In this document: piece after piece, positions 1 to 64,000 of the stretch | How positions within the stretch are numbered: position 1 is the stretch's first letter | Layout of the letters: each line of letters opens with the position of its first letter | Assembly (NCBI GenBank): GCA_008632985.1 | Contig: QPGO01000065.1 | Coordinates: 248,001 to 312,000 of the forward strand | Reading direction: 5' to 3' | From: Psammoneis japonica | Lineage: Eukaryota | DNA: 64,000 bases | The notes under the pieces: model-generated | What the model was told of the DNA's origin: nothing | Database searches by the model: none | The model's input: only the letters and a program-made list of their open reading frames with translations | Program-made: the position numbers and the translations under genes

Positions 1-3000
1 TGAACAGCGCCTTTGTCATTCACTTTTATGACAAGAGTCAACTCAGGCTGCTCATTGACTCCATCTGTGACAGCCTTGCCATTGCAGCCCTTGAACTGAA
101 CATTTTGCAGAAGCTTTGGGGATGTGCTGTCTGCTGCCTCTTTTGTTTTGTGAGGTGGACCACAAGTGTGGAACCAGAGCCAGTGTCATGGGGAGGAATG
201 GATCCTTGAGCTTGCTGACCACCTTGAGCTCATGGGTGGAATCCAAGGGACAGGCATCACAAGCATCTCCAATGCCATCCCCATCACTGTCACCTGATTG
301 GCATTGGGAAACAAGGGGCAGTTGTCAAAGTCATCGGGCATGCCGTCACGTCAACAGCATCAGGATCCTGCTGCAGCAACTCCAGCACAAAGAGCTTGGG
401 ACCTCCTTCTGTTCCATCATGTGCAGCAAAACATGGGAGCTTTCCATCCATTGGTGCAAAAGCTCAATGGATGCAAATTTTTGAGACCAGGATTGACTTC
501 CTTTGCCATTTCAGTCTTGCACCCAATTCTGCTGACCGTGCATTCTGTCATCAGCACTGAAGCAGAGCCTTCCACCTCCTGTGGGTGTCAAGGACCATGG
601 ATCCAAATGCAGTTGCTGCCAGGATTGGTGTCCTTTGCAACAATGGCTGTGTTGCTTGATGGACAGTGGGTCCAAAGCTCAGTTCCATGCTTTCTGTCTG
701 CAGCACTGAAAAACAGCTTTCCAGCCATTGGTGTCAACTCCAATGGATGTGAGTGCTTGTGACCATGACAAAAATCCTTTGCAATGTTTGTTGTGTTGCT
801 CAATGGATCTTGCATCCAAGGCTTGCTGCCATGCTCAAAGCCTGCAGTGCAGAAAACAGCTTTCCATCCAGGAGTGTCAGGTTGCACAGACAAGAAGAGT
901 GCTGGCAATGGGGATGAATGTCATGCACCACGTTTGTCATTTGATGCAAAGGGGGTTGTGCTTCCAAAGCTCCCTCCCATGCATGAAATTAAATGCAGAA
1001 AGAAACAGCTTTCCATCCGCAGGTGTCAAATGTTTGGGTTCTAAAGACACGACACTGGGAGAGACATCTTTTGCCATTTCAATTGCTCCCCTCATTGGAC
1101 CATGCATCCAAAGCTCTCTCCCATGTGTTTCATCATTGTTGGTGAAGTGCAGCTTTCCACCCATTGGTGTCAACAGCAACAGAAAACACTTCCCACACAG
1201 CAGGGAAGGCTGCTTGTTGTGGCTTTGGTTGGACGGCGAATTGGAAACTGGGTCATGCTGCTTCCGTCCTTGGTTTCTTCCACAATGTGCAACAAAGTGC
1301 AGCTTTCCTCCATCCACAGGTGTCAAATGCTGTTGAGACAAAGACGTGCAAGAACAGGGATTGACACACACTGCGCAAACAGAGCTCCTCCCCATGCACT
1401 CCATTGTTTGTGAGAGGAAGTGCAGCTTTCCGTCCATGGGCTTCAAGCTGTGCAGGTCCGCAAACTCCTTTGGCCAGGATGGGTGTCACATGCCAACTGC
1501 ACTGTTTGACTCAAGGGGCCATGCACCCAAAGCTCAGCTCCAATCACACCACCATCAGCTCTGACTTGCAGCTTTCCATCCATTGATTTCATTCCATCCG
1601 TTGGCACAACCTCGCTGATTTCCACAATCTTGCAGGGTGAGTGATGACCTTGCACCAGTTGGCAACTGCCTTGATTTTGTGCTGGCTTGATGGTGGTCAT
1701 CAAGAGTTTCTGAATTGGTCATTGCCTCAACATGGCCAAGGAAAATGAAAAGCAGACATGAAAAGACTCAACTCTGCATCAAGTTGATGGTTGAGGGTGT
1801 TGCATGACAAGGCTTGAGGAGAAGGTTTTGTGATGTCACTTTTTTGTTTGCACGTGCCACTGCTTTGTGGCAATGCATGTGCGTCTGCCTCTGGCAGAGC
1901 AGAGAGAGCAGAGAGAAGAAACAACAGAAAGGTCACCTGTGAAAGTGTTGGCTGGAAGTTTGTGATCCCTCATGACAATGCCTTGCAGCATGCACAATGT
2001 CACGCGGCATCATGATGGCTGCAAATTCCATGACAGGTGAGGCCGATCAATGCAGCAATGCTCGGGGGGAGAGGGTCGGAGTCAAGCACAGGTCTGGCAC
2101 CAGAATGGGAGTTGGGAGCAGCCAAGAAAACTGAGATGGGCAACACACAAGATGGACAGCTTGGAGAGTTCATTTTTGGTGTGCCAGTGCAAACCCTGCA
2201 TGCAGGGCTCTGCGCGCACAATTCTGAGCAACACAATGTGACAATCTGTGAGCTTCGCCATCTCAACTGAGCACTGCACACTGCAGCACCAACTGTGATG
2301 GAAGTGTGAGACATGACAATGGTGCAAGAGCAGACCCTGGAGCAGCAACAAAGATCAATGCACAAAGCATCACAACTGAGAATCAAAAGAAAGTGCACAT
2401 CATCTGATGACAGTTTGGCCTTCTCTCAAGACCCAGAGCTTCAGCCAAGATGCTGCCCCACCAAACTTTGTGATTGCTCTGCCAGCCTGAAAATGTGCTT
2501 TTCAGCACACAGCACAGCAACTGTGTCAACCAAAGAGCTGCGCACTCATCTGGTGGGCAGCAACACCCATGCAAGCCACACACACAGCACCCAGGAACAA
2601 TCAAGCCCAAAAAGGTGGCACACACCAAAGAAACAAGAAGCACACTGGGACTTGCCCCAGGAGGTGGGCCACACATTGTGCTCTTGACATCTTGCTTTGC
2701 CTCAACACCAGAGCTGCGCCATCAATTTTGGCCAGAAACCTCTTTGTGAGAACACGCTGGTGTGCAGGCAGACAACTCAAGCAGTTTCAGAGCAAGTGCA
2801 AGGAGACCCAATGGAAGCTGGGAACAAAAAGCACACATGCTTGTGGTGCTGTCAATTCTCCCAACATCGATCAACAGCACCACAAGCTGTTTGTGTCCTG
2901 GAAAATCAACAAGGGCAGTGACTGCAAAATCATGGCCAAAAAACACAGAAAACACAAGACCCTCTACATTGATGGCCTCAGCACATGGCGCTGCATGATG

Positions 3001-6000
3001 AGGAAAAGCAGAGCTGCCACACTGTCAAAAATCATGGCAATCATGTCCCAAAAACTCAGTGCAAAGATTCGTCCGGCCAAGTGCTTTGAGTTGTGCCATC
3101 AACTGGACATGACCGCACAACAAAACAGTGAATGAAATGAGTTCCAAGAACTTTTCCATCAGTTTGCCCTGCATGAACAGCTGGAGCAAACTTGCAACGA
3201 CCCTCAAGGATGGGTTCAAAATCCATTTTCTCTGGCTGGTTTCAAACGGGCTCCTCAGTTTCTCTGCAACCATGTGTCTGGAGCACTGAGAGCTTCTCTC
3301 TGCTCTCCAAAACCATGGAAGGAAGAAAAAAGACCATGCTTGCATGATGCACCACTTGACAATGACATTTCATCAGTTGTGCAATCATTCAAAAAAGACT
3401 GCAGTTGCATGGCATTTTGCATGAGTGCCAACACTTCAGAAGTCATGGTGGCATTTTTTCCAAGAGAAGCATTGCCAATTCACACAGAGGCTCCTCCAGT
3501 GTCTGCCACAAGACTCAAGGCAATGTTGTTGGCTGCAATGGCAAAAACAACTCATGGCTGAACACAGCAGGAATGGCGCACTCATTTCATGGGTCAATTG
3601 ATGCTGCATTGAGCAAAGAGTGCTCAATGACCCAAGCAGACACACCAGCTGTGGTGCAGTTGGTGATTGCTGCAGACTTTTTCTTCACAGCAATGTGCGC
3701 ACTGATCAAGGTTGCCGCTGGACTTGAGAGAGTGCAAACAGAGCACATGTGTGCCACGCTGATGGGAGCAGACCTGCACTTGCAGCCAGTGGCTGCCAGC
3801 AATGGCACAGAAGCAGTTGCAGCCATGGCAACAAACCAAAATGGTGCGCAAATGCAAGTTGTGGCAAATGACACAAAATCTGCAAAACATGGCAAAAACA
3901 AAGAGGCAAACATCAAGAGCAAGTGGCAGCTGCAACATTTGCTTTTAAAACAACAACTCAAGAGGAGACAAAATGCTGAAAGATGTTGCAGGCAAAGATG
4001 CTGGATCATGTGTTGCAAGAGATGTGATGAAGGAATGAGGAGCAGGGAGCATTGAAAGAGGTCAAGATTGCAAGCCATGGGAAAGAACACCCGCGTTTCA
4101 AAGTGGGTGCAATTTGGAATGAAGAAGCTCACAAACTTCATCAGTTTTGAACTGACGTTGAAAGGAAGGCTCAACTCATGAGTTCACAACAACACGGGTT
4201 GCCGTCAAGAAACACCCAGACCATGACAGGCGGTCAGACCCAGGTTGTTGGTGCCCCAGACAAATCTCTTTGAGAATCTTCTTCTTGTGGTGACAAACAT
4301 GTGCCAGACAAAAACTCATTCCCATTGCTTCATTGTCCCACCAATCAAAGAAAGAGACTGCACACAGATGTCCAGAAACACCGCTGGTTGTGCTCTTGCT
4401 TGGTGGCGGCCCCAACTGCTGTGCACAACTTGCTGCATTCTGCAACACGTTGCCATGCAGCAGCAGCAACCTCTTCTTGTCAAAAGTTTTAAAATGAAAA
4501 AGTGCAGGGCCAGGGCTGATGATGAGTTGTTGACAAATGCCTGTCAGCTTCCCCAAAGCGTCTCTCTCTAGAGAGCAGCAGCAGCGAGAGAGTGTGGATG
4601 GCATCAGAAACACGCGAGACTGGAGAGGCTCACAGTGGATGTTGCTGGATCTTTTAATCGAGAGCTTGCAATCACGCGTGCAGAATTTGCACCGGGAGAG
4701 TCGTGCGAAAACCGCACAGTTTTTAAAAAATGCCTTGATTCAGCCAATCAGAAGCTCTGAAATCATCCTCTCACACTTGCGTCAGCAATGAATCTTTCCA
4801 AGCGGTCGTTGCACTGCAGACTCCACTGTGCCGGCACCTCCTCTCTTGGGCCCCAGCCAGCCAGAGAGTGCTCTTTACTTCAGCAGCTGCTCTCTGCTCT
4901 GCTGGAGCAGAGAGGGCTCTAGAGTCTAGAACGTTGATGATGCTGGAACCAACCATTGAAGAAACTAATTTCATGAAGCCGCAACATGCCTCTGCAGGTT
5001 AAATGCAAAAGGACAAATTGGCAAAAAGCCGCGAATGATTTGCTGTTGCAACTGTTCCCCGGAAGTGGCAGGACGTTCCAACAGAAACAGGGGGCAAACC
5101 AGCCAAAGGCAGCATTTTTCTGGCAAGCTGTCAGTGGCAGACCTGACTCCCTGAAAGAGTGAGAGCACTGCTTGCCGGCATGGTGTTGAGAACCGAATTT
5201 GCCATGCGTCCAACTCCGCTCCCCATCTGCAAACACACTGCGTTGCCTTTCATGCCCTTGGCCATTGTTCTGGTTCTGATGGAACACAGACATGTCCTCT
5301 GAACCTCGTGATGCCTGCTGGGGAAGAAAACCAAGCAACAACAACAAGAAGAAGTGAGCACAGTGGCGACACTGGGAAACGAAGCAGTCGTCGGTGCATG
5401 CACTGCATCCAATTCGGGGGAGACAAGGCCCTTGAATGCAGAGGCCGACACCCAAGGCCAAGACAAGAGAAATGCGAGTGCTTTCAAAGTGATGGGAGCC
5501 CATGAAACTTGCAGCATGCAGAGAATGGAAATCAAGGTAAACACGTGCCATGCCGCAAGCATTCACAATGGCAGCTTTCAAAATGTCTTGACAATGGCAA
5601 CAAGGTTGATGAGCCAAAGCTGCCAGCATTTTTCTGGAATGCCAGAGGTGGCAGACACCCCAACTGAGCACCATTGCATTGCCTTTTTTCTTGGCAATTT
5701 TGCCGCTTCTCAATCCCTGAACGAGGGAGTGCCGTTTGCTGGCATGCCTTGATGTCGTGACAACCGAAAAGCATGACGTGACGGCGGTCAGACATCTCAA
5801 CCAAATCAAGGATGGATCGGAACGCCACCGTTCCCACCCCATCGACAAACTCAAGTCTGATGCAGAGTTGTGACAATGAGTTGTTGACAAGGCTTGAGGT
5901 GAGTGACACAAGACAAGCAACAACATCAGCAGCAGAAAAGGTCGCGACAGACACGGCGCTGCTTGCCACAAACACCGCAGCCAAAGCAAGGGACATCTTT

Positions 6001-6700
6001 CCTGAAACGGGTCGATTGACTTGAAGAAAGCACCAAAAATGATGTCACATTTAGCAGCAACCACAATCTCAGCTAAATGAAGGAACCCCACAGATCAAAT
6101 TTGCTTCCCCATCAACATCCGCCAACAACATCAACAGAAGAACAGGCCGTGACAAACAGGCTCACGTGTGTTGCAACCAAAATGGAGCGGCACCACTCGG
6201 GATGACAGCATCTTCGTGTTCCGTGTGATCACAGACCACCACAAAATGGGTGGGTTCCATGCTCTTCAATCTGTCGAGAAAGAACAAAAATGGCAACGAA
6301 AGCGGCGAGCAACACGTGTGAATGACAGCACAGTCATGCAAGGCAGTCATTGTCCATTTTTTGATTTGGCCTCACCTCTCTTTTCATTGACACACTCATC
6401 AGAACAAAATGTGATGCAGGGTGCAATGGAGACGTTGGCAGCAACCGCACTGGCGACAACATCTGACACCGCCTGTCACCGCTGTCATGGCCTGTTTTTT
6501 GCAATGATGTTCTCACGAGGGAGATTCTCAGCTCGCGCCGGATTGCGCTTTTGCACACATTTCCACACAGTCTAAAAAACTTTGCATGTGCCAACTGAAG
6601 GTTTTTGACACCAAAACTGACGTTTAACCTCATGCACCGTCATTGCATCTCAACAATGTGACAACAGGCCATCATTTTCGTTTGTTCATTCATCAAGCCA
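1..6700. other. TpA-depleted (and largely CpG-depleted) hypermutated repeat domain A
   Basis: Under ~20 TA dinucleotides seen in 6.7 kb, nearly all TTAA/CTAG/CTAA/TTAG. TG/CA strongly enriched. ORF translations are almost Tyr-free and Cys/His-rich. Confidence 0.9.
52..1936 (-). pseudogene. Decayed secreted ELWxxDGT-like repeat (beta-propeller) protein
   Basis: Repeats of ~48 aa across frames: GKLFFSA..HGTELWTHCP, GKLHFT..HGRELWMHGP, GKLFLSA..HGRELWKHNP, DGKLQV..GAELWVHGP. Hydrophobic leader (TFLLFLLSALSALPEA) at ~1936. Broken by frameshifts and stops. Confidence 0.7.
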
Positions 6701-7297
6701 ATGCAAGGCTTTGTGTTTATGAGGCAAAGGGGGAACAAGGAATCCGCGTGACTAGACCCCTTGAAGGTGTGACACGATTTTTTAAAAATGTTCGGTTCTG
6801 ATTGGCTGAGGGGATCTGTGTGACGCAGTTTTTTAAAAAATCAGTTCCCCACATGTTCTGTGGTGCAAATGCACATGCGCAATTCTGGTAGAAAAAACAC
6901 CGTAGAATGGGTTCGAGCTCCACAATCGATCTAAAATCATCTAAAATGATGGCGAGCTCCGCAGCTGCTGCAAACGGGTCTAAAATGGAGGTGTTGAAAA
7001 GTGGAACGCTTGTGTCCACAAAACGCAGCGTTTTTGAACGCTTTTGTTGTAATGGGAAACAACAGAGTCTCTTTTCTCTTTTTTCTCTTTTCTTTTCTCT
7101 TCTTTCTTTTTCTTTCCTTTTTCTCCTCTCTCTCGCTCTCTTCCCTCTTGGTCTAAAATGCGCTCCAGTGACATGATAAACCACTGGAGAGGTTGGCGGT
7201 CGTGGATTTTGTGGTGGCGGATCAACAGTTTCCCGCGCTTTTGAGTCTTGTGAACCGCAACGTGTTGACACAACTGAGTGAGCGGCGCAGCGAGAGC

Positions 7298-8358
7298 ATG
7301 ACGAGGCTTTCGCAGTTCTCCAGTTCGCTGGACGGGAAGCGAAGTACGAAGCATCTTCTGTTGCCAAAGATCCTCTTGATTGTATTGCTTTTCTTTGAGA
7401 AAGCCTCTGCACTTGCGTCTGACAACATGCCATCTACAAGTTCGGCTGCAGCAGAGGCAGCAAAGAAGTGGAGTAAAACCGCCTCCTCGTATGTCAAGTA
7501 TTTTGAGCCAACCACCTTGGCAGTGGGGCGCTTCATGCTCAACTGTATGAAGCTGCAGTTTCAAGATCATCCGCTTAAAGTTATTGAAGCAGGTGCAGGT
7601 GCTGGAGGACTCGCAAAAGAGTTATGCGGTCTCAATGGGCTCGAGTTGGAGCAACTGCATGTCACGGATATCGCAGACGGCATGCTCGAGAAGGCACAAG
7701 AGAAGCTTCAAGGCATCGAAAAAATCAAAGTCGAGACGGCAGACTTTTGCAAGCTTCAATACGATGATTCATCCATTGATCGATACTATGCTAACATGTG
7801 TGTGAGTTGGAAGGTGTTGCGACGGTAAATTATTGTTTTGTTCTTTCGCGGTCTGTAGCTCAACTCTGAATCTGCTCACTTGTGATACCGAAGCTTCATT
7901 ATGCTGAAGATCCTGATCCCGTCATTACCGAGGCGAGCCGTATTCTCAAAACGGGAGGCATCGCGGGCTTCACCATTTGGGGTCGATCGAGTGACAGTGA
8001 ACTCATGACTATTGTACCAGACGTGTTGGATGAATTCGGCTTGGATCCCAAGGACCCAAACAAGCGAACCAGTTTTCATCTCGGCGAAGATGACGTCGCC
8101 TTGAGGACGAAATTTCTTGATTTAGGCTTTAGCAAATGTGTGGTAATGCATTATCCTGGTGTCATTGAGTGCTTTGATCCGGCGGCCTACGTTGAATGCA
8201 TTATTGATGGAGCTGCGTCCACCAAAAAGCAAGTCGAGTCGTACTCTAAGGAAAATCAGAGAAGAATTCGCGAAGAAGTATATCAACGCGCAAAGAGAAT
8301 CTTGGACCAAGGTAAGCCAATGATGCTCGACATGGGTGTCATTGTGGCGCAGAAGTAG
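7298..8358 (+). CDS. Class I SAM-dependent methyltransferase (2 exons; intron 7802-7893)
   Basis: Motif I VIEAGAGAGG and acidic motif II TDIADGML. The GT-AG intron joins ANMC|LHYAEDP..EASRILKTGG in frame. Start is ATG 7298 (followed by a hydrophobic stretch) or ATG 7427. Confidence 0.85.
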
Positions 8359-8659
8359 AAATAATGAAGACTGTATTATGGTACGAAGCTTGTCTGTAAA
8401 CAAAGACGCACGCGGGTCCCATGTGGTACGAGAAAGCAAAACCGCATTGCCATCGCTTACTCTTGTGCCCAAAACGTACATAGCTAGTTTGAAAGCATAG
8501 GCCCTACACTTTTTGTTTCAGGTACGTCCGTACAGTAGAGATCAGAGAAGGCCGAAAAGTATGTCGCCGTTTGGTTGTCCCTACTACATGATGCTCGTAT
8601 GTACGAGAGAGAGAGAGAGCAACAGTGCATCTGCAGCGACTTTGCACAGAACAATAAAC

Positions 8660-9005
8660 AAGGACGAAAGCTAGATTTGTGTTTTCCTTCTTTCGACGAA
8701 TCTCTACCTACTGTATACTCTCTACTAGAGACACTTCTACATCAAGGAATACCTACCAACTACAATGTAATAACACCGCACCCGCTATGATTATCTCTAT
8801 CCCAATACAGCTACACCTTTTTCAAGGCAAAAGTGGCAGGACGAAAGCGTTTCTTTTGTTTTTCCTTCTTTCGCCTGTTCGCTACCAACTGTATACTCTC
8901 TAGCTAGAGACACTTCTACATCAAGGAATACCAACTAGCATATAATAACACTGCATCCGCTATGATTATCTCTACTACTAACCTACACCTTTTTCAAGAC
9001 AAAAA
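8660..9005. repeat. Two-copy degenerate tandem repeat, ~178-bp unit
   Basis: ctgtatactctcta..ctagagacacttctacatcaaggaatacc..ccgctatgattatctcta..ctacacctttttcaag occurs at ~8710-8826 and ~8890-8998. Confidence 0.85.
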
Positions 9006-9011
9006 TAGCAG

Positions 9012-9098
9012 TGTTCCCTACGCACGAACTACCGTGTTCAGGTTCAGACGGTATAATCTCAGCTCCATTCTATTGTATTGAATGGTGCACCCGTACAT
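9012..9098 (-). ncRNA. TPP riboswitch aptamer in the THIC 3' UTR
   Basis: Minus strand reads ..GUACGGGUGC-(P3)-GCUGAGAUUAUACCGUCUGAACCUGAACACGGUAGUUCGUGCGUAGGGAAC... This has the conserved CUGAGA, AUACC, ACCUGA and GCGUAGGGA TPP-aptamer elements, ~200 nt after the THIC stop. Confidence 0.9.
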
Positions 9099-9292
9099 CT
9101 GCATGACTTCCGCCCAATCTGAGGATATTATAATGTTGATAGTAACACAATACATACACGTCAAGGCAGAACAAGCAAGAGACGTCGTTAGCCAAATAAT
9201 ACTACCAAAACAACAACACATTCTCCTTCTCGTTCTTACCCCATACACTACACTCAAACAATTAATCAACAGACAAATACCTCCATCATTGT

Positions 9293-11531
<2,239 letters not shown>

Positions 11532-11687
11532 CTACACTGTTTGTACGGAACGAGATCTTTTGGACGACACACCACACTCGAGATGCATGCCGCCGACAAC
11601 AACAACCGCCATTGTCTCGTTGTGCATGTGCATGCATCATCATCATCATCCTTTCAACTAACTACAGTATTACATCACCGACAAACC

Positions 11688-13081
11688 ATGGTTCCACATA
11701 CAAGAGCCGTCTTGGCTTCGGTACGCTTATCAGAAAAGAATCGTGTGCTCTTTCAACAAACCGTGGATGATACCAACAACGACGAAGATGCAAAAGATCT
11801 TTCACAACACAAACAGCAACAACAACGACAACCGAGAATACCACTACGAGACTCCTCCTCATTATTTCCAACAAACATTACTTCGTCTGCTTTTACACCC
11901 ACGGCTCTTGTCGGTGCAGGTACTGCCGTCTTTTGTTCTTCGGCTCTCAAATCCGCCACGATTACACCCATGGCGGTTGTGTACATGTTGCTACTCGCAC
12001 TGCAATACAGCATTCAACCACGCATTTCCAAAAAGTGTTTGCATCCCAAAATCAACAAATCAAGTGTCACGCTCGTGGAAGAAGTTGTCAAATTTACCAT
12101 GGCAAGTACCATGTTGAAAGTGCAACAACAACAACACACCAAAACAACAACAGCCGTCAATAATGTATTCAAGGATTGGTCCTTCTCGTCGTCTCTAGTG
12201 GTGGCGGGATTGCCAGCGGTACTCTATGCGCTTCAGGGTATTTTGTATTTGTATTCCTATCAGAATTTGGATGCCGTCACCTTTAATGGGATTTCGCAAA
12301 CGAAAATGGCGTGGGCGGCCCTTTGTTGCTTCTTGTTATTGCACCAAACACAAAGTCCGACTCAGATTGTGGCCTTGATCTTGGTGGGATTCTCTGCCAT
12401 GCTGTTTCAAGGAGCATTTGATCAAACGGCTGTTGCTGCATGGTTGGATCGTAAACGACGACAACGACAAGATTGTAAGGGCGACTACGACAACGACTCG
12501 AGTCACAAGGAGGACGACGATACTACAACTACTACTACTGCTTCAACTACTACTGTCACCACCACCACCAACAGCGATACCAATAACTACAAGAAGCGAC
12601 AGAGACTACTCTATGGGTTTCTGCCGTGCTTGTTTGCTTCCTTCTTGTCGGGTCTCGCCGGTGCACTGTCGCAAAAAGGATTGCAAACGGTAGGTGGAGG
12701 AGGACGAAACGCCTACTTGTACACCATGGAAGTATCGGGCTTTTCGGCACTTGTATTGATCCTCTCCAATATTCTAAGACAAACAAGCAAGGGTACTATT
12801 TCCACAACAACAACAACAACAACATTCTTTTCACATTGGACGTGGTCCACATGTTGGCCCATTTTACTAAAGGCCATCGGAGGAGTCTTGACGGCGTTGG
12901 TACACAAACATGCCGGATCGGTAGCCAAGGGATTTGCACTCATTTGTGGATTAACCTGTCGGGAGTCATTCAAACCATTTTGGATGACAAACCACTCTCC
13001 ATACAGCAAGTCATCGGGATGCTACTGGTCAATTTGAGTAGTTGGTTGCATTTTACAAATCCAAAAATAATCCGAGCTTGA
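11688..13081 (+). CDS. SLC35A-family nucleotide-sugar transporter (UDP-Gal/CMP-Sia-like); apparent 1-nt frameshift near 12956
   Basis: Motifs EEVVKF, LPAVLYALQ, NLDAVTF..SQTK, LSGLAGALSQKGLQ and GGVLTALVHKHAGSVAKGFA. The C-terminal TM helix continues in another frame (LSGVIQTILDDKPLS..). Start could be upstream (11583). Confidence 0.85.
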
Positions 13082-13144
13082 TTGATTGATATGATTCTCT
13101 CTTCGAGAGACGAATGTTTGCCCTATGCCAGTAAGATTGTGCTG

Positions 13145-13911
13145 TCTTTTAATATTCAAGTCAGTCCGTTTCGTCTTAAGGAGTTGTCGCATCTGTGGCA
13201 ACCGGACCCACCCCATCAACTGGAGGTATTCAAGGTTTCTTGGTAAAAAAAGCTCGCCGATCATCCATTATTTCAAGGTGGTGCACTTTGAACGCAGCAT
13301 TTGTGGCAATGTGGAGCGCTTTGCCGTGTCTGTATCTGCCATAACTCCTTTGCTACAGTGCGTCTTTCTGATAAGCATGCTCTTCGTATTCAAGAGGCTT
13401 CTCTGCAACCGTCATGAGAGAGGACGTTCAGAAAGCTGTACGCTTGATTCGAGTAGCCACGCAAGCCGCAACGACCGACCCTCGGACGGGTAAGATTGAT
13501 AAGGACATGATTGAGTTTGGATCGTCAGGCGCAGGAAATCGTGTCGTTTCAAATCATGGAGCGCTTGTCTCATGTGAGTTACCACTGTTAAGACAATCAC
13601 GTGTGTATCCTTTTCATTTCTTTTTCTCGTTTGCTCATTTTCATTCTTCCTCTTGTCATACTGAATTGTGCTTGAAAGAAGCGAGGCACTCGTATCGCTG
13701 TGTGGGACGCGGTGCAGCAGTTTGTGGAAATTACCAATGCAGGAGACGAATTGCATCACCATGACGGGGTAGTAAACACTCCTCTAGGAGCCTGGAGGCG
13801 AATGGGTGGGCGCAATTTAATGATCGTGCTCAGACGTTCTTTGTCCATTCCGGGGTATTTTGAAGCGTGTTTGATGTTAGATTCCGTCCGGTGCTGACGA
13901 TGGTGTCCGTC
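13145..13911 (+). pseudogene. MCM4: Internally deleted second copy of the MCM4 pseudogene
   Basis: 13145-13397 matches 18734-19003 and joins directly to 13398-13911, which matches 20157-20678 (VQKAVRLIRVATQAATTDPRTGKIDKDMI). Confidence 0.8.
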
Positions 13912-15059
13912 ATTCTAGTAGCAGCACTCGTAGTAACAACAATTTTGCTTTTACGACTTCAGTATATCCGGCTAATAAGAAGACTGATTGGACCTTGCGA
14001 TTTTCATACCTAGCACCACTTGGACAATTATTATTTCAATACAGCTACTAGCGCAACACGGGATTGAGCGACGCGCTATTCTATAAGCTAGGGCGGTTTG
14101 TTTATTGTACAGCATGGGATGAGACTTGCTGGCAAATTTGATAAGGAAACACACGCTCTAGAGTGTGTTTGCATGATATAGAATCAATTTTTATAATGTA
14201 GATGTGGTTTCCCCTCCCGTCGCGATAGTCACCGAGAGTAAGGACGGCCACCGTTGCAACCGAGGCACCAATTCCAATGTACTTTACGCGCGTCACTTAT
14301 GTTGCGCCTCTGATTCCGCCAATTGGACAAGATGTCATCGATCGGAGCCCTCGATGCGGACATAGCCGTCAATCGAGTAGCGGCAGCCGTCGTTGAGCTC
14401 GATGCCCCAAAAGGCAAAGAATTCAGCTAGTTCCGTATCAGGAGAATCTCGTCGATCTATGGCAATGCCAGAATCACCAGAACTGGCACGAGGATCAAGA
14501 CGCCCATGAATATCAAGGTGTGGACCCATCCCAAATTCATTTCATTTTTCCCTCCCACCTTGCCACAATAACCGCTGCTAGCATCGTGCCAGTGCTTCCC
14601 ACTTTTGCATCATCCTTTGGGGAATGATGACCGGCTAGGTTACTCGTTAGGAATCGTCCGCTTCAACGGTCCAGGTTATTGTTGTAACGGTGGTGGTGGG
14701 TGGATCTTTGCTTTCATTCTCTGTTGGAACAGACGCAGTATTCATCTCCTCGGCAGCAAGGCTTTCACCTTGAGGTTCCATGTGTAGTTCCAAGGTTTTG
14801 GGATCTTTGTTTCTACCGGAAGAGACAATGCTGATGTTGTTCTCCTCCGGGGCGGCTTCTTCATCGGAGTAGGTAGCACACAAGAAAATGAACACTTGCT
14901 TTCGTCGTCTGCCGAAACGCAGTATGCACTGGTTATGCTCGTAGTACTTTTTGCCTTTTAAAGTGTATCTTGCAGGCGTATTTGCTTCTTGAAAAAGTTG
15001 GTTTGATGAGGCAAATCCGTACTACTACTTGGATAGGGCGGCGGAGGAGGAGGTTTGGG

Positions 15060-15160
15060 GCATTCCCACGTCGTGTGACCTTGTTCTGGTGATCAACATA
15101 ATACGTAGAAGGACCTACAAGAGCCTCCCATTCTGATGGTAGCGGTGCGTCCATGAGTGA
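15060..15160 (-). pseudogene. WW-domain fragment
   Basis: PLPSEWEALVGPSTYYVDHQNKVT resembles the WW consensus (PLPxGWE...YYVDH.NKTT). The second Trp is absent and there is no intact surrounding gene. Confidence 0.5.
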
Positions 15161-15863
15161 TCCTATCGTCAACCGGGAGTCAGTTCTATTTGCTCCTTTC
15201 TGTACGCCGCTTTAACGGAACGAGAAAAGAGGGTGTTAAGTTAGTTGCCGAACGCACCATACATAGCTTCGACTTGCTCAAAAACCCTTTAATACTCACA
15301 GTTGTGCTGCATCGACAAATTGTTCCTCTTGAAACATATCTCTGTAGGTAGCTATGATCATTTTATTGACGGGTCTCAAGGCTCGTAGTCCCTGGGGAGT
15401 GACGAGACTGTGGTTTCCGAAAAACAAGAGATTGCCCGCAAACGAAATCTTATCGGTTCCCATCTTTTTTACACTATGAAACGAGAATTTCCTCAGTCTG
15501 TTCTACCGGCCAATTGTAGATTGTAAACACAGTGTTGACATTTCCCGTTGTACGAACTAGGCAAGACAGACGTTGCATATTCAAATACAAAGAATCGACT
15601 TGGCAACGCAGCCACAACAAAAGGAAAACACAGGACACACTACAAAAACATCTAGTTGACCCGTAATTCCCGTTGCGCCGTTGCTTCTCATGAACCAAGC
15701 CCCCCCTGGCTTCGTTTGCTTCTCGAGTCGCCCGTATGGCAGCAACATGTACGTTGCACCATCTCGACCTCTCGGCCGTGGTGCATTTTGATGCACTCTG
15801 TCCCCGAAACCCAGCCCCAAACAAACAACTACCCCAATTGCTGTCGTTACGGACTGAAGTGGC

Positions 15864-16511
15864 TTACCTGCTTTGTCCTGCGCCCTGATCTGGGCGAGGA
15901 GGAGTACGAGGAGGAGCGTTCTCGGCTCCGTCAGCAGGAGTGTTTCCTGCAGGCCTAGGAGTCCCATCAATCCCGTTGGCCTGGTTGGCAGCAATTTGCG
16001 TCGATTCATCAACCGCCAAGTCCCCAAACATTCTACGAAGGAGCATGTCTTGCTGCGCGTCCTGGTTTTGTAAGAAAATGGCATGCCTGCTGTTTGCGGC
16101 AATGACTTGGTTAGCCGCATGGATGGCGACGTTGTTTCCAGCGATGGCGGCCTGGTTGGCGGCAACAGCATTTTCTTGTACAGCCACAGCTGCATTGTTA
16201 GAATCAGTCTAAAGCAACAAGAAGAGAAGAAAGCAACAAACTGATAAATCACACCATGACACATTCAACCAATGACGTGCAAAACACAAGAAACCTACCA
16301 GATTCTGAATTGCTTCCACCGTTTTGTTTTTGGAGTCCAGAAAAGACTCCAGCAAACTCGCCATTTGACGTTGCGTCATCGTCCCATCACCATCATGAAC
16401 AGCGCGGGCGGCGATGTCACCGATGGGTGGAGCAGCGAGGCGCTGTTCATCAGAAGCACCGCCGCCGTTTTGCCCAGCACCGCCGCCGTTTTGCCCTTCA
16501 CTACCACTCAT
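15864..16511 (-). CDS. Hypothetical Ala/Asn/Gln-rich protein (intron 16209-16298)
   Basis: ATG 16511. A GTAGGT donor and TTTAG acceptor join ORFs 16209..16511 and 15864..16187 in frame. No family recognised. Confidence 0.45.
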
Positions 16512-18579
16512 TTCAAACGGAGAAAACGTGATTGTTGATATTGCCTAGTCTCGGGTAGACTATCAGATCGTTGTAGTAACGGATTGCGGAGTGGCAGAAC
16601 CCTACGTACGTCTAACACGCCATTGTGGTGTGTCGATAACGTGAACGTGAAAGTGCGCCGATTCACAAATCACCGGACGACGGTCAGGGTAACTCGCCTC
16701 AGTTACATGAAGTTTTGAGTCCCGCCTGCTCGGGACTCGTCGAAGCTTCCATCTGGACACCGCGGTGCACCGCGGGAAAAAATGACGACGGGTGCGACAA
16801 TGGCATGCCGATGCAAATACAGTAACTTTTGCTAGTAACAATATTCACTGCACCTAATCAGTGTTTATGAACCACCTATACCCAATTAGTCTACTTTGTG
16901 CATTAGGTGCAGCCGATTCGATGAAATGGCACCAAAACAAAGAACGATCCACGCAGCGTTCGACGACGCGATAAAGCCACGGAAAACGTCGTCTCTTGTT
17001 GGGCATTGGGTTAGTGCTAATGCTTGGTTGACGGAATTGAAGCTGCGGGGTGTGGACAAAGATGTCACGGTAACACAAATGAACGCCGAATTAAAAAAGC
17101 ATCCCGAACACGGACCCCATCTAGAAGCTCCACGACCCGGTGCCGAGGTGCGTGTCGTGAGTGTATCGAAAAGCGTCAACTTTGGATAATGAGTAAAGAA
17201 TATTTTTAGCACACGTCTCAACAAAAAAAGTAGAATTTCACATCACAAAAGTGCCACTTACCGTCAAGAGATTGTAAAACCACCGGCTAGCGAATTTTCC
17301 GACCCCAACCTCCTCCTGGATTCATATCATCCATCCCGATTTTTACCGTGAGAAGTCGAGACGACAGATTGGACATTGACGGCTAAAAATGCAGTGTAGA
17401 ACCGTAATAAAGCGATAAGTACCTAAAGCTTTCAATAATGGGTAAGAAAAATGCAAAATAGCAAGAAAGTGTCGTTAGTTGCTTGCGTTCGAGGTGAATA
17501 TCATCATTTTTCGCGGCAGCAAGTTGTGAGCTCCACAAATCATACACTTACCGTTGTCTACCATCAAATAATGCACACCGTAATCCATATTATCGATGAA
17601 ATCGACCATCCGTTGCTTGGCTTGATCCAAAAGACAGTGTATGACACGCAACAGCCCCATTTCGATTGATGCAGAAATATCGGCCGCAGACAAATGGTTC
17701 AAATGTCGACATGAAACTAAGAGCCGGTGTTCCTCGTTAGGGCTTTTAACATGGTCGAAATGATCCCTATATAAGTGTATGAAACGAGCGTATCAAATAA
17801 AAAGAACGAGTCAGTGACACGAAAGCGCAATACGATTGTATCGCGACAGCACACGAAAAAGAGCAGCGGATGGTGATGCAATTACAAAATCCATTTTTTG
17901 ACCTTTCGATTGAGCAATTACCTTCAAACAAGCGATCAAAATAGTTTCTATATGATGGTAGAAACTATTCTAAAGCACTGCTGTTGTTGAAAAGGTTTGG
18001 CAATAGCATGAAATGCCGTTCCGATTCTCATGGTGAGTGGCGTTCGGCGTTCGGAGGGTGTGTGCGCATACGTGACTGAATGAGTCCCGCCTAACTTCAT
18101 GCAGCCGCGCGCTCGCCGCAGTCCTTAGGAACTACAAGCTCGCTCGCGAGAAAAAAGCCAATTTGCGTTTCGCTAGTACAAAACTTCCGTGGATTTCTAC
18201 GTCGCGCTCTGGAATCCAAGCCAGCAGCTGGTCATGAAAGAAAAAAACAAAGTCATCACATTCAACATGCCAAGCAACCTTACCGCCACGCGTCAACGAT
18301 TTTAAGATATATTGTTGATGATTCTTGTCGCATGCCGGCTTCGTGTTTGAACCACATCTGCGTTTCATCTGGTGTAAAGCGATTGATATAGCTGTTGTTA
18401 GCGGAAAAGCAAGAACTACACGAGCATAAGAACGTCACTGCAACTTTCACAACGAAGTTACAAGCAAAAAGAACATCGTCGACATCACCCTCCTTATGTG
18501 GATCCTTTTGCTCCTCCAAACGTTCACTCGTCGCCTTGACAGGGACTAGTACTACAGTATTGTCATTGGTATCATTCAT

Positions 18580-19656
18580 CATGGATCATGGCACTCGTCA
18601 TGACGATGCAAATCAATTCACGCTGTCGCTATTTGGAGAGGAAAATACTGTAGCAGGTAGCAGCAGCGTGATCCAGAGCGTCAAGCACGTGCTCAAGATA
18701 GTCGACGAAGAAGAAGGAGAGTCGCCCTTGCTATCTTTTAATATTCAAGTCCGTCCGTTTCATCTCAAGGAGTTGTCGCATCTGAGAAGACTGTACCCAC
18801 TCCATCAACTGGACTCGCTTCTAAGTATTCAAGGTTTCTTGGTAAGAAGCTCGCCGATCATCCATCATTTCAAGGTGGCGCACTTTGGATACAGCGTTTG
18901 TGGCAATGTTGAGCGCTTTAACGTGTCTGTAGCTGCCGTAACTCCTTTGCTCTTGTACGCAATCGGTGCGTCTTTCTGATAAGCAAGCTCTTCGTATTCA
19001 AGAGACACCCGATCGAGTGCCAGCTGGACAAACACCGGCTTCGATTCTCTCCTTTCTCTTTGACGATTTGGGCAATCAGGTTAGCCGGGCGACCGTATTG
19101 TAATCACCGGGGTGATACGAGCCCAGCCACGACCAGTAAACCCCAAGGTTAGCAGGTCAATTCTGTATACAAGACACAGGTCGAGGTGATTCATTTCAGG
19201 CGTGTTCATGCCAACGACGAGACGCGCAGTGGTGGCCTAGCGTAGTGTCTCACTTCACTCCAGAACGTGTTGGAAGAGCTCACGAAATTGTCGCAAGAGC
19301 CGGACATTTTTGATTAATAACCTCTTGACCCAAAGCGTGGTATTCTTTGCATACTCTTTGGTGGTAACCACGTACGAGTAAAGTAAAAGCAGGGCCAAGT
19401 CAGTGGCAGCGACGATGATAACCAGAAGACGTCCAAGATCAATACGGCTCTCTAGTCAAGCGTGGCGACATTAGGACCTAATATGTTGCTCTGTGGTGTC
19501 GCAGTTGCTTGGCTATCCATAAGATTTCACCTCAAAGGATTTATACGCCTGGTAAAAGCTCCCCCGCCGTGGTTTTGACGGCTTCTGTCGTGCGTGATGT
19601 CGAGACGAAGGATTTAGTCTTGGAGAGTGGCGCTCTAGTTCTTAGCGATTTACGTG

Positions 19657-19687
<31 letters not shown>

Positions 19688-20530
19688 GGATTCGACACGC
19701 TTGGTACTTTATGAAGCCATGGTATTGCCACGCTCCACGCAAGGACTTCTATTTTGGCGTCGGCAAACCCTGCCTCGTCCAAGTACAATCCCAACCAGTC
19801 TTTGGTGGATAACATTCAACTGCCGCTAACGCTGCTGTCCAGGTTTGATTTGATTTACTTGTTGTCATGAATTCTCCCAACATGGATCACGACCGGCCTT
19901 TGGCTCAGCACCTTGTTGGATTGTACTACGAAACTCCCTCTCGGTCGTACGGCCGCCGTTCACCATGAATTGTCGAGGGAATATCGAGTTTTCCAAGGAC
20001 CATATTCATCCTTACTTGAGTGACGAAGCAACCAAGGAGTTGCTGACGACTTACCTACAGATGCGAAGCACGGGTGGAGGTGGCTCGCGTACTATTTCAG
20101 CCACCCATCGTTAATCGGAATCCATGATTCGTCTCTCGAAAGCATGGCCCAAGATGGGCTTCTCTGCAACCGTCATGAGAGAGAACGTTCAGAAAGCTGT
20201 ACGCTTGATTCGAGTAGCCACGCAAGCCGCAACGACCGGCCCTCGGACGGGTAAGATTGATAAGGACATGATTGAGTTTGGATCGTCAGGCGCAGGAAAA
20301 CGTGTCGTTTCAAATCATGGAGCGCTTGTCTCATGTGAGTTACGACTGTTAAGACAATCACGTGTGTGTCCTTTTCTTTTTTTTTCTCGTTTGCTCATTT
20401 TCATTCTTCCTTTTGTCATACTGAATTGTGCTTGAAAGAAGCGAGGCACTCGCATAGCTGTGCGGGACGCTGTGCAGCAGTTTGTGGAAATTACCAATGC
20501 AGGAGACAAATTGCATCACCATGACGGGGT
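18580..20530 (+). pseudogene. MCM4: DNA replication licensing factor MCM4 pseudogene
   Basis: Motifs [84 protein letters not shown] and ATQAATT.PRTGKID. Many stops, frameshifts and deletions. Confidence 0.9.
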
Positions 20531-21350
20531 AGTAAACACTCTTTTAGGAGCCTGGAGGCGGACGGGTGGGTGCAATTTAATGATCGTGCTCAGACGGTCG
20601 TTGTCCATTCCGGGGTGTTTTGAAACGATGCGTGTTTGATATTTGATTCCGTCCGGTGCTGACGATGGTGTCCGTCATTTGCAGCGTGCGGTATGCGGTA
20701 GTGGGACTTCCCTACTTGTTTGGACACTAGAATTTCAATGAGAGCTGTGCACTACTAGAACCTGCGACGAGTAATCCTCAAACAGATTGTCCGACCAAGT
20801 GCCATCCGTGTGGGAACCTAGCCAGTTTACAAAAATACACTGTGCCACAAGGAGTGCCGCCTGGTGGTGGAACGTTTCCAGTTCCATGCTAGCAATACGA
20901 TTAGGATCCGCACAGCTCGAAGTTGTATGTTGCAATATTTCTATAGCAGCTTTCAGCAGCTACTACGTATCACTGCCGAATGCACTTATGTTTCATACCT
21001 AGCATCAAGAGATCTGGATGGTGAAGGAAAGTGTCAGCTGGTCCACACCACTGATCAAACGGCAACAGCGCTGTGGAGGTGCTGTTATTATACGTGTGGA
21101 ATCGGGGAATTTTGGATGCCCATTCTGAATTTCTTGGTTTCTGTTTTGCTGCCTCCTGAGTTGCTGCTCTTAGTGCTGCCTTAGGCGCACACAACAATTC
21201 AATGCATGCGTGGTTAATGGCGGTCTCCCTCGTTGCTTTTGCATCCGGTACAAAGCAAAAGGAGTAAGTTGTGGAGGCAGAGACATGGAAAGGTCGACGC
21301 ATAATCAAATTTAATATGAAAGTTGGATTTGCGGCAGAAAACCAAGCAAA

Positions 21351-22925
21351 TCACATAATATAATCTTGATTGGCTTTCGCGATATCCTCTTCCCCAGTTA
21401 CACCATCGAAATCAAAATCTTCCCATGTTATCAACTGATACAGTAAAATGTACCCTTCTTGCCAACTCGAGAACTAATTCACGCGGTGCTTCAGGCAGAG
21501 TCTCGTCCTCATATGGGTTGCAATGGTCTCGAAACCACAACCGCAAAAATTCCTTGTCGATATTATCCGGCTCCTTTCCCTCGCTCATACGTTGTTCGTA
21601 TGTACTGGCTAGCCAATACCGCGATGAATCCGGTGTGTGTACCTCATCAATCAGTAAGATCTCACCAGTACTTTCGTCTTTCCCAAACTCGTATTTGGTG
21701 TCGACGAGAATTAAACCGTGGTCTGAAGCTACTTCTTGTCCGAGAGTGAATACCTCTAGAGCGGCTGACGCGCAAACATCCCAATCTTCTTGTGTCATCC
21801 ATCCCTCTGCGACGACATCATCTGGAGAAATAGGGCGGTCGTGGTCTTCCTCTTTTGTTGTGGGTGTCAGGAGGTTCGCCCACAGCTTTTCGTTCTTCGT
21901 CAAGCCCTCTGGCAACTCATGACCGCAGTAGTTCCGCACTCCATTCTGATCATTCTTCCAGATGGAGGTCGAAGTGGATCCCGTCACGTAAGAACTACAG
22001 AGAGGTAAGAACATTAGCATGAGTTGCAATCGAACAACAATGATTTTTACTCCTAAGCGAGATGAGCCGAGCAATGAGGAAACCTACCGGACTATAAATT
22101 CAATCGGAAAGGGACTGATGCCATGCGAAAAGAGAGATAAGAAATGAGTGGTAGGCAATGAAAAACTGTTTCCAGCCAATAAGAAATAACTTACTTGCAC
22201 CGTTTCACAATGCTCACGTTGGAATGAGGTACCGCCACGAGATGGTTCGGAATAATGTGCTTCGTCTTTTCAAACCAAAAGGCGCTAGTCAAGTTCAACA
22301 CTGCTCCCTTGTAAGGCACGGATGCCAAGTGTCGATCGAACCCTGATTGGCGGTCCGTGGTCACCAATGCCATTGCACCAGCACCAGCATGCCGATCACG
22401 AACCTTTCCCCTCATCCGCTCTGGCAACCCGGCTCCAGCAATGTTGTCGCCGGTGATTTGATCATTTCTATCGTATGCCCTTGCAATGGCTTGAGCGTAC
22501 TTAGGAGATTTCGTCTGCAGCTGAGCATCATCGACCAGACGGCTCTGCTTGCGTTTTGCAAGAGACTCGCGTAGACACCGTCGAACCTGCTCATCCGCAA
22601 GCCCACACCATTTGGCGATTTCCAACGCTGCGTCGTGAGAAGGTTCTTTGATTTTCAACACTGGTACAGGAGTTTCATTCTCCAACGCCGATATTAATCG
22701 TGAACCTTGTTCCGAAGCAGTGACAAGGTACACACAACACTGCTGGTTCTTGAGTTTTAGCCAAACTCTCGAAAGGAATACTCGCAGATCGAACGCTCGA
22801 ATCAAACAGGCCAAATTTCGACGCCAACTCGGTACAAATAGTATGTGCCGTGGCGATGAGGTCCTCATAATCCTCCATGTCGATAAGCAGGAAAACCTTG
22901 GGAGCCGCTTCATGGTGAGAGCGCA
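21351..22925 (-). pseudogene. purC: SAICAR synthase preceded by a PurE-like domain; introns 22115-22194 and 21995-22087; frameshifts near 22720 and 21452; 5' end lost at the tandem array
   Basis: Motifs RGKVRD, TTDRQSGFDR, VPYKGAVLN, PFPIEFIVRSYVTGST, LLTPTTK, LILVDTKYEFG, LIDEVHTPDSSRYW and DKEFLRLWF. Gene versus pseudogene status is uncertain. Confidence 0.8.
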
Positions 22926-22989
22926 AACTCTGTACCGGGTACGCAAATCGACCAGGAATTTGTGTGTATTCGTACTTAAGAAAAGTCCC

Positions 22990-23300
22990 AGTGGACAAAT
23001 CGACCCCATGCTTATGTGTTCTAAAAATCGATAGTGGACAAATCGACCCCCACCATAAACTCCTGGTAGATTTGTCCACCCATGTTTATGTGTTCTAAAA
23101 TCGATAGTGGACAAATCGACCCCCACCATAAACTCCTGGTAGATTTGTCCACCCCATGTTTATGTGTTCTTAAAATCGATAGTGGACAAATCGACCCCCA
23201 CCATAAACTCCTGGTAGATTTGTCCACCCCATGTTTATGTGTTCTTAAAATCGATAGTGGACAAATCGACCCCCACCATAAACTCCTGGTCAATTTGTCC
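22990..23300. repeat. Tandem array of 73-75-bp units, each with an 11-bp inverted repeat (GTGGACAAATC...GATTTGTCCAC)
   Basis: tcgatagtggacaaatcgacccccaccataaactcctggt recurs at 23028, 23101, 23176 and 23251, plus a partial unit at 22991. Confidence 0.95.
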
Positions 23301-23525
23301 GAACCCGGCCGGCGCGCTTGCTAGTCCCCTAATACGCTACCGTATACCCGCCCTGCGGACGCACATCATCACTGACCGGCCGTCTGACCTGAAATCGACT
23401 CGATCATGATCGTGATCGATCATCGATAATTACAGTACTGTAGAAGTAGTAATCACAATCACCACCCCCACATCGACAAATGGCACCTGTAGAGTGTTAT
23501 CTCGGTTGTCATTGCTACAAGCAAG

Positions 23526-25007
23526 ATGATGGACGATCCCTATGATGACTTTGATCCTCGCAACTACGTGTATGGGGCTGATGAAGAAGCGGAAGAAGTT
23601 GTTTATCCGTAGGAACTCGGTGCGACAAAGATCGAAACGAATGTCTACGAACGTAAGTTGTCATTGAACCTCAGTCAAGACGTCAACCACAGTAACTTTC
23701 AAGCATCCCAGCAGCATCTGCCTGCTTCTTCATTGCAACCGCGACGGGCTAGAAAACGGCAACGTGCGCAGCCCATACCGCGTCAGAGTCACAACCAATA
23801 CGACGACTCGCAGGCCCAAGATTATTCTGGTAACGAGGAAGAAGATATTTTTGCTTCAGTGAGGTCGTTTCTGAAAAACCAACAAGCTCCAGACATACCG
23901 TGTGTCGCTAAGGGAGCAATTCCAACACCAGAAGTTAATGCAACTAACGATGCTTCTTCCTCCTCAGTCCCGGACTCTCAAGTGGCAAATGCGGACACCA
24001 TGACAGAAGTCGTCGCTCAACAAGAAAAACAGGATCCTGTCGACGAAGAAAAGGTGAAAGAACCTGATACGAATCCACTTTACGCGAGGAAAATGCATGG
24101 CTTTAATCCAGAACATCAAGTTGCTGGTGATTGCTACTGGATTTGACGCACACTGGAGGCGGTATCCAATTAAGCTGTGGTATGATAAAGGCCAAAGGTC
24201 GCGACACAACGGTGGTGGAGGCGCTTGTACCAGCTGTCTTGATTCACCCGATCGGCTCTGATCTGCACGCTGAGCGCTGCATCCTTGGGAGACGTAAGAA
24301 TGGCCAGAAGCGCTCGATGAATTTGCGTTTCACGTACATTATCTCCAGTTTTCACGCATCTTTGTCGAATAAGTTTGATCAGCCAAGTATTATGCCCAAC
24401 AAATCTCCACCGATCTGCAATTGCCGGACTGGCAGCGCCAACACAGCAGTACACGGCAATATCCCACGATGAGTACTATCGCTGTTCCGAATGCAGGCAT
24501 GTATTGTGATACTGTATTAAGAGAAGATTGGAGGTTGCCAACGATATCCGAAAGCACGAGAGATTCATGAATCATGGTGCCGGTGCCGGAGACCACTAGT
24601 TGCAGCTCTTGTACGATTGGAGATAGACTATGGGATGGCTACTTTTATAGGATATCATAAATTTGCGCTCATACTGGTATTCTATTTCATCAACACCGGT
24701 TTGGCGTGACGCTGGAGGCGCTTGTATTGAGATGATGTTGTACTATACGATTAGTTTGAAGAAGACCTATTATATTACATCAAAGGCACTCCCATTTCCA
24801 GATACTTCTCTTCCTCCTCGGTCAACTCACCCAATCAATATCTCCGGTTCGGAGGCAGTTGAAGCTTTCGCGGCCGCCATTGTCGACGCCCCAAATCGAC
24901 GCTCAAGATTTTCTCGTTTCCATGGCATGAGTAAGCTCCGGACCACACGACCACCACAAATATCTGCTACTAGTACTATTACGTATGATTGGTTGGAACT
25001 TGATTGA
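23526..25007 (+). pseudogene. Disrupted hypothetical coding region
   Basis: Acidic, low-complexity coding-like ORF pieces (23526-, 23658..24146) interrupted by stops. No family recognised. Confidence 0.25.
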
Positions 25008-25188
25008 CTTTCTAATGTTTGTATTTTCGTATGCAGCCCATCCGTGCCAAAGGATAAGATTTCACCGTGGTACAGAGCCAGCGGCAGCACCCTTTGCTGT
25101 CGACTGTGATATCTGTACTGGTGTGGCAGTGGCTTGTCAAAGTCTCGCTGGCGTGGGTCCGTTGCCATTGTTCTTGCTTTAGGATATA

Positions 25189-27031
25189 TTACTCGACAAA
25201 CTCCTGCAAGAGAGATACACCAATGAAGTTGCGTCCATGGCGGCTGATCCAATCTTGGTCAAAGCCAGAAGGAAACTTGCGTTCCGGCAACGACAAATAG
25301 TACATGAACATGGGGACAAAAACTCCGCAATCACATCCTAGAAAAATCGGTACGCAAAAGGAGATGAAGTGAGTTCCAAAGGTTCAATCCAAGTACAGCC
25401 ATGCTTATTCGACTTAATTGACACGTACCGGTGTCCTGTTGGGGAGTATCATCAATGGGCGTCTCGATCAGTTTCCACTTGCGCGAATTAGGAAGCGACT
25501 TGCCCTTTTTCTTGTTCTTGTATTCGTCACGGAGGTAGCGCTTGAGTTTGGCCAAGATATAGGGGTAATGGTCACCAAGAGAGTCAAAGATTTGAATCTT
25601 CTCTTCCCGAACAAAGATGGCAGCCAAAATCCAATGGGTGGAGCGGACATGGATTGGAATCAAAACAATGTTCTTGTCCAAAATACCTGTTGTGCCAAAG
25701 CAATGTGTGAGAAGGAGAGACACGACAGGATTAACACAGTACCAGCAAAGACACCACACTCACCGTCCTTCTTGGTCCAATTCTCAACCCTCTTGTAGTC
25801 GTACGACGTGGCATTGGGGCAGGACTTGGAGAGGGACGAGTAGAAGTGTGTCGACATGATCTTGATGCCACCAGGGATCTTGACAGACTCATCACGCTTT
25901 GCCAAGAGTTTACCGAAGCCATCAATAATGACATCGTTGACCCACACCTCATCTTTCAAAGTCTGGAGCGCCCCGCCTGTCAAGAACGGTTTCTTGAGGA
26001 TGTTGTTGGTGTACTGTGGGCCCATGCGTTCACGAAACTGTCTCACCTTCGTGGTATCCAGATCAGTGGACACAGCCTTGCCAATGAGACTTTCATCATG
26101 ATCGTGAGAGCCGGTGCTCTTAGCCACGCCCGTGGTGGCGGTAAGGGCGGTGGCGCCAGCATCATCCAAAGATAGCGAGGCAACAAAACTCTTTCCTGAT
26201 AGAATATCATTGAATTTCTGCTCCAAACCGTGAGCGACAACACTATTGACTTGATTGAGCGCCTCCTCGACATTGTCAATCCGGTCGTTCAACATGCTAA
26301 TGGCCGCGTTGGTAGCTTGCTGGGCTCGGAAAAAGTCTTGATGCTGATAGCCAATGGTAGCCAACTCTTCCCTCATGGCCTCCACACTGGGCGTTGGTTT
26401 CTTTGAACTTGGCTTCATGTTGAATAACTTCGTTCATGAGCTGAGCCAATTGTTCTTGCAGATCGGCATTCATCAGTGCGACTTTGTTCAAGTCGGTTGT
26501 GTCATCGATGTTGACATCTTCAATACCGAGCTGTTGACACATGGCCACGGTAGCAACACCCAACTCTGCAAAGGCTTTCAAGTCCCAATCCTGGAGGAAC
26601 TTGCTTGGAGCGACACAGAATCGACCCATCAAATGGTTGTTGAGGATTTTGTTGAACTGTTCCTTTTGCCTTTGAGCTTTAAGGTTGTTGAATGAATTCA
26701 ATTTCTCGGCCATGTCTGGGTCATTGACAAACTGGCGAAGGAGGTAGTTCTTGGCTTCCGTGTGGTCCTCCTTGCTGTCTTTGGCCAATACATATTTGGG
26801 CCGACCATGGTCACAAGACGAGATATCCTCCACCTTTCCGTAGTAGAGTCGGTTTGTCTCCTCACAGATTCCAAACAAATTTGGATTGGGGAAGTACTTC
26901 ATTTGGAACTTTTGGCAGCGCGCACCGTTGACGTAAATGGTTGCGGTTGGAGTTGCCCCATTTTCAAGGGCCTCTTCCACCTGTAGCTTCTTGACATCGC
27001 GTTCGGCGCGGGTAAGATCAATGCCCGTCAT
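25189..27031 (-). CDS. Ulp1/SENP-type (C48) cysteine protease with long N-terminal coiled-coil region; introns 25687-25763 and 25338-25428; apparent frameshift near 26385
   Basis: Motifs WVNDVIID, STHFYSSL, YDYKRVENWTKK, LIPIHVRSTHW (His), IFDSLG (Asp) and PQQDTG|CDCGVF (Gln, Cys). Two GT-AG introns restore the catalytic triad. Stop at 25189. Confidence 0.85.
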
Positions 27032-29483
27032 GGTTGGCGTGGATGTTTGGATGGATTCGTTTGACGTTGTTTACGTTTGGGAATGGAATGTTGCTGCTAC
27101 TATCTACTATCCTGGATCCGTCGTTGTTTGATGATCTCATCTATCGGCATAGTGATCCGGCTGCATTCCGTCCCAGCTTCGTGATGCCACGTATCCCCCC
27201 CGTTTTTAACCAAATACCCACCTCGATCGACTAACAGTATGCAGATACGTAGTTCAGCACACTTTTGGGGGCCTAGAATGGGGGTGAACGTTAGTTACTA
27301 ACCAATCACTGAATGTTGACTCTCGCACTTGCCCGTGTAATAAAGGTGCTCCACGAAAAGTTAGTTCTATTTTGAAACACCAGATACCACGAACAATACA
27401 TACCTGTTACATTCTCGCAAGGCATCTGTTTGAAGAGTATGAGACTGATAATGCTCATATCTTGTGTAATTTGTGGCTCTAGCTGGGGTCAAAGTCTAGC
27501 TAATTCTTCCAAAATTTCGAGTCGAATGGGTCATACGGGATTCAAGACACGTGACTCACTGTACAATTGAGCCTTTTTTCTCCTTTCTCGACTCCGAGAT
27601 TAGATGATAACATCAACACAAGACCTATTTCATGGCTATATTCTACTTTCTAATTTGTCTTTGACCTCGTGACAACTATATCTGACCTCTTTCATGATAA
27701 ATGGGTGAAGCAATCCACGAATGCTCATTTACAAGCCGCACTTTTCTATTTTCAGATTTGACATTTGTGTCTTTGCGATCAATCTAGAGTATATACAAGC
27801 CAGGGAGAAGCTCTATTCACTATTATTTATCATTCTATAGAATAACAGCATCAGAATATTTTGTCAACCATGTTTGACTGCTTTTTTCTTGAACCGTACT
27901 CCAACTTCATTCTTCATTTTCACTCTCATCCGCCCGACTCTCTCCCATTCAAGAATACTTGGCTGAATGCATTACAGTTGCATTATCAAATTCTTCAAAA
28001 ATATTCGTCTGGTCAACACCATTGATCAAATGGGCTTGACGATGTGACGACGACGTTGGATTCGTCGATGTGTGCTCATGCTAGGTAAGACAGTGAGAAT
28101 TGGCTGCGGCGGCAAGAAAGTTGAGTGAGACAACAAGTGGTGAGCCTCGGATACATTGATAACACCATTTTGATTTTCAACTTACTTGCCTTTTAATAAA
28201 CTCGGACTTTAACTCAGTGGGTGCCGAAAATCCGGCAAATGGTGAGTTGATGCGTCGTCTGCATGCAACATGGCGTCACGACAAAGCGAAACGGTATGTT
28301 TCAATATTTCTCGCCAAACTGTATGTCTCCGAATGGATGATTACAACGGTATATCGATGAGGGTCTAATAGAGCTTCTGTTGTAATGGTCCAAGAAACGA
28401 CGAATGTTTAGACACCTTATCTACCGCGTCAATGTCATCGTCGGCTCCGGCGGGTTTTTGACAATTTCTCCGTGTTGTCACCGCGGTGATGGTCTGTACG
28501 CTCATCCGGAGCGCGCCTGCCATGCCAGTTTCAAGTTACTTAAGGCCTGGGTCTCATAGCTGCGCTCGCTCGCTCTCGCTCTCAGATCAGATCGTCTGTC
28601 CAGCGATCCACATACAGTAGACTACATACATTGTGTATGTCTCTATCTCTCTGCTCTGTCTGTCTGTCCTCGTGGAATCTTCCCGCCACGGAGTTAGATC
28701 ACACCGGTGGGTGCCGGTGTTGTTAGAGCTCAACAACAGTTGTTACATGCCACAAAGAATGTTGCAAGGCCCAAATCAGTTCTTGTTGGTGCAAGATTGA
28801 TTGTTGAGAACTTGGTGACTCCTCGGTGTGCCAGGTGGCGTGGACTTCCCGCGCTGCGAGTTGCCCAGCAGTCGCACTCACCAGATTTTGGCCTGGCTGC
28901 AAGTGGATGGCTCACAATTTAGCCAGTTGTGTTTCTGTGAAAGGCTTTTGATTGAATGCCGCATTGCTGCTTGACAGCACAGAGTTGCTGCTCGCCCTCC
29001 TGCGCTGTCTGAGGCGTCATCTGCTTGGAGCACTCCCGGCTTGGGAGGTCTGAATGCAGTGCTCGCGTGTTGGAAGAGACGCACCGAACGCACTTTCTTG
29101 AGACATGCCGAACCTTTCAGTGCACTCGACTGTCGAAACAGGCTGAAAAAAGGACAGCTGCCGCCATGGGGCTCACACAGCTGTTCAATGCCACAGAAGT
29201 TGGTCAACTTTGGCAGGATTTTTTTCGCAGAATTCTACGTTGTGCACAGCATGCCATGCACAAGGTTTGAGTCACTCAAGTTCCAAGCACCTCATTTCAG
29301 CAGGAGACACAGACAGTGTTTGTTGATGATCAGTCAACACTTGCAAGCATGTCCAGTGGACAGCCTTTTCAGTGTGGCAGCTTTCTTGTTCCAATGACCT
29401 TGGAAGTGGAGTCACTTGTTGGCGAGGCCAATGCGCAGCTTTTGTGTGAGGAGTTGCACAAGTGTTTTCTGCGTGAGATGCAT

Positions 29484-29595
29484 TCCAGGTCTAGGTGGGA
29501 CCTCGCACCACTGAACTGTGACATCGACAGTTTTTTGAATCTCGTCGCATGTCGCGCACGTGGAATTCTACGTGATTTTTTTACATTTTGTGTCA
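29484..29595 (+). repeat. ~110-bp dispersed repeat, second copy at 38475-38588
   Basis: tccaggtct(a/g)ggtgggacctcgcaccactgaactgtgacatcgacagttttttgaatc... is shared by both sites. Confidence 0.85.
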
Positions 29596-29995
29596 CACCC
29601 AGGCTGTCCAGCAGTTCCTCCCAGCCAGATGGAAGAAGAAGAGAAAAGGAAAAGGAAGGAAAAAACAAACATCAACGAAGCTTTGACAGGGTGCGCTGCA
29701 GCAAAGAGTGGGTTGCTCCAAGGCCCAAGCACAAGGACAACACTTCTGTGATTTTTGTTTGCACAAAGTGCTGGGAAGAGAGAGAAGAGGTTGAGTTTGT
29801 TGCAATTGGGAGATGCAGTCACAAACCAGGCAAAGTGGGAATTGAAGTGAGGCAAGTTTTCCACCATGATGAGTGCTGCTGCAAACCATTTGACTTGAGG
29901 AAAGCTGCTCTCAATGAGAAACCATGGGCACGAAGTTCTGAAGTGCAACAAGGAAGAGAATCTGAGGACAACCTGATGCAATGGTGAACAGAATG

Positions 29996-32900
29996 GAAGG
30001 ACATGATGCTGGAAGAGAGGTGCCGCCAGGTGATCACATCAACTTTGGGAAAAAGGTGAAGGCTCTGGACAACAGAAGTTGCGAGTTTTTGCCCTCCTCC
30101 AAATGTGAAGAGGTGGACAAGTGGGAGCACTGGAGGGCCATGCTCAGATTCCAGCTCCACATGTCCAACTCCTTGAGCATGAGTGAGGAGCTGGCTCCTT
30201 TTGTGTTGGACAAAGAATTGTTCCAGGAGAAGCTGCTGCAGGAAGGCCAATTTTCCATTGCCATGATTGAGAAATGTGAGGTGAGACCCAAGAACCACCA
30301 CTTGAAGATTGCTGGTGTGTCTGCTCTTTTAGGAGGACACTCATTGCTGCCAGAAGGAGAGAAATGTGTCCAACAGTTGACACACAAGGATGCGTTCAAG
30401 TTTGAGAAATTCATGAAGTCAACTCATTGCAAGGAATCATGGGAAGGAAAATGGAGGTTCGCTCCTTCTTCTTTCCTGACCCCCTTGCATGGATTCAGGA
30501 GGCTCTTCATTGTGAATGATTTTCAGTTTGTTCAGGTCAATGCAGGCAGTGAATGCATTGTTTTCAAGAGCACAACCAAACATGGTGGAGAGACCTGGAG
30601 CATGCACAAGGACAAGTCATGGAGGACAAGCATCCACGGGCATGTGGGCCACATGCCCACATGCGATGCTGACCACAAAATTGACCACTCAAACATCAGC
30701 ACAGATCAAAGCCATGAGGGCTTGCACATGTCTGCAAAGCACCTGCTGGCGGCCTGTTCCAGCTCCAGGTGCTCTGCTTTTCATCACGCGAGAGGCCGAT
30801 TTTCTGCGCAGTTCAGCACAATTAACTCCTTCAATTTTGATCGTTTCGAAAATCGAAAGGTGAGTGCACACCCAAAAACACATGCAAAGTGCACACTTGC
30901 CCTTCGAGAGCTTGGGAATGACCTGATCTGGCATGTTTCCCCCTTGTGTTTTCAACACACATTTGCAAAAAGCGTTAAAAACAATCAGTCTTTTAAAATC
31001 ATTTGTGATGCAATCATGGAAAAAATGTCCCAATGCGTTCGACGCTCACCATGCAAACAGCACGACAATGGCCGAAATGCCATTCGTTCTTGAAAACTTG
31101 GTGGGGCAGCCTCCAACTTTTTTCAGGGTGGTGTCGCATTTGATGTGGGCAACAAACTCACGAAGAAAGTTGGAGGCATCCCCACCTCCATTGCGCTCAA
31201 CAAACAGCATTTCAGCCATTGTTGTGTTGTTTGCACGGTGAGCTCAGAATTCGCGCTCAAGCCATTTGAGCGTGTTTCTACAAATCACACGCATTCACAA
31301 AAAACACTGTCTTGTTTTGTCTGTTTTTCCAGTGAAATTTCCAAAATGCCCCCAAAAACAAGGAATTTCCCACTCTGAAGTCATTGCAAATGACTTTCAA
31401 GTGTGGGATCTGTGCACGCTGCAGGGCCCCACCCAATCTGGCGCCTGCAGTTAGAAAACAAAAAAAACCAATCACACAACAAGGCGCGAGTTGCAACAAG
31501 AAATTGATTCAATTGCTGAGCTGAAAAGTGCGGCAATGTCAGCAAATGACCCTGTTCCTCCTGCAGGTGGGCTGGGTGGGATGACAAACAATTTTGGTGA
31601 GCATGAGTCACAATCAGAAAAGGCTGATGAGCCAGGGTTTAGATTTGCCAGGAAGCCAAGTGAGAGTGAGCAAGAGGAGGAGGACATGGAGAAGCAGGAG
31701 GAAGAGGAGGAGGAGGAGGAGGTCCAAGATCCACCACCACTGCATGGTGCAACATTGACCCAGCTTGGAGGATCCATTTTTGGAGATGGAGTTCACCCAG
31801 AAGGTGTTGTCATGGATGCAAAGAGCAAACGCAAAAACGAGGCTGAGGACAGGTGCATTTGCCAAGAGGCTGGTGCCAAGAGTGCCTGCAAAACTTNNNN
31901 NNNNNNNNNNNNNNNNNNNNNNNNNNNNNNNNNNNNNNNNNNNNNNNNNNNNNNNNNNNNNNNNNNNNNNNNNNNNNNNNNNNNNNNNNNNNNNNNNNNN
32001 NNNNNNNNNNNNNNNNNNNNNNNNNNNNNNNNNNNNNNNNNNNNNNNNNNNNNNNNNNNNNNNNNNNNNNNNNNNNNNNNNNNNNNNNNNNNNNNNNNNN
32101 NNNNNNNNNNNNNNNNNNNNNNNNNNNNNNNNNNNNNNNNNNNNNNNNNNNNNNNNNNNNNNNNNNNNNNNNNNNNNNNNNNNNNNNNNNNNNNNNNNNN
32201 NNNNNNNNNNNNNNNNNNNNNNNNNNNNNNNNNNNNNNNNNNNNNNNNNNNNNNNNNNNNNNNNNNNNNNNNNNNNNGAAGGACATGATGCTGGAAGAGA
32301 GGTGCCGCCAGGTGATCACATCAACTTTGGGAAAAAGGTGAAGGCTCTGGACAACAGAAGTTGTGAGTTTTTGCCCTCCTCCAAATGTGAAGAGGTGGAC
32401 AAGTGGGAGCACTGGAGGGCCATGCTCAGATTCCAGCTCCACATGTCCAACTCCTTGAGCATGAGTGAGGAGCTGGCTCCTTTTGTGTTGGACAAAGAAT
32501 TGTTCCAGGAGAAGCTGCTGCAGGAAGGCCAATTTTCCATTGCCATGATTGAGAAATGTGAGGTGAGACCCAAGAACCACCGCTTGAAGATTGCTGGTGT
32601 GTCTGCTCTTTTAGGAGGACACTCATTGCTGCCAGAAGGAGAGAAATGTGTCCAACAGTTGACACACAAGGATGCGTTCAAGTTTGAGAAATTCATGAAG
32701 TCAACTCATTGCAAGGAATCATGGGAAGGAAAATGGAGGTTCACTCCTTCTTCTTTCCTGGTCCCCTTGCATGGATTCAGGAGGCTCTTCATTGTGAATG
32801 ATTTTCAGTTTGTTCAGGTCAATGCAGGCAGTGAATGCATTGTTTTCAAGAGCACAACCAAACATGGTGGAGAGACCTGGAGCATGCACAAGGACAAGTC

Positions 32901-33189
32901 ATGGAGGACAAGCATCCGCGGGCATGTGGGCCACATGCCCACATGCGATGCTGACCACAAAATTGACCACTCAAACATCAGCACAGATCAAAGCCATGAG
33001 GGCTTGCACATGTCTGCAAAGCACCTGCTGGCGGCCTGTTCCAGCTCCAGGTGCTCTGCTTTTCATCACGCGAGAGGCCGATTTTCTGCGCAGTTCAGCA
33101 CAATTAACTCCTTCAATTTTGATCGTTTCGAAAATCGAAAGGTGAGTGTACACCCAAAAACACATGCAAAGTGTACACTTGCCCTTCGA
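29996..33189 (+). repeat. 912-bp near-identical direct duplication (29996-30907 and 32278-33189) flanking an assembly gap
   Basis: The copies differ at only ~8 nt by eye. May be a tandem duplication or two haplotypes scaffolded in series. Confidence 0.9.
31897..32277. other. Assembly gap (381 N)
   Basis: Run of N. Confidence 1.
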
Positions 33190-33292
33190 TTTGGCAAAAA
33201 ATGGATTTGGAAAAAGTCAATTGCGCCAAATGCACAAATTTCCAAATGATGGGAATCGAACCCGTGCGGAGCACCTGGAGCTGGAACAGGCC
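33033..33292. mobile_element. MITE-like non-autonomous DNA transposon, 27-bp TIRs, 4-bp TSD TGGC
   Basis: ggcctgttccagctccaggtgctc(t/c)gc at 33033 and its reverse complement ending at 33292. tggc on both sides (33029-33032, 33293-33296). Removing it restores the reading frame (..KHLLA|TFTGEDVTRE..). Confidence 0.8.
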
Positions 33293-34817
33293 TGGCAACC
33301 TTTACAGGAGAGGATGTGACCAGAGAGGTGGGGCATGTTGGTGAGAAATTCACAGGCATTTGCAAGAATGCACAGTTTCAAGGATGTTCAGAACTTTGGA
33401 TTGAGGTGCCAGATGACAAGGAACTGGCTGATGGAGCAACAAAAGGCAGATGATTTGGAGAAACAGCTCAAAAAACAAGGCAAGGTGAAATTTGATAAAA
33501 TGTTGAATGCTTGTGTGGTTGTGCAGCACGTGGCAGACAAAACAATGAAGGAGGGGAAAAGGAGATGCGCTGACAATGTGGGGTCAACAAGGAAGTTGAG
33601 TGGACAGCCAATGCAAAAGTTGGAGATTCTGGCAAGGGAAACAAACAACTTGAGCAAACAGATGAGTGTGAAGAGGAGCAGCCACAGCTTGCAAAGAGCA
33701 GTCAGCAGAGGCAGGAGGAGGAGGAAACCAGTTGGCAGAGGCCAAATGCAGGGCTGAACCTCAAAGGACAAACAAAATGACAATGAGAAGAGTCTCCAGG
33801 TGTGAAGGCACAATTGACAAGGGCGCTCCATGCCTCCCCAGGGAGTTGCTCCATTTTGCTGCCAAGACTGGGCAGGACTTGGGTCCACAAAAATCAGTGA
33901 CTTCAGACCAATCCAGAAAGCAGCCTCTTGGGTGGCTGTGCACAACAGTCATGGCAAAGGGTGTGGGAAGGAGGGAGCTAAAACAGAAATCAAGGAAAGG
34001 AATGCAACGACAATGGGCTGGCATGGTGAGTTGCTTTGTGTTGGTGGCATTGTGTGGATGTGGGATTCAGAGCGTGCAACAAACCGTCACTGCCAAATGA
34101 CAATGGAAACATGAATGGATGAACATGACATTTCACAAAAACTGCAACATCAAAAAACGTTGTCACCGATGATTGCAGAAACAACAAAGAGGGACATTTT
34201 GTCACACAGTGGCGTGCAGGTGCTTTTTGCACTGGATCAGCAAATCATTGGTCTGGCACAGCTTCAACGGCATGCTTTTTTGATGGGATTGAAAACAAAT
34301 CAAAGTGTTCATTGCACTGATGTTTGATGCTTGAGGGGTGATTCGCACAGCAGAAATCACACGCGCGTGTTGCCGGATCAGCAAATTCCTGATCTCACAC
34401 TGTTGCCCTCAGTGGAAATTTTGGTGGATCTTCCACCCATGCGTTCAGCATTGCTGCATGGGAGCTGTGGCTGGAAACAAGTCTTGCAAGACGCGCAGGA
34501 CTTTGTGTGTTGTCAGGAAGTCTGAGTTCAATGAGCAAGTGGGTGGAGCAACAGGTGAGCAACATTTTGTTGCTCAGCAACTGTCTGTGCAACATTTTCA
34601 TGGTGAAGTCGCTCGTTCTTTGAGATGCTTGTTGTCGGTGGATCTTTTTGTGGTCGTCGAGATGAGGTGACAAGGGCGGTCTGAGATGTCTGACCCAGAA
34701 GCAAACAAACAAGCGACCCGAGAGATCATGGACAGACACAGCGCAAGCTGTCAAGAGATTCCAACAGCTTGGGAACCGTCAAGGAACGTTAAAATTGACG
34801 CCCGAACAAAAGCGATG

Positions 34818-34935
34818 CTCCACCCAGGGAGCAGTGATGCTCACAACATCATCAATGTCATTGTCACTCCACTCTCTGGAAGCCACAATGAGACAGCCCC
34901 TCGCAAGTTCCAGCTGCTCCCAAAAGATTTTACAG
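34818..34935 (+). pseudogene. Hypermutated copy of the HDAC fragment at 50212-50325
   Basis: HPGSSDAHNIINVIVTPL versus YPGSSDAHNIINVPITPL. Nucleotide alignment continues through cccctcgcaagttcc(a/g)gctgctcccaaaa. Confidence 0.8.
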
Positions 34936-37792
34936 TTGGTGGGCTGAGCGCATCCTGCAGCAGCTTTAAGTTGGCCATGACAGCAGGCACAAGAAAGGTC
35001 CACGTGTCGACATTCATGTCATTGTGAAGATCAAGATGAAGACTGCAGGCATGACACATTTGAGATCATGTTTGCGCGTCAAAGACGATGACAATGGAAA
35101 TGCACCCAAGAAAGGTCTTGTCCATTCAATGCATGAGCAACAAGATGCCCCTTGCCTTCTTGGTTTGGATTGGTCACGTCTGCTCCCCGTTTTGGGCAAA
35201 TGCAAAGGCACAAAGGAAAATGACGCTGACTTTTCTGGGTGCTCTGCATCGAGTTTGAGCATGGCACTGCCAGGGTCGTTTGTCTTCGTGCAGCTGATGG
35301 GCACCGACAGTGCACGTGTGTCGATGCTTCTTGTCTGGCAGTGCCACTGGAGTGGGCGGGAATTCATTTGAGCTGGCGGAAATCACGTCAAAGCACCGCC
35401 GCGAGATTCTGTTGATGCCAAGGCCAAAACTGTGTGCTCGGAAGGCAAGCATCTCAGTCTTTTTGAAGCACATGATGGTCTTTGACGCACACCAAGAATT
35501 CCGCGATTTGCAAGATGGGCAATGTCTGCACCATGCTTTTGCTCATTTTCTCTTGTTCCTGCAATGATGGCGAGACATGCTGCAAAACACAGCGGAGAAA
35601 TCCGCGATTGCAAAAGAGACAGCTTGAGGAGTGCACCCAACAAGTCTTGAATTCACTCTTTGACAGCAAGCGGGATGGGATCACTGTGGGTGTTGTCTGC
35701 CAAGCCTTGAGTCCAACTGGCTTCCATCAAGGACATGGATGGATTCGCACGCACGTGTCGGTCAGAGCAGCTCCTCGAGGCTGGCTTGTGGATGAGGGTG
35801 AACGCCGTCCGAGCGCAGGCCTTGCATCCCACCAGAAATGAGAAAATGCTGCACCGATTCAATGCTCGGCCCTTCCTTGATGTTGGCGGCGCTTCGGGTG
35901 AGAAGGACCGCCCCTGTCACTGCGCTCTTCTTCCTCGGAAGAATCGTCGGGGCCCTGCGTGAATCGGGGTCATGCGTGTTGGACCACATCAATCATGCAG
36001 CAAATTCCAGCTGCCTTGCAGCTTTGGTTTTACTTGAGGAGTGATGCAGTCATTTTTTTTGTTGGCCATGTCTGTCATTTGCAACATTCCCCGCAAAGAC
36101 GTCCAGCAAAACGCCGCTTCAGAAGCGAGAATTCGCAGAGACACCAAAAGTCAAAACAATGACACGACGTCATTGCAGCAATGAAACTCGTCGACAAAAG
36201 GGACACCACGTGGGAACCATAGATCCAATGAAATGTTGGGCGTCGACAGTTGAAAGAAAGTGATCCTCGGACCGATGATCATGCAAATCTCGCCGCTGTC
36301 CATCCAAGAATGCAGGAATTACGACCACACGTTCTGCCCCACTCTGTGATGCAGAGCCCGCAATGCTTGCCAAAAATCATGCAAGTCAGATGATCCAATC
36401 ACCATTTGGAATGTTTGCACGTGAGCACCGTGGCAGATGAGAGGAAGCAGCATGATCAAAAAAGGCTGTTGTCATCTTTTGGATGAGCAAATCACGGGTG
36501 GAGCCATCACAACCGATGACACTGGCAGAACTTTGCTCAGTTTCTTTCACGTCTCCAGCCAGTGATGGCTGCTCGTGTGCTCGTGCACAGCACACATCCA
36601 ATGAAGCGCAAGTTGTCTCAGTCAGACGAGAAATGATGTGCATCCGCGATGCTCCTCGACTGTGTTTTTTCCCATGTGCTGTCACACCAGATGAGCCAAC
36701 GCAAGTGTTGATTGAAGAGGTGATGCTCTGGTGCTCACCCCATCCAATTCAAAATGTTCTGGATGCTCAAACACAACATGCGTTTTGCCACGTGCCGGTG
36801 GACCAGCTGTGCATGGGCTTGTGGCAGTGTCCTGTGTTAATTGCGTTCTCTAGAATCCAAACTCGGGTGGACCGCCCATCGCATGTCCCAGGAGCATCTC
36901 AGAAAATGCCGGCATGTTGCTCTGGACTCTGTGACGTCCTGCATTTCTGGCGATCAACAAGATCTTGGTTTCCACTTAAATCGTGCATTTTGCACCAACT
37001 GTTCTTGAAGGCTGCATCTCAGCCCGTCTTGTTTCCTCAGCAGCTCATTCTTGTTGTGATCTGTCAGCAACATGACTTGTCACTCAGCATCGCTTCTCAT
37101 GTTCACTCCATGCATGACACCGACATTTGTGTCGGTTGAAGAACTCACACATCTCTCAGCCTTGCACGACAAAAGGCCAACACATGCCGAGAGTGTTGCA
37201 CATTCAAACCATTTTTTTTTCGCCAATCGAATCGAATCAAGACAATGTCACGACTCATTTGTGAAAACTGGTGAGTTGTCGTCCAGTCAACCATCAACTC
37301 GCTTGCAGCGAAAGACACCCGATGCCCCGACATCGCACATCGTGCAAATGCAGCAATCTAGACAGAAACGTGTTGCAGGAGTGCCAGACATTGTCACGAG
37401 CAGAAGATCTCTGACAACAAAGTCGAGAGGCTCCTTTCCAATTCAGAGTGCTGTGATTGTGCGTCGCTTCCAACATCATCATGGGAATCATGGGGATTGT
37501 GCTGTCCGCGGTCGCCAAAAATGTCACAGGTGTCCTCAATTCCGGGTGACCAGGGAGTCCTGCATGGAGTCCTGCACAATTTTTGTTCCACATGTCTTTC
37601 ACAACACACCGCAAAGACCAACCATGAGCACCGGCTGCACTGTCACCATCACCCGCCATGCGGCAAATGCCAAGCGACGTGCAAGCGAACCACCAAAAGA
37701 GGCTGGTCGCAGGCCCACCACAAGCACTTGACGTCGCAATGGTGAGCTCAGCATGTCTGGTTGGGGGGAAAGATAAAGAACAATCATCCTTC

Positions 37793-38158
37793 TGCACTGT
37801 GCTCAAAGAACGAGTGCAAATAAAAGCAGAACGAAGTTCGAAAAGTGAAAATTATGAGATTGAATTTTGCTCTGTGATTTTTGGTTTCTCCGAACAAGTT
37901 CTCAATGGCCCAAAGCTTCTGTGCTGCTTCTGCAGACAAAAGGCCTTTCGGAGAACATGTTCGTGACAACAGATTGTCCGGATGCGATTGCCATTGACAC
38001 GCAAGATGTCAACATCGTCAATCGATGCACCTGCAATTCTCGACATCCGATCAACTCTGTGTGATCGTTCTGTCCTTTGTGCGCATCCACGACTGTGGTG
38101 CGATTGACACACAGACAACATGCAATCACAAACATGCATGCAACAGTCGCGTGCTGCA
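37793..38158 (-). repeat. 3' LTR (hypermutated copy)
   Basis: 366 bp, aligns to 44778-45141 with nearly all TA changed to TG/CA. Confidence 0.9.
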
Positions 38159-40279
38159 CTCCCTCCCCATTGCACATTGCCGGCAGAGTCATTTGTTGAG
38201 TGGATTGTTCGATGGACATTGACAGTGTCAACAATGTCTCCACGTTCACTGCATTGTGCCACCGGCAATGGACTGTTGTTGTTTTACACAGGCCAGCACA
38301 CACAGGGCCGTTTCATTTTCCAAATGTCTTTCGAGAGTGTCATGGTTTGTCTCACGCTTTATGTGCACATGTGATGAACATGAATGTGCTGTGGTGTTGC
38401 GTCGAGCATTCTCTCTGACATTGTTTTGTTCATTTGGACACACGGACCAATTGTCCTGCTGTTCTTTCGACGCGTTCCAGGTCTGGGTGGGACCTCGCAC
38501 CACTGAACTGTGACATCGACAGTTTTTTGAATCACGTCGTATGTCACGCACGTAGATTTCTACATGATTTTTTCGACATTTTGTGTCATTTTACGGTGCA
38601 CTCATTGAGCGATCCGTCCAACAACTTCTGACATTTTTTGTTGCAGTGCGATTCCATGATGTCACAAGAATCGCGCAGGGCAGGCGCATTTGCAAAAACG
38701 TCGAGTGGCAAGAGGCATGATTGTGCCACAAACTTGGCCGTTTATTTGATGTTGAAGACAAACACATCCATTGATTAAATTCTCGCACTGCGGAGCTCGC
38801 ACGTGGAATTCTACGGGCCCAATGTCACACGGAGTCCCACCTGGGGCTGGAACGCGTCTTTCATGGCATCGATTGCACATGGCATTTTGCCCAGTGCTCG
38901 ATGTGCACACTTGGTTGGCATTCACTTGCTTGCTTGTGGATTTCATGCAGTTTGGCGGGCTCACTTTGTGTGCCATGTTGCTCTGCTGCACTGCCACGTT
39001 TCTTGAGTGCTTGGCAATTTAACGATGGTCAAGGACACGACCATTTCGTCTTGACAATCAATCCTGTGATGGTTGTGAATTCCATTGTGGATTTTTGCAC
39101 TTCAACCATCTGTCAGTTGGGTTGCAATCGTCATTTGGACGTTTCTTTTTGACACGCCGGTGTTGTTTTGTCATTCCGAAGGCACTGGTTTCGTGCACCA
39201 AGTGGATGAATGTCCTTTTTTCTTTTCTTTTTCTCAATCTTTGGCACATCCGATCCCGTGTGTCGACATGACAAGTTGTTTGTGTCTTGCCTCGTACATT
39301 GTACAGTACAACCATGCGGGTGTTGTGAGATTGTCTTTTGCCAGTGTGAAGTGGATGCTGTAATGTCGCACACCAATCTGTCACTGTTTTTTCCTAAATC
39401 GTCCTTTAAAAAGGCGATTTTATCCTTATTATGATGTGAGCATTTTTCGATCTCGCTCGCCTCCACGAAAAGTGTTCGTATGATATGTCGCGTCCGACAA
39501 TTTGGAGGGAAAGTCTTTATCCCGTTTTAACGGTAGGACATTGTCGTAGGATTCAATTTTTTTCATAGTAAGTCGGCTGATCGCGTCTATCGCGACGATG
39601 TTCGCCTTGCCCTCGATGTATTTTAATTCGGGACTGAAGTTTTCTATTGTAAGTCGTCAACGTATGACTTTGTCCGTTGTGTCTTATGATCCGTATATAT
39701 ATAAATGTGTTGGCCGAACAGTATATTTCGGAATTTTATAAGTGTTTTCACTATGGACAGAAGTTCTTTTTTCCGTTGTAACGTATAATATTGAAATACG
39801 TGTATGATAGCAATATAGTTTTTGATTTGATACGCTCCTTATTTTCTGTGTTAGACCGACTCAGAGGGACAGTACACCCAATTCCTGAGGGACACGACAC
39901 GCATACAAGTGCCATACACAGACACATAATCAATCGCACACAACACGCACAATTTCCAAGGGACACGAAACCCTCACAAAGTTTTACCAAGTCAATTTGC
40001 ACGCAGCAAACTGCGGCGCAGCACAATGATGCGAGCCGCCGGTGTCCCACTTTACGGCGTGATATCTCTATGATACTTTCACCGATTTTCCCGTTGCTTA
40101 TTTCATTCTTAACATAAATTGTACAATACATCCAATGACTTTGATTCCATTGTGTGTCATTGTGAATTATGGATTTCTGTTTTGTTTGAAACCATGCAGC
40201 AATTTCAAATTTGGAGAAGCGCGCACTAGGGAAAGCGTGTACGAAGGATGCAGGTTGTGCAGCATTTCGATTCCCAATG

Positions 40280-40520
40280 GTCGATCCGAAACTATTGGCA
40301 GTGTCACACCATCGTATGTCGTGTGACATGTGATAGAGCATGTGATGTAGTAGTTAAAATTAAGACTCCTGCAATGAATGCCAGTGGTGCAAACAGCAAG
40401 CTAATCTGCCGTCGATCCGAAACTGCCAGTGGTGTCGCATGATAGAGCATGTTAGGTTGTTAAATTTGAGACTCTTACAATGAACACTAGTGATGCAAAT
40501 AGCATGCTAATCTGCTGTCA
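40280..40520. repeat. Two-copy degenerate tandem repeat (~110-130 bp)
   Basis: gtcgatccgaaact..tgatagagcatgt..gttaaa..agactc..caatgaa..tgcaaa.agca.gctaatctgc occurs twice. Confidence 0.7.
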
Positions 40521-42100
40521 ATGTGACTGGAGTTTTTAAGCCGCCGCCCTCTTGCCCTCTTTCTCAATCTTGTTCATCGTCGTTTGCAGTTTTTTCCAAT
40601 GCCGAAACAACAGCTCCCACTTTGTTTTCCAATTTGGATTTTCCATCAACAACCTTCCTCTCCTCACTTGTGCTAGCTTTGAAGCTGCGAGTTGATGCTG
40701 CCTTCTTTTCATCAACCAGCTTGTTGCACAAGGGCACGGCTTTGTTGTGCTGCTCAACCAAATTAAAAAACACTTGAGAGACACGGATTTCAACATCTTG
40801 CAAGCCCTGTCCCACCAAGCCATGTAGTTGTCATCATCCTTTGCTTGAGGACGATTGCTGCCATTGAGATGCTCCTTCTCCTCACTTGCAAACAGCGCAC
40901 GCGGGCCCTTGCTTTTAGAGATTTGTTGAGTTCATCATGCTCGGATTTTTTGTAAAGTGCTCCATGCCCCAACTTCTTCTTGAGCACCATGTGCACACCA
41001 GAATCATGTTGTGCCTGCGACTCAGGCTTCCAATGAGTCCCCTTGCGAGCACCTTCGCGTTCAATCTTGCACTCCATTGAGAAAGCACAGAATTGCCTCA
41101 TCAATTTGCTGCAGTTCGGCACAGTGAGAGTCTCTCCACGCAGATGCTTTCGTTCCAACTGATGGACTGGTGGATGTCCTGTTTTTTTGGCAAAAACGTT
41201 AAATGCTGCGACCGCCGTCTTGTAGCCATCTTCGGTTTGGTCTGCTTTGTCTTGCATTTCTGCGCATGCTTGGAGCATCATGGATTCGTCTTCGCGCTCT
41301 TCTGCCTCATCCTCATTTGAATCTTCCAAATGGGAGGCCTCAAGCTCAGCAGCAAGTCGATTGACGTGGTCCACCTCACTCGCTTTTGCCTCGTTGCTCG
41401 GCTCGTCGCTGGACTTGTCCTTCTTGCATGGATTGTTGTGATGCGAGTAGAAGATTGTGCCTGCTGCAGTGGTTGCTGGTGGTTCCAACCCGTCCTGGGC
41501 CTGCGCAGTTGGAGCATCTTTTTCATTGATGAGAGATGGCATTGTGGACAAATGATGCCGACAGCGCACGCCACACAAGTCCAATCGCAACGAATCGCAA
41601 CAATGGCAATGAAAACGGTAGATTCTAGGCAGTGCAACAGCAGCAACGAGCGAGCGGCGGCAGACTGCTGCACTGCATGGCAGTGCGGTGGTCGGACCAT
41701 CTGTCGTCCGTCGCAGGGTGACCCGTCTGGTCGCCGGCTCCACCCGTCGATTTCCGGCCGATTTGCGAGGGACCCGAGGGACACCCTGTCCCTCGGGGGC
41801 GCGCTTCGCGCGTCCCTCCCGCTCCGCGGGACAAATGTCCCTCCAGGGACGCTCCGCGTCCCTCCAAAAAAAATTTTCAGAGACTTTTCGTCCCGCACTT
41901 GTGCTTTTGCCGTTTGACCTTTGTTGAGGTGAATCTGGCCAGCATTGCACAGGAGATCGTTGAGACTGCATGTCTCGACAGCAGCGGCGTGTGACGACGA
42001 GATGTTGCAGTGTTCTTTGCGTTTTTCTCATGTTGCGATTGCTTGAATCGCCTCCATTTTCTTTGCAATCGATTGCATGTCCTTGCGCATGGAAGTCTTG
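40520..42100 (-). mobile_element. Nested insertion in the gypsy pol region carrying a decayed ORF (possibly Crypton/tyrosine-recombinase N-terminal type)
   Basis: Non-gypsy sequence between RT segments. ORF from ~41543 (MPSLINEK..TEDGYKTAVAAFNVFAKK..) is loosely like YR core-binding regions. GC-rich hairpin cluster upstream. Family assignment is only a guess. Confidence 0.35.
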
Positions 42101-44760
42101 ACAATTAATTTCAAGTTGAGTGGTGAAGGGCTTTTGTTGTCAACCTTCAAAGTGGCTGCTCCAGTCGCACGAATGCCGCATCAAGTGTTGCTTGCACAGG
42201 CGACATTTTGAAGTCACTTTTTGTCAGGTGCAGACGATCATGCGTGGTTGTTCTGACAACTTCAAACCTGTCATGAGTTTGCTCATGTGTTGTTCAAAAA
42301 TGTCTGGGGCTCTGTGGATCCTCATTGGAAGTCTGCAGTGCTCATTTTCTCCCTGCGGCATGATTTTCGTGTGAGCACGACGTGTGCTTTTTTCATTTGA
42401 CATGGTGGCATTCCACACTTGAATCAAATGGATCACATGTGTGAAACGTTCTTGCTTCAACGGCATTTCCTGAATGTTGGGTGAAGGACACACCACGTGT
42501 GCGAACCTTTTGCTGAGCTTCTGAGTGTCGGACGCGGTCGAACTTGACCTGTTTTCTTCAGACAATGAGTCTCAGAGCGACTCGTTCAGAGCAATTTTAT
42601 TTTTGAGACTTCAATCTTTCACAATGGGTCAACTCCTTTTGATTGGACGCCTCCAAAGACTGTGATGGGAGAAGGTTCTCACGCGTCATGGAGTCGCGTC
42701 AGATTTTCCACGATGAGATCCACTGATGCTTCCCATGCATTCGTCTGAGGAACTTTTCAAAAAGATTTCAACCTCTCAAGAAGAAGATTGAGTTGGTTGT
42801 GTTCATTTGGGTTAGATGCATCGCCGTGGTTGTCACTTGATTGGGGTCGATGGCGCGACAATGTGAGTCGAGGACCATTGGTTCCGTCACTGACTCCATT
42901 CACGGCGTCACATTTTTCAATGTGATCGGTTTTCAGCTTGAAAACATCGGCATCGAAGAGTGTGTGAACATTCTTCACAGGGCAATTGCTTCTTCCCATT
43001 TGACTTCTTCATTTCCGCAGTCTGATGTGATCACAAGACTGGACATCAAGTCGCGTCCCATGATCATGTCACTCGACCTTGAAGAAGATTTTGTGTCATC
43101 GACACATCCTGTTTGAACATCAACAAGTCTTAAAAATTTGCACAGTGAGAACTGAGCTCGGTTTCTGCTGTCAGCCGTGAAGAGCTCACCCTTGGTTTCC
43201 CAAGTTTTTTGGTGGCGAAATGTTTTGGTTCTCAACTTTCGCACGATTTTGCGTAAAATCATGGGCTGATGATGTTCTTCATCGAGAGAACACGCAGAAG
43301 CTTGTTTTTTGCTTTTCTCAGAGAAGCAGTCATGCAGACAGCGAGAACAGGACTCGTGTGACATGCTGTGATGTTTTTTCTGGGTTTCCAGATGTCCTGT
43401 GACGCGGTGTGCTCCTCGATCGGTGCAAATTTTTGATCGGACTCGATCGGTTCAATTTTTCTAAATTGACAGTTTTGTTCGTCAAGCGTTTTAGAGTCTC
43501 AATTTTTGCTCTTGTTTTCTCGTTCCTTTGCCAAGGAACTTGCTTTGACAGTTTTTGTGAACTGCCCAGTTCACAGTTCAGCTCAGCTCCTCTTTCACAG
43601 AGGCATTTCTGCTCTCGTCACGTTCCCGCGCGATTGCCATTTAGAGCATCATGTTTTTTTTGGGTCTCTTTCAGAGCCACCCTTGCACTCTTTTGCTCTT
43701 TTTCTTGTTCAAGGAACTTGCTTTGAGTGTTTTTTGAACTGCCTGATCAATCATGACGTCCAACTCTTTTTGTTGTCGCGACAACACGTGCGATTGCCAT
43801 TTGAACTGCACCGTTTTGGATCACATTCACAGTGTCCAAGGCGTTCTTTTGCTGGCTCATTTTCAGAGCAGCATTGATCCGTGATGCAGGCATTCTTTTT
43901 TCAAAGATTGGACCTTTTGCTCACTTTGGATTGTTCTGGTGCCATGTGGGAGACCATTTTTGGAACCAAATTTGGAACCTTTTTGATTTTGGAATCAACA
44001 GCGCTGTCAGAGCCTGATTTGACATGTTTTTTTGTCATGGACGTCCTCGCCGACCTCCAGACGACTCAAACCTCAATCAGCTCGTCAAGGGTGTGATCCA
44101 ACAATCCAACATTTTGGACAGCAGGCTGATGCTGCCATCCTTGCGGTGCGAGTGACAGCCAACAGCTCACGGCTCGGTTTCCCGCTAGATTCAACTTAGA
44201 ATCGATTGAAGGGTCGCATGGACGCTCTTCATTGACCTCTTGGGTCGAATGGGCACTCTCTTGCTGCTGAGAGCCTTTGGTTTCTTCAGATCATCTCGAA
44301 AAAAACAGCTCTGATTCTGAAGTGCAGTTCCTCGGAGGACATGAGTTGTGAGACACTTGAGGTGCTTTTGAATGGTTCCCTCTTGCTCTTTGGACTCGAG
44401 ACTCGTCGATTCGGTCTCAATGACTCTTCAATGGTCTCTCCTTGCAAAGTAGATGCATTTCTCGGATCTGATCGACTCGGGACTTGCACTCTCTGCAACC
44501 ATGACTTGGTGTAGATTTTTTGACAATGCGGTGCACTTGTAGAGTCCTTGATCCTTGGATGCTTGGAATGGACCGCATTGGAACGAATCTTGTCATTTGC
44601 TAGACGAAAAACAGCGTTCCATCTTGAGGTGCTGCTCGGATTGAGCTTCTTCCACTCGGAAATCGATTCCAGCAGAACTGGCGCGATTCGTCCCTGTTTG
44701 TGGAAGAATTTACAAAGGCACATTAGTTAAAATTTTCATTTTCCGTGCTTTTTACCTTCT
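40520..44760. other. TpA-depleted domain C (CpG largely retained)
   Basis: Sparse TA and abundant CG. Confidence 0.85.
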
Positions 44761-44777
44761 GTGGTGTGTATACACAA

Positions 44778-45141
44778 TGCACTATGCTCGAAGAACGAGT
44801 GTAAACGAAAGTAGAACGAAGTTCGAAAAGTGAAAATTATGAGATTGAATTTTGCTCTGTGATTTTTGGTTTCTCCGAACGAGTTCTCAATGGCCTAAAG
44901 CTTCTGTACTGCTTCTACAGACAAAAGGCCTTTCGAAGAATATATTCGTGACAACAGATTGTCCGGATACGATTGCTGTTGACACGTAAGATGTCAACAT
45001 CGTCAATCGATCGTATTTGCAATTCTCGACATCCGATCAACTCTGTGTGATCGTTCTGTCCTTTGTACGCATCCACGACTGTGGTACGATTGACATATAA
45101 ATAATATATAATCATTATATATATATAAGTCGCATACTGCA
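44778..45141 (-). repeat. 5' LTR (largely unmutated copy, TA-rich tract intact)
   Basis: 364 bp. Retains a tatataa-type tract at 45094-45128. Confidence 0.9.
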
Positions 45142-45999
45142 CTTCGACGACGGATCGAAAAGGTCGTGCAAACATTGATGTCGGTTCACTGTACGATACA
45201 GTAGTAGAAGTATGTACTGGTTTTGTACGGAACGGTCGGAGACATTTCTACATAAAGGAGGGAAGACATTTCTACACTTAAAGGAGGGAAGAAGGGTCAT
45301 TGCTCTTTGTTACGTTTGCTGTCAGTTGACACTTTCCTCATGGATTCTCATGGATCCTCTTCATACAAATCTACGAGCGGAACTGAGTAGGGCGGAGCAA
45401 GGTCATAATTACAAAAAGTCATTTTCATATACTGCGTTTGCTTCGTATAAAGTACGAGAGAAAGTCATTCAATTGACAAAACGGTCATTTTCTCAGTCAT
45501 CCACATGAATCCACATGGTATAAATCTACGTACGAGAAATCAACGGTCAATGCAAAGAGTCATTCTCTAAACTCCGATTCCTTCGTACAATGTACGTGAA
45601 AAGTCATTGAAAATTTCAAAATTTCCATGAGGATGACTGAGGATTCGTGAGGATCCGTGAGGATCCGTGAGAAAAAAAACACACGACACAAACCCGACCC
45701 CCCAGGTCGAGCTTAGCATCCAACGCCGTCGCGATCGCTGCTTTCTGTGGTTGTACTAGTACGTAGGTGTCGTGTGACTGAACCGTCACTTCAGCTGGGA
45801 TCGAAGACATGTCGAGACCGCGACGCTGTCCTAGCCGACGGACAGTGGTCCTTGCTACGACAAGAACAAGAAACCCTGCCAAATCATCGATCTCTTTGGA
45901 TTGTTGAATGCTCTTTCTCTACCGGAACGCTATATCATCACGACATGCCATCGTCTTGTGGTATCGGTGACGGATGATATGGAGAGGTACCAGATAGTG

Positions 46000-46800
46000 G
46001 CTGCTGGAAGCAAGGTGAGCTTCTAAAGACAGACAACGAATCTGGAAATGGCTATTATCTAACTGAGACACCGCTCATTGTTTTTACAATTCTATGGGTT
46101 TTTTGTGGAATCAATATGCAGACTGGTAAGTTGAAATTTCGAAGACTCACCTTTACGAAGGAGCAGGAGCAGGCGAAAAAAAGAGGACGCTAAAGCCGCT
46201 CGACGTGTTCTTGTCTGTGTTTTGGACACGAGTTTGCGTCTGCTACACCCCTAAATGCCTTACGTGACTGAGACTTGCGGATTGACCTCGGATGGAAGCT
46301 GTAAGAACTTTCGAATGTTTTCAGGCTCTTATTCGAAGTATCCGTAACGCGAGGGCTGAGTACAACGTTAAGTCGGGGAGCGAATCAGGGCAACTGTAGT
46401 CGCGAGCGAAGATCTGCTTGAGGATATTGAAACAGAGCTCAAATCTCTTTTTGCTCTTGCTAAGCTCGACCCGGATAAGGTAGCTGTGCATGCAGCTGGA
46501 AGTAAAGATGCCAAAGAAACGATGGAGATTGGCGAGTCTGCTAAGATTGTAGTCCAAGATGGCGTTAAAGCGAATTTGCCGCTCTCGGGATTGATTGACG
46601 CTGAGAAGGAACGCCAGTGGTTGCAAAAACAAAGCGAAAAGCTGACAATGGAGATCCAGAAGCTTACATGGAGATTGAAGTCCAGTGGATTTGTTGATAA
46701 GGCACCTGCTGCTGTAGTACAGCAAGCCAGGATTAGCTTGCAACACTGGAAGATCAATTTTCCTAAATCAAAAGCAGCCTTTTGGCACTTCCCAAGTAGA
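46000..46800 (+). pseudogene. valS: Valyl-tRNA synthetase C-terminal fragment
   Basis: FLWNQYADW*VEISKTHLY, VLDTSLRLLHP*MPYVTE, LIRSIRNARAEYNV and LPLSGLIDAEKER..L....FVDKAPAAVV, with in-frame stops. Confidence 0.85.
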
Positions 46801-46939
46801 ACTCTCAGATTTCGTCTTATCTATATCTCTCTCTCTCTCTAGCTAGTTCAAAACTAACTTCACGTCTTCTTCCCCAGATTTAATGATTGAGGAAGGGGTA
46901 ATGGCAACTGAATACTGAACAAGACACATTGTCAAGAAC

Positions 46940-47275
46940 AGAATAAGGCGAGCGAAGCTTACAATTGAACAGCCGACTATTACAAACTACTCTCCTTGGT
47001 AGAGGGAGTTTTAGCATTACTTTCGAACATACAAACTTAGTCGATTGCAATTGTACGACGTCGATGGACGTTCCTATGCCAGAATTGCAAAATATGCTTT
47101 GTAATGATGTTCAATATTCAGTATATCTCAACTTGACTACTTTAGCATAGTACTCTACAGAATAAGGCAATCAAAGGGAACCGCCGACTATTACAAATTA
47201 CTCTCCCTCGTGCTCATCGAGGGAGCATTAGTATTAGTTTCAAACATACATACATGTGCTAGATGGACGTTGCTA
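46940..47275. repeat. Degenerate direct repeat (~220-bp spacing)
   Basis: gaataaggc..gccgactattacaaa.tactctcc..gagggag..ttag.atta.tttc.aacataca at ~46941 and ~47160. Confidence 0.7.
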
Positions 47276-47303
47276 GAGGGCCCAGTAGCAACAACATCGC
47301 GAC

Positions 47304-48420
47304 TTAGGCAAGACGGGTCTTGCCTTGTTCCTCGCGACCGCGAAGCTTCAGCTCCAGCTCCAGCTCTGCAATGCGCTTAACGAGGAAAGCACGATCCGCA
47401 TCCTCACAAGAAGCTGCTTCCTCGATGCGAGGCATGGTGCGAGCACGCTTGGAAGGGGACTCAAAAGAGCTGGCATCCTCTGCCTCAGCAATGCTTGGAG
47501 ATTCCACAGTGGGTGGCTTCCTACTAGACTTGACAGGGGTGGGAGGCACACGCGCGCCCCATTCGAGGAGGCCAATGTAGGTTGCAAAACGTTTGGCGAG
47601 TTCCCAGTGCTTTTCGTTCGGGCGGCGGAAGGCGAGGATTTGAGCGGGACCGTAGGTTTGAACAAACTCCGGGTCATCAAACGGAAGCGAGCGGAAAACG
47701 TCGGTCTCTTCCCCACCCCAGTTCTTCACAGCATACATGAGATCCTCGATTGCGTCGACACTGTACTTGAGGTAAATGTCCATCGCAGACCTAACCTTGA
47801 GCGCAGCCGGGACATCTGACGCATGAAACTGTAGCAGCAACGGCTCAATATCTGCGCCGACTGGAACTGTCCCCAAAAAGAAGGTGTGAGCGTTCCACTC
47901 GCGGGTCAAGTCGTTGTGTTCCGCCCTCCACTCGTTCTCAGATTCTTCGGCCAGATTAATCGCGTCGTCCTCGCGCTGCAGCTCCGCCTCCATCATCGTC
48001 ACAGCAGCCGTCGAGCGCGCCAACCGCTCGCGATCTTCGGCCTCGGTAGCCCTTGCTTCAGCCAACGAAGCTGCCCGCTTTCCCCTCGCCTCGACAGCTG
48101 CCGCCTTCCGCTGGCTCAAACGTAATCCTTCGGCCTTGCTTGCCCTGCGGTAATACGACAAACAGCAATACCAAGAGGTGAGTATCCTCGGAACCTCAGA
48201 ACAAAAGTCGGTGCGAATTAGCAATCATCAGCACAAAAACTCACTCGAATTTCGCGTCGTACTCTCGCCGCACGGTCACAGGGTTCCTCGTCGAGTTTTC
48301 CAGCACGACGTTCTTCGCCCTCTCCTCCGCAGGAAGCAATACATGGGTGCCGAGCGTCAGGAGAAGAGCCTTCTTCCACTCCTCTTGCGCGTAAAACGTT
48401 GGGCTGAACCTCATGGACAT
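47304..48420 (-). CDS. Hypothetical protein with coiled-coil segments (intron 48145-48244)
   Basis: ATG 48420. A GTGAGT donor and CGCAG acceptor join ..AKFE|ASKAEGLR.. in frame to an 840-bp exon. No family recognised. Confidence 0.6.
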
Positions 48421-49229
48421 GGCGGATGATGGTACGGATATGATGTGCAATGGACTCGTCGCAAAGAGAAAATTATGAGAGCAAGGAATGAGCAGACTGA
48501 ATGAGCAGTCACGGGAAATTTACGGACATGAGTTGCTGGCGGCATTTATGAACCACCAGGACGCGTCTCCTTTTTTCCCTCCGACGTTTGTTGCAGACAG
48601 AATCGGGAGTGTGTTTGATGTATTTGATTTTTGTCCAACGAGTTTGTGCGTCAATTGATGAGTGAAGGAGCCACGGTCATAATATCCCGTTCGTCGACTC
48701 GCGAAAAGCCTTGTGCTGGACTCTGTCATTAACAGCCGACAAAAGTATGGGGTACAATTACTATGTCACTTCTCGGATCTGGAAACGAATGTTACCCTCA
48801 CTTGTTGTAATCTGACTGTGCGCTGCTGCTTTGTAGAACGTCGAACCTGCTCATCGTCTCATCGTCAAGTTTCTTGGAGCAAATTTCCAAATTCTCGAAT
48901 TTCAAAATCACATGTGGACGAGAGACATGCCACGTGGAAGCAAAAACGTTCATCTGTATTTTGATTTCGCACCCAAACAAACCGCCAAGCGAACTCACAA
49001 GGATACAGTGCCCTCGGTAAACACACACCCACCGTTCTCCTCTCTCCTCTCGCCTTGACTTACCTCAGTAGTCTATTTTAGGGCTACCGGTACAAGCTTT
49101 ATTGCTAAAGGCTTACCTGGTATCCTCAAGCACGATACGAATGCCATTCTACCACTAGGGCCCTAAGACACGTGGCAGAATGATGCCTGATGTTCGCCAC
49201 GAGAACGCTGTGGGCTGGACTCTGGCGCA

Positions 49230-49780
49230 TCAATCCGCGCAGACGCACAGAGTGTTGAAAATCCTCAAGTAAGTGTTGGAACTCATTCTCCAGAATCATC
49301 CGGCCTCGGCTTGAATTATGATAAGGACGACAAGGGTGATCTTCCTATATCGTTTGATCCCAATTTTGGTGGTGGTCTACATGCAAACGAAGAAGAACAG
49401 CAACGGAGGAGCTCTCTTTCCAAAGCTGTTTTGTTTAATCAAGGCCATGCGGTTTGGAAAGCTCCATGCATTCGATTTATTTGCACGTATGGAATTGATT
49501 CAATGTGCAGTAATGCAATACCCGGATGAACTGCAACACATCGATCATACAAAAGGCAACACGCCTCTTCACGTGGCATGCATGGCTCCTCCAGTGCTAC
49601 AAGTCGGATGCTGTTGTAGTGGGTTGACGAGATGCGACCGGCTGTCTTTTTTGAAACAGCATCCCGAGGCGGCCAAGGTGCGAAACCGTGAGGGACAATT
49701 TCCGCTGATGGTTGCACTGGAGCACAGCAAGGACGATGCGGAGCACGCGGCTGCATCGTTGGCTGGGGTTATCTTTACGC
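49230..49780 (+). pseudogene. Ankyrin-like repeat protein fragment
   Basis: YPDEL..D..GNTPLHVAC and HPEAAKVRNREGQFPLMVAL, frameshifted. Confidence 0.55.
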
Positions 49781-49789
49781 CAGTGGTGA

Positions 49790-50670
49790 GCTCACCCTAG
49801 CTTTTGTTCTGTGCGTGTTCCGTTGTCAACGCTTGCCAATACCCACACTTTCCTGTCAGGTGCAAAAATCAATGATGAAGTTCGATAACGTAAAACAGGC
49901 GGCTCATTCGGACTCTTCGTTTACCGCTGGGCCTCTCCGTGCAGCAAGAAGAGCAACCAGTACAATACAGCACGCAGTGATAGGTGGGTCTTAGTGTTGC
50001 GAATTGTGGACGTTGACGCACACCACGGAAATGTCGTAAGTATTTGATGGGTAGTGTCTTGGTCTTGATTCGAACGATTCTCACAGAGTTTATTTTCTTT
50101 TGTTTTCGGTGGACGGAAGAAATTGTGAAAAAGTGCTACGACCCGGGGAGGCTGTTCTTCTTTTATATCCACCTCTATGACAACTTCAAGAGAAGAGGCA
50201 ACGCTTACAAGCTTTACCCGGGGAGTAGTGACGCTCACAATATCATCAACGTCCCTATCACTCCGCTGTGGAAGCAACAATGAGATAGCCCCTCGCAAGT
50301 TCCGGCTGCTCCCAAAACATTTCACAATACACGCAGAAAAGTGAAGGAGGCGGCCGCCGCCGCTACGTTCCATCCACCACCACCCTTCGGGGACAATTCC
50401 GCACCGTTGTCATCTCCTCTACCACCAATAGGCGATTCTCGCGAGATTTTGTGGGGGCTATGAATCGTCGTCGGAGCATGGGGGTGGAGGTCTGAAAGCG
50501 CTCGAACAAGTGACGTAGAAAGTGTGTCTCAAAGAAGTGCAACTGTTACATCAAAGCCGGGGAGTGCACGGTTCCTTTCTGGATCTGGGCGGCATACGTA
50601 CCGACCGGCAATTCAGCATCACCTCTTACCTGCTCTCCGTGCTTTTAACCCCGGTCTTATCTTAATCAGT
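49790..50670 (+). pseudogene. Class II-type histone deacetylase fragment
   Basis: IVDVDAHHGN (~50003-50032), intron-like gap, TEEIV..FFFYIHLYD..YPGS, NIINVP and LLPALRAFNPGLILIS. Truncated before the expected AGFD. Confidence 0.8.
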
Positions 50671-50674
50671 GTCC

Positions 50675-51775
50675 ACGATGCGTCGCCTCACGTTCTCTCC
50701 AATGAACCGCCGTCCGAAGGAAGTGCACCGCGTCATACGCAATTTCTGGATCTGACCAATGGCGAAGGAGGAGGCGGTGAAAGCTCGTTTAGCCCAGAGA
50801 GTACAGCAGAAGAACTTCGGCCTGAATCTACAATTACTAGTCCTACTGCCAGCAGTATGAAACGTCCCGCACGATTTGACCCAAACACGCCCGGTAGAGT
50901 GGTGGGTGGTGGAAGCTGGCCAAGAACTCACGGGGCGCTGGACTCGAGAAGATCACGAAGCGTTCCTTAGCGCTCTTCAACTGAATGGGAAAGAATGTAG
51001 AAAGGTAGCAGCCAAGGGGAAGACGAGAACGGTGGTTCAGACAAGGACTCATGCGCAGAAGTACTTTCAGAAAGTAGATACGGTGATGAATGGTGCGGAG
51101 GGTAAAAAAGGAGAAGTCGCGCATGTTGAAATGGGGGTCGCCGTAGAGGCCAAGAAGGCCAGTGCACAAAAGAAGAAACGTTTACCCCGTCAGCAGTCTG
51201 CTTCGACTCAGGCAGCCGCGCATCTCATGACTAATTTGTCATCGGTGCCTCAAACTGTAGCGTCGGTGAGTCCGTATGCTTCTTGTGGCGTTCCCGCTAC
51301 CCATGGTTCGGGTCACTTTCCCAATCCTCATGGATTCTCCACATCGTCGTCGGGAGCGCCGAATGAGCAACCCCTCCGACAACTGTATTCAGTGTCGTAT
51401 CAAGGGGGCTTTGGGCCAATGCAGATTAAGGCTTGTGACCCAGATTCTGCCTTTGCGCGAGGAAAATTCCCCGAACCATCACCGGCAGCGTGTGGGAAGA
51501 GGAAGGTGGCAGAGATTGCCGCGGCCCGAATGCTTGCCGATGTGGCGGCGAGTGGGGGTAGCACAGGAAAGGCAAAGAAGAAGCGCTCCTCTCTTGCGGG
51601 TGACGAAAGTCCACCTCCTCATGATGCTGAGAAGGGTCCGGCTGCTAGACGCAACGTGGCAAAGGGGCTCTCGCTTCAGATCGTGAACCCCGAGTCTCTG
51701 GGTGTGCCGCATTCGGGAAACAAGAAAAGGAGGGGTATAGATGGAGAGGCTTCTCCGACAACTCCGTGGGATGTG
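50675..51775 (+). pseudogene. SHAQKYF-class single-repeat MYB transcription factor, probably disabled
   Basis: TGRWTREDHEAFLSALQLNGKECRKVAAKGKTRTVVQTRTHAQKYFQK. The conserved second Trp is Cys, there is a frameshift near 50905, and the 5' and 3' ends abut unrelated fragments. Confidence 0.8.
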
Positions 51776-51779
51776 GTCA

Positions 51780-52850
51780 GTGGCCTTTTTGGAAGGGATA
51801 TGACGATTGGATATTGATCAGTCTCCTTGGTTTCTTGGGGATGCTCTTTGTTTCTTTGGGATTGTTGGGGAGTGGCAAGCACAAGTACAATGCGCAACTG
51901 TTGCGTTGTACAACACACTCACACCACAACAACTTTTTCTTCTGCATTGAATCAAGTACAAATTGAAGCCTTGGAGTATGTTTTTCCATATGCAAGGGAG
52001 AAATGAATGTCATGGATCATTACGTCAATGATGGACGTGATCTCGGGACGGAATAACGACCCAACAATAGCGATGATTCCTTGTATGATTTGAATTTTAC
52101 ACAAGAACAAGATGATGACGAAGAACGAATTCATGTAGTGGTGCATCATCAAGATGACGACAACGAGAGTGACGAACTTAACAACAAGAAAAAGCAAGAC
52201 GTAGAGTTGAGTACCATTCGAGAAACAGACAAACCCAATAGCTCAAGACTGTGATGACAAGGAAGACGACAAGGACGCTGTCGTGGCCGTTCTTTCGAGG
52301 AGTCGACTCAACTACGTCGTCTCGCAATGGCAATGATCCCCTGTCGGGACAAAGCCATACTGCTACCACCGAAACCCCCGTCGAAGGCAAAGGATTGGAA
52401 CAAGTTTTTCACAGTGTGTCGGTGTCGGCCATGAGCTCCGGCTTGTTATTAGTATTGGGATTACGGACGGGCTTTTTTGGAGCGCTTTCCAGTTTTTCCT
52501 CGTGGAATTCCAGCATGGTGATGCTGTTGCAAAATGGATGTATTGGACAAGCCGTGGTGGGATACGCGATTGAATTGCAACTACCCATTGTATCGTATCG
52601 GTTTAACCATCATGCGGCGTTGTATTTGTTTGTTTGAAGATGTCGGCGTGAAACCAGACGAGAGATGAGCGACGAGAATATGGATTGCGATGGATCTCTG
52701 TTGCGGGTAAATCAGAGTCTTTGAGTTCCAAACCTTAATAAGAACGACATTGACGGAAATAGATAGAGCAAGCCTCTGGAGTTCTAATCCCGGGGCGCAA
52801 ACAACGAAGCTGGAGCCCCAAAATACGCACACTGTCGTACAACCAGAGCA
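51780..52850 (+). pseudogene. FEX/CrcB (Fluc) fluoride exporter fragment
   Basis: LGLRTGFFGALSSFSSWNSSMV resembles the Fluc GFCGxLTTFSS motif, followed by GYAI..LPIVSY.F. Stops and frameshifts. Confidence 0.7.
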
Positions 52851-55800
52851 CAATTCATTTGCCAAAATCCATCATCCGAATTGATCAAGCTTCCAATCAT
52901 ACGGTACATAATGAAAGCTCTAGCGTAGAATAAACGTTACATCCACTCAATTCCGTTAGGTTCAAGGTTTCTTGTACGTAATGAAAATCGATTCAAGCAA
53001 GGCGAGGCCGCTTGGTTTCGACACTGCCACTGCCATCGACAGGACTGAAGAAGTGCTTGGCAGTGTGTTGATGCTTCAACCTGCAAATTCTGCAGCAACA
53101 CGCAATGTTGCAGTTGGTGCATCTGCCTCTGCAGAGAGCTTCCCATGCATGGAGGGGCATCGGGGGCCTTCAGGAACCAGCTCACCAACATCCAATCCCC
53201 TGACAACCTTCCCCCCACAGCCATCAGCAACTCATCAATGGCAGGGACCCAGCCAGCAAACCCCCCATGCTGACTCCAGCACCATTGTCAACACCCACAC
53301 ACCTGCCAAAGGCCAGCCCCACACTTCATCTCCAACTCCTCCATCTTCATGCCCTGTTTTAGCTTCAGCACCATCATCTCCAACACAAGGTCCAGCCCTT
53401 CTGATGCCAGCTTGTCCTCCATCTGGAAAATGTTGTTGCTCTTGTTCAGAGTTGTTCTGCATTTGACAAGGGCAAACCTTGTGTTCTCATGTTCTCAACA
53501 AGTGCTCATCAACTGTGTTCAAAAAGCCTTTTCAACAACTGAGCCAATCAGCAAAGTGGGAAACAACAATGCTCACTTGTCTTGCTGTGCATTTGATCTT
53601 GACAAGATCAACTTTGCAAACATTGACAACAACTCTTTTTACAACCCACATTGTTCCAACAATTGAGCCAGTTGGCAGCAAAGCAGGAAATGACAATGAA
53701 TTAAATTTTTGACTTGCAGAGTTTTGCACTTGACAACAGCACATTTGAAGCAACACGCTGTTGTGACTCATGTCTGTCAATGCCCACATTAATTCACCCC
53801 ATTAATTTGCTGTTGCCCTCCTGGCTGTGTGTTGCTTGCAATTTGATTTGTGCACTCTGTGATTTAGACTTTCTGCACTCAATTGTGTTGCAGTCTGTTT
53901 CTTGCTCTCTTTTCTCAAGCCCTTTGCTGTCTGCACATGATGCCACCCTGTTGCAGTTGCACTTGCATGGCACTGCAGTGCTCTGCAGTTCTGGTGTCCA
54001 CAAGGATCTTCTGTTGTTTCACACTGTGACCTCACACACTCTTGCTTTTGTTGAAAAGTGTGCTGGGTCAGCCAAAGCTTTGCTCACAAAAAAAGAAGAG
54101 GGTGCAACAAAAATTGTGAGTTCTGCATGTGTTTCATTTTGAATCATCTTTGCTTTGGTGCAGCTTCTGTTTGCCTTTCTGCATCCCCTGCAGCACTGTC
54201 TTCCCATCTTGCTCAGCTTTCATGTCAACATGCCTGAGCTCCAAGATTGGCAAAAGTGTCAGTTGTTTGCATTGTTCTCATGCGCGCATGCTTTCATGCC
54301 TCGCACATCATTTCTCTTGCCTCAACTTGCCTCCCAACTTTGTTTGGTTGTGCCCAGCCCTTTGCTCTGCTGTTGTTGCCTTCTTGCAATGCTGTCATTG
54401 TCAGGATGTTGGGCGGGCTCTCTTGTGTTTGCATTTTGTGTCTTGTGAGGCAGCGATGATTTGCTGTTGCACCCACACCAAGCCAGTCAGCCAAGGTGAT
54501 CAGCATCTGTGTCATTGTTGCACTGGCCATTTTTTTACTCCATGTTTGCCTGCACTGTTGCAGATTTCAATGATTTGAGCTGACTCAAATGAGTGACATT
54601 GGTTTTCTGCAGTTTGAATGCTGTTTTTTACAAACTGTTGCACAGGTGACACCTGGATGCAAAACACCACTCAAATCAGATTGGTTTTGCTGTTGTGTCT
54701 GCAGAAGGTCAATGTCTCAGTTTTTGCCACACTGGTGTGGTGTCTTTGCAGGACAGCAGAGCAGATGCCCGATGCAGTCAGTGCACTTTGTTTTCATGCA
54801 GCACAAGGCAGCAGAGCAAGACAAAGACTTGCACTTGCAGCCACTCTCCTCCTTTGCATGTCTCCTGGCCCAAGAAAAAAATGCTTGCACAAATCATGGG
54901 AAAGACAGTGCTTTTTCATTGTGACCACCAGCTCTTCCTCCACTGGACAAAGCTTCTTGGTGGTTGCAAAAGCCCAGCTTCTTCCATTTCCTCCAAATCC
55001 AGTGCATCAAAGTGGCACATGCCATCATCATTGTCAAAGAAACCTGCATCATTGTCGCTCCTTGTCAATGTGGGAAGAGGACAAGTGAGAACAGTGAAGA
55101 GCAAGAGAGCATGTCAAACTTCTTGCTAAAAAAAAGCACATCATCATGGAGTGGTGCACCAACGTTGAACAGGCTCCAAGTTGTGCTCAGTCTCCCGCAA
55201 GTGCTAAAAATCACTGTGGCCATTGCAAAGTCACTCACCACCTTGTTCATTGGCAGAGACATTGCCATCATTCACCCATTGAGATTCTCGGACACTGGCA
55301 GGAGGGAAAAAAGGGGGGGTGGCAAAAACACAATGGATCACCGTCAAGAAGGACAGGGGCCTGAATCCATCAGCACCCAAGCCAAGGGAGTGGTTGACAG
55401 ATCTGACTGACCCAAAGAGCACAGTGCAGCAGCATTGCTTGAGAGGGGCCAATGGGAGAGGGAGGTGAAAGAGCACTGGGAACATGTGCTGGGTGTCCCT
55501 TTTCACTTGATGTTTTGCTTGTTGCTCCTGAGCCTCAGGGCAGTGTGATGGAGCAACAGCTGTCAAGAAGAAGGCTGGCAAAGAAAACTGCTGCAGCATG
55601 TCTTGGGCATTCTCTTCATTGTCAGCGCATGCATTTTTATTTGCTTTGTTTTCTTTGATTGTTTTGCTTGATTCAACAGAGAACAAGGTCCGAACCTGAG
55701 CGCGACTGTGTCCAAGGAAATCCAAGTCATCGTGCCCACCCTTTTCACTGTGCACGGCAAAGTGGAGCTCCTTGTTTGTGCATTTGCAACTCAAGCAGCA

Positions 55801-58800
55801 ATCTGGGACTGTGCACATTTCCTCAGAATGGGACCCTTGATGACAGAGTCAAACAATGGAATGGGACGTGAACAAAGAGAGGCGTGGAATTTGCAAACAC
55901 ACGTTTGAACCTCTGAAGGTGAAAAGACCAGGCTGCAATGCCACCTTCATGCCTTCAACATGAACTTGTTGCACACAAGTCCATGCAACCAACAGAGAGC
56001 ACAATCCTGCAAGCTCCAACACTTCTTTTGTGTCATCTTCGACCATGCATCAACCAGTGCTTGTTCCTTGTCAGAGATCAAGTGATTGAATCTGTTTGTC
56101 ACCTCTTCCTCAAGCCCAGCCTTCTGGACTGCCAACATGGAAGACTTGACAGCCACAGAGTCACCCAAAGACTTGCAAGTTGACAAAAGCAGCAGCTTCA
56201 ACGAGCATCTTGCAGAGAAAGTCCAGCAATGGGGATGCTTTGATGCCAGTTGCTCCCCAAAGGACAGGGCAGGTCAGCTGAAAATCCCGGAGATGCTTTG
56301 CACCTCTGTGATTTCTGCCACAATGTCGTCAACTCCAACGTTGCTCCATGGACACAAATGGATGCAGCATGCGCGTGGGACCCTTCCTGCAAACACTCAA
56401 GGACGGCTTTCACAAGAGGGCTCTTGTGCAGTTTGTTTCCGTCATTGTTGGTTGAAAGCTTTTCTTTACAGCCTTGGAAAATGAGCACAAGGATGATGCG
56501 TGACACTGAGATGCCATCTGCTCTAGCTTGTCTTCAAGAGAATCTGAGTGGTTGATTTCATCTTGGTCTCTGTCCTTGTGTTGAGGCTGCTTGGCCAGAG
56601 AAGCGACAACCTGAGTGACTCTTGACTTGAGTGGCCTTGATGCACCACTTGTGGCATGCACCAAAATCTCTGCAGCGGGCATTGGCTTGTGTCTGCATCC
56701 TTGTTGCTGCTGCTTGGTGCAGCAACTTCATCTTCATCATGTGGAGGCTTGTGTTCAACAAGACCGCGGGCTGCCGTGCATCCGCTTTGACATTGCAGGA
56801 GCAAAAAACATGAGCCAACATGTCCCCAATGCAACTGACGGGATCGTGCACTTTGTCTTCAAAGGGGGGCATTCCATTGCAGGCAGAAGTCAATGCCAAG
56901 AGGAATCATCTTGTCTCTTCTGATCTTCTGGATGCAGCAGCAATCATCTTGATCAAGTGAGAGCAGAAAGTGGGCACGTCCATTTTCAAACAATGAAGAA
57001 ATTGCTTGACAAGGTCCAGGCACAACGCTTTGTCCAAAGCATCAGCATCCACAGGTTGTTGCAGCTGCTGCAACAGCTCTTGCAAATTCAGATGAATTTG
57101 CAACCACTGACAGAGCCGCTCACATGCTTGTTGTTCCTGTTTTGAGGTCAACAATTCCAACAGCAGAAGCAGCACCGAGACTTTGCTTGATTGAATCTGT
57201 GCCTCCCTGCATTTCCACATCTGTTCCACATGTTTTGCTCAACTCATGCCGAATGGTGCGGACATGATCCAAAGCCTTGAGAAACTGCGTGCCTCTCATG
57301 TCAAGGTCATCAAAGGCGTGCTGATCCAGCAAGAGTGACTCGTTCTGTGACAAATCAAATTTGTCAAGGAGCTCATCCACTGCTTGAGCCCCCGCTCTTG
57401 TGCTTGATTTCATTCTTCAAATGCTCTTGCCAGTTCAGCTGCTTGTTCTTCTTCACATCCCACTTCTGGCAACGACTCCTCAGATTTGCTTCTGATGAGG
57501 TGGCTCCAGAAGTGCTGTTGTGAACACTTGCACTCACTTCACGCGCACAATCGATGCTGTTGTCATGACACTTCGCCTCAAGTCCTGGACTCTCTTGACG
57601 GGATTCTGAAGTTCCTCTTGCATTGAAAGAGCTTGTTCCAGAGTGTCCTCTTCAATCGCAACTCGCACTGACCATGAACCATGAATCAACCATGGGCAAA
57701 TGGCAAATGCACCAGTGCTTCTCACGCTGCCTTCATTGCTGTTGCATCTGTGCAAACCTCCAATGCACGAGACATCTTGTTGGCAAGGATGTCGGCACCC
57801 ACAGATGCGGTGGTGTTCTCATCATGGTCGGCCATGGTTCAAGTGAGTTGCTCTCTTGGCTCTGCTCATGTGGCAGAGATGCTGTCATGAGTTGGAAAGT
57901 TGAAATGGGCAAATGGCAAATGGTTCATGTGATTTCATGCGGTTGGCTTGGATGCATGCTGACAAGATCATTGCACGGCCAATGTGCAGACAGCATGAGG
58001 ACTGAGCAGTGATTCCCCTTTGCAGCATCTGGTGCACTTTCTGCCATTTGTTTCCCCAGCAGAAGTGCGCGAGTTTGCCGCAGTGTTTTCAGGCACAAAC
58101 GATGTGTGGGTGCACACCACAGGAATGACAAATGTACAAAATTTTAAAATCAGAATTTCTCCCTCCAACCTCCTTCACAAGAGGCCAAAGGGACAAAAAA
58201 AAGATTGAGAAAAGACACAGCACAATGCGTGGTGTCTCGTCAGCTGGCGTCAGTCTTCCCAAGTCGGGTGGAGATGCAGTTGCTCTGTGGTCAAATCGTC
58301 CCAATTGTCTGCACTGTTTCAACACACATGTTTGCAAAATCTGATGATCAAACTGAGAGCACAAAATCTTGGACACAAAGGCAGATTCTTGCCTGGCAGG
58401 GTGAGAAGAAAACGTTGCTTGTGGCTGTTCTGGGTGAGGGTGGCACGAGGGTGGCTGAATGTTCTTTTGATCTGTTGTTGAATGTTGCCACAAGCGCTGT
58501 TCATGAAGTGGTGCCTTTGTGTGCAAAAATGGCAAAGACAAAACAGAGAGAACACCAGAGCAGACACCATCACAGACAGTGGGAGGGAAAACGATGATGC
58601 TTTTTGAGTTGATGACAGGCCATGGAGTTGTTCGGTCCACCAGATCTAGATTGGGACAAACGAGTCGATGGGTTCAAATTTCATCAGAACAGCCTCCCAC
58701 AGTTTGTGTGATGAAAGATTGTGATGGGAAAAAAGCACCAAATGCCAAACACTACCTGAATTTGGTGAGTCAACTTGCACTGGAGCTGCGCTTGTTTGTG

Positions 58801-61582
58801 GTTGCACACTGCACCCCAGCACAAGAGCTCAATCTTTCTCAGCCTCTTGCTTGACCACTGCCATGTGTGCTGGAAAGAAATGCTCCTCCTCTGGCATTTT
58901 CAAGCCTTTCATGCATCAGCTGCAAAACACACAACACCCAAACAATGTGCTCATCAACATTGCAACAATTTGCACTTGACTTGAGCTCTCATCAAAGATC
59001 AATTTGAACTTAACTTGAGCTCTCATCAAAGATCAAAGGCACCTTCTTCTCTTGAGTTCTTTCTTTGAGTTTGCAATCAAAAGAGCTGCTGTGAAAAGAT
59101 CTTCCACTCCAGCCAACAAAACCCACACATGCTGGGCTCACACCATCCCAAAACACTAGAAAAAACACACCAACCCACAATTGTCCTCCAAAGCCACTGC
59201 TGCAGAAACAGGAAAAAGGCACTTTGTTGCTGTGCCAGCCCCAGTGTCCGAGACTGAATCTTCATCATCACAGTGAAGCACAACGTGAGCAGATGTTTGG
59301 TGGATTTTCTGCCAGTGCACAATCCACATTGTCCACAGGGAAGATAAATTTGTGCTTGTTTCTGAGGCTTTTGCATGTCATTGAAATTTGTTGTTCTCCA
59401 AATGATTGTGCAGATGAGCTCAAAAAAGCACAGAACACCCCAAAACAACTCTGGAAGCTGGGTGAATAAAATTGCTGTTTGGCGGTGCAAACAGGGTTGC
59501 CCCAAAGTGCTTCTCAAAACACCTTCAGATTGAATGTGGCAAAATGTCTGCTGTTGACAAAACAGAGTCACTGTGGCAAGACAGACCACGGTTGGCACCA
59601 CAACACACAACAACACCATGGCAAGCAATGCCAACGCCGTTCAATCATCTGCCAGCAGGCATTTCCAGATGAGATCAAAGCTGTTGGACAACATTTGTGT
59701 GCTGCATTGACCCACACCATGTTTTTTGATTTGGCTGCAAGTTGGCTGCTTCTGCTTGATCACCAGCCACCGAACAGCTTTTCCTGCAGGGTGTGGCCAG
59801 TTGCTCATAAAATTGAACCCAAATTGCCGGACCAACTGCCCCCAACCCTTGAAAGTGTGAGACTGTGTGGCTCTGGGTCTGCACTGCAGAAAAGATGAAG
59901 CCACTGCACTGTGAGAACAGAAGACAACTTTGTTGTGAGGGCACAGGTGTGCACAAAGGCACCTTGTTGAGTGCTGTCTTTTTCTGCCATTTGCAGCCAC
60001 AGAGCACAGTCAACCTGCAGCTCAGGGCACCATCCAGTTGCTTCTCTGCTTCTTTTTTCCTGCCATTCTCAACCACAGAGAAAAGCAACTTGCAGCTCAG
60101 GGCACAGCATCCACATGCAGTTGCTTCTCTTCTTTCCTTTTCTTTTTCTGCAATCTGCAGCCACAGAGAACAGGCAACTCACAGCTCACGGCACAATCCA
60201 GGTTGCTTCTCTGCACCTGTCAAAAAGCACTGTCAAGAGCTTTTGAGATGTGACACAGCTGGCACAACAAGAGACTGTGAGAGCAGCAAGCAGTTCTCTC
60301 CACAAAATGCTGCAGATGGTGGCAGCAGCAGTTGTCTGCATGCAAAGTGTTGCCAAAATCACCCGAACATGTTGCAAAGAAAAGAGGAACACACTGCAAT
60401 GGCAGTGCATTTTTCAGGCCTTCTTGAGCTGATGCACTGAAGGAGTCTGTGACAGAGCTGCTCAGACAGCATGCACAATGGCACTCATCTGTGTCTTTCT
60501 TGTTGATCAAACATGCAAAAAATGTGCCCATCATTTTGAGCTGACTTGGAAAAATCAAAAGTTGAAGTTGCATTTTTTGAAATGCTTTGCAGGCTGTCAT
60601 GTGCATGCTGCGGTGACCCCACCAGTGTGGATGGCACTCTTTTTGTGTCAAAAAGCAAGAGCAGCAGCAGAGGATGAGGCATGAAGCACCTTCTTTGATT
60701 GTTGGGTGCTTCACCACTTGACAATGAAGCAGGCATTTCTGGCTCTTTTGGGGTGCTGCAAAGATGTGCAAGGCTGCTTCACAGGCCCTCCTCCCTTGAT
60801 GCCAAGGAAGACACAGCCACCAAGCCCAAAGCCACTGATGATCTGGGTTTGGAGCAATGGAAGATGTCAGAAAGACACCAGCAGTCTCCCAATGTCACAG
60901 TCTTTGTCCTCTCAAGTTTTTTTGGGGCCAGGCAAGCATTGCAAAGTGGATGGTCTCAAGCTTCTGTGCTTTAACCATGCAAGGGGGGGCTGGCAGTGGC
61001 TGCTGCACACACTGCAAGAAACAAATCTTCTTGTGCCGCTCTTTGAGAAGAATGAAAAACCTCAATTCTGGAGGGCCAAACAAATGCTGGAAGCCACCAT
61101 CAATCAAAGCCAAGAAGCCATTTGAGCTGGAGCTCATTTTCATTCCAAGAAAGCTGGTCATGATTTGATTGATGCAAAGGAATGTGGAATGAGACCACAG
61201 CAGGGCCCTCCCAATGGGATGTTTGCATCCATTGCTCTCAACCTCTCACATTCTTGTGATTGACTCACACAGCAGAACCCTGCACAGTCACTCACACTGA
61301 GAATGAACCACACATTTAGCACGCCAAACATCTGCTGGTGCAATGGCTTGTCATGGCTTTGAAAGCATCTCAAAATTCTTGTCATCTTGCACTTGCACCA
61401 CTCAACAACATGATGCCACTTGACTTGGTTTTGTTGATGCAACATCACATGGTGGCAATCCAGCAATTGCCTTCTGCAAGGTCCACCCGCAGAGAGCAAG
61501 GAGCAGTCTAGCAAAGATCAGAAGACCTGGCATGATCTTCAAACAAATGGCAAGCCTCTGTCTTCAATGCACTTAAAAGTGC

Positions 61583-61661
61583 TTCTGCCATGTTGGCCAC
61601 AGTTTGGCAAACATTGCTGTCACCTTCTGCCATGTTGGCCACAGTTTGGCAAACATTGCTG
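61583..61661. repeat. Short tandem duplication (38-bp core, 42-bp period)
   Basis: cttctgccatgttggccacagtttggcaaacattgctg occurs twice. Confidence 0.9.
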
Positions 61662-62159
61662 CTGTCACATTGGTGCTTTTCTGATGTCTCCTTGTTGTCT
61701 GTCTCACTGAATTCCATGAAAAACACAGGAACTGCATCAGGGACTGCCAGTTGGAGCCAAGTGCATTTCTGGTGGCTGGGGGTCTCAACTCACATCATTG
61801 AAAAGCTGCAGACCAGGGCTGGGCCAGCCATTGTTGGGGAGAATGTCCTTAGAAACCAACATTCTGCTGAAGCAAAGTCAACCATTGGGAGGGCTTGAGA
61901 GCTCCAACTCCATGTCCAAGTCTGTTTTTGGCACCAGCTGTTGTTGTGTTGGCTTTTTGGATGCCTCCATCAGTGCTTCCAACACATTTCAAAGCAAGGC
62001 CAGAACATGGTCTGTGGAGCAACAGCACTGCCGTGTCTGGTCAGTTGGGCACCATGTTGATGCTTTGGGGCAGAGCTTTGTGTGCACTTGCAGCAGTGAG
62101 AAGCAACAAGCAGCTTGCAAACTTTGCACAACATTTGGAATTCAAAGGAGCACCACAAG

Positions 62160-62960
62160 TCACCAACTTTCTCTGGAGACATGGACAAGACAAGATGGAA
62201 CAATTGCTTGCTCATTTTGCATCATGCCATCTTAATGCAAAATGTGCATTTCTCCCTGGTGATCACAAATTCATGCAGTGTCTCTGGTGGCTTGAGCCAA
62301 GCACTTGTTGGGCAACTCTGTCCTTTGAAAATGGCTGTCACATTGTGCAGCTGCTGTGCATCAGCAGCAGCATGCTGAGGGAAAGGCAATCTCAACTTGA
62401 GCCGACTTTTGAGTGACTTTTCTTGTGTCAACAACATGAGGGCGGGTGAGATCAAAAGCCACTCTTTTTTTTAGAGCACAGCTGTTGCAATGTGGACCCT
62501 GATTTTTGCACAGTCACCAACTTGCAATTGCTTTGATGAGTGGGGAACAATGTCCCCCCGTGCATTTGCAAATGCTTTGACATGCTGACAAGGCTCTCAC
62601 CAGAGCACATCAAACCAAGTGGCTGCTCTCTTCATTTTGCCCCACTTTTGTTGCACCAACAATTGCTCCACAACACAAAGGGTCATCATCTTGGGGAGCA
62701 AAGTTTTCTGTTTGTCTCTGCATGAGCAAACAAGCCAACAAAATCTTCCATTTGTTTGTGTGTGGCTGTTCATTGGGAGCCTGTGAGATGCAACAAGTCA
62801 GAGAGTGTTTTTCTTCTGTCTTGCACAAAGAGAACACAAAGAGAGACACACTGTGACTCACCTTTTTTCTCTGGAAACATGGACAAGACAAGATGGAATG
62901 GTTGCTTGCATCATGTTGTTTGATGTCATGCCACAACAATGCAAAAGATGCATTTCATTC
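62160..62960 (+). repeat. ~95-bp diverged direct repeat (62160-62255 and 62860-62957)
   Basis: ttctctgga(g/a)acatggacaagacaagatggaa(caa/tgg)ttgcttgc is shared. Confidence 0.75.
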
Positions 62961-64000
62961 TCCCCAGCAGAGCAGAGCTCAATTTGAGGCCCAGTGTGAA
63001 TTAAGACCCTTGTGCTGTCAGGCTCAAATGATGGATGATTCAAGGCAAGAGCTCCACAAAAACATCACAGGAACAGTGTGCGATGAATGGTCAATGGCCA
63101 TTTCCACCTGCAGTGCAGCTGCAAAAAGGTGACTGTGCTGCCACAAATGGAGGTCCAAATGAACAACACTGCACCAATCCTCATCATGTTGATGCATGGG
63201 TGGATCCTGAGCAGCTTCATTGCTGCAGTCCATGGATCAATTGGCTTGCTCCTCATGGCTCTCCTCTGTTTCTCCAGTGCCTCTCATTGAACTCTTCTGG
63301 CTTTTGAAAATTTCAACTGGTTTCTCCTTGTTGCGCTGACCTTCATGAACAAAGATGACACAGTCAACAAACATGACAGAGCACATTCTTCTGTCTTTGG
63401 ATGCTCATTTGGCAGGGCCATGGCGCATCTTTTATGTCACGTCAATGCAGTGCAGGGATCCTGCACAGGACACAGTGCCAATTCCATGCATGTGATGTGG
63501 AGGGCCTTGAATCATGACCATGTTGTCATCCTTGCTTGTCGGACGTTTTGGTTCACATGCCAAAACTCATCAACCACCCAGATTTGAAAAAGTGGAACAA
63601 CTTTTTTTCTGACAAGTTCAATGTGATCTTTCATGCAAATGCACAAAAGTGTGAAATTCGCGCGCATCATGTTGTCTGCATGGGTGCAGTTCTTGGCCGG
63701 GCCTCAACTGCGCTCCACTCTAGAAGTTGTTGCAAATTCATGCTTTCCACTTTCTGTGCAGTCTCTGTGGTGGCTGCTGGCTAGAGAGGTGCTGTCAGTT
63801 GAAGTGAAACGTCATCATGCACGCATGCCAACCACTCAAATTTTCAAAAATTCTCCGCACAAATTGGTGCTTTCTCAAACCCCTCACCCGGCACATCCCA
63901 GAACTGCCACAAAAAAAAGGTGAGGGACCTGGATCCTTTTTTAAAAGGTGAGTTTCTTGACACCCTCCTGGATCACATGCTGAAAAAGGATCCAGGGAAA

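Follow-up and report, generated by a model that had tools for sequence, protein, structure and literature searches.

TpA-depleted blocks in a diatom chromosome region: candidate products of a targeted TpA-to-TpG/CpA hypermutation process

What removes nearly every TpA dinucleotide from some segments of a chromosome region and leaves the DNA beside them unaltered? The question is raised by a 64,000-bp stretch of the diatom Psammoneis japonica (assembly GCA_008632985.1, contig QPGO01000065.1, positions 248,001–312,000), referred to here as the window. A sequence-only reading had seen almost no TpA in about half of it and had proposed a ‘reverse RIP’ directed at repeat DNA. Here we describe the extent, direction and sequence context of the TpA loss, the DNA that it affects, and the processes that could account for it.

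Extent of TpA loss in the window

The depletion is borne out by counting: the blocks, 31,522 bp when pooled, contain 114 TpA where ∼1400 are expected, an observed/expected ratio (o/e) of 0.05. The TpA o/e per window is 0.00–0.18 inside the blocks and 0.37–0.89 outside (per-kb and 250-bp counts). A two-state HMM used to segment the window by TpA depletion assigns the depleted state to 1–6717, 28745–39292, 40546–41558, 41895–44396 and 53020–63999, a total of 31,760 bp or 49.6% of the window, in almost exact agreement with the block coordinates of the sequence-only reading. Sliding-window o/e values, which that reading had suggested computing, recover the TpA-depleted blocks within the 64-kb window, with a CpG o/e of 0.05–0.95 inside them. 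The criterion used for TpA-poor clusters in Bigelowiella natans (Mettrop et al., bioRxiv 10.64898/2026.01.13.699255) is passed by 29 of 64 per-kb windows, in runs of 7, 10 and 11 plus one lone window, although our o/e may differ slightly from the Rho of the preprint.

Block 1 (1–6717) contains 19 TpA in 6717 bp, with a CpG o/e of 0.1–0.55, and continues past the start of the window; its tail, to ∼7050, carries TpA in slow contexts only (6 YTAR, 3 RTAR and no RTAY in 6718–7100). Block 2 (28745–39292) contains 42 TpA in 10,548 bp and is composite, with an N gap at 31897–32277 that is flanked by a 912-bp duplicate. Block 3 (40546–44396) contains 18 TpA in its two HMM segments, between which lies a G+C-rich interval (41559–41894) with two more; its CpG is almost intact (o/e 0.62–0.95) and a tail of partial depletion reaches ∼44777. 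Block 4 (53020–64000), where CpG decay is strongest (o/e 0.05–0.40), contains 34 TpA in 10,980 bp and continues past the window end. Segments are either saturated or untouched, and the borders are abrupt, resolved to <100 bp. At the sharp left border of block 2 (28744/28745), TpA occurs every 10–50 bp as far as 28744 and then not before 28920; the left border of block 4 falls between the last TpA ahead of it, at 52979, and the following one, at 53360.

The DNA between blocks 1 and 2 (6718–28744) serves as a gene-bearing control with normal TpA (o/e 0.42–0.80) and common RTAY sites. Its ThiC, with 88–93% identity to diatom proteins, marks the DNA as that of a diatom; a nucleotide-sugar transporter, SAICAR synthetase and a Peptidase_C48 ORF are also encoded, as are MCM fragments. 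We considered whether the process had spread into the adjoining methyltransferase gene and 25.3–27.1 kb, where TpA o/e is ∼0.4, and rejected this; the low TpA there reflects codon usage, because there is no excess of TpG and CpA and, in 25.3–27.1 kb, RTAY sites remain.

The composition of the blocks differs from that of the gene-bearing DNA in a simple way. Pooled gene-bearing DNA (30,553 bp) has 1358 TpA (o/e 0.64), 1731 CpG (1.01), 2242 CpA (1.17) and 2233 TpG (1.18), whereas the blocks have 759 CpG (0.41), 3416 CpA (1.73) and 3266 TpG (1.67). In dinucleotide frequency the blocks have lost 0.041 of TpA and 0.033 of CpG, offset by a gain of 0.066 in TpG plus CpA. Applying only TA→TG/CA and CG→TG/CA changes in silico to the normal DNA of the window brings the squared error relative to the composition of the blocks down from 0.0055 to 0.0004. 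The G+C content is unchanged (48.5% in blocks, 47.4% in gene-bearing DNA) only because CpG decay offsets the A:T→G:C gain.

Direction, strand symmetry and sequence context

Two copies of one repeat family record the change most directly. Copy A (37793–38162, plus strand) lies inside block 2 and is hypermutated; copy B (44778–45145, plus strand) lies just outside block 3, in a region (44800–46300) with a TpA o/e of 0.69, and is unmutated. They are 91% identical as DNA and 98.4% identical in purine/pyrimidine space. Within the alignment copy B has 27 TpA, of which 24 are TG (11) or CA (13) in copy A, against changes at 7 of 170 A/T positions outside TpA; the pair shows 24 transitions and 2 transversions at TpA positions. 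A second pair, at 34817–34936 in a block and 50211–50328 outside, has all five of its TpA converted. Paired copies differing by TA→TG or TA→CA thus exist, as had been claimed, with an excess of these changes over other A:T changes; the change is confined to TpA. In a control pair with both copies in normal DNA, the corresponding figures are 1 of 28 TpA and 7 of 240 other A/T positions. Linked duplicates in normal DNA (13391–13914 and 20150–20679) are 94% identical and untouched, so duplication alone is not the trigger.

The polarity of the change can be read from a gene fragment in block 3 (40886–41437, minus strand), located within ORF 40793–42139 (minus strand). It encodes the N-terminal domain found in a protein family that is associated with diatoms and has no Pfam model. 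The search returned 11 relatives (best E 7e-26, 44% identity), and tblastn with 10 of the 11 matched 40886–41437 only. Seven alignment columns have Tyr in at least half of seven relatives; in the window three of these positions are His (CAT), one is Cys (TGC), and Tyr, Leu and Asn occupy one each, so that conserved tyrosines correspond to His or Cys at four of seven positions, against an ancestral TG/CA state. The Tyr content is 2.7–5.1% in the relatives and 0.9% in the ORF. On these comparisons the direction is TA→TG/CA; the directional, context-specific A:T→G:C change at TpA put forward earlier finds support in the copy pair, the Tyr→His/Cys polarity and the mass balance alike.

The two strands are struck equally and independently. 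TpG and CpA are nearly balanced in each segment (658/782, 308/316, 713/729, 379/319 and 1208/1270), and their order along the blocks is random (3334 runs, 3337 ± 41 expected, z −0.08), as anticipated from the sequence-only reading that both strands were affected.

Surviving TpA sites reveal the context of the change. The 114 survivors comprise 68 YTAR, 42 mixed and 4 RTAY sites, against 228, 677 and 453 among the 1358 TpA of normal DNA (χ2 132, p 2e-28). An independent-strand model with four rates set by the 3′ neighbour, which presumes that the blocks started with the composition of the adjoining gene-bearing DNA, fits these data (χ2 19.4, 12 df) and improves on a single rate (LRT 148, 3 df). 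The fitted rates are 2.64 for TAT, 2.06 for TAC, 0.93 for TAG and 0.38 for TAA, placing 5′-TAY sites ∼3–7-fold above TAG or TAA. The gain at mixed sites is 25.4 per kb for YTGY and RCAR, the predicted products, and 8.7 per kb for YCAY and RTGR. The rate is set by the base 3′ of the target A, in the order TAT ≥ TAC > TAG > TAA; equally, the target could be the T in the context RTA. Error-prone synthesis of the Pol eta type (WA→WG), one of the chemistries offered in the sequence-only reading, fits poorly because ApA and TpT are not depleted (o/e 1.22 and 1.28 in blocks, 1.13 and 1.10 in gene-bearing DNA).

Ordinary CpG→TpG/CpA decay overlies the TpA loss in the same blocks and is slower. The two processes are distinct, since the loss of TpA is as complete at a CpG o/e of 0.05 as at 0.95. 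Surviving TpA number 2.69 per kb in CpG-decayed windows and 5.14 per kb otherwise (p 0.035), which weakly suggests long activity in place.

The DNA in the blocks and a later insertion

Block 2 is separated from block 3 by a 1.3-kb repeat with normal TpA (39242–40559), flanked by a 12-bp direct repeat, TTTCTCAATCTT, at 39230–39241 and 40560–40571. The interval 39293–40545 has 79 TpA (o/e 0.75), of which RTAY is the largest class (28 of 79). This repeat entered the block after erasure, and blocks 2 and 3 were therefore formerly a single block. Self-comparison of the window in purine/pyrimidine space found no additional long repeats (LTRs or TIRs).

The blocks had been described as coinciding with transposon remnants, and this is borne out only weakly and in part. 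The 368 block ORFs (150 of at least 90 aa, 218 of 55–89 aa) yielded no transposon or viral Pfam domain and no reverse transcriptase domain; one fragment is weakly recombinase-like. Six weak Pfam matches among the ORFs of at least 90 aa (E 2e-4 to 8e-3) all lay below the curated cut-offs and were discarded, and a search for relatives of ORF 29966–31090 returned none. The lack of recognizable domains probably arises because TA-containing codons (including those for Tyr), stops and signals have been rewritten; TpA erasure can hide mobile elements from annotation.

The recombinase-like fragment is that of the polarity test. We presume a resemblance of its family to the tyrosine recombinase catalytic motif R..HxxR..Y, and the product may be the tyrosine recombinase of a Crypton-like element. 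A Cre-like fold is at most hinted at by a poor AlphaFold model (pLDDT 47.1, pTM 0.26) of a long family relative, P0125, the window itself having the N-terminal domain only; a Foldseek search with this model gave no match at E ≤ 0.001, with Cre accounting for 20 of the 43 matches listed (best E 0.084). The long relatives have no Pfam match, a sequence search of the PDB was null (best E 0.64), and relatives of the family were not found in metagenome contigs.

Three public sequencing runs (X1–X3), from one study and one sample, contain the stretch. X2 and X3 cover little of it, and none of the listed holders is an RNA run. X1 contigs reproduce the TA-less sequence at 34376–34825, 36312–36759 and 36992–37268, with 2 differences in 450 nt, 4 in 448 nt and 1 in 277 nt, respectively; X1 is possibly the assembly's own sample, and the match is therefore not independent support. 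On 13.7 kb of the stretch there are 6730 X1 contigs, a depth that does not equal copy number but that suggests repeat families. Differences between X1 and the window inside blocks involve CpG, with CpG↔TpG/CpA differences still polymorphic; TpA takes part in none of the 29 events listed, giving no sign of ongoing TpA change. Four TG↔CA double differences were considered as proof that sites had been resolved independently in place, and were rejected, an ancestral CpG explaining them equally well.

Mechanism and relation to known systems

That the blocks record real TA→TG/CA mutation we hold with high confidence. On balance, the best explanation is that discrete repeat or foreign segments of diatom nuclear DNA are subject to targeted, near-saturating TpA→TpG/CpA mutation of the same kind as in B. 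natans. It is probable that the process operates in place at the DNA level; adenine deaminase chemistry is a tentative assignment. On this explanation, double-stranded chromosomal DNA would be mutated over a long time, in segments marked as foreign or silenced, with the process switched or targeted per element. The leading candidate for the chemistry is that a nucleic-acid deaminase favouring 5′-TAY-3′, TadA/ADAT2-like or other, converts adenine to hypoxanthine, a base that pairs with C. The element would be irreversibly inactivated: Tyr codons would become His or Cys codons, TAA and TAG stops would be lost and TA-rich signals destroyed. The sharp borders, the all-or-none state and the unmutated DNA at 39242–40559 and 44778–45145 are also compatible with mutation ahead of integration, or with a process that has since been switched off.

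Mutation before integration is unlikely. It holds that extrachromosomal or viral DNA, or cDNA, is deaminated in one burst at replication, much as retroviral cDNA is by APOBEC3, and inserts without TpA, the chromosome being untouched thereafter. Borders of <100 bp between saturated and untouched segments, the TA-normal repeat within erased DNA, copy B unmutated beside its block and the lack of TpA polymorphism between X1 and the window are all as it would predict. However, the blocks are composites of differing sequences, all of them saturated, and TG and CA alternate randomly where burst deamination of a single strand usually leaves strand-coordinated tracts. CpG-decayed windows, presumably the older ones, also have fewer TpA, though C→T at CpA/TpG should rebuild them, a difference that argues weakly against a single burst. 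The B. natans process, as the preprint describes it, works on integrated single-copy DNA.

An in-place process with thymine as its target is slightly more doubtful still. Here an oxidized or modified T in R-T-A (5hmU or 5fU, made by a TET/JBP-type dioxygenase) would miscode as C. The signature is strand-symmetric, making A→G in TAY indistinguishable from T→C in RTA, and in the DNA of dinoflagellates 5hmU is concentrated at TpA. Near-complete conversion, on the other hand, demands very efficient miscoding, and a dioxygenase gene was not found within the window.

We consider it very improbable that element transcripts were edited from A to I by an ADAR/ADAT-like enzyme and then reverse transcribed and re-inserted. 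ADAR is not known outside metazoans, and sense-strand copying predicts TpG only, whereas TpG equals CpA in every block and the two are randomly interleaved. Nor do the preferred 3′ pyrimidine, the slowness of TAG and the absence of a reverse transcriptase domain from the 368 block ORFs agree with this route, although an element-limited, all-or-none pattern does, as does the 5′ U/T preference typical of RNA adenosine deaminases, ADAR and ADAT enzymes among them (10.64898/2026.01.13.699255).

Two explanations are extremely improbable. Reversed polarity, with TG/CA inherited (for example, from a TpA-lacking donor) and TA copies made by RIP-like CpA→TpA change, gains from a lone copy pair that is not polarizable by itself and from a local TA richness in copy B (24 TpA in 45001–45250), but it conflicts with the tyrosines conserved in seven outgroup relatives, with the dinucleotide profile that the TA-bearing compartment shares with housekeeping genes, with a survivor context and product asymmetry that match removal rather than creation, and with the direction observed in B. 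natans (10.64898/2026.01.13.699255). A sequencing or assembly artefact, in which a modified base at heterochromatic TpA is misread, can appeal to the sole run with the sequence, possibly the assembly's own data and from no independent platform, but modification of palindromic TpA on two strands would give a TG/CA mixture per site where sites are instead fixed and reproduced in X1 contigs, a base read as G or C by polymerases would be copied so in the cell too, and the coding changes and sharp element borders fit real mutation.

The targeted process that we favour shares features with several known systems. Fungal RIP, which depends on RID or DIM-2, makes C:G→T:A changes mostly at CpA, creates TpA and lowers G+C. 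The two are alike as irreversible transition hypermutation of discrete repeated or foreign segments, at the DNA level, on both strands and in a dinucleotide context. Here, in contrast, A:T→G:C change removes TpA (TAY→CAY/TGY), and duplication is not the trigger, with copy B, the duplicates at 13.4 and 20.2 kb and the nested repeat all unmutated. Deamination of 5mC at CpG also yields TpG and CpA, and CpG decay is present in the same blocks, but TpA loss is beyond its reach and its extent varies 20-fold among equally TpA-free blocks. The earlier argument that neither fungal RIP nor 5mCpG decay yields this pattern holds, with TpA lost rather than made and CpG decay a second, separable process.

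APOBEC3 acting on retroviral cDNA and ADAR hyper-editing of dsRNA likewise cripple invading nucleic acids by context-specific enzymatic transitions. APOBEC converts C to U, and ADAR works on RNA, leaves one-strand signatures and prefers a 3′ G; here the changes are on both DNA strands, favour a pyrimidine on the 3′ side and are slow at TAG. The TadA and ADAT2–ADAT3 enzymes resemble the diatom process in targeting an A that follows T or U, as tRNA A34 follows U33. The natural loop of bacterial TadA is U-A-C-G, a TAY context. In the substrates of eukaryotic ADAT, A34 is followed by G, A or C, from which the TAY rule would not be predicted. Activity on DNA has been reported for BjADAT2 and TbADAT2, as cited in the B. 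natans preprint (10.64898/2026.01.13.699255).

That preprint (10.64898/2026.01.13.699255) makes outdated the statement, in the sequence-only reading, that no described system has this signature. In mutation-accumulation lines of B. natans it documents hypermutation of integrated viruses by TpA→TpG/CpA change: two integrated viral regions received 231 of the 302 new mutations, almost all of these 231 were A→G or T→C transitions, and every such transition lay at TpA. TpA-poor, CpA+TpG-rich clusters occur genome-wide, a subset of 324 CDS has a TpA frequency of 0.0018, and an ADAT2-like adenine deaminase is proposed. Our literature search found no report of such hypermutation in a diatom. As in that account, the changes here consist of A→G and T→C at TpA alone and affect both strands; most affected DNA in B. 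natans is likewise described as unannotated, and activity there is seemingly on or off rather than constitutive. The host here, in contrast, is a stramenopile and not a chlorarachniophyte rhizarian, erasure is near-complete (the active NCLDV region of B. natans has a Rho of 0.45), and the targets resemble repeats and, possibly, a recombinase element rather than recognizable viruses. The TAY rule for the 3′ neighbour is absent from the preprint's main text, though its Table S2 may hold contexts. New mutations were seen directly in B. natans, whereas the diatom signature is known from sequence alone.

The diatom case is of the same kind as the B. natans process, and what it adds is the sequence context, the saturation and the later, unmutated nested insertion. 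Going by the preprint, TpA-removing hypermutation had previously been shown in that one species only. A saturated signature in a diatom points to a process that is old or recurrent among major marine algae, and it may be widespread across algae. Such erasure is able to reshape a large share of a genome, here about half of the window.

To our knowledge, no genome-defence-like process removing TpA by A:T→G:C change was known before 2026. A far-reaching version, which we rate as speculative and rather unlikely, is that diatoms possess a guided chromosomal DNA adenine deaminase, a double-strand 5′-TAY-3′ A-to-G editor aimed at new or silenced DNA and erasing every TpA; it would be homologous to that of Bigelowiella, represent a ‘reverse RIP’ immunity ancestral to much of SAR, and shape as much as half of certain regions of diatom chromosomes. 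The rule of fast TAY and slow TAA sites is a biochemical fingerprint for testing deaminases or thymine oxidases put forward as candidates. Some diatoms are open to genetic manipulation, and in these the enzyme, guide and trigger would be directly testable; a natural adenine editor of double-stranded DNA would also be of practical interest.

TpA-erased blocks and their boundaries

Per-kilobase dinucleotide counts and TpA counts in 250-bp steps reveal four stretches of the window that are almost without TpA. A two-state HMM with emissions for TA, TG/CA and CG assigns these blocks to positions 1–6717, 28745–39292, 40546–41558 together with 41895–44396, and 53020–63999, within about 100 bp of where a sequence-only reading had placed them. 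The erased segments cover 49.6% of the window (31,760 bp). Pooled over 31,522 bp, the blocks contain 114 TA (observed/expected, o/e, 0.05), 759 CG (0.41), 3416 CA (1.73) and 3266 TG (1.67), compared with 1358 TA (0.64), 1731 CG (1.01), 2242 CA (1.17) and 2233 TG (1.18) in 30,553 bp of gene-bearing DNA. The G+C content is equal inside and outside (48.5% versus 47.4%). Relative to gene-bearing DNA, dinucleotide frequencies in the blocks are lower by 0.041 for TA and by 0.033 for CG, and this loss is recovered as a gain of 0.066 in TG+CA. When only TA→TG/CA and CG→TG/CA changes are simulated on the window's own normal DNA, its squared distance from the composition of the blocks falls from 0.0055 to 0.0004.

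The left edge of block 2 is sharp: TpA occurs every 10–50 bp until 28744 and next at 28920. Other edges are also abrupt, with flanking TpA pairs at 39292/39295, 40537/40674 and 52979/53360, and each segment is either saturated or untouched with respect to TpA. A 336-bp, G+C-rich (62%) interval inside block 3 (41559–41894) contains 2 TpA and 38 CpG and lacks the TG/CA excess; the HMM calls it normal solely because its CpG is high. This interval belongs to the ORF 40793–42139(-), in a part that precedes the conserved domain and to which none of the relatives aligns.

Direction of change

Two copies of one repeat family, copy A in a block (37793–38162) and copy B outside (44778–45145), are 91% identical as DNA and 98.4% identical when only purine/pyrimidine character is compared. 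In copy A, 24 of the 27 TpA of copy B are converted (11 to TG and 13 to CA), and transitions elsewhere affect 7/170 other A/T positions, 4/43 CpG positions and 1/97 other G/C positions. All five TpA are converted in a second pair (34817–34936 versus 50211–50328). These conversions substantiate the earlier statement that paired copies inside and outside the blocks differ by TA→TG or TA→CA. The bias is absent from a control pair located entirely in normal DNA (13391–13914 versus 20150–20679; 1/28 for TpA versus 7/240).

Outgroup proteins give the same polarity. Residues 272–418 of the 449-codon ORF at 40793–42139(-), P0121, have 11 relatives in a library of 1.84 billion proteins (best E 7e-26, 44% identity), seven of which were aligned for polarity. 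At the seven columns where at least half of these seven relatives have Tyr, the window encodes His (CAT) three times and Cys (TGC), Tyr, Leu and Asn once each. The His and Cys codons correspond to TAY→CAY and TAY→TGY, precisely the changes proposed. The Tyr content is 2.7–5.1% in the relatives versus 0.9% in the window ORF, where His+Cys amount to 8.7%. The dinucleotide profile of the TA-bearing compartment is that of housekeeping genes, and the blocks are therefore the derived state.

Real TA→TG/CA mutation in the window is accordingly very probable. The competing explanation, a sequencing or assembly artefact in which a modified base at TpA is misread, is highly improbable. Contigs of the public sequencing run X1 repeat the TA-less sequence, with 2 differences over 450 nt, 4 over 448 and 1 over 277, but this agreement is not independent because X1 may come from the very sample behind the assembly. 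A stronger argument comes from the sites themselves: modification of both strands at palindromic TpA would read as a mixture of TG and CA at each site, whereas fixed TG or CA is seen, and a base that polymerases read as G or C would be copied likewise in the cell.

Between 33376 and 37680, the sole X1 contigs over several places differ from the window, mainly by CpG↔TpG/CpA exchanges but also by four adjacent TG↔CA swaps. Only half of the 31-mers of the compared stretch are present in X1. Together these observations indicate that the version of the block in X1 comes from a different haplotype or strain or is a close copy.

Strand symmetry, sequence context and CpG decay

Both strands are equally hit, as the sequence-only reading had proposed, with TG/CA counts by block of 658/782, 308/316, 713/729, 379/319 and 1208/1270. 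TG and CA follow one another at random along the blocks (3334 runs versus 3337 ± 41 expected, z -0.08); the same test in genic DNA gives z -6.0. Strand-coordinated tracts are therefore absent, and sense-strand RNA editing is made very unlikely by the equal and randomly interleaved products.

The 114 TpA that survive in the blocks comprise 68 YTAR, 42 mixed (RTAR or YTAY) and 4 RTAY sites, versus 228, 677 and 453 among the 1358 TpA of normal DNA (chi2 132, p 2e-28). A model fitted to 16 tetranucleotide counts treats hits on the A of the two strands as independent events, each with a rate that depends on the base 3' of that A; it describes the data (chi2 19.4, 12 df) and is much superior to a single rate (LRT 148, 3 df). 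The fitted products of rate and time are 2.64 for TAT, 2.06 for TAC, 0.93 for TAG and 0.38 for TAA. Products at mixed sites are as the model predicts, with YTGY+RCAR raised by 25.4 per kb versus 8.7 per kb for YCAY+RTGR. Given the strand symmetry, the context rule can be written equally as T→C in R-T-A. ApA is not depleted in the blocks, which speaks against the WA-type chemistry of an error-prone polymerase, one of the mechanisms suggested earlier.

The CpG o/e in the blocks ranges from 0.05 (60–62 kb) to 0.95 (41–42 kb) while TpA is erased throughout, so TpA and CpG are lost by separable processes, with TpA loss either outpacing CpG methylation decay or proceeding independently of it. Inside the block, X1 contigs differ from the window mostly by CpG↔TpG/CpA, and none of the 29 listed events is a gain or loss of TpA, indicating that CpG decay is still segregating and TpA loss is fixed. 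Surviving TpA number 2.69 per kb in strongly CpG-decayed windows (n=16) versus 5.14 in windows with near-intact CpG (n=7; Mann–Whitney p 0.035; Spearman 0.35, p 0.066). This weak tendency towards fewer TpA where CpG is decayed is the opposite of what would follow from one early burst and subsequent ordinary C→T change at the abundant CpA/TpG.

Erased and untouched DNA, and comparison with Bigelowiella natans

The blocks had been described as transposon remnants, which is only partly supported. Across 13.7 kb, and mainly at 37.4–45.2 kb, 6730 X1 contigs align with 88–99% likeness, a pile-up that fits repeat families, although its depth is not equal to copy number. No transposon or viral Pfam domain is found in the 150 block ORFs of at least 90 aa or in all 218 of 55–89 aa. 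The P0121 family, which includes a hypothetical protein of the diatom Skeletonema menzelii, has no Pfam model in any of six relatives scanned (6/6), and its gene in the window has the N-terminal domain only. Long members carry motifs that we take to be reminiscent of tyrosine recombinases. Foldseek searches with a low-confidence model of a family protein (pLDDT 47.1) gave no match at E ≤ 0.001; Cre/Tre recombinase accounts for 20 of the 43 weak matches listed (best E 0.084). A diatom is known to host Cryptons that belong to the CryptonS group (PMC3212892). A 912-bp segment occurs twice in block 2 (29996–30907 and 32278–33189; 99.1% identity), flanking a 381-N gap (31897–32277). The two copies differ at 8 sites, all transitions (purine/pyrimidine identity 100%), and reflect either collapse or expansion at an assembly joint or a tandem duplication that took place very recently in the erased block.

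A 1.3-kb repeat with normal TpA (39242–40559) lies within the erased DNA, bounded by the 12-bp direct repeat TTTCTCAATCTT at 39230–39241 and 40560–40571. The insert arrived after erasure and stayed unmutated. It resembles a young non-autonomous mobile element of unplaced class, with internal tandem units of ~110 bp (about 40280–40522) and a 200-codon ORF (39751–40353(-)) that has no Pfam match. Copy B and the 94%-identical linked duplicates at 13391–13914 and 20150–20679 are likewise unmutated. Neither position nor duplication alone therefore triggers the process.

The gene-bearing DNA encodes ThiC (9296–10570(-)), 88–93% identical to ThiC of the diatoms Nitzschia inconspicua, Thalassiosira, Cyclotella, Pseudo-nitzschia, Mayamaea and Phaeodactylum, together with a nucleotide-sugar transporter, SAICAR synthetase, a Myb protein, MCM fragments, a Ulp1-type peptidase and a valyl-tRNA synthetase fragment. 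The ThiC match bears out the diatom assignment of the sequence-only reading; this DNA is not from Bigelowiella. Partial duplicates at 13140–13914 and 18729–20679 (82% and 94% identity) coincide in part with ORFs that carry MCM P-loop and MCM lid domains (19482–19826, 20115–20432), suggesting a fragmentary MCM gene duplication in normal-TpA DNA. Within the SAICAR synthetase frame (ORF 22191–23159(-)), the 5' part contains 3–4 tandem units of ~75 bp, 94–98% identical (22986–23301). The ORF 25334–25759(-), with neighbouring ORFs at 25660–27070(-), has a Peptidase_C48 (Ulp1) domain (E 5e-14); TpA is somewhat low in this region (o/e 0.42) and the hypermutation signature is absent. Some CryptonS and other mobile elements carry Ulp1-like peptidases (PMC3212892), so the ORF may belong to an element that has not been mutated. 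Word depth of X2, a second run of the same study and sample, is high at 45600–46700, over the valyl-tRNA synthetase C-terminal fragment (46372–46839(+)), and near nothing elsewhere on the compared stretch; X2 may have come from another type of library.

The earlier statement that no such system had been described is outdated by a preprint dated 2026-04-14 on the chlorarachniophyte Bigelowiella natans (bioRxiv 10.64898/2026.01.13.699255), and the mechanistic reading offered with it agrees with what that preprint shows directly. In B. natans mutation-accumulation lines, two integrated viral regions took 231 of the 302 new nuclear mutations. These were confined to 11 of 15 lines and consisted almost wholly of A→G or T→C changes, every such one at TpA. 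Its genome has 124 clusters of TpA-poor, CpA+TpG-rich windows and 324 almost TpA-free coding sequences enriched for transposase and reverse-transcriptase domains, and an ADAT2-like deaminase is proposed. The preprint's main text mentions neither diatoms nor context beyond TpA, and a full-text literature search found no report of the signature in any diatom.

The system described in 2026 from that one rhizarian alga shares with ours TpA-targeted A:T→G:C hypermutation, but the host lineage here is a diatom. In this diatom, discrete segments have undergone directional, TpA-specific A:T→G:C hypermutation with CpG decay on top. What this window adds is the lineage, erasure that is nearly complete across half of its 64 kb, a 5'-TAY preference that acts independently on each strand, the independence from CpG decay and the unmutated nested insertion.

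Follow-up and report, generated by a model that had tools for sequence, protein, structure and literature searches.

How did the two long terminal repeats (LTRs) of one retrotransposon, identical at insertion, come to differ at nearly every TA dinucleotide? The window analysed, the whole stretch of DNA of 64 kb, offers a natural experiment at a single locus, and all LTR-based evidence reported here comes from one LTR pair. The host is a diatom, its ThiC grouping within the diatom clade with support of 100/99. We favour, with a probability of about 0.8, a reading in which a diatom Ty3/gypsy element inserted once and a DNA-level process converting TpA to TpG or CpA then swept a chromosomal tract of ~16 kb.

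On the minus strand lies a decayed copy of a Ty3/gypsy element, inserted once. As the first-pass annotation had proposed, both LTRs belong to one insertion: CTTC adjoins each outer end, and one contig runs from flank to flank with CTTC present once. This contig, from a public run, links 37774 to 45148 and omits 7373 bases, which is the empty-site form; relative to the window it has a 3-base indel and a few differing letters, and it may represent a paralogue or an allele that has diverged. The structure is that of a Ty3/gypsy element: the LTRs are direct repeats with TG...CA ends, the target duplication is short, and a polypurine tract abuts the 3′ LTR. TGCACT at the start and TGCA at the end are common to both LTRs. 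Matches to polyprotein P0121 (tblastn) run along the minus strand in the order protease (43430–42993, 20% identity, E 0.14), reverse transcriptase (RT; 42532–42260, E 4e-9) and RNase H with linker (39772–39435, E 9e-17), the protease step in this order being given by that one weak match. Since the element is on the minus strand, the left LTR is the 3′ LTR, which corrects the earlier annotation. Some 1.9 kb of extra GC-rich DNA separates RT from RNase H. No integrase match was found in the heavily mutated region 38159–39435, nor any clear tRNA-complementary stretch that would mark a primer-binding site in the heavily mutated region beside the 5′ LTR. The only element part recognised by Pfam (RT_RNaseH, E 3.8e-5, just under the cut-off) lies in a 1.3-kb island of normal TA frequency, an exception that counts against the favoured reading.

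Table 1. Positions of the features discussed, in window coordinates
Feature	Position	Strand	Remarks
TA-depleted tract 2	1-6400		TpA o/e mostly 0.00-0.06, one bin 0.24; CpG 0.07-0.66
TA-depleted tract 1: left flank, left LTR, most of element	28750-44700		edges near 28,744/28,920 and 44,601/44,711
113-bp copy in TA-depleted DNA	34822-34934	plus	paralogue 50216-50326 in normal DNA
Target-site duplication CTTC, left copy	37789-37792		directly read
Left LTR (3′ LTR), mutated copy	37793-38158	minus	TpA o/e 0.07; 2 TA remain
Polypurine tract (GGGGAGGGAG on minus strand), abutting 3′ LTR	38159-38168	minus	letters read directly; putative role, from position
Internal region, decayed Ty3/gypsy	38159-44777	minus	61-79 stops per frame, mainly TGA
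Normal-TA island within element	39300-40600		4-12 TA per 100 bp; neighbours 0-2, one bin 4
Right LTR (5′ LTR), unmutated copy	44778-45141	minus	TpA o/e 0.78; CpG o/e 1.63
Target-site duplication CTTC, right copy	45142-45145		directly outside right LTR
TA-depleted tract 3	53050-64000		TpA o/e 0.00-0.13; CpG o/e 0.00-0.45
COG6-like pseudogene, in tract 3	56561-57148	minus	outgroup polarity test
o/e, observed/expected.

Alignment of the LTRs spans 367 columns, comprising 324 identities, 4 gap columns and 39 substitutions. Twenty-seven TA dinucleotides of the right LTR are aligned; in the left LTR 11 of these are TG, 14 are CA, one is TA and one is 'AC', this last exception falling within an ambiguous AT-rich tract. 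The tabulation by dinucleotide that had been proposed as a check therefore gives 25 of 27 sites changed, even more than the ~20 of 21 first estimated, and every TA to TG or CA example originally listed is found. Nowhere does a TA in the left LTR stand opposite CA or TG in the right. Substitutions fall at 27 of the 54 positions within TA sites of the right LTR, at 4 of the 43 within its CG sites and at 8 of the 266 other positions (Fisher p = 1.7e-17 for TA versus other positions). If the right LTR is taken as ancestral, A>G and T>C make up 32 of the 39 substitutions, 25 of them at TA sites and seven among the eight outside TA and CG; the remaining seven are the four at CpG sites, two in the ambiguous AT tract and one G>A. 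The 22 CG sites of the right LTR appear in the left as 18 CG, two CA, one TA and one gap. One earlier claim is not supported: the tract said to be a destroyed promoter TATA-like sequence is an AT-rich stretch at the LTR's outer 5′ end in element orientation, where a promoter TATA box is not expected.

TG and CA products are interleaved along the LTR (15 runs against 13.3 ± 2.4 expected) with no strand clustering; both strands are hit. With 2.6 hits per TA site, set against 8 or 1 changes in 266 sites, the TA-site rate is estimated at ~87–690 times background. TA survival in the depleted DNA differs by context (chi-square p = 5e-28), at 0.9% for RTAY (4 of ~450 expected), 5% for RTAR, 8% for YTAY and 30% for YTAR (69 of ~227). 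Within the LTR, six of six RTAR sites became CA, a seventh being ambiguous, while YTAY sites gave two TG and one CA and RTAY sites nine TG and six CA. TGC and GCA are raised in depleted DNA by 16 and 15 per kb, and TAC and TAT are the most depleted. The preferred target is the A in 5′-T-A-Y-3′, a context rule that is new here. On sequence alone, deamination of A in T-A-Y is indistinguishable from modification or oxidation of T in R-T-A.

The left LTR sits within a near-TA-free tract of ~16 kb (28.75–44.7 kb) and the right LTR ~80 bp beyond its end. The edges of this tract are sharp: there are 0–2 TA per 100 bp (4 in one bin) at 28.8–39.3 and 40.6–44.7 kb, and 0–13, mostly 4–9, beyond 44.7 kb. 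The tract continues for ~9 kb into the left flank but gives out before the right LTR, so what was affected is a segment of chromosome and not the element. About half of the window is TA-depleted, with TA at 0.37% over 31,462 bp compared with 4.30% over 29,722 bp of gene-bearing DNA (7–28.6 and 44.8–52.9 kb), whose composition is normal. CG stands at 2.41% versus 5.68% and CA+TG at 21.2% versus 14.6%, such that the losses of TA and CG (3.9 and 3.3 points) roughly match the gain in CA+TG (6.6 points), with no shift in base composition. Expressed as o/e, depleted and gene-bearing DNA differ in TpA (0.06 and 0.63), CpA (1.73 and 1.17), TpG (1.67 and 1.17) and CpG (0.41 and 1.00). The young gypsy copy still has a CpG o/e of 0.5–1.1, with TpA mostly at 0.03–0.22.

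These observations bear on when the changes arose. Retroelements are classic targets of RNA editing (ADAR-like) and of deamination during reverse transcription (APOBEC-like), and ADAR prefers a 5′ U (as cited in bioRxiv 10.64898/2026.01.13.699255). Hypermutation before integration would nonetheless be one-stranded and present in both LTRs, whereas here one LTR is clean, the strands divide 11 to 14, the tract runs far past the element, and a host-derived pseudogene elsewhere is also affected. These features contradict such an origin, to which we give the least credence of any considered. The first-pass annotation had dismissed it, and its view of a near-saturating, TA-specific change in the chromosome after integration is borne out by the interleaved products, the affected flank and the polarity of the COG6-like pseudogene described below.

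It is unlikely, in our judgement, that the LTRs are not sisters diverged in place, through either a chimeric assembly or replacement of the right end and the island by gene conversion or recombination. Copies of the family are very numerous (7832 contigs at ≥80% likeness, of which 1170 lie at 99% or above, 1969 at 95–99%, 2869 at 90–95% and 1824 under 90%), the two bins containing the LTRs have word depths of 23,400 and 40,185, and gene conversion would account neatly for the unmutated island. However, the same 4-bp duplication occurs at both ends and the empty-site contig joins the flanks. Outside TA and CG the LTRs differ only at the 8 of 266 positions and by two small indels, far below the 5–20% that separates most family copies. 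Moreover, the right flank past the LTR is also normal, so a normal right LTR needs no special event. Even if either were the case, the left flank and the COG6-like pseudogene still show an in-place process acting on DNA.

By itself the LTR pair is without polarity, since read backwards nearly all 39 changes are C>T or G>A; seven of the eight outside TA and CG likewise have A/T on the right and G/C on the left. A family LTR consensus, which had been proposed for polarising the changes, would be confounded were most copies mutated. We take the direction TA to TG/CA to be settled by an outgroup comparison of sequences in another tract (53–64 kb). When the COG6-like pseudogene is aligned with 33 homologues, all six well-supported consensus Tyr columns contain Cys or His, encoded by TGT, TGC or CAT; there is no Tyr among its 196 residues, and one Arg column (CGA) is now a TGA stop. 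In the 113-bp pair, four sites are TA in the normal copy and CA or TG in the depleted copy, with one site reversed, and five sites are CG in the normal copy and CA or TG in the depleted one. The element's own RT and protease, compared with a homologue at ~30% identity or less, provide anecdotal cases of Y to H, Y to C and I to M.

We consider it very improbable that the left LTR is the original and that RIP-like cytosine deamination at CpA/TpG made the TAs of the right. Such a direction would agree with the bias that mutation usually shows, and with the preference of RIP. Yet it is the right LTR that is ordinary in composition (TpA o/e 0.78, TA/AT 0.71, (CA+TG)/(AC+GT) 1.04; gene-bearing DNA has a TpA o/e of 0.63) and the left that is abnormal (0.07, 0.08 and 1.67, respectively). 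Reversal would also require 31 kb of natively TA-free DNA, including a pseudogene with Cys or His where homologues have Tyr; it would turn four differences into CA to CG changes. In addition, we are dealing with a diatom and not a fungus, and the outgroup test contradicts the reversal.

Harder still to credit is a sequencing artefact, in which modified bases in silent chromatin were miscalled, A as G at TA and C as T at CG. The pattern does follow chromatin-like domains, and modified-base miscalls of both types occur on nanopore platforms. Against this, short public-run contigs repeat TA-free stretches nearly exactly (one difference in 277 bases at 36992–37268, five in 262 at 41088–41349), the three runs being one sample, perhaps the assembly's own source, and hence not independent. 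A sized gap of 381 N also suggests a scaffolded, non-nanopore assembly.

Sequential insertion and in-place conversion would proceed as follows. The retrotransposon would have entered the diatom nuclear genome once, generating the CTTC duplication, with identical LTRs. Later, TpA would have been converted to TpG or CpA at the level of DNA (A to G, on either strand) over the greater part of the element, including its 3′ LTR, and into the left flank, halting ~80 bp short of the 5′ LTR. Since the LTRs start out identical, their differences record this process, with 25 of 27 TA sites lost inside the tract and none outside. It would act on both strands with a T-A-Y preference, close to saturation and at roughly 90–700 times background per site. 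Slower CpG decay, presumably by deamination of 5-methylcytosine, operates in the same tracts, and as this also yields TG and CA, G+C content barely moves. As in methylated transposons, CpG is lost in the same tracts and likewise ends in TG/CA; it is a companion process that cannot remove TA and does not explain its loss, and it is slower, 4 of 22 LTR CG sites differing (three substituted, one gap) versus the 25 of 27 TA sites changed.

Targeting would be by chromosome stretch, probably silent and methylated chromatin, rather than by sequence duplication. A 525-bp pair in gene-bearing DNA (94% identity, 6.8 kb apart) has a mixed spectrum, with TpA o/e of 0.40–0.47 and CpG o/e of 1.1; as this linked duplicate retains ordinary TA and CG, duplication is not the trigger. 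The data show the substitution spectrum and its context rule, where the tract ends, the direction of change and the single insertion; guidance by chromatin and a role in defence are what we infer. Fungal RIP also produces near-saturating, dinucleotide-specific transitions in place within repeats and destroys transposon genes. Its direction is CpA to TpA, with an AT-rich product, and its trigger is sequence duplication. Here, by contrast, TpA is erased with G+C unchanged, the mutated LTR has the TA/AT and (CA+TG)/(AC+GT) ratios given above, and the 525-bp duplicate is untouched. RIP was rejected as a candidate, the mutated LTR having neither TpA excess nor a CpA+TpG deficit and the duplicate giving no sign of a duplication trigger.

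TpA-specific A:T>G:C hypermutation of integrated viral DNA has been described in Bigelowiella natans (Mettrop et al. 2026, bioRxiv 10.64898/2026.01.13.699255). In that preprint the signature was seen to arise de novo in cultured cells; mutation-accumulation lines carried 231 mutations in two integrated viral regions, of which 230 were A>G or T>C, all of these at TpA. The rate is ~6e-7 per site per generation, and the process is episodic, ~1000 times background and active in growing cells. Reverse-transcriptase domains are over-represented among low-TpA coding sequences, and the authors' candidate enzyme is an ADAT2-like protein (bioRxiv 10.64898/2026.01.13.699255). On that description the two systems share an A>G/T>C bias, restriction to TpA with TpG or CpA produced according to strand, regional tracts with untouched neighbours, and long-term TpA loss with enrichment of CpA and TpG, all of which are found here. 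They differ in host, a diatom (stramenopile) here and a chlorarachniophyte (rhizarian) there, and in targets, integrated viral regions there but in this window host-derived pseudogenes and an LTR retrotransposon with its flank; no viral genes were seen here. Depletion is near-complete here (o/e 0.06 over 31 kb) compared with 0.45 in the large viral region of B. natans, and neither coupled CpG decay nor a T-A-Y context rule is reported in the preprint's main text. The evidence differs too, real-time mutation in B. natans as against a natural twin-LTR experiment from which in-place action is deduced. Our results indicate that diatoms have a TA-targeted DNA hypermutation so far reported from one unrelated alga only.

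Following the proposal of the B. natans authors, the most likely candidate enzyme would be a TadA/ADAT2-type adenine deaminase acting on DNA. APOBEC3 G>A hypermutation and ADAR hyperediting are likewise deaminase attacks on retroelements with a dinucleotide preference, but they mark one strand and both LTRs through single-stranded cDNA or RNA before integration, none of which holds here. Natural members of the TadA/ADAT2 family act on tRNA, the substrate of TadA being the A in a U-A-C-G loop. The T-A-Y preference observed in the depleted DNA fits this substrate, a resemblance to TadA/ADAT2 and to the adenine base editors made from such deaminases.

The two long terminal repeats (LTRs) of the gypsy element (37793–38158 on the left and 44778–45141 on the right) are 91% identical, both run from TGCACT to TGCA, and CTTC lies outside each. 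Their alignment spans 367 columns, made up of 324 identities, 4 gaps and 39 substitutions. Twenty-seven TA dinucleotides of the right LTR are aligned, and their left-LTR counterparts read TG at 11 sites, CA at 14 and TA at one, with the last falling in an ambiguous AT-rich tract. The reverse pattern, TA on the left where the right reads TG or CA, occurs at 0 sites. The first-pass annotation had described ~20 of 21 TA sites as changed; the near-saturation stands, the count was too low (25/27). Sorted by class, substitutions occupy 27/54 positions in TA, 4/43 in CG and 8/266 elsewhere (TA versus other, Fisher p = 1.7e-17), in keeping with the earlier remark that few CpG and other positions differ. 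The loss of 25/27 sites corresponds to a computed 2.6 hits per TA site in one lineage, ~90 to 700 times the background, which is 8 changes in 266 sites, or 1/266 if seven A/T-to-G/C changes are counted as off-target. TG and CA products are intermingled along the LTR, forming 15 runs where 13.3 ± 2.4 would be expected, and hence a single-strand sweep is not indicated.

Both the CTTC on either side and a public-run contig that links 37774 directly to 45148, with 7,373 bases absent and one CTTC, agree with the initial view that the repeats are genuine LTRs of one event. This empty-site form supports a single insertion event; the contig departs from the window at a few letters and by an indel of 3 bases, and may be a diverged allele or paralogue. 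Editing prior to integration is excluded, as one LTR is untouched, both strands were hit and the changes extend into flanking DNA. These three observations instead support the interpretation first put forward, TA-specific change to chromosomal DNA after integration. As compared sequences, the twin LTRs give evidence, independent of culture work, of action on integrated chromosomal DNA. The most serious rival takes the right end to be a chimera of the assembly or a product of ectopic gene conversion: the LTR family is very abundant (7,832 public-run contigs matched) and an unmutated island within the element calls for explanation, yet the target duplication matches at both ends, the empty-site form exists and LTR divergence outside TA and CG sites is very low. 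Two further candidates were ruled out, biased gene conversion because it is unable to drive CG to TG or CA, and native TA avoidance of the family since the twin LTRs differ.

The element lies on the minus strand and its sole Pfam match, with stops translated as X, is RT_RNaseH (E 3.8e-5, slightly below the cut-off). A gypsy-type polyprotein retrieved with the RT_RNaseH piece (P0121) was aligned to the element by tblastn and located three segments, in the order protease-like, RT and RNase H with linker (Table); no integrase was detected in this comparison. The polypurine tract GGGGAGGGAG (minus strand) adjoins the left LTR and so identifies it as the 3' LTR. Read in the direction of the element, the AT-rich tract lies outermost at the 5' end of the LTR, a position that does not uphold its earlier reading as a TATA-like promoter element. 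The interior is heavily decayed, with 61–79 stops per frame, TGA predominating. P0121 is ~30% identical in the reverse transcriptase (RT), where the alignment leaves the YIDD motif unrecognisable and offers changes of Y to H, Y to C and I to M; because this homologue is too distant, the element itself gives no more than anecdotal polarity. Approximately 1.9 kb of unrelated GC-rich DNA separates RT from RNase H. TA-free DNA lodged there (55–59% GC) carries a 449-residue open frame (40790–42139, minus strand) without a Pfam match, which may have been captured or belong to an insertion nested in the element. Such long open frames are expected because TAA and TAG are erased there.

Table. Annotated features of the window
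Feature	Position	Strand	Basis
TPP riboswitch	8998–9104	-	Rfam RF00059, 59.7 bits
ThiC	9293–11531	-	open frame; two or three short introns apparent
RNase H + linker	39772–39435	-	tblastn with P0121
RT	42532–42260	-	tblastn with P0121
Protease-like	43430–42993	-	tblastn with P0121; weak match, 20% identity, E 0.14
ValRS (valyl-tRNA synthetase) 3' fragment	46100–46840	+	Anticodon_1 + C-terminal arm; frame breaks, in-frame stops
COG6-like pseudogene	56561–57148	-	Pfam COG6_C, E 1.4e-7; inside the 53–64 kb tract

A dinucleotide scan found about half of the window almost TA-free, in tracts at 1–6.4 kb, ~28.75–44.7 kb and 53–64 kb. TA accounts for 0.37% of dinucleotides over 31,462 bp of depleted DNA versus 4.30% over 29,722 bp of gene-bearing DNA, CG for 2.41% versus 5.68%, and CA+TG for 21.2% versus 14.6%. 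The losses of TA and CG (3.9 and 3.3 points) approximate the CA+TG gain (6.6 points), and base composition is unaltered. A base-calling artefact would make these TA-free letters spurious, but this is unlikely: short contigs from public runs repeat the TA-free stretches nearly letter for letter, an argument whose weight is limited by the runs being of a single sample, perhaps the assembly's own source. The middle tract contains the left LTR and reaches ~9 kb leftward of the element; at its right edge TA is scarce to 44,601 and dense from 44,711, and the right LTR begins ~80 bp past this edge. Tract edges within a single element indicate targeting by chromosomal domain. The otherwise TA-free element also holds a 1.3-kb island of normal TA content (39300–40600), which includes the only Pfam-recognised part and is colinear with the C-terminal part of RT and RNase H. 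The island might mark an interval left between distinct mutation tracts, derive from gene conversion by an intact copy, or have been protected locally.

The LTR pair alone gives no polarity; in reverse, nearly all differences become C>T or G>A, the pattern of fungal RIP. Composition marks the left LTR as abnormal: its TpA observed/expected (o/e) ratio is 0.07 against 0.78 in the right LTR and 0.63 in gene-bearing DNA. A paralogue pair has one copy in depleted DNA (34822–34934) and one in normal DNA (50216–50326), and from normal to depleted copy TA reads CA or TG at 4 sites and CG reads CA or TG at 5, with 1 site opposite. The decisive outgroup test came from the COG6-like pseudogene. With HMMER, 63 homologues were retrieved from 1.84 billion representatives (best E 7.6e-22; identity mostly 40–55%), and the 33 members of P0122–P0158, drawn from that search, that exceed 400 residues were aligned. 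At all six well-supported consensus Tyr columns the pseudogene has Cys or His (codons TGT, TGT, CAT, TGC, TGC and TGC); it contains 0 Tyr among 196 residues, and one consensus Arg is a TGA stop. Judged by composition, the paralogue pair and this outgroup, which lies in another tract than the LTRs, TA is lost, not gained. The pseudogene is host-derived and shows that the process is not confined to transposons; whatever a tract contains gets rewritten. The ValRS fragment was ruled out as a host-gene outgroup across the insertion, there being no ValRS signal left of ~46.1 kb. A 29-base LTR word had no match in the metagenome contigs scanned, and a per-site read comparison was mixed among the matches listed and uninformative on family polarity.

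The 117 TAs surviving in depleted DNA are non-random by context (chi-square p = 5e-28). Relative to normal DNA, survival is 0.9% for RTAY (4 versus ~450 expected), 5% for RTAR, 8% for YTAY and 30% for YTAR (69 versus ~227). This fits the A of 5'-T-A-Y-3' as the putative target, which would make RTAY good on both strands and YTAR on neither. Within the LTRs, RTAR sites became CA in 6/6 cases (with a seventh ambiguous), YTAY sites turned to TG in 2/3 of those changed, and RTAY sites gave 9 TG and 6 CA. The largest trinucleotide gains are those of TGC (+16 per kb) and GCA (+15 per kb). Modification of the T in R-T-A would match these data equally well. TadA naturally acts on the A of a U-A-C-G loop, consistent with the T-A-Y preference suggested for the window. 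The T-A-Y rule makes a concrete biochemical prediction for the enzyme.

Few other contents of the tracts could be recognised. Read-through translations, with X at stops, gave no Pfam match in 1–6600, 28700–31896 or 32278–37792, and only COG6_C in 53001–64000. A 375-residue open frame from the left flank, used as query, retrieved no homologues. Minus-strand translations of 1–6400 contain a recurrent motif, G+ELW..G / DGKL.F, that is repeat-protein-like and without a Pfam match; the region may be another decayed host gene. Two 912-bp copies (29996–30907 and 32278–33189), 99.1% identical, flank a 381-N gap and may be two haplotypes placed in tandem by the assembler. Two of their 8 differences are TA versus CA (both G-TA-C) and 4 are CpG versus CpA or TpG; if the copies are haplotypes, these differences would be segregating products of TA loss and CpG decay.

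CpG decay is a companion of TA loss, but slower: CpG o/e is 0.5–1.1 in the gypsy copy while TpA o/e is mostly 0.03–0.22, and the outer tracts have CpG o/e of 0.00–0.66. In gene-bearing DNA, two 525-bp copies at 94% identity and 6.8 kb from each other differ by substitutions of mixed type and are normal in TA and CG, and therefore duplication alone is not the signal. Fungal RIP, in contrast, is set off by duplication. Dispersed repeats in gene-bearing DNA (13140–13914 versus 18729–19004 and 20150–20679, 82–94% identical) have normal TA and CpG, as does a short tandem array with a ~75-bp unit at 23000–23300.

A full-text literature search for TpA-targeted hypermutation of silent DNA gave one report, a 2026 preprint, and none for diatoms. 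The process thus has a precedent, and the window presents a diatom case of a kind known from that preprint. According to its Results and Discussion, 231 of 302 nuclear mutations in mutation-accumulation lines of the chlorarachniophyte Bigelowiella natans fell in two integrated viral regions, where 230/231 were A>G or T>C, all 230 at TpA, arising at ~6e-7 per site per generation in some lines only (Mettrop and colleagues, 2026; bioRxiv 10.64898/2026.01.13.699255). The same sections describe 124 clusters of windows poor in TpA and rich in CpA+TpG, enrichment of reverse-transcriptase and DDE domains among low-TpA coding sequences, and an ADAT2-like DNA adenine deaminase as the authors' candidate; they mention neither diatoms nor context beyond TpA. 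As described there, the signature is identical to that of the window. The present case differs in its host, a diatom rather than a chlorarachniophyte; in what is hit, an LTR retrotransposon with its flank as well as pseudogenes of host origin, rather than the integrated viral regions reported; in near-complete depletion that goes together with CpG decay; and in showing a T-A-Y rule. The evidence here is evolutionary, from twin LTRs, whereas theirs comes from culture mutation lines. The window adds to the known kind a target-context rule and evidence for chromosomal-domain targeting.

That a diatom shows the signature as well, close to saturation in roughly half of a 64-kb window, suggests that the process is widespread among major marine algae, where much of the repeat DNA may be shaped by it. 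We give a probability of roughly 0.35 to the reading that a single enzyme system of ancient origin, dedicated to genome defence, is common to diatoms and the rhizarian Bigelowiella. Such a system would comprise a T-A-Y-specific nuclear DNA adenine deaminase, directed by domains of silent chromatin rather than by sequence homology, that would erase TA steps from transposons, integrated viruses and anything else inside the domain. Tyr codons, TAA and TAG stop codons and AT-rich promoter elements would be removed, and together with CpG decay the end state would be TG/CA-rich DNA without TA and CG at constant G+C. If true, the system would mirror fungal RIP and would occur widely in the SAR supergroup, perhaps also outside it. 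The mechanism could become testable in diatoms because some are genetically manipulable. Wherever the process acts, LTR-divergence dating will be badly wrong. Depleted tracts conceal transposons and pseudogenes from homology searches, Pfam matches being almost nil across 31 kb, and open reading frames are inflated there because TAA and TAG vanish.

Gene-bearing DNA of the window encodes ThiC with a TPP riboswitch, a nucleotide-sugar transporter, SAICAR synthetase, a Myb protein and a methyltransferase. The ValRS fragment lies in TA-normal DNA immediately right of the element; no upstream part of the gene was found left of it in the window, and it is therefore probably a pseudogene fragment. 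The ThiC open frame had no exact protein match in the database and is 91–93% identical to diatom proteins and 81–82% to those of another ochrophyte and red algae. A maximum-likelihood tree places it within the diatom clade with 100/99 support, finer placement not being settled by the tree. The riboswitch shares the strand of ThiC and follows its open frame after ~190 bases, which probably places it in the ThiC 3' UTR.

Follow-up and report, generated by a model that had tools for sequence, protein, structure and literature searches.

We report here four domains in the nuclear DNA of the diatom Psammoneis japonica that are almost devoid of the dinucleotide TA and that are very probably the end product of a regional, context-dependent A:T→G:C hypermutation of TpA acting on both strands. 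The window, by which we mean the whole stretch of 64,000 nucleotides that was analysed (contig QPGO01000065.1), is nuclear DNA of a diatom. Its four depleted domains have a TA observed/expected (o/e) ratio of 0.02-0.08, against 0.55-0.79 in the gene-bearing DNA of the normal domains, which carry conserved genes (Table 1). The o/e ratio of TG+CA inside the depleted domains is 1.5-1.95 in 2-kb windows and, relative to normal DNA, TA is down to 7% and TG/CA up to 1.2-1.7-fold. Some 90-94% of the TAs are gone in every depleted domain, conversion at 90-99% being irrespective of local structure, and arithmetic on the pooled counts sets losses of ~2157 TA and CG against gains of ~1954 TG and CA. The domains are sharply bounded, most edges being sharp to ~100 bp: at the left boundary of domain D, positions 52900-52999 hold 10 TAs and the following 300 bp hold none. 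The right edge of domain A is gradual, reaching ~8500. An assembly gap (31897-32277) and a duplication of 912 bp lie within domain B, and domain D is the most CpG-decayed of the four.

Table 1. Positions, within the window, of the TA-depleted domains and of the features used to read the direction of change.
Feature	Positions	Strand	Remarks
TA-depleted domain A	1..6500		2.5 TA/kb, 17.3 CG/kb; continues past window start
TA-depleted domain B	28800..39300		3.8 TA/kb, 22-36 CG/kb
Hypermutated copy of LTR-like repeat	37793..38161	+	2 TA, 19 CG
Island separating domains B and C, TA density normal	39300..40500		
TA-depleted domain C	40500..44600		4.4 TA/kb, near-normal CG of 50.6/kb
449-codon ORF inside domain C	40793..42139	-	true homologues, family without a name
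Unmutated copy of LTR-like repeat	44778..45144	+	27 TA, 22 CG
TA-depleted domain D (main finding)	52975..64000		3.1 TA/kb, 10.9 CG/kb; continues past window end

The TAs that survive in these domains follow a flanking-base code. The preliminary description had put the survivors in 52990-64000 at about 31, some 22 of them YTAR and about seven of the other nine TTTAY/RTAAA; we counted 34, namely 23 YTAR (TTAA 10, CTAG 6, TTAG 5, CTAA 2), 7 YTAY, 3 RTAR and 1 RTAY, with nine of the 11 non-YTAR survivors being TTTAY/RTAAA. The same bias had been claimed for domain A, and YTAR indeed makes up 11 of its 15 survivors. The survivor classes of domain D do not match the background flanks of the gene-bearing domains, where 1260 TAs divide into 213 YTAR, 306 YTAY, 324 RTAR and 417 RTAY (chi-square 60.1, p = 5.5e-13); with five depleted stretches pooled (29,119 bp) and compared to 28,800 bp of normal DNA, the chi-square is 123.5 (p = 1.4e-26). 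On the assumption that the ancestral TA content of domain D equalled that of the neighbouring normal domains, pooled survival is 0.28 for YTAR, 0.071 for YTAY, 0.037 for RTAR and 0.007 for RTAY, and it is graded by 4-mer from ATAC/GTAT at the bottom (0/208) to TTAA at the top (27/54). Each TA may be regarded as two half-sites, one per strand, T-A-Y if the adenine is mutated and R-T-A if the thymine is. A context-rate model with independent half-sites is preferred to a single rate (likelihood-ratio chi-square 131.8, 3 df; residual deviance 27.5 on 12 df) and, on the same assumption, assigns the base 5' of T a relative rate of 6.9 for A, 5.7 for G, 2.5 for C and 1 for T. Framed from the adenine, these rates correspond to an obligatory T at -1 and, at +1, T 6.9, C 5.7, G 2.5 and A 1. 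A second-neighbour T also protects, since 23 of 25 TTAY-type survivors are TTTAY, whereas the background share is 91 of 315 (p = 4e-10). The code proposed earlier is statistically strong, and it is finer than proposed in both its graded 5' base rates and its second-neighbour effect. Enrichment of the products is 1.58-1.68-fold for TGY and RCA and 1.19-1.40-fold for TGR and YCA, and each of the five depleted stretches is rich in YTGY as well as in RCAR. The 4-mers containing AT, AA or AC stand at 0.73-1.25, and the W→S bias is restricted to TA; GC-biased gene conversion is ruled out because TA is the sole W-containing step lost.

Two independent tests, which form the direct evidence on polarity and comprise one repeat pair and one ORF, show TA to be the ancestral state and support a mutational origin of the depletion. 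The repeat is LTR-like, and its copy in normal DNA is a member of a high-copy family, with a word depth of ~38,000 compared to a few hundred in other bins. Of 40 differences between the two copies, 25 are TA in the normal copy and TG/CA in the depleted copy; the same count in two control repeat pairs within normal domains gives 3 vs 1 and 4 vs 2. Thus 25 of the 27 TAs have been lost, yet CG has fallen only from 22 to 19. The outcomes in the hypermutated 366-bp copy were 11 TG and 13 CA, showing that both strands were hit. The rule previously described for this pair holds, RTAR having become CA at six of six cleanly aligned sites and YTAY having become TG at two of two mutated sites, and so do its exceptions, one TTAT being kept and CTAA having become CCAA at 37911. 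For the second test we used the ORF inside domain C, for which 11 homologues were found. At seven columns with Tyr in at least four of seven homologues, it reads CAT at three of them, TGC at one and TAC at one, so that a conserved Tyr is now His in three places and Cys in one. No Pfam match was obtained for the six of the 11 homologues that were scanned, P0125 has no PDB relative, and a word-index protein search with residues 255-430 returned no match. Depleted ORFs contain 0-4 Tyr per 375-449 codons, compared to 14-15 per 425-510 codons in ThiC and a sugar transporter. Depleted domains also carry long spurious ORFs because the stops TAA and TAG have been erased.

Loss of CpG is a second, slower process over the same domains, of the ordinary 5mC-deamination type. 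TA density is 2.5-4.4 per kb in all depleted domains while CG density spans 10.9-50.6 per kb (normal 55-60), and domain C, near-normal in CG yet poor in TA, has lost TA without losing CpG. The conversion of CG to TG/CA is that expected of 5mC-driven decay in silenced DNA and accounts for the CG part only. Survival of CG is 0.33-0.52 by class and its context differs from that of TA: GCG is spared, and TCG behaves like the remaining NCG trinucleotides. TC as such is not lost, the TC-containing trinucleotides other than TCG standing at 0.82-1.33. A dual A/C deaminase is therefore ruled out, CG being lost without a TCG bias and TC not being depleted.

We propose that hypermutation would be directed at TpA in selected stretches of diatom nuclear DNA, the two half-sites of each TA being mutated independently and a T two bases upstream being protective; T-Y-T-A-R-A contexts, e.g. 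TTTAAA, would outlast all others. The process would run to saturation and halt at the domain boundaries, with CpG decay added more slowly over the same domains. A footprint of ~5 nt, as found here, suits an enzyme that flips bases better than it does spontaneous chemistry, and the agent is probably an enzyme. The closest known system is the TpA hypermutation of integrated viral DNA in the chlorarachniophyte Bigelowiella natans (Mettrop et al., bioRxiv 10.64898/2026.01.13.699255). According to the available text of that preprint, de novo mutations in two viral regions were A→G or T→C in 210/211 and 20/20 cases, the GC-biased ones all fell on TpA, and the rate in the marked regions was ~6e-7 per site per generation, of the order of 1e-6. 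Changes here are likewise chiefly A:T→G:C on TpA, in the repeat pair and in four conserved Tyr codons. The B. natans authors describe 124 TpA-depleted clusters, defined by a Rho of at most 0.43 for TpA and of at least 1.52 for CpA+TpG over at least three consecutive 1-kb windows, and runs of 2-kb windows in our sequence, with a TA o/e of 0.02-0.08 and a mean TG/CA o/e of 1.54-1.95, lie within the same bounds. As far as that text goes, the two systems share the conversion of TpA to TpG/CpA on both strands in discrete regions and, in clusters of windows, a depletion of TpA that goes with a rise in CpA+TpG; in both, many affected sequences cannot be annotated. They differ in host, Rhizaria there and a diatom (Stramenopila) here, and in extent, with an o/e of 0.45 in the NCLDV region compared to a near-saturating 0.02-0.08. 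The B. natans targets are integrated virus, virophage and transposon, whereas the ORFs scanned here showed neither viral nor TE hallmarks, and the mutations were seen arising live in B. natans, whereas the process here is read from sequence alone. A flanking code with a second-neighbour effect and a CpG decay overlay are defined here; the part of the preprint available to us reports no flanking code, CpG link or diatom, and the words 'context', 'trinucleotide', 'flanking' and 'CpG' do not occur in its main text. The shared signature suggests a genome-defence or silencing-linked mutator common to at least two SAR lineages, and by analogy the two processes may be homologous. Among the matches listed, that preprint was the only relevant report in the literature on TpA depletion, and searches that paired diatoms with RIP, TpA→CpA/TpG or hypermutated transposable elements found no report of such a process.

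As for the chemistry, an adenine deaminase at T-A-Y and a thymine oxidase at R-T-A would fit the sequence equally well; the preliminary description had conceded that T→C at RTA is equivalent, and rightly so since the two are formally identical. Deamination of adenine in DNA to I, which is then read as G, may quite possibly be at work, in which case the putative deaminase code on the target strand would be not-T, N, T, A, Y. To our knowledge, no natural eukaryotic deaminase of adenine in chromosomal DNA has been described. The natural substrate of TadA is the A in U-A-C of the tRNA-Arg anticodon loop and, should adenine be the target here, the obligatory 5' T and preferred 3' pyrimidine would resemble that U-A-C, as for TadA/ADAT2-3. 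The context analogy with TadA and adenine base editors is, however, weaker than was first stated. In the available part of one study, BjADAT2 deaminates adenine in DNA with a preference for GAA and hairpin loops, not TAY, and ABE7.10, ABEmax and ABE8e are reported to accept adenine in a broad range of contexts (PMC10354150). Unlike with these enzymes, conversion here disregards local structure and the TC→TT bystander signal is absent. A chemistry not yet imagined is possible, if doubtful.

It is rather unlikely that the thymine is the base attacked, by enzymatic oxidation to 5hmU/5fU pairing with G. A TET/JBP-type dioxygenase would then mark silenced DNA by converting the T of R-T-A to 5hmU/5fU, ionised 5fU would at times pair with G, and T→C would be a by-product of the mark, in parallel to the decay of CpG from 5mC; the loss of TA and the decay of CpG in the same domains would suit such a by-product. 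From the portions of the sources available, dinoflagellate TET/JBP homologues make 5hmU in DNA, where it is concentrated on repeats and has a link with the silencing of TEs (PMC11572971), reports from the 1980s placed Crypthecodinium 5hmU preferentially at TA and TC (cited in PMC11071213), the principal mutation of 5-formyluracil is A:T→G:C (PMC7051996), and TET2 variants are able to oxidise T to hmU and fU (PMC11804724). The dinoflagellate system thus resembles the present one as a SAR DNA-modifying system aimed at repeats for which a preference for TA was once reported and in which an oxidised T gives A:T→G:C. However, those texts, as far as available, report no mutational consequence, and base-resolution 5hmU maps of Breviolum are without a motif (PMC11071213), compared to the strict dinucleotide and 5-nt footprint found here. 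A loss in TC context is not seen either, and among the matches listed no 5hmU, JBP or 6mA modification was reported for diatoms. In addition, the B. natans process, at ~6e-7 per site per generation and on in some lines only, looks more like an active mutator than like slow decay in the text available (10.64898/2026.01.13.699255).

What the domains contain bears on whether they arrived already hypermutated, through ADAR/ADAT- or APOBEC-like editing of retroelement or viral RNA or cDNA before integration. A scan of 158 ORFs (121 + 37), each 90 codons or longer and drawn from the depleted domains and adjoining DNA, gave no TE or viral Pfam domain, reverse transcriptase, integrase and capsid domains included; nor did the scanned ORFs of the window include a deaminase. 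Weak collinear matches to COG6_C/Exo70_N lie at 56413-57416 on the minus strand, and a weak methyltransferase match lies at the edge of domain A. The mutated targets include one copy of a high-copy repeat and one ORF family without a Pfam match. Targeting may be to silenced, repeat or foreign DNA. Duplication alone would not be the trigger, provided that a 524-bp pair in a normal domain (13391-13914 and 20150-20679, 94% identity) is old enough to have been exposed, since its copies keep 16 and 14 TAs and their differences are balanced. Editing before integration is very unlikely. Most boundaries are indeed sharp, and the edge at ~44600 lies near the start of the high-copy repeat, as such an origin would suggest. 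An edited intermediate would, however, be changed in a strand-specific manner, and both strands were hit within one repeat copy; the one-strand bias of edited retroelement RNA or cDNA is not seen there, and both product classes occur in every depleted domain. Furthermore, related contigs carry TA or the other product at single sites, and the B. natans mutations, in the text available, arose in situ in integrated DNA (10.64898/2026.01.13.699255).

Read support for the sequence itself comes from a single sample in a single study, probably the one behind the assembly. Logan contigs, rebuilt independently from the reads of run X1, are present in 30 of 30 bins, with a word depth in domain D of 103-889, like that of normal DNA, and contain 81% of the sampled 31-mers from 50001-60000; one contig of 585 nt equals 55717-56300 with no differences. 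Related contigs retain TA at 57017, 57083 and 57111, where the window reads CA, and one site reads CA vs TG, indicating independent site-by-site hits after copies or alleles had diverged. Related contigs that differ at TA-derived sites are also the sole hint of recency. Among the contigs listed, none bridges the 52975 boundary, and no RNA reads for 50001-60000 were among the matches listed. Modified bases can cause transition errors in nanopore consensus, and an artefact of sequencing, base-calling or polishing at methylated CpG or modified TA might be suspected, as both affected dinucleotides change through transitions and the library type of the run is not recorded. We consider this highly improbable: the word depth in the Logan contigs would be unexpected from error-prone reads and suggests accurate short reads, Tyr has given way to His/Cys at conserved columns of a true protein family, and the available text on B. 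natans documents the signature biologically in short-read mutation-accumulation data (10.64898/2026.01.13.699255).

We also compared the domains with 1706 one-kb windows from 80 unrelated metagenome loci, which were ThiC-anchored and nearly all bacterial. None had a TA o/e below 0.1 (the lowest among those listed was 0.11), and the 24 windows below 0.2 were all without a TG/CA excess; the sole diatom-like contig (L002, 11 kb) had normal TA, which is weak as evidence. RIP, in Neurospora and other fungi, changes C→T at CpA and so makes TpA. The process described here resembles RIP in acting regionally and to saturation, in changing bases by transitions with a preferred dinucleotide, and in abolishing what selected DNA can encode, and is opposite to it in direction and chemistry, TpA being destroyed and CpA/TpG made; fungal RIP is ruled out since TA falls while TG/CA rise and, if old enough, the 524-bp duplicate pair is unmutated. 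That no mutation took place, the DNA being foreign or selected to be low in TA and CG, or that the polarity is reversed through a RIP-like C→T at CpA, is scarcely credible, because, common as TA and CG under-representation is in genomes and viruses and TA-rich as RIP leaves its copies, the normal domains combine conserved genes with an ordinary TA o/e, the TA-bearing repeat copy is the one that represents the high-copy family, Tyr is found in homologues of other organisms at positions that read His/Cys in the depleted ORF, and no metagenome window approaches 0.02-0.08.

Targeted hypermutation as a defence of the genome is known for C→T, as RIP in fungi and as animal APOBEC. For A:T→G:C, one 2026 preprint on one rhizarian alga is so far the only report of a counterpart. 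Here the same signature is found at saturation in a diatom, hence in a second major lineage, one that is ecologically important and includes some genetically tractable species. Annotators should be aware that depleted domains cannot encode Tyr, and the YTAR share of surviving TAs offers a simple genome-scan statistic for finding the process elsewhere. The flanking code is a biochemical fingerprint: a candidate enzyme must give A > G > C > T 5' of T and spare TTTAAA, and the code can be compared with the 231 mutations that arose de novo in B. natans. Diatoms and chlorarachniophytes might, we tentatively suggest, share an ancient enzyme-driven defence that rewrites TpA in marked DNA, with the code as the fingerprint of a natural DNA adenine deaminase. 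If true, this would be a natural A:T→G:C counterpart to RIP and APOBEC, and a ready template for base editors.

TA is nearly missing from four blocks in the dinucleotide profiles, domains A to D, where its observed/expected ratio in 2-kb windows is 0.02-0.08 as against 0.55-0.79 in gene-bearing DNA, with TG+CA going up to 1.5-1.95 and CG going down. As a specificity control we took 80 unrelated loci, and none of their 1706 one-kb windows fell below a ratio of 0.1; the 24 control windows below 0.2, presumably bacterial, were GC-rich (58-71% GC) and carried no TG/CA excess. Most domain edges are sharp: where D begins on the left, 52900-52999 holds 10 TA and the following 300 bp none. The right edge of domain A (6500-8500) is gradual, with a slow TA rise across a SAM-methyltransferase-like ORF, and here the mutator may be leaking into the flanking gene. 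TA density is uniform (2.5-4.4 per kb) across all five depleted stretches that make up the pooled depleted DNA. With TAA and TAG erased, TGA is the sole remaining stop, which is why long open frames abound in the domains; the window has 251 stop-to-stop ORFs of at least 90 codons, 160 of which overlap depleted regions and their flanks, and gene finders can be expected to over-call genes there.

The read evidence comes from one study, probably the source of the assembly. Logan contigs, built from reads independently of the assembly, cover 30/30 bins of 44001-64000, with word depths of 103-889 in D versus 136-445 in neighbouring normal DNA, and a 585-nt contig matched 55717-56300 with 0 differences; none of the contigs listed was shown to span the 52975 boundary. 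From the word depths we infer that the reads are accurate (the library type is absent from the record). Contig differences were chiefly transitions (A>G 141, C>T 149, G>A 140, T>C 172; each type of transversion, 19-41). Among the ten differences listed inside D, three show contig TA (CTAG, GTAG, ATAG) against window CA, two adjacent ones jointly set window CA against contig TG, three show contig CG against window TG or CA, and the last two are other A/G differences. Thus, copies or alleles were struck site by site after they diverged.

The preliminary description had proposed a sequence code, TAY to TGY (equivalently RTA to RCA) with YTAR spared, from ~31 TA survivors in domain D, ~22 of them YTAR and ~7 of the other 9 TTTAY/RTAAA. 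We counted 34 survivors in 52990-64000 (23 YTAR, 7 YTAY, 3 RTAR and 1 RTAY), with 9 of the 11 outside YTAR being TTTAY/RTAAA. Indeed, the code is real: survivor contexts differ from the flanks of 1260 TAs in normal domains (YTAR 213, YTAY 306, RTAR 324, RTAY 417; chi-square p = 5.5e-13), and across 29,119 bp of pooled depleted DNA survival was 0.28 for YTAR, 0.071 for YTAY, 0.037 for RTAR and 0.007 for RTAY (p = 1.4e-26). With reverse complements pooled, 4-mers gave a graded series: ATAC/GTAT 0/208, ATAT 0/91, ATAG/CTAT 1/109, GTAC 3/118, CTAC/GTAG 8/204, GTAA/TTAC 13/168, ATAA/TTAT 12/147, CTAA/TTAG 19/99, CTAG 14/59 and TTAA 27/54.

We modelled each TA as two independent Poisson half-sites, one per strand, with a hazard set solely by the base 5' of T (the complement of the base 3' of A). 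Cumulative hazards were 2.63 for A, 2.18 for G, 0.96 for C and 0.38 for T, and the chi-square gain over a single rate was 131.8 (3 df), leaving a residual deviance of 27.5 (12 df), at least partly because of a second-neighbour effect. TTTAY made up 23 of 34 strand-asymmetric survivors, and TCTAY 7 more, compared with a background of 91/628 for TTTAY (p = 2e-11); within TTAY the figures were 23/25 and 91/315 (p = 4e-10), and the outer T/A enrichment was also seen in YTAR survivors (70/120 versus 109/426). The footprint is thus about five bases wide, and contexts like TTTAAA are the refuge from TA loss. Among the products, TGY + RCA 4-mers were up 1.58-1.68x, TGR + YCA merely 1.19-1.40x. Arithmetic on 4-mer counts, which assumes a normal-domain starting composition, sets a TA+CG loss of ~2157 against a TG+CA gain of ~1954; on the same assumption, once CpG decay is allowed for, practically all of the YTAY loss reappears as YTGY and the RTAR loss as RCAR.

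Two independent tests show that TA is the ancestral state at depleted sites. Firstly, an LTR-like repeat has one copy inside domain B and one outside; over 366 aligned columns with 40 differences, 25 are TA outside versus TG/CA inside, and the copies hold 27 versus 2 TA and 22 versus 19 CG, respectively. Two control repeat pairs wholly in normal domains gave balanced low counts (3 versus 1 and 4 versus 2). The outside copy is representative of a high-copy family (word depth ~38,000 versus a few hundred elsewhere). The pair follows the rule as first described: RTAR became CA at all 6 sites that align cleanly and YTAY became TG at both mutated sites, and the exceptions reported with it, one TTAT retained and one CTAA to CCAA, were recovered. 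Over 44001-45334 the contigs' summed word depth is ~8,000-38,000, where other parts have a few hundred; the unmutated repeat, together with the sequence immediately upstream, belongs to a very high-copy family of the genome. Secondly, in a 449-codon ORF of domain C, the seven columns with Tyr in at least 4/7 homologues hold CAT three times and TGC, TAC, Leu and Asn once each. Tyr content is 0-4 per 375-449 codons in depleted-domain ORFs; ThiC and the transporter have 14-15 per 425-510. No Pfam match was found in the 6 homologues scanned of 11, nor a PDB relative for P0125, listed with this family; the C-terminal region of longer members is missing from the ORF.

CG density per kb ranges from 10.9 in D to 50.6 in C (normal DNA, 55-60), and CG survival has a context unlike that of TA: GCG is spared and TCG shows no bias. 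Given the uniform TA density, TA erasure was thus fast and saturating, and CpG decay a separate, slower process which may date the domains, D being the oldest and C the youngest.

A strict dinucleotide, graded neighbours over ~5 nt and strand independence together resemble what a base-flipping enzyme that modifies DNA would have as its hotspot motif, and conversion so nearly total would suggest that special secondary structure is not required. The sequence fits A and T equally as the target, and the adenine deaminase first proposed is a lead beside an equally valid thymine rival. TadA acts on U-A-C, which the 5'-T and 3' pyrimidine of the present motif recall. In the available text of PMC10354150, evolved ABEs show broad context compatibility for adenine, and BjADAT2 deaminates adenine in DNA but prefers GAA and hairpin loops, unlike the TAY motif, which weakens the analogy. 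We regard adenine deamination as possible, a little short of an even chance; a chemistry other than this or thymine oxidation is somewhat unlikely. Context counts gave no TC to TT bystander signal in the depleted domains. Thymine oxidation, giving T to C at RTA, is a rather unlikely source. In the sources as far as available, dinoflagellate homologues of TET/JBP put 5hmU on repeats and act in TE silencing (PMC11572971), older work reported a TA/TC preference (cited in PMC11071213) and 5-formyluracil causes chiefly A:T to G:C (PMC7051996); however, no motif was found for 5hmU in Breviolum (PMC11071213, available text), TC is unaffected in the depleted domains, and our literature search found nothing on such thymine modification in diatoms. 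The data exclude an RNA or cDNA intermediate edited on one strand, since a single 366-bp repeat copy carries 11 TG and 13 CA outcomes and both product classes are plentiful in all five depleted stretches.

The window is diatom nuclear DNA. Its ThiC is 92-93% identical to that of several diatoms, without an exact named match, and a TPP riboswitch lies in the 3' UTR; such riboswitches adjoining algal THIC genes have been described previously. The TA-normal parts also encode SAICAR synthetase, a nucleotide-sugar transporter and a Myb protein. The SAICAR-synthetase ORF region has a tandem repeat at its upstream end. Pfam searches of 158 ORFs in the depleted domains and flanks gave no transposon or viral domain; the mutated DNA includes one copy of a high-copy repeat and one ORF in a family without a name. 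A second LTR-like pair is not hypermutated, so repeats alone are insufficient as targets; unmutated at 94% identity in normal DNA, the pair speaks against a RIP-like rule triggered purely by duplication. A 912-bp direct duplication has 8 differences, including 2 at TA and 4 at CG sites, with none in its initial 300 bp; it brackets an assembly gap and represents a 2282-bp tandem duplication or else an artefact of gap closing. In domain D, three short ORFs that differ in frame and give weak collinear Pfam hits may be what is left of a vesicle-tethering gene after frameshift and hypermutation.

Features of the window, with coordinates and supporting matches
Feature	Coordinates	Strand	Details
Domain A	~1-6500		TA-depleted
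SAM-methyltransferase-like ORF	7172-7825	+	Methyltransf_25 E = 2.5e-8; right edge of A
TPP riboswitch	8998-9104	-	Rfam RF00059, 59.7 bits, exceeds gathering score; ~190 bp downstream of ThiC ORF
ThiC ORF	9296-10570	-	425 codons; Pfam E = 6e-160
Second LTR-like direct-repeat pair	13140-13914 and 18729-20679		94% over 524 bp, 82% over 257 bp; flanks ~6.7 kb; TA-normal domain
Tandem repeat	22982-23304		73-75-bp unit x4, 72-89% identical (100-nt frames)
Domain B	28800-39300		TA-depleted
Direct duplication	29996-30907 and 32278-33189		912 bp, 99.1% identical
Assembly gap	31897-32277		381 N
LTR-like repeat pair	37793-38161 and 44778-45144	+, +	inside B; outside
Domain C	40500-44600		TA-depleted
449-codon ORF	40793-42139	-	11 homologues among 1.8 billion representatives, best E = 7e-26, 100-861 aa
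Domain D	52975-64000		TA-depleted
Three short ORFs	56413-57416	-	Exo70_N (E = 2e-4), then COG6_C profile positions 77-107 and 146-173

TpA hypermutation is a known kind of process that has been described once, and the diatom domains are a further instance of it. In the available text of a preprint on the chlorarachniophyte Bigelowiella natans (bioRxiv 10.64898/2026.01.13.699255), two integrated viral regions in mutation-accumulation lines mutated ~1000-fold faster than the remaining genome, with A to G or T to C making up 210/211 and 20/20 changes and all these GC-biased changes on TpA; genome-wide, 124 clusters showed TpA depletion with CpA+TpG enrichment, and an ADAT2-like DNA adenine deaminase was proposed. 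The diatom domains are thus not categorically new; our literature search found no further report of such domains, in diatoms or elsewhere. The words 'context', 'trinucleotide', 'flanking', 'CpG' and 'diatom' are absent from the preprint's main text as available, and what the diatom case adds to B. natans is a second lineage, depletion to saturation, a defined code and separation from CpG decay. The B. natans phenomenon is now extended to diatoms, and the quantitative fingerprint makes the enzyme question directly testable.
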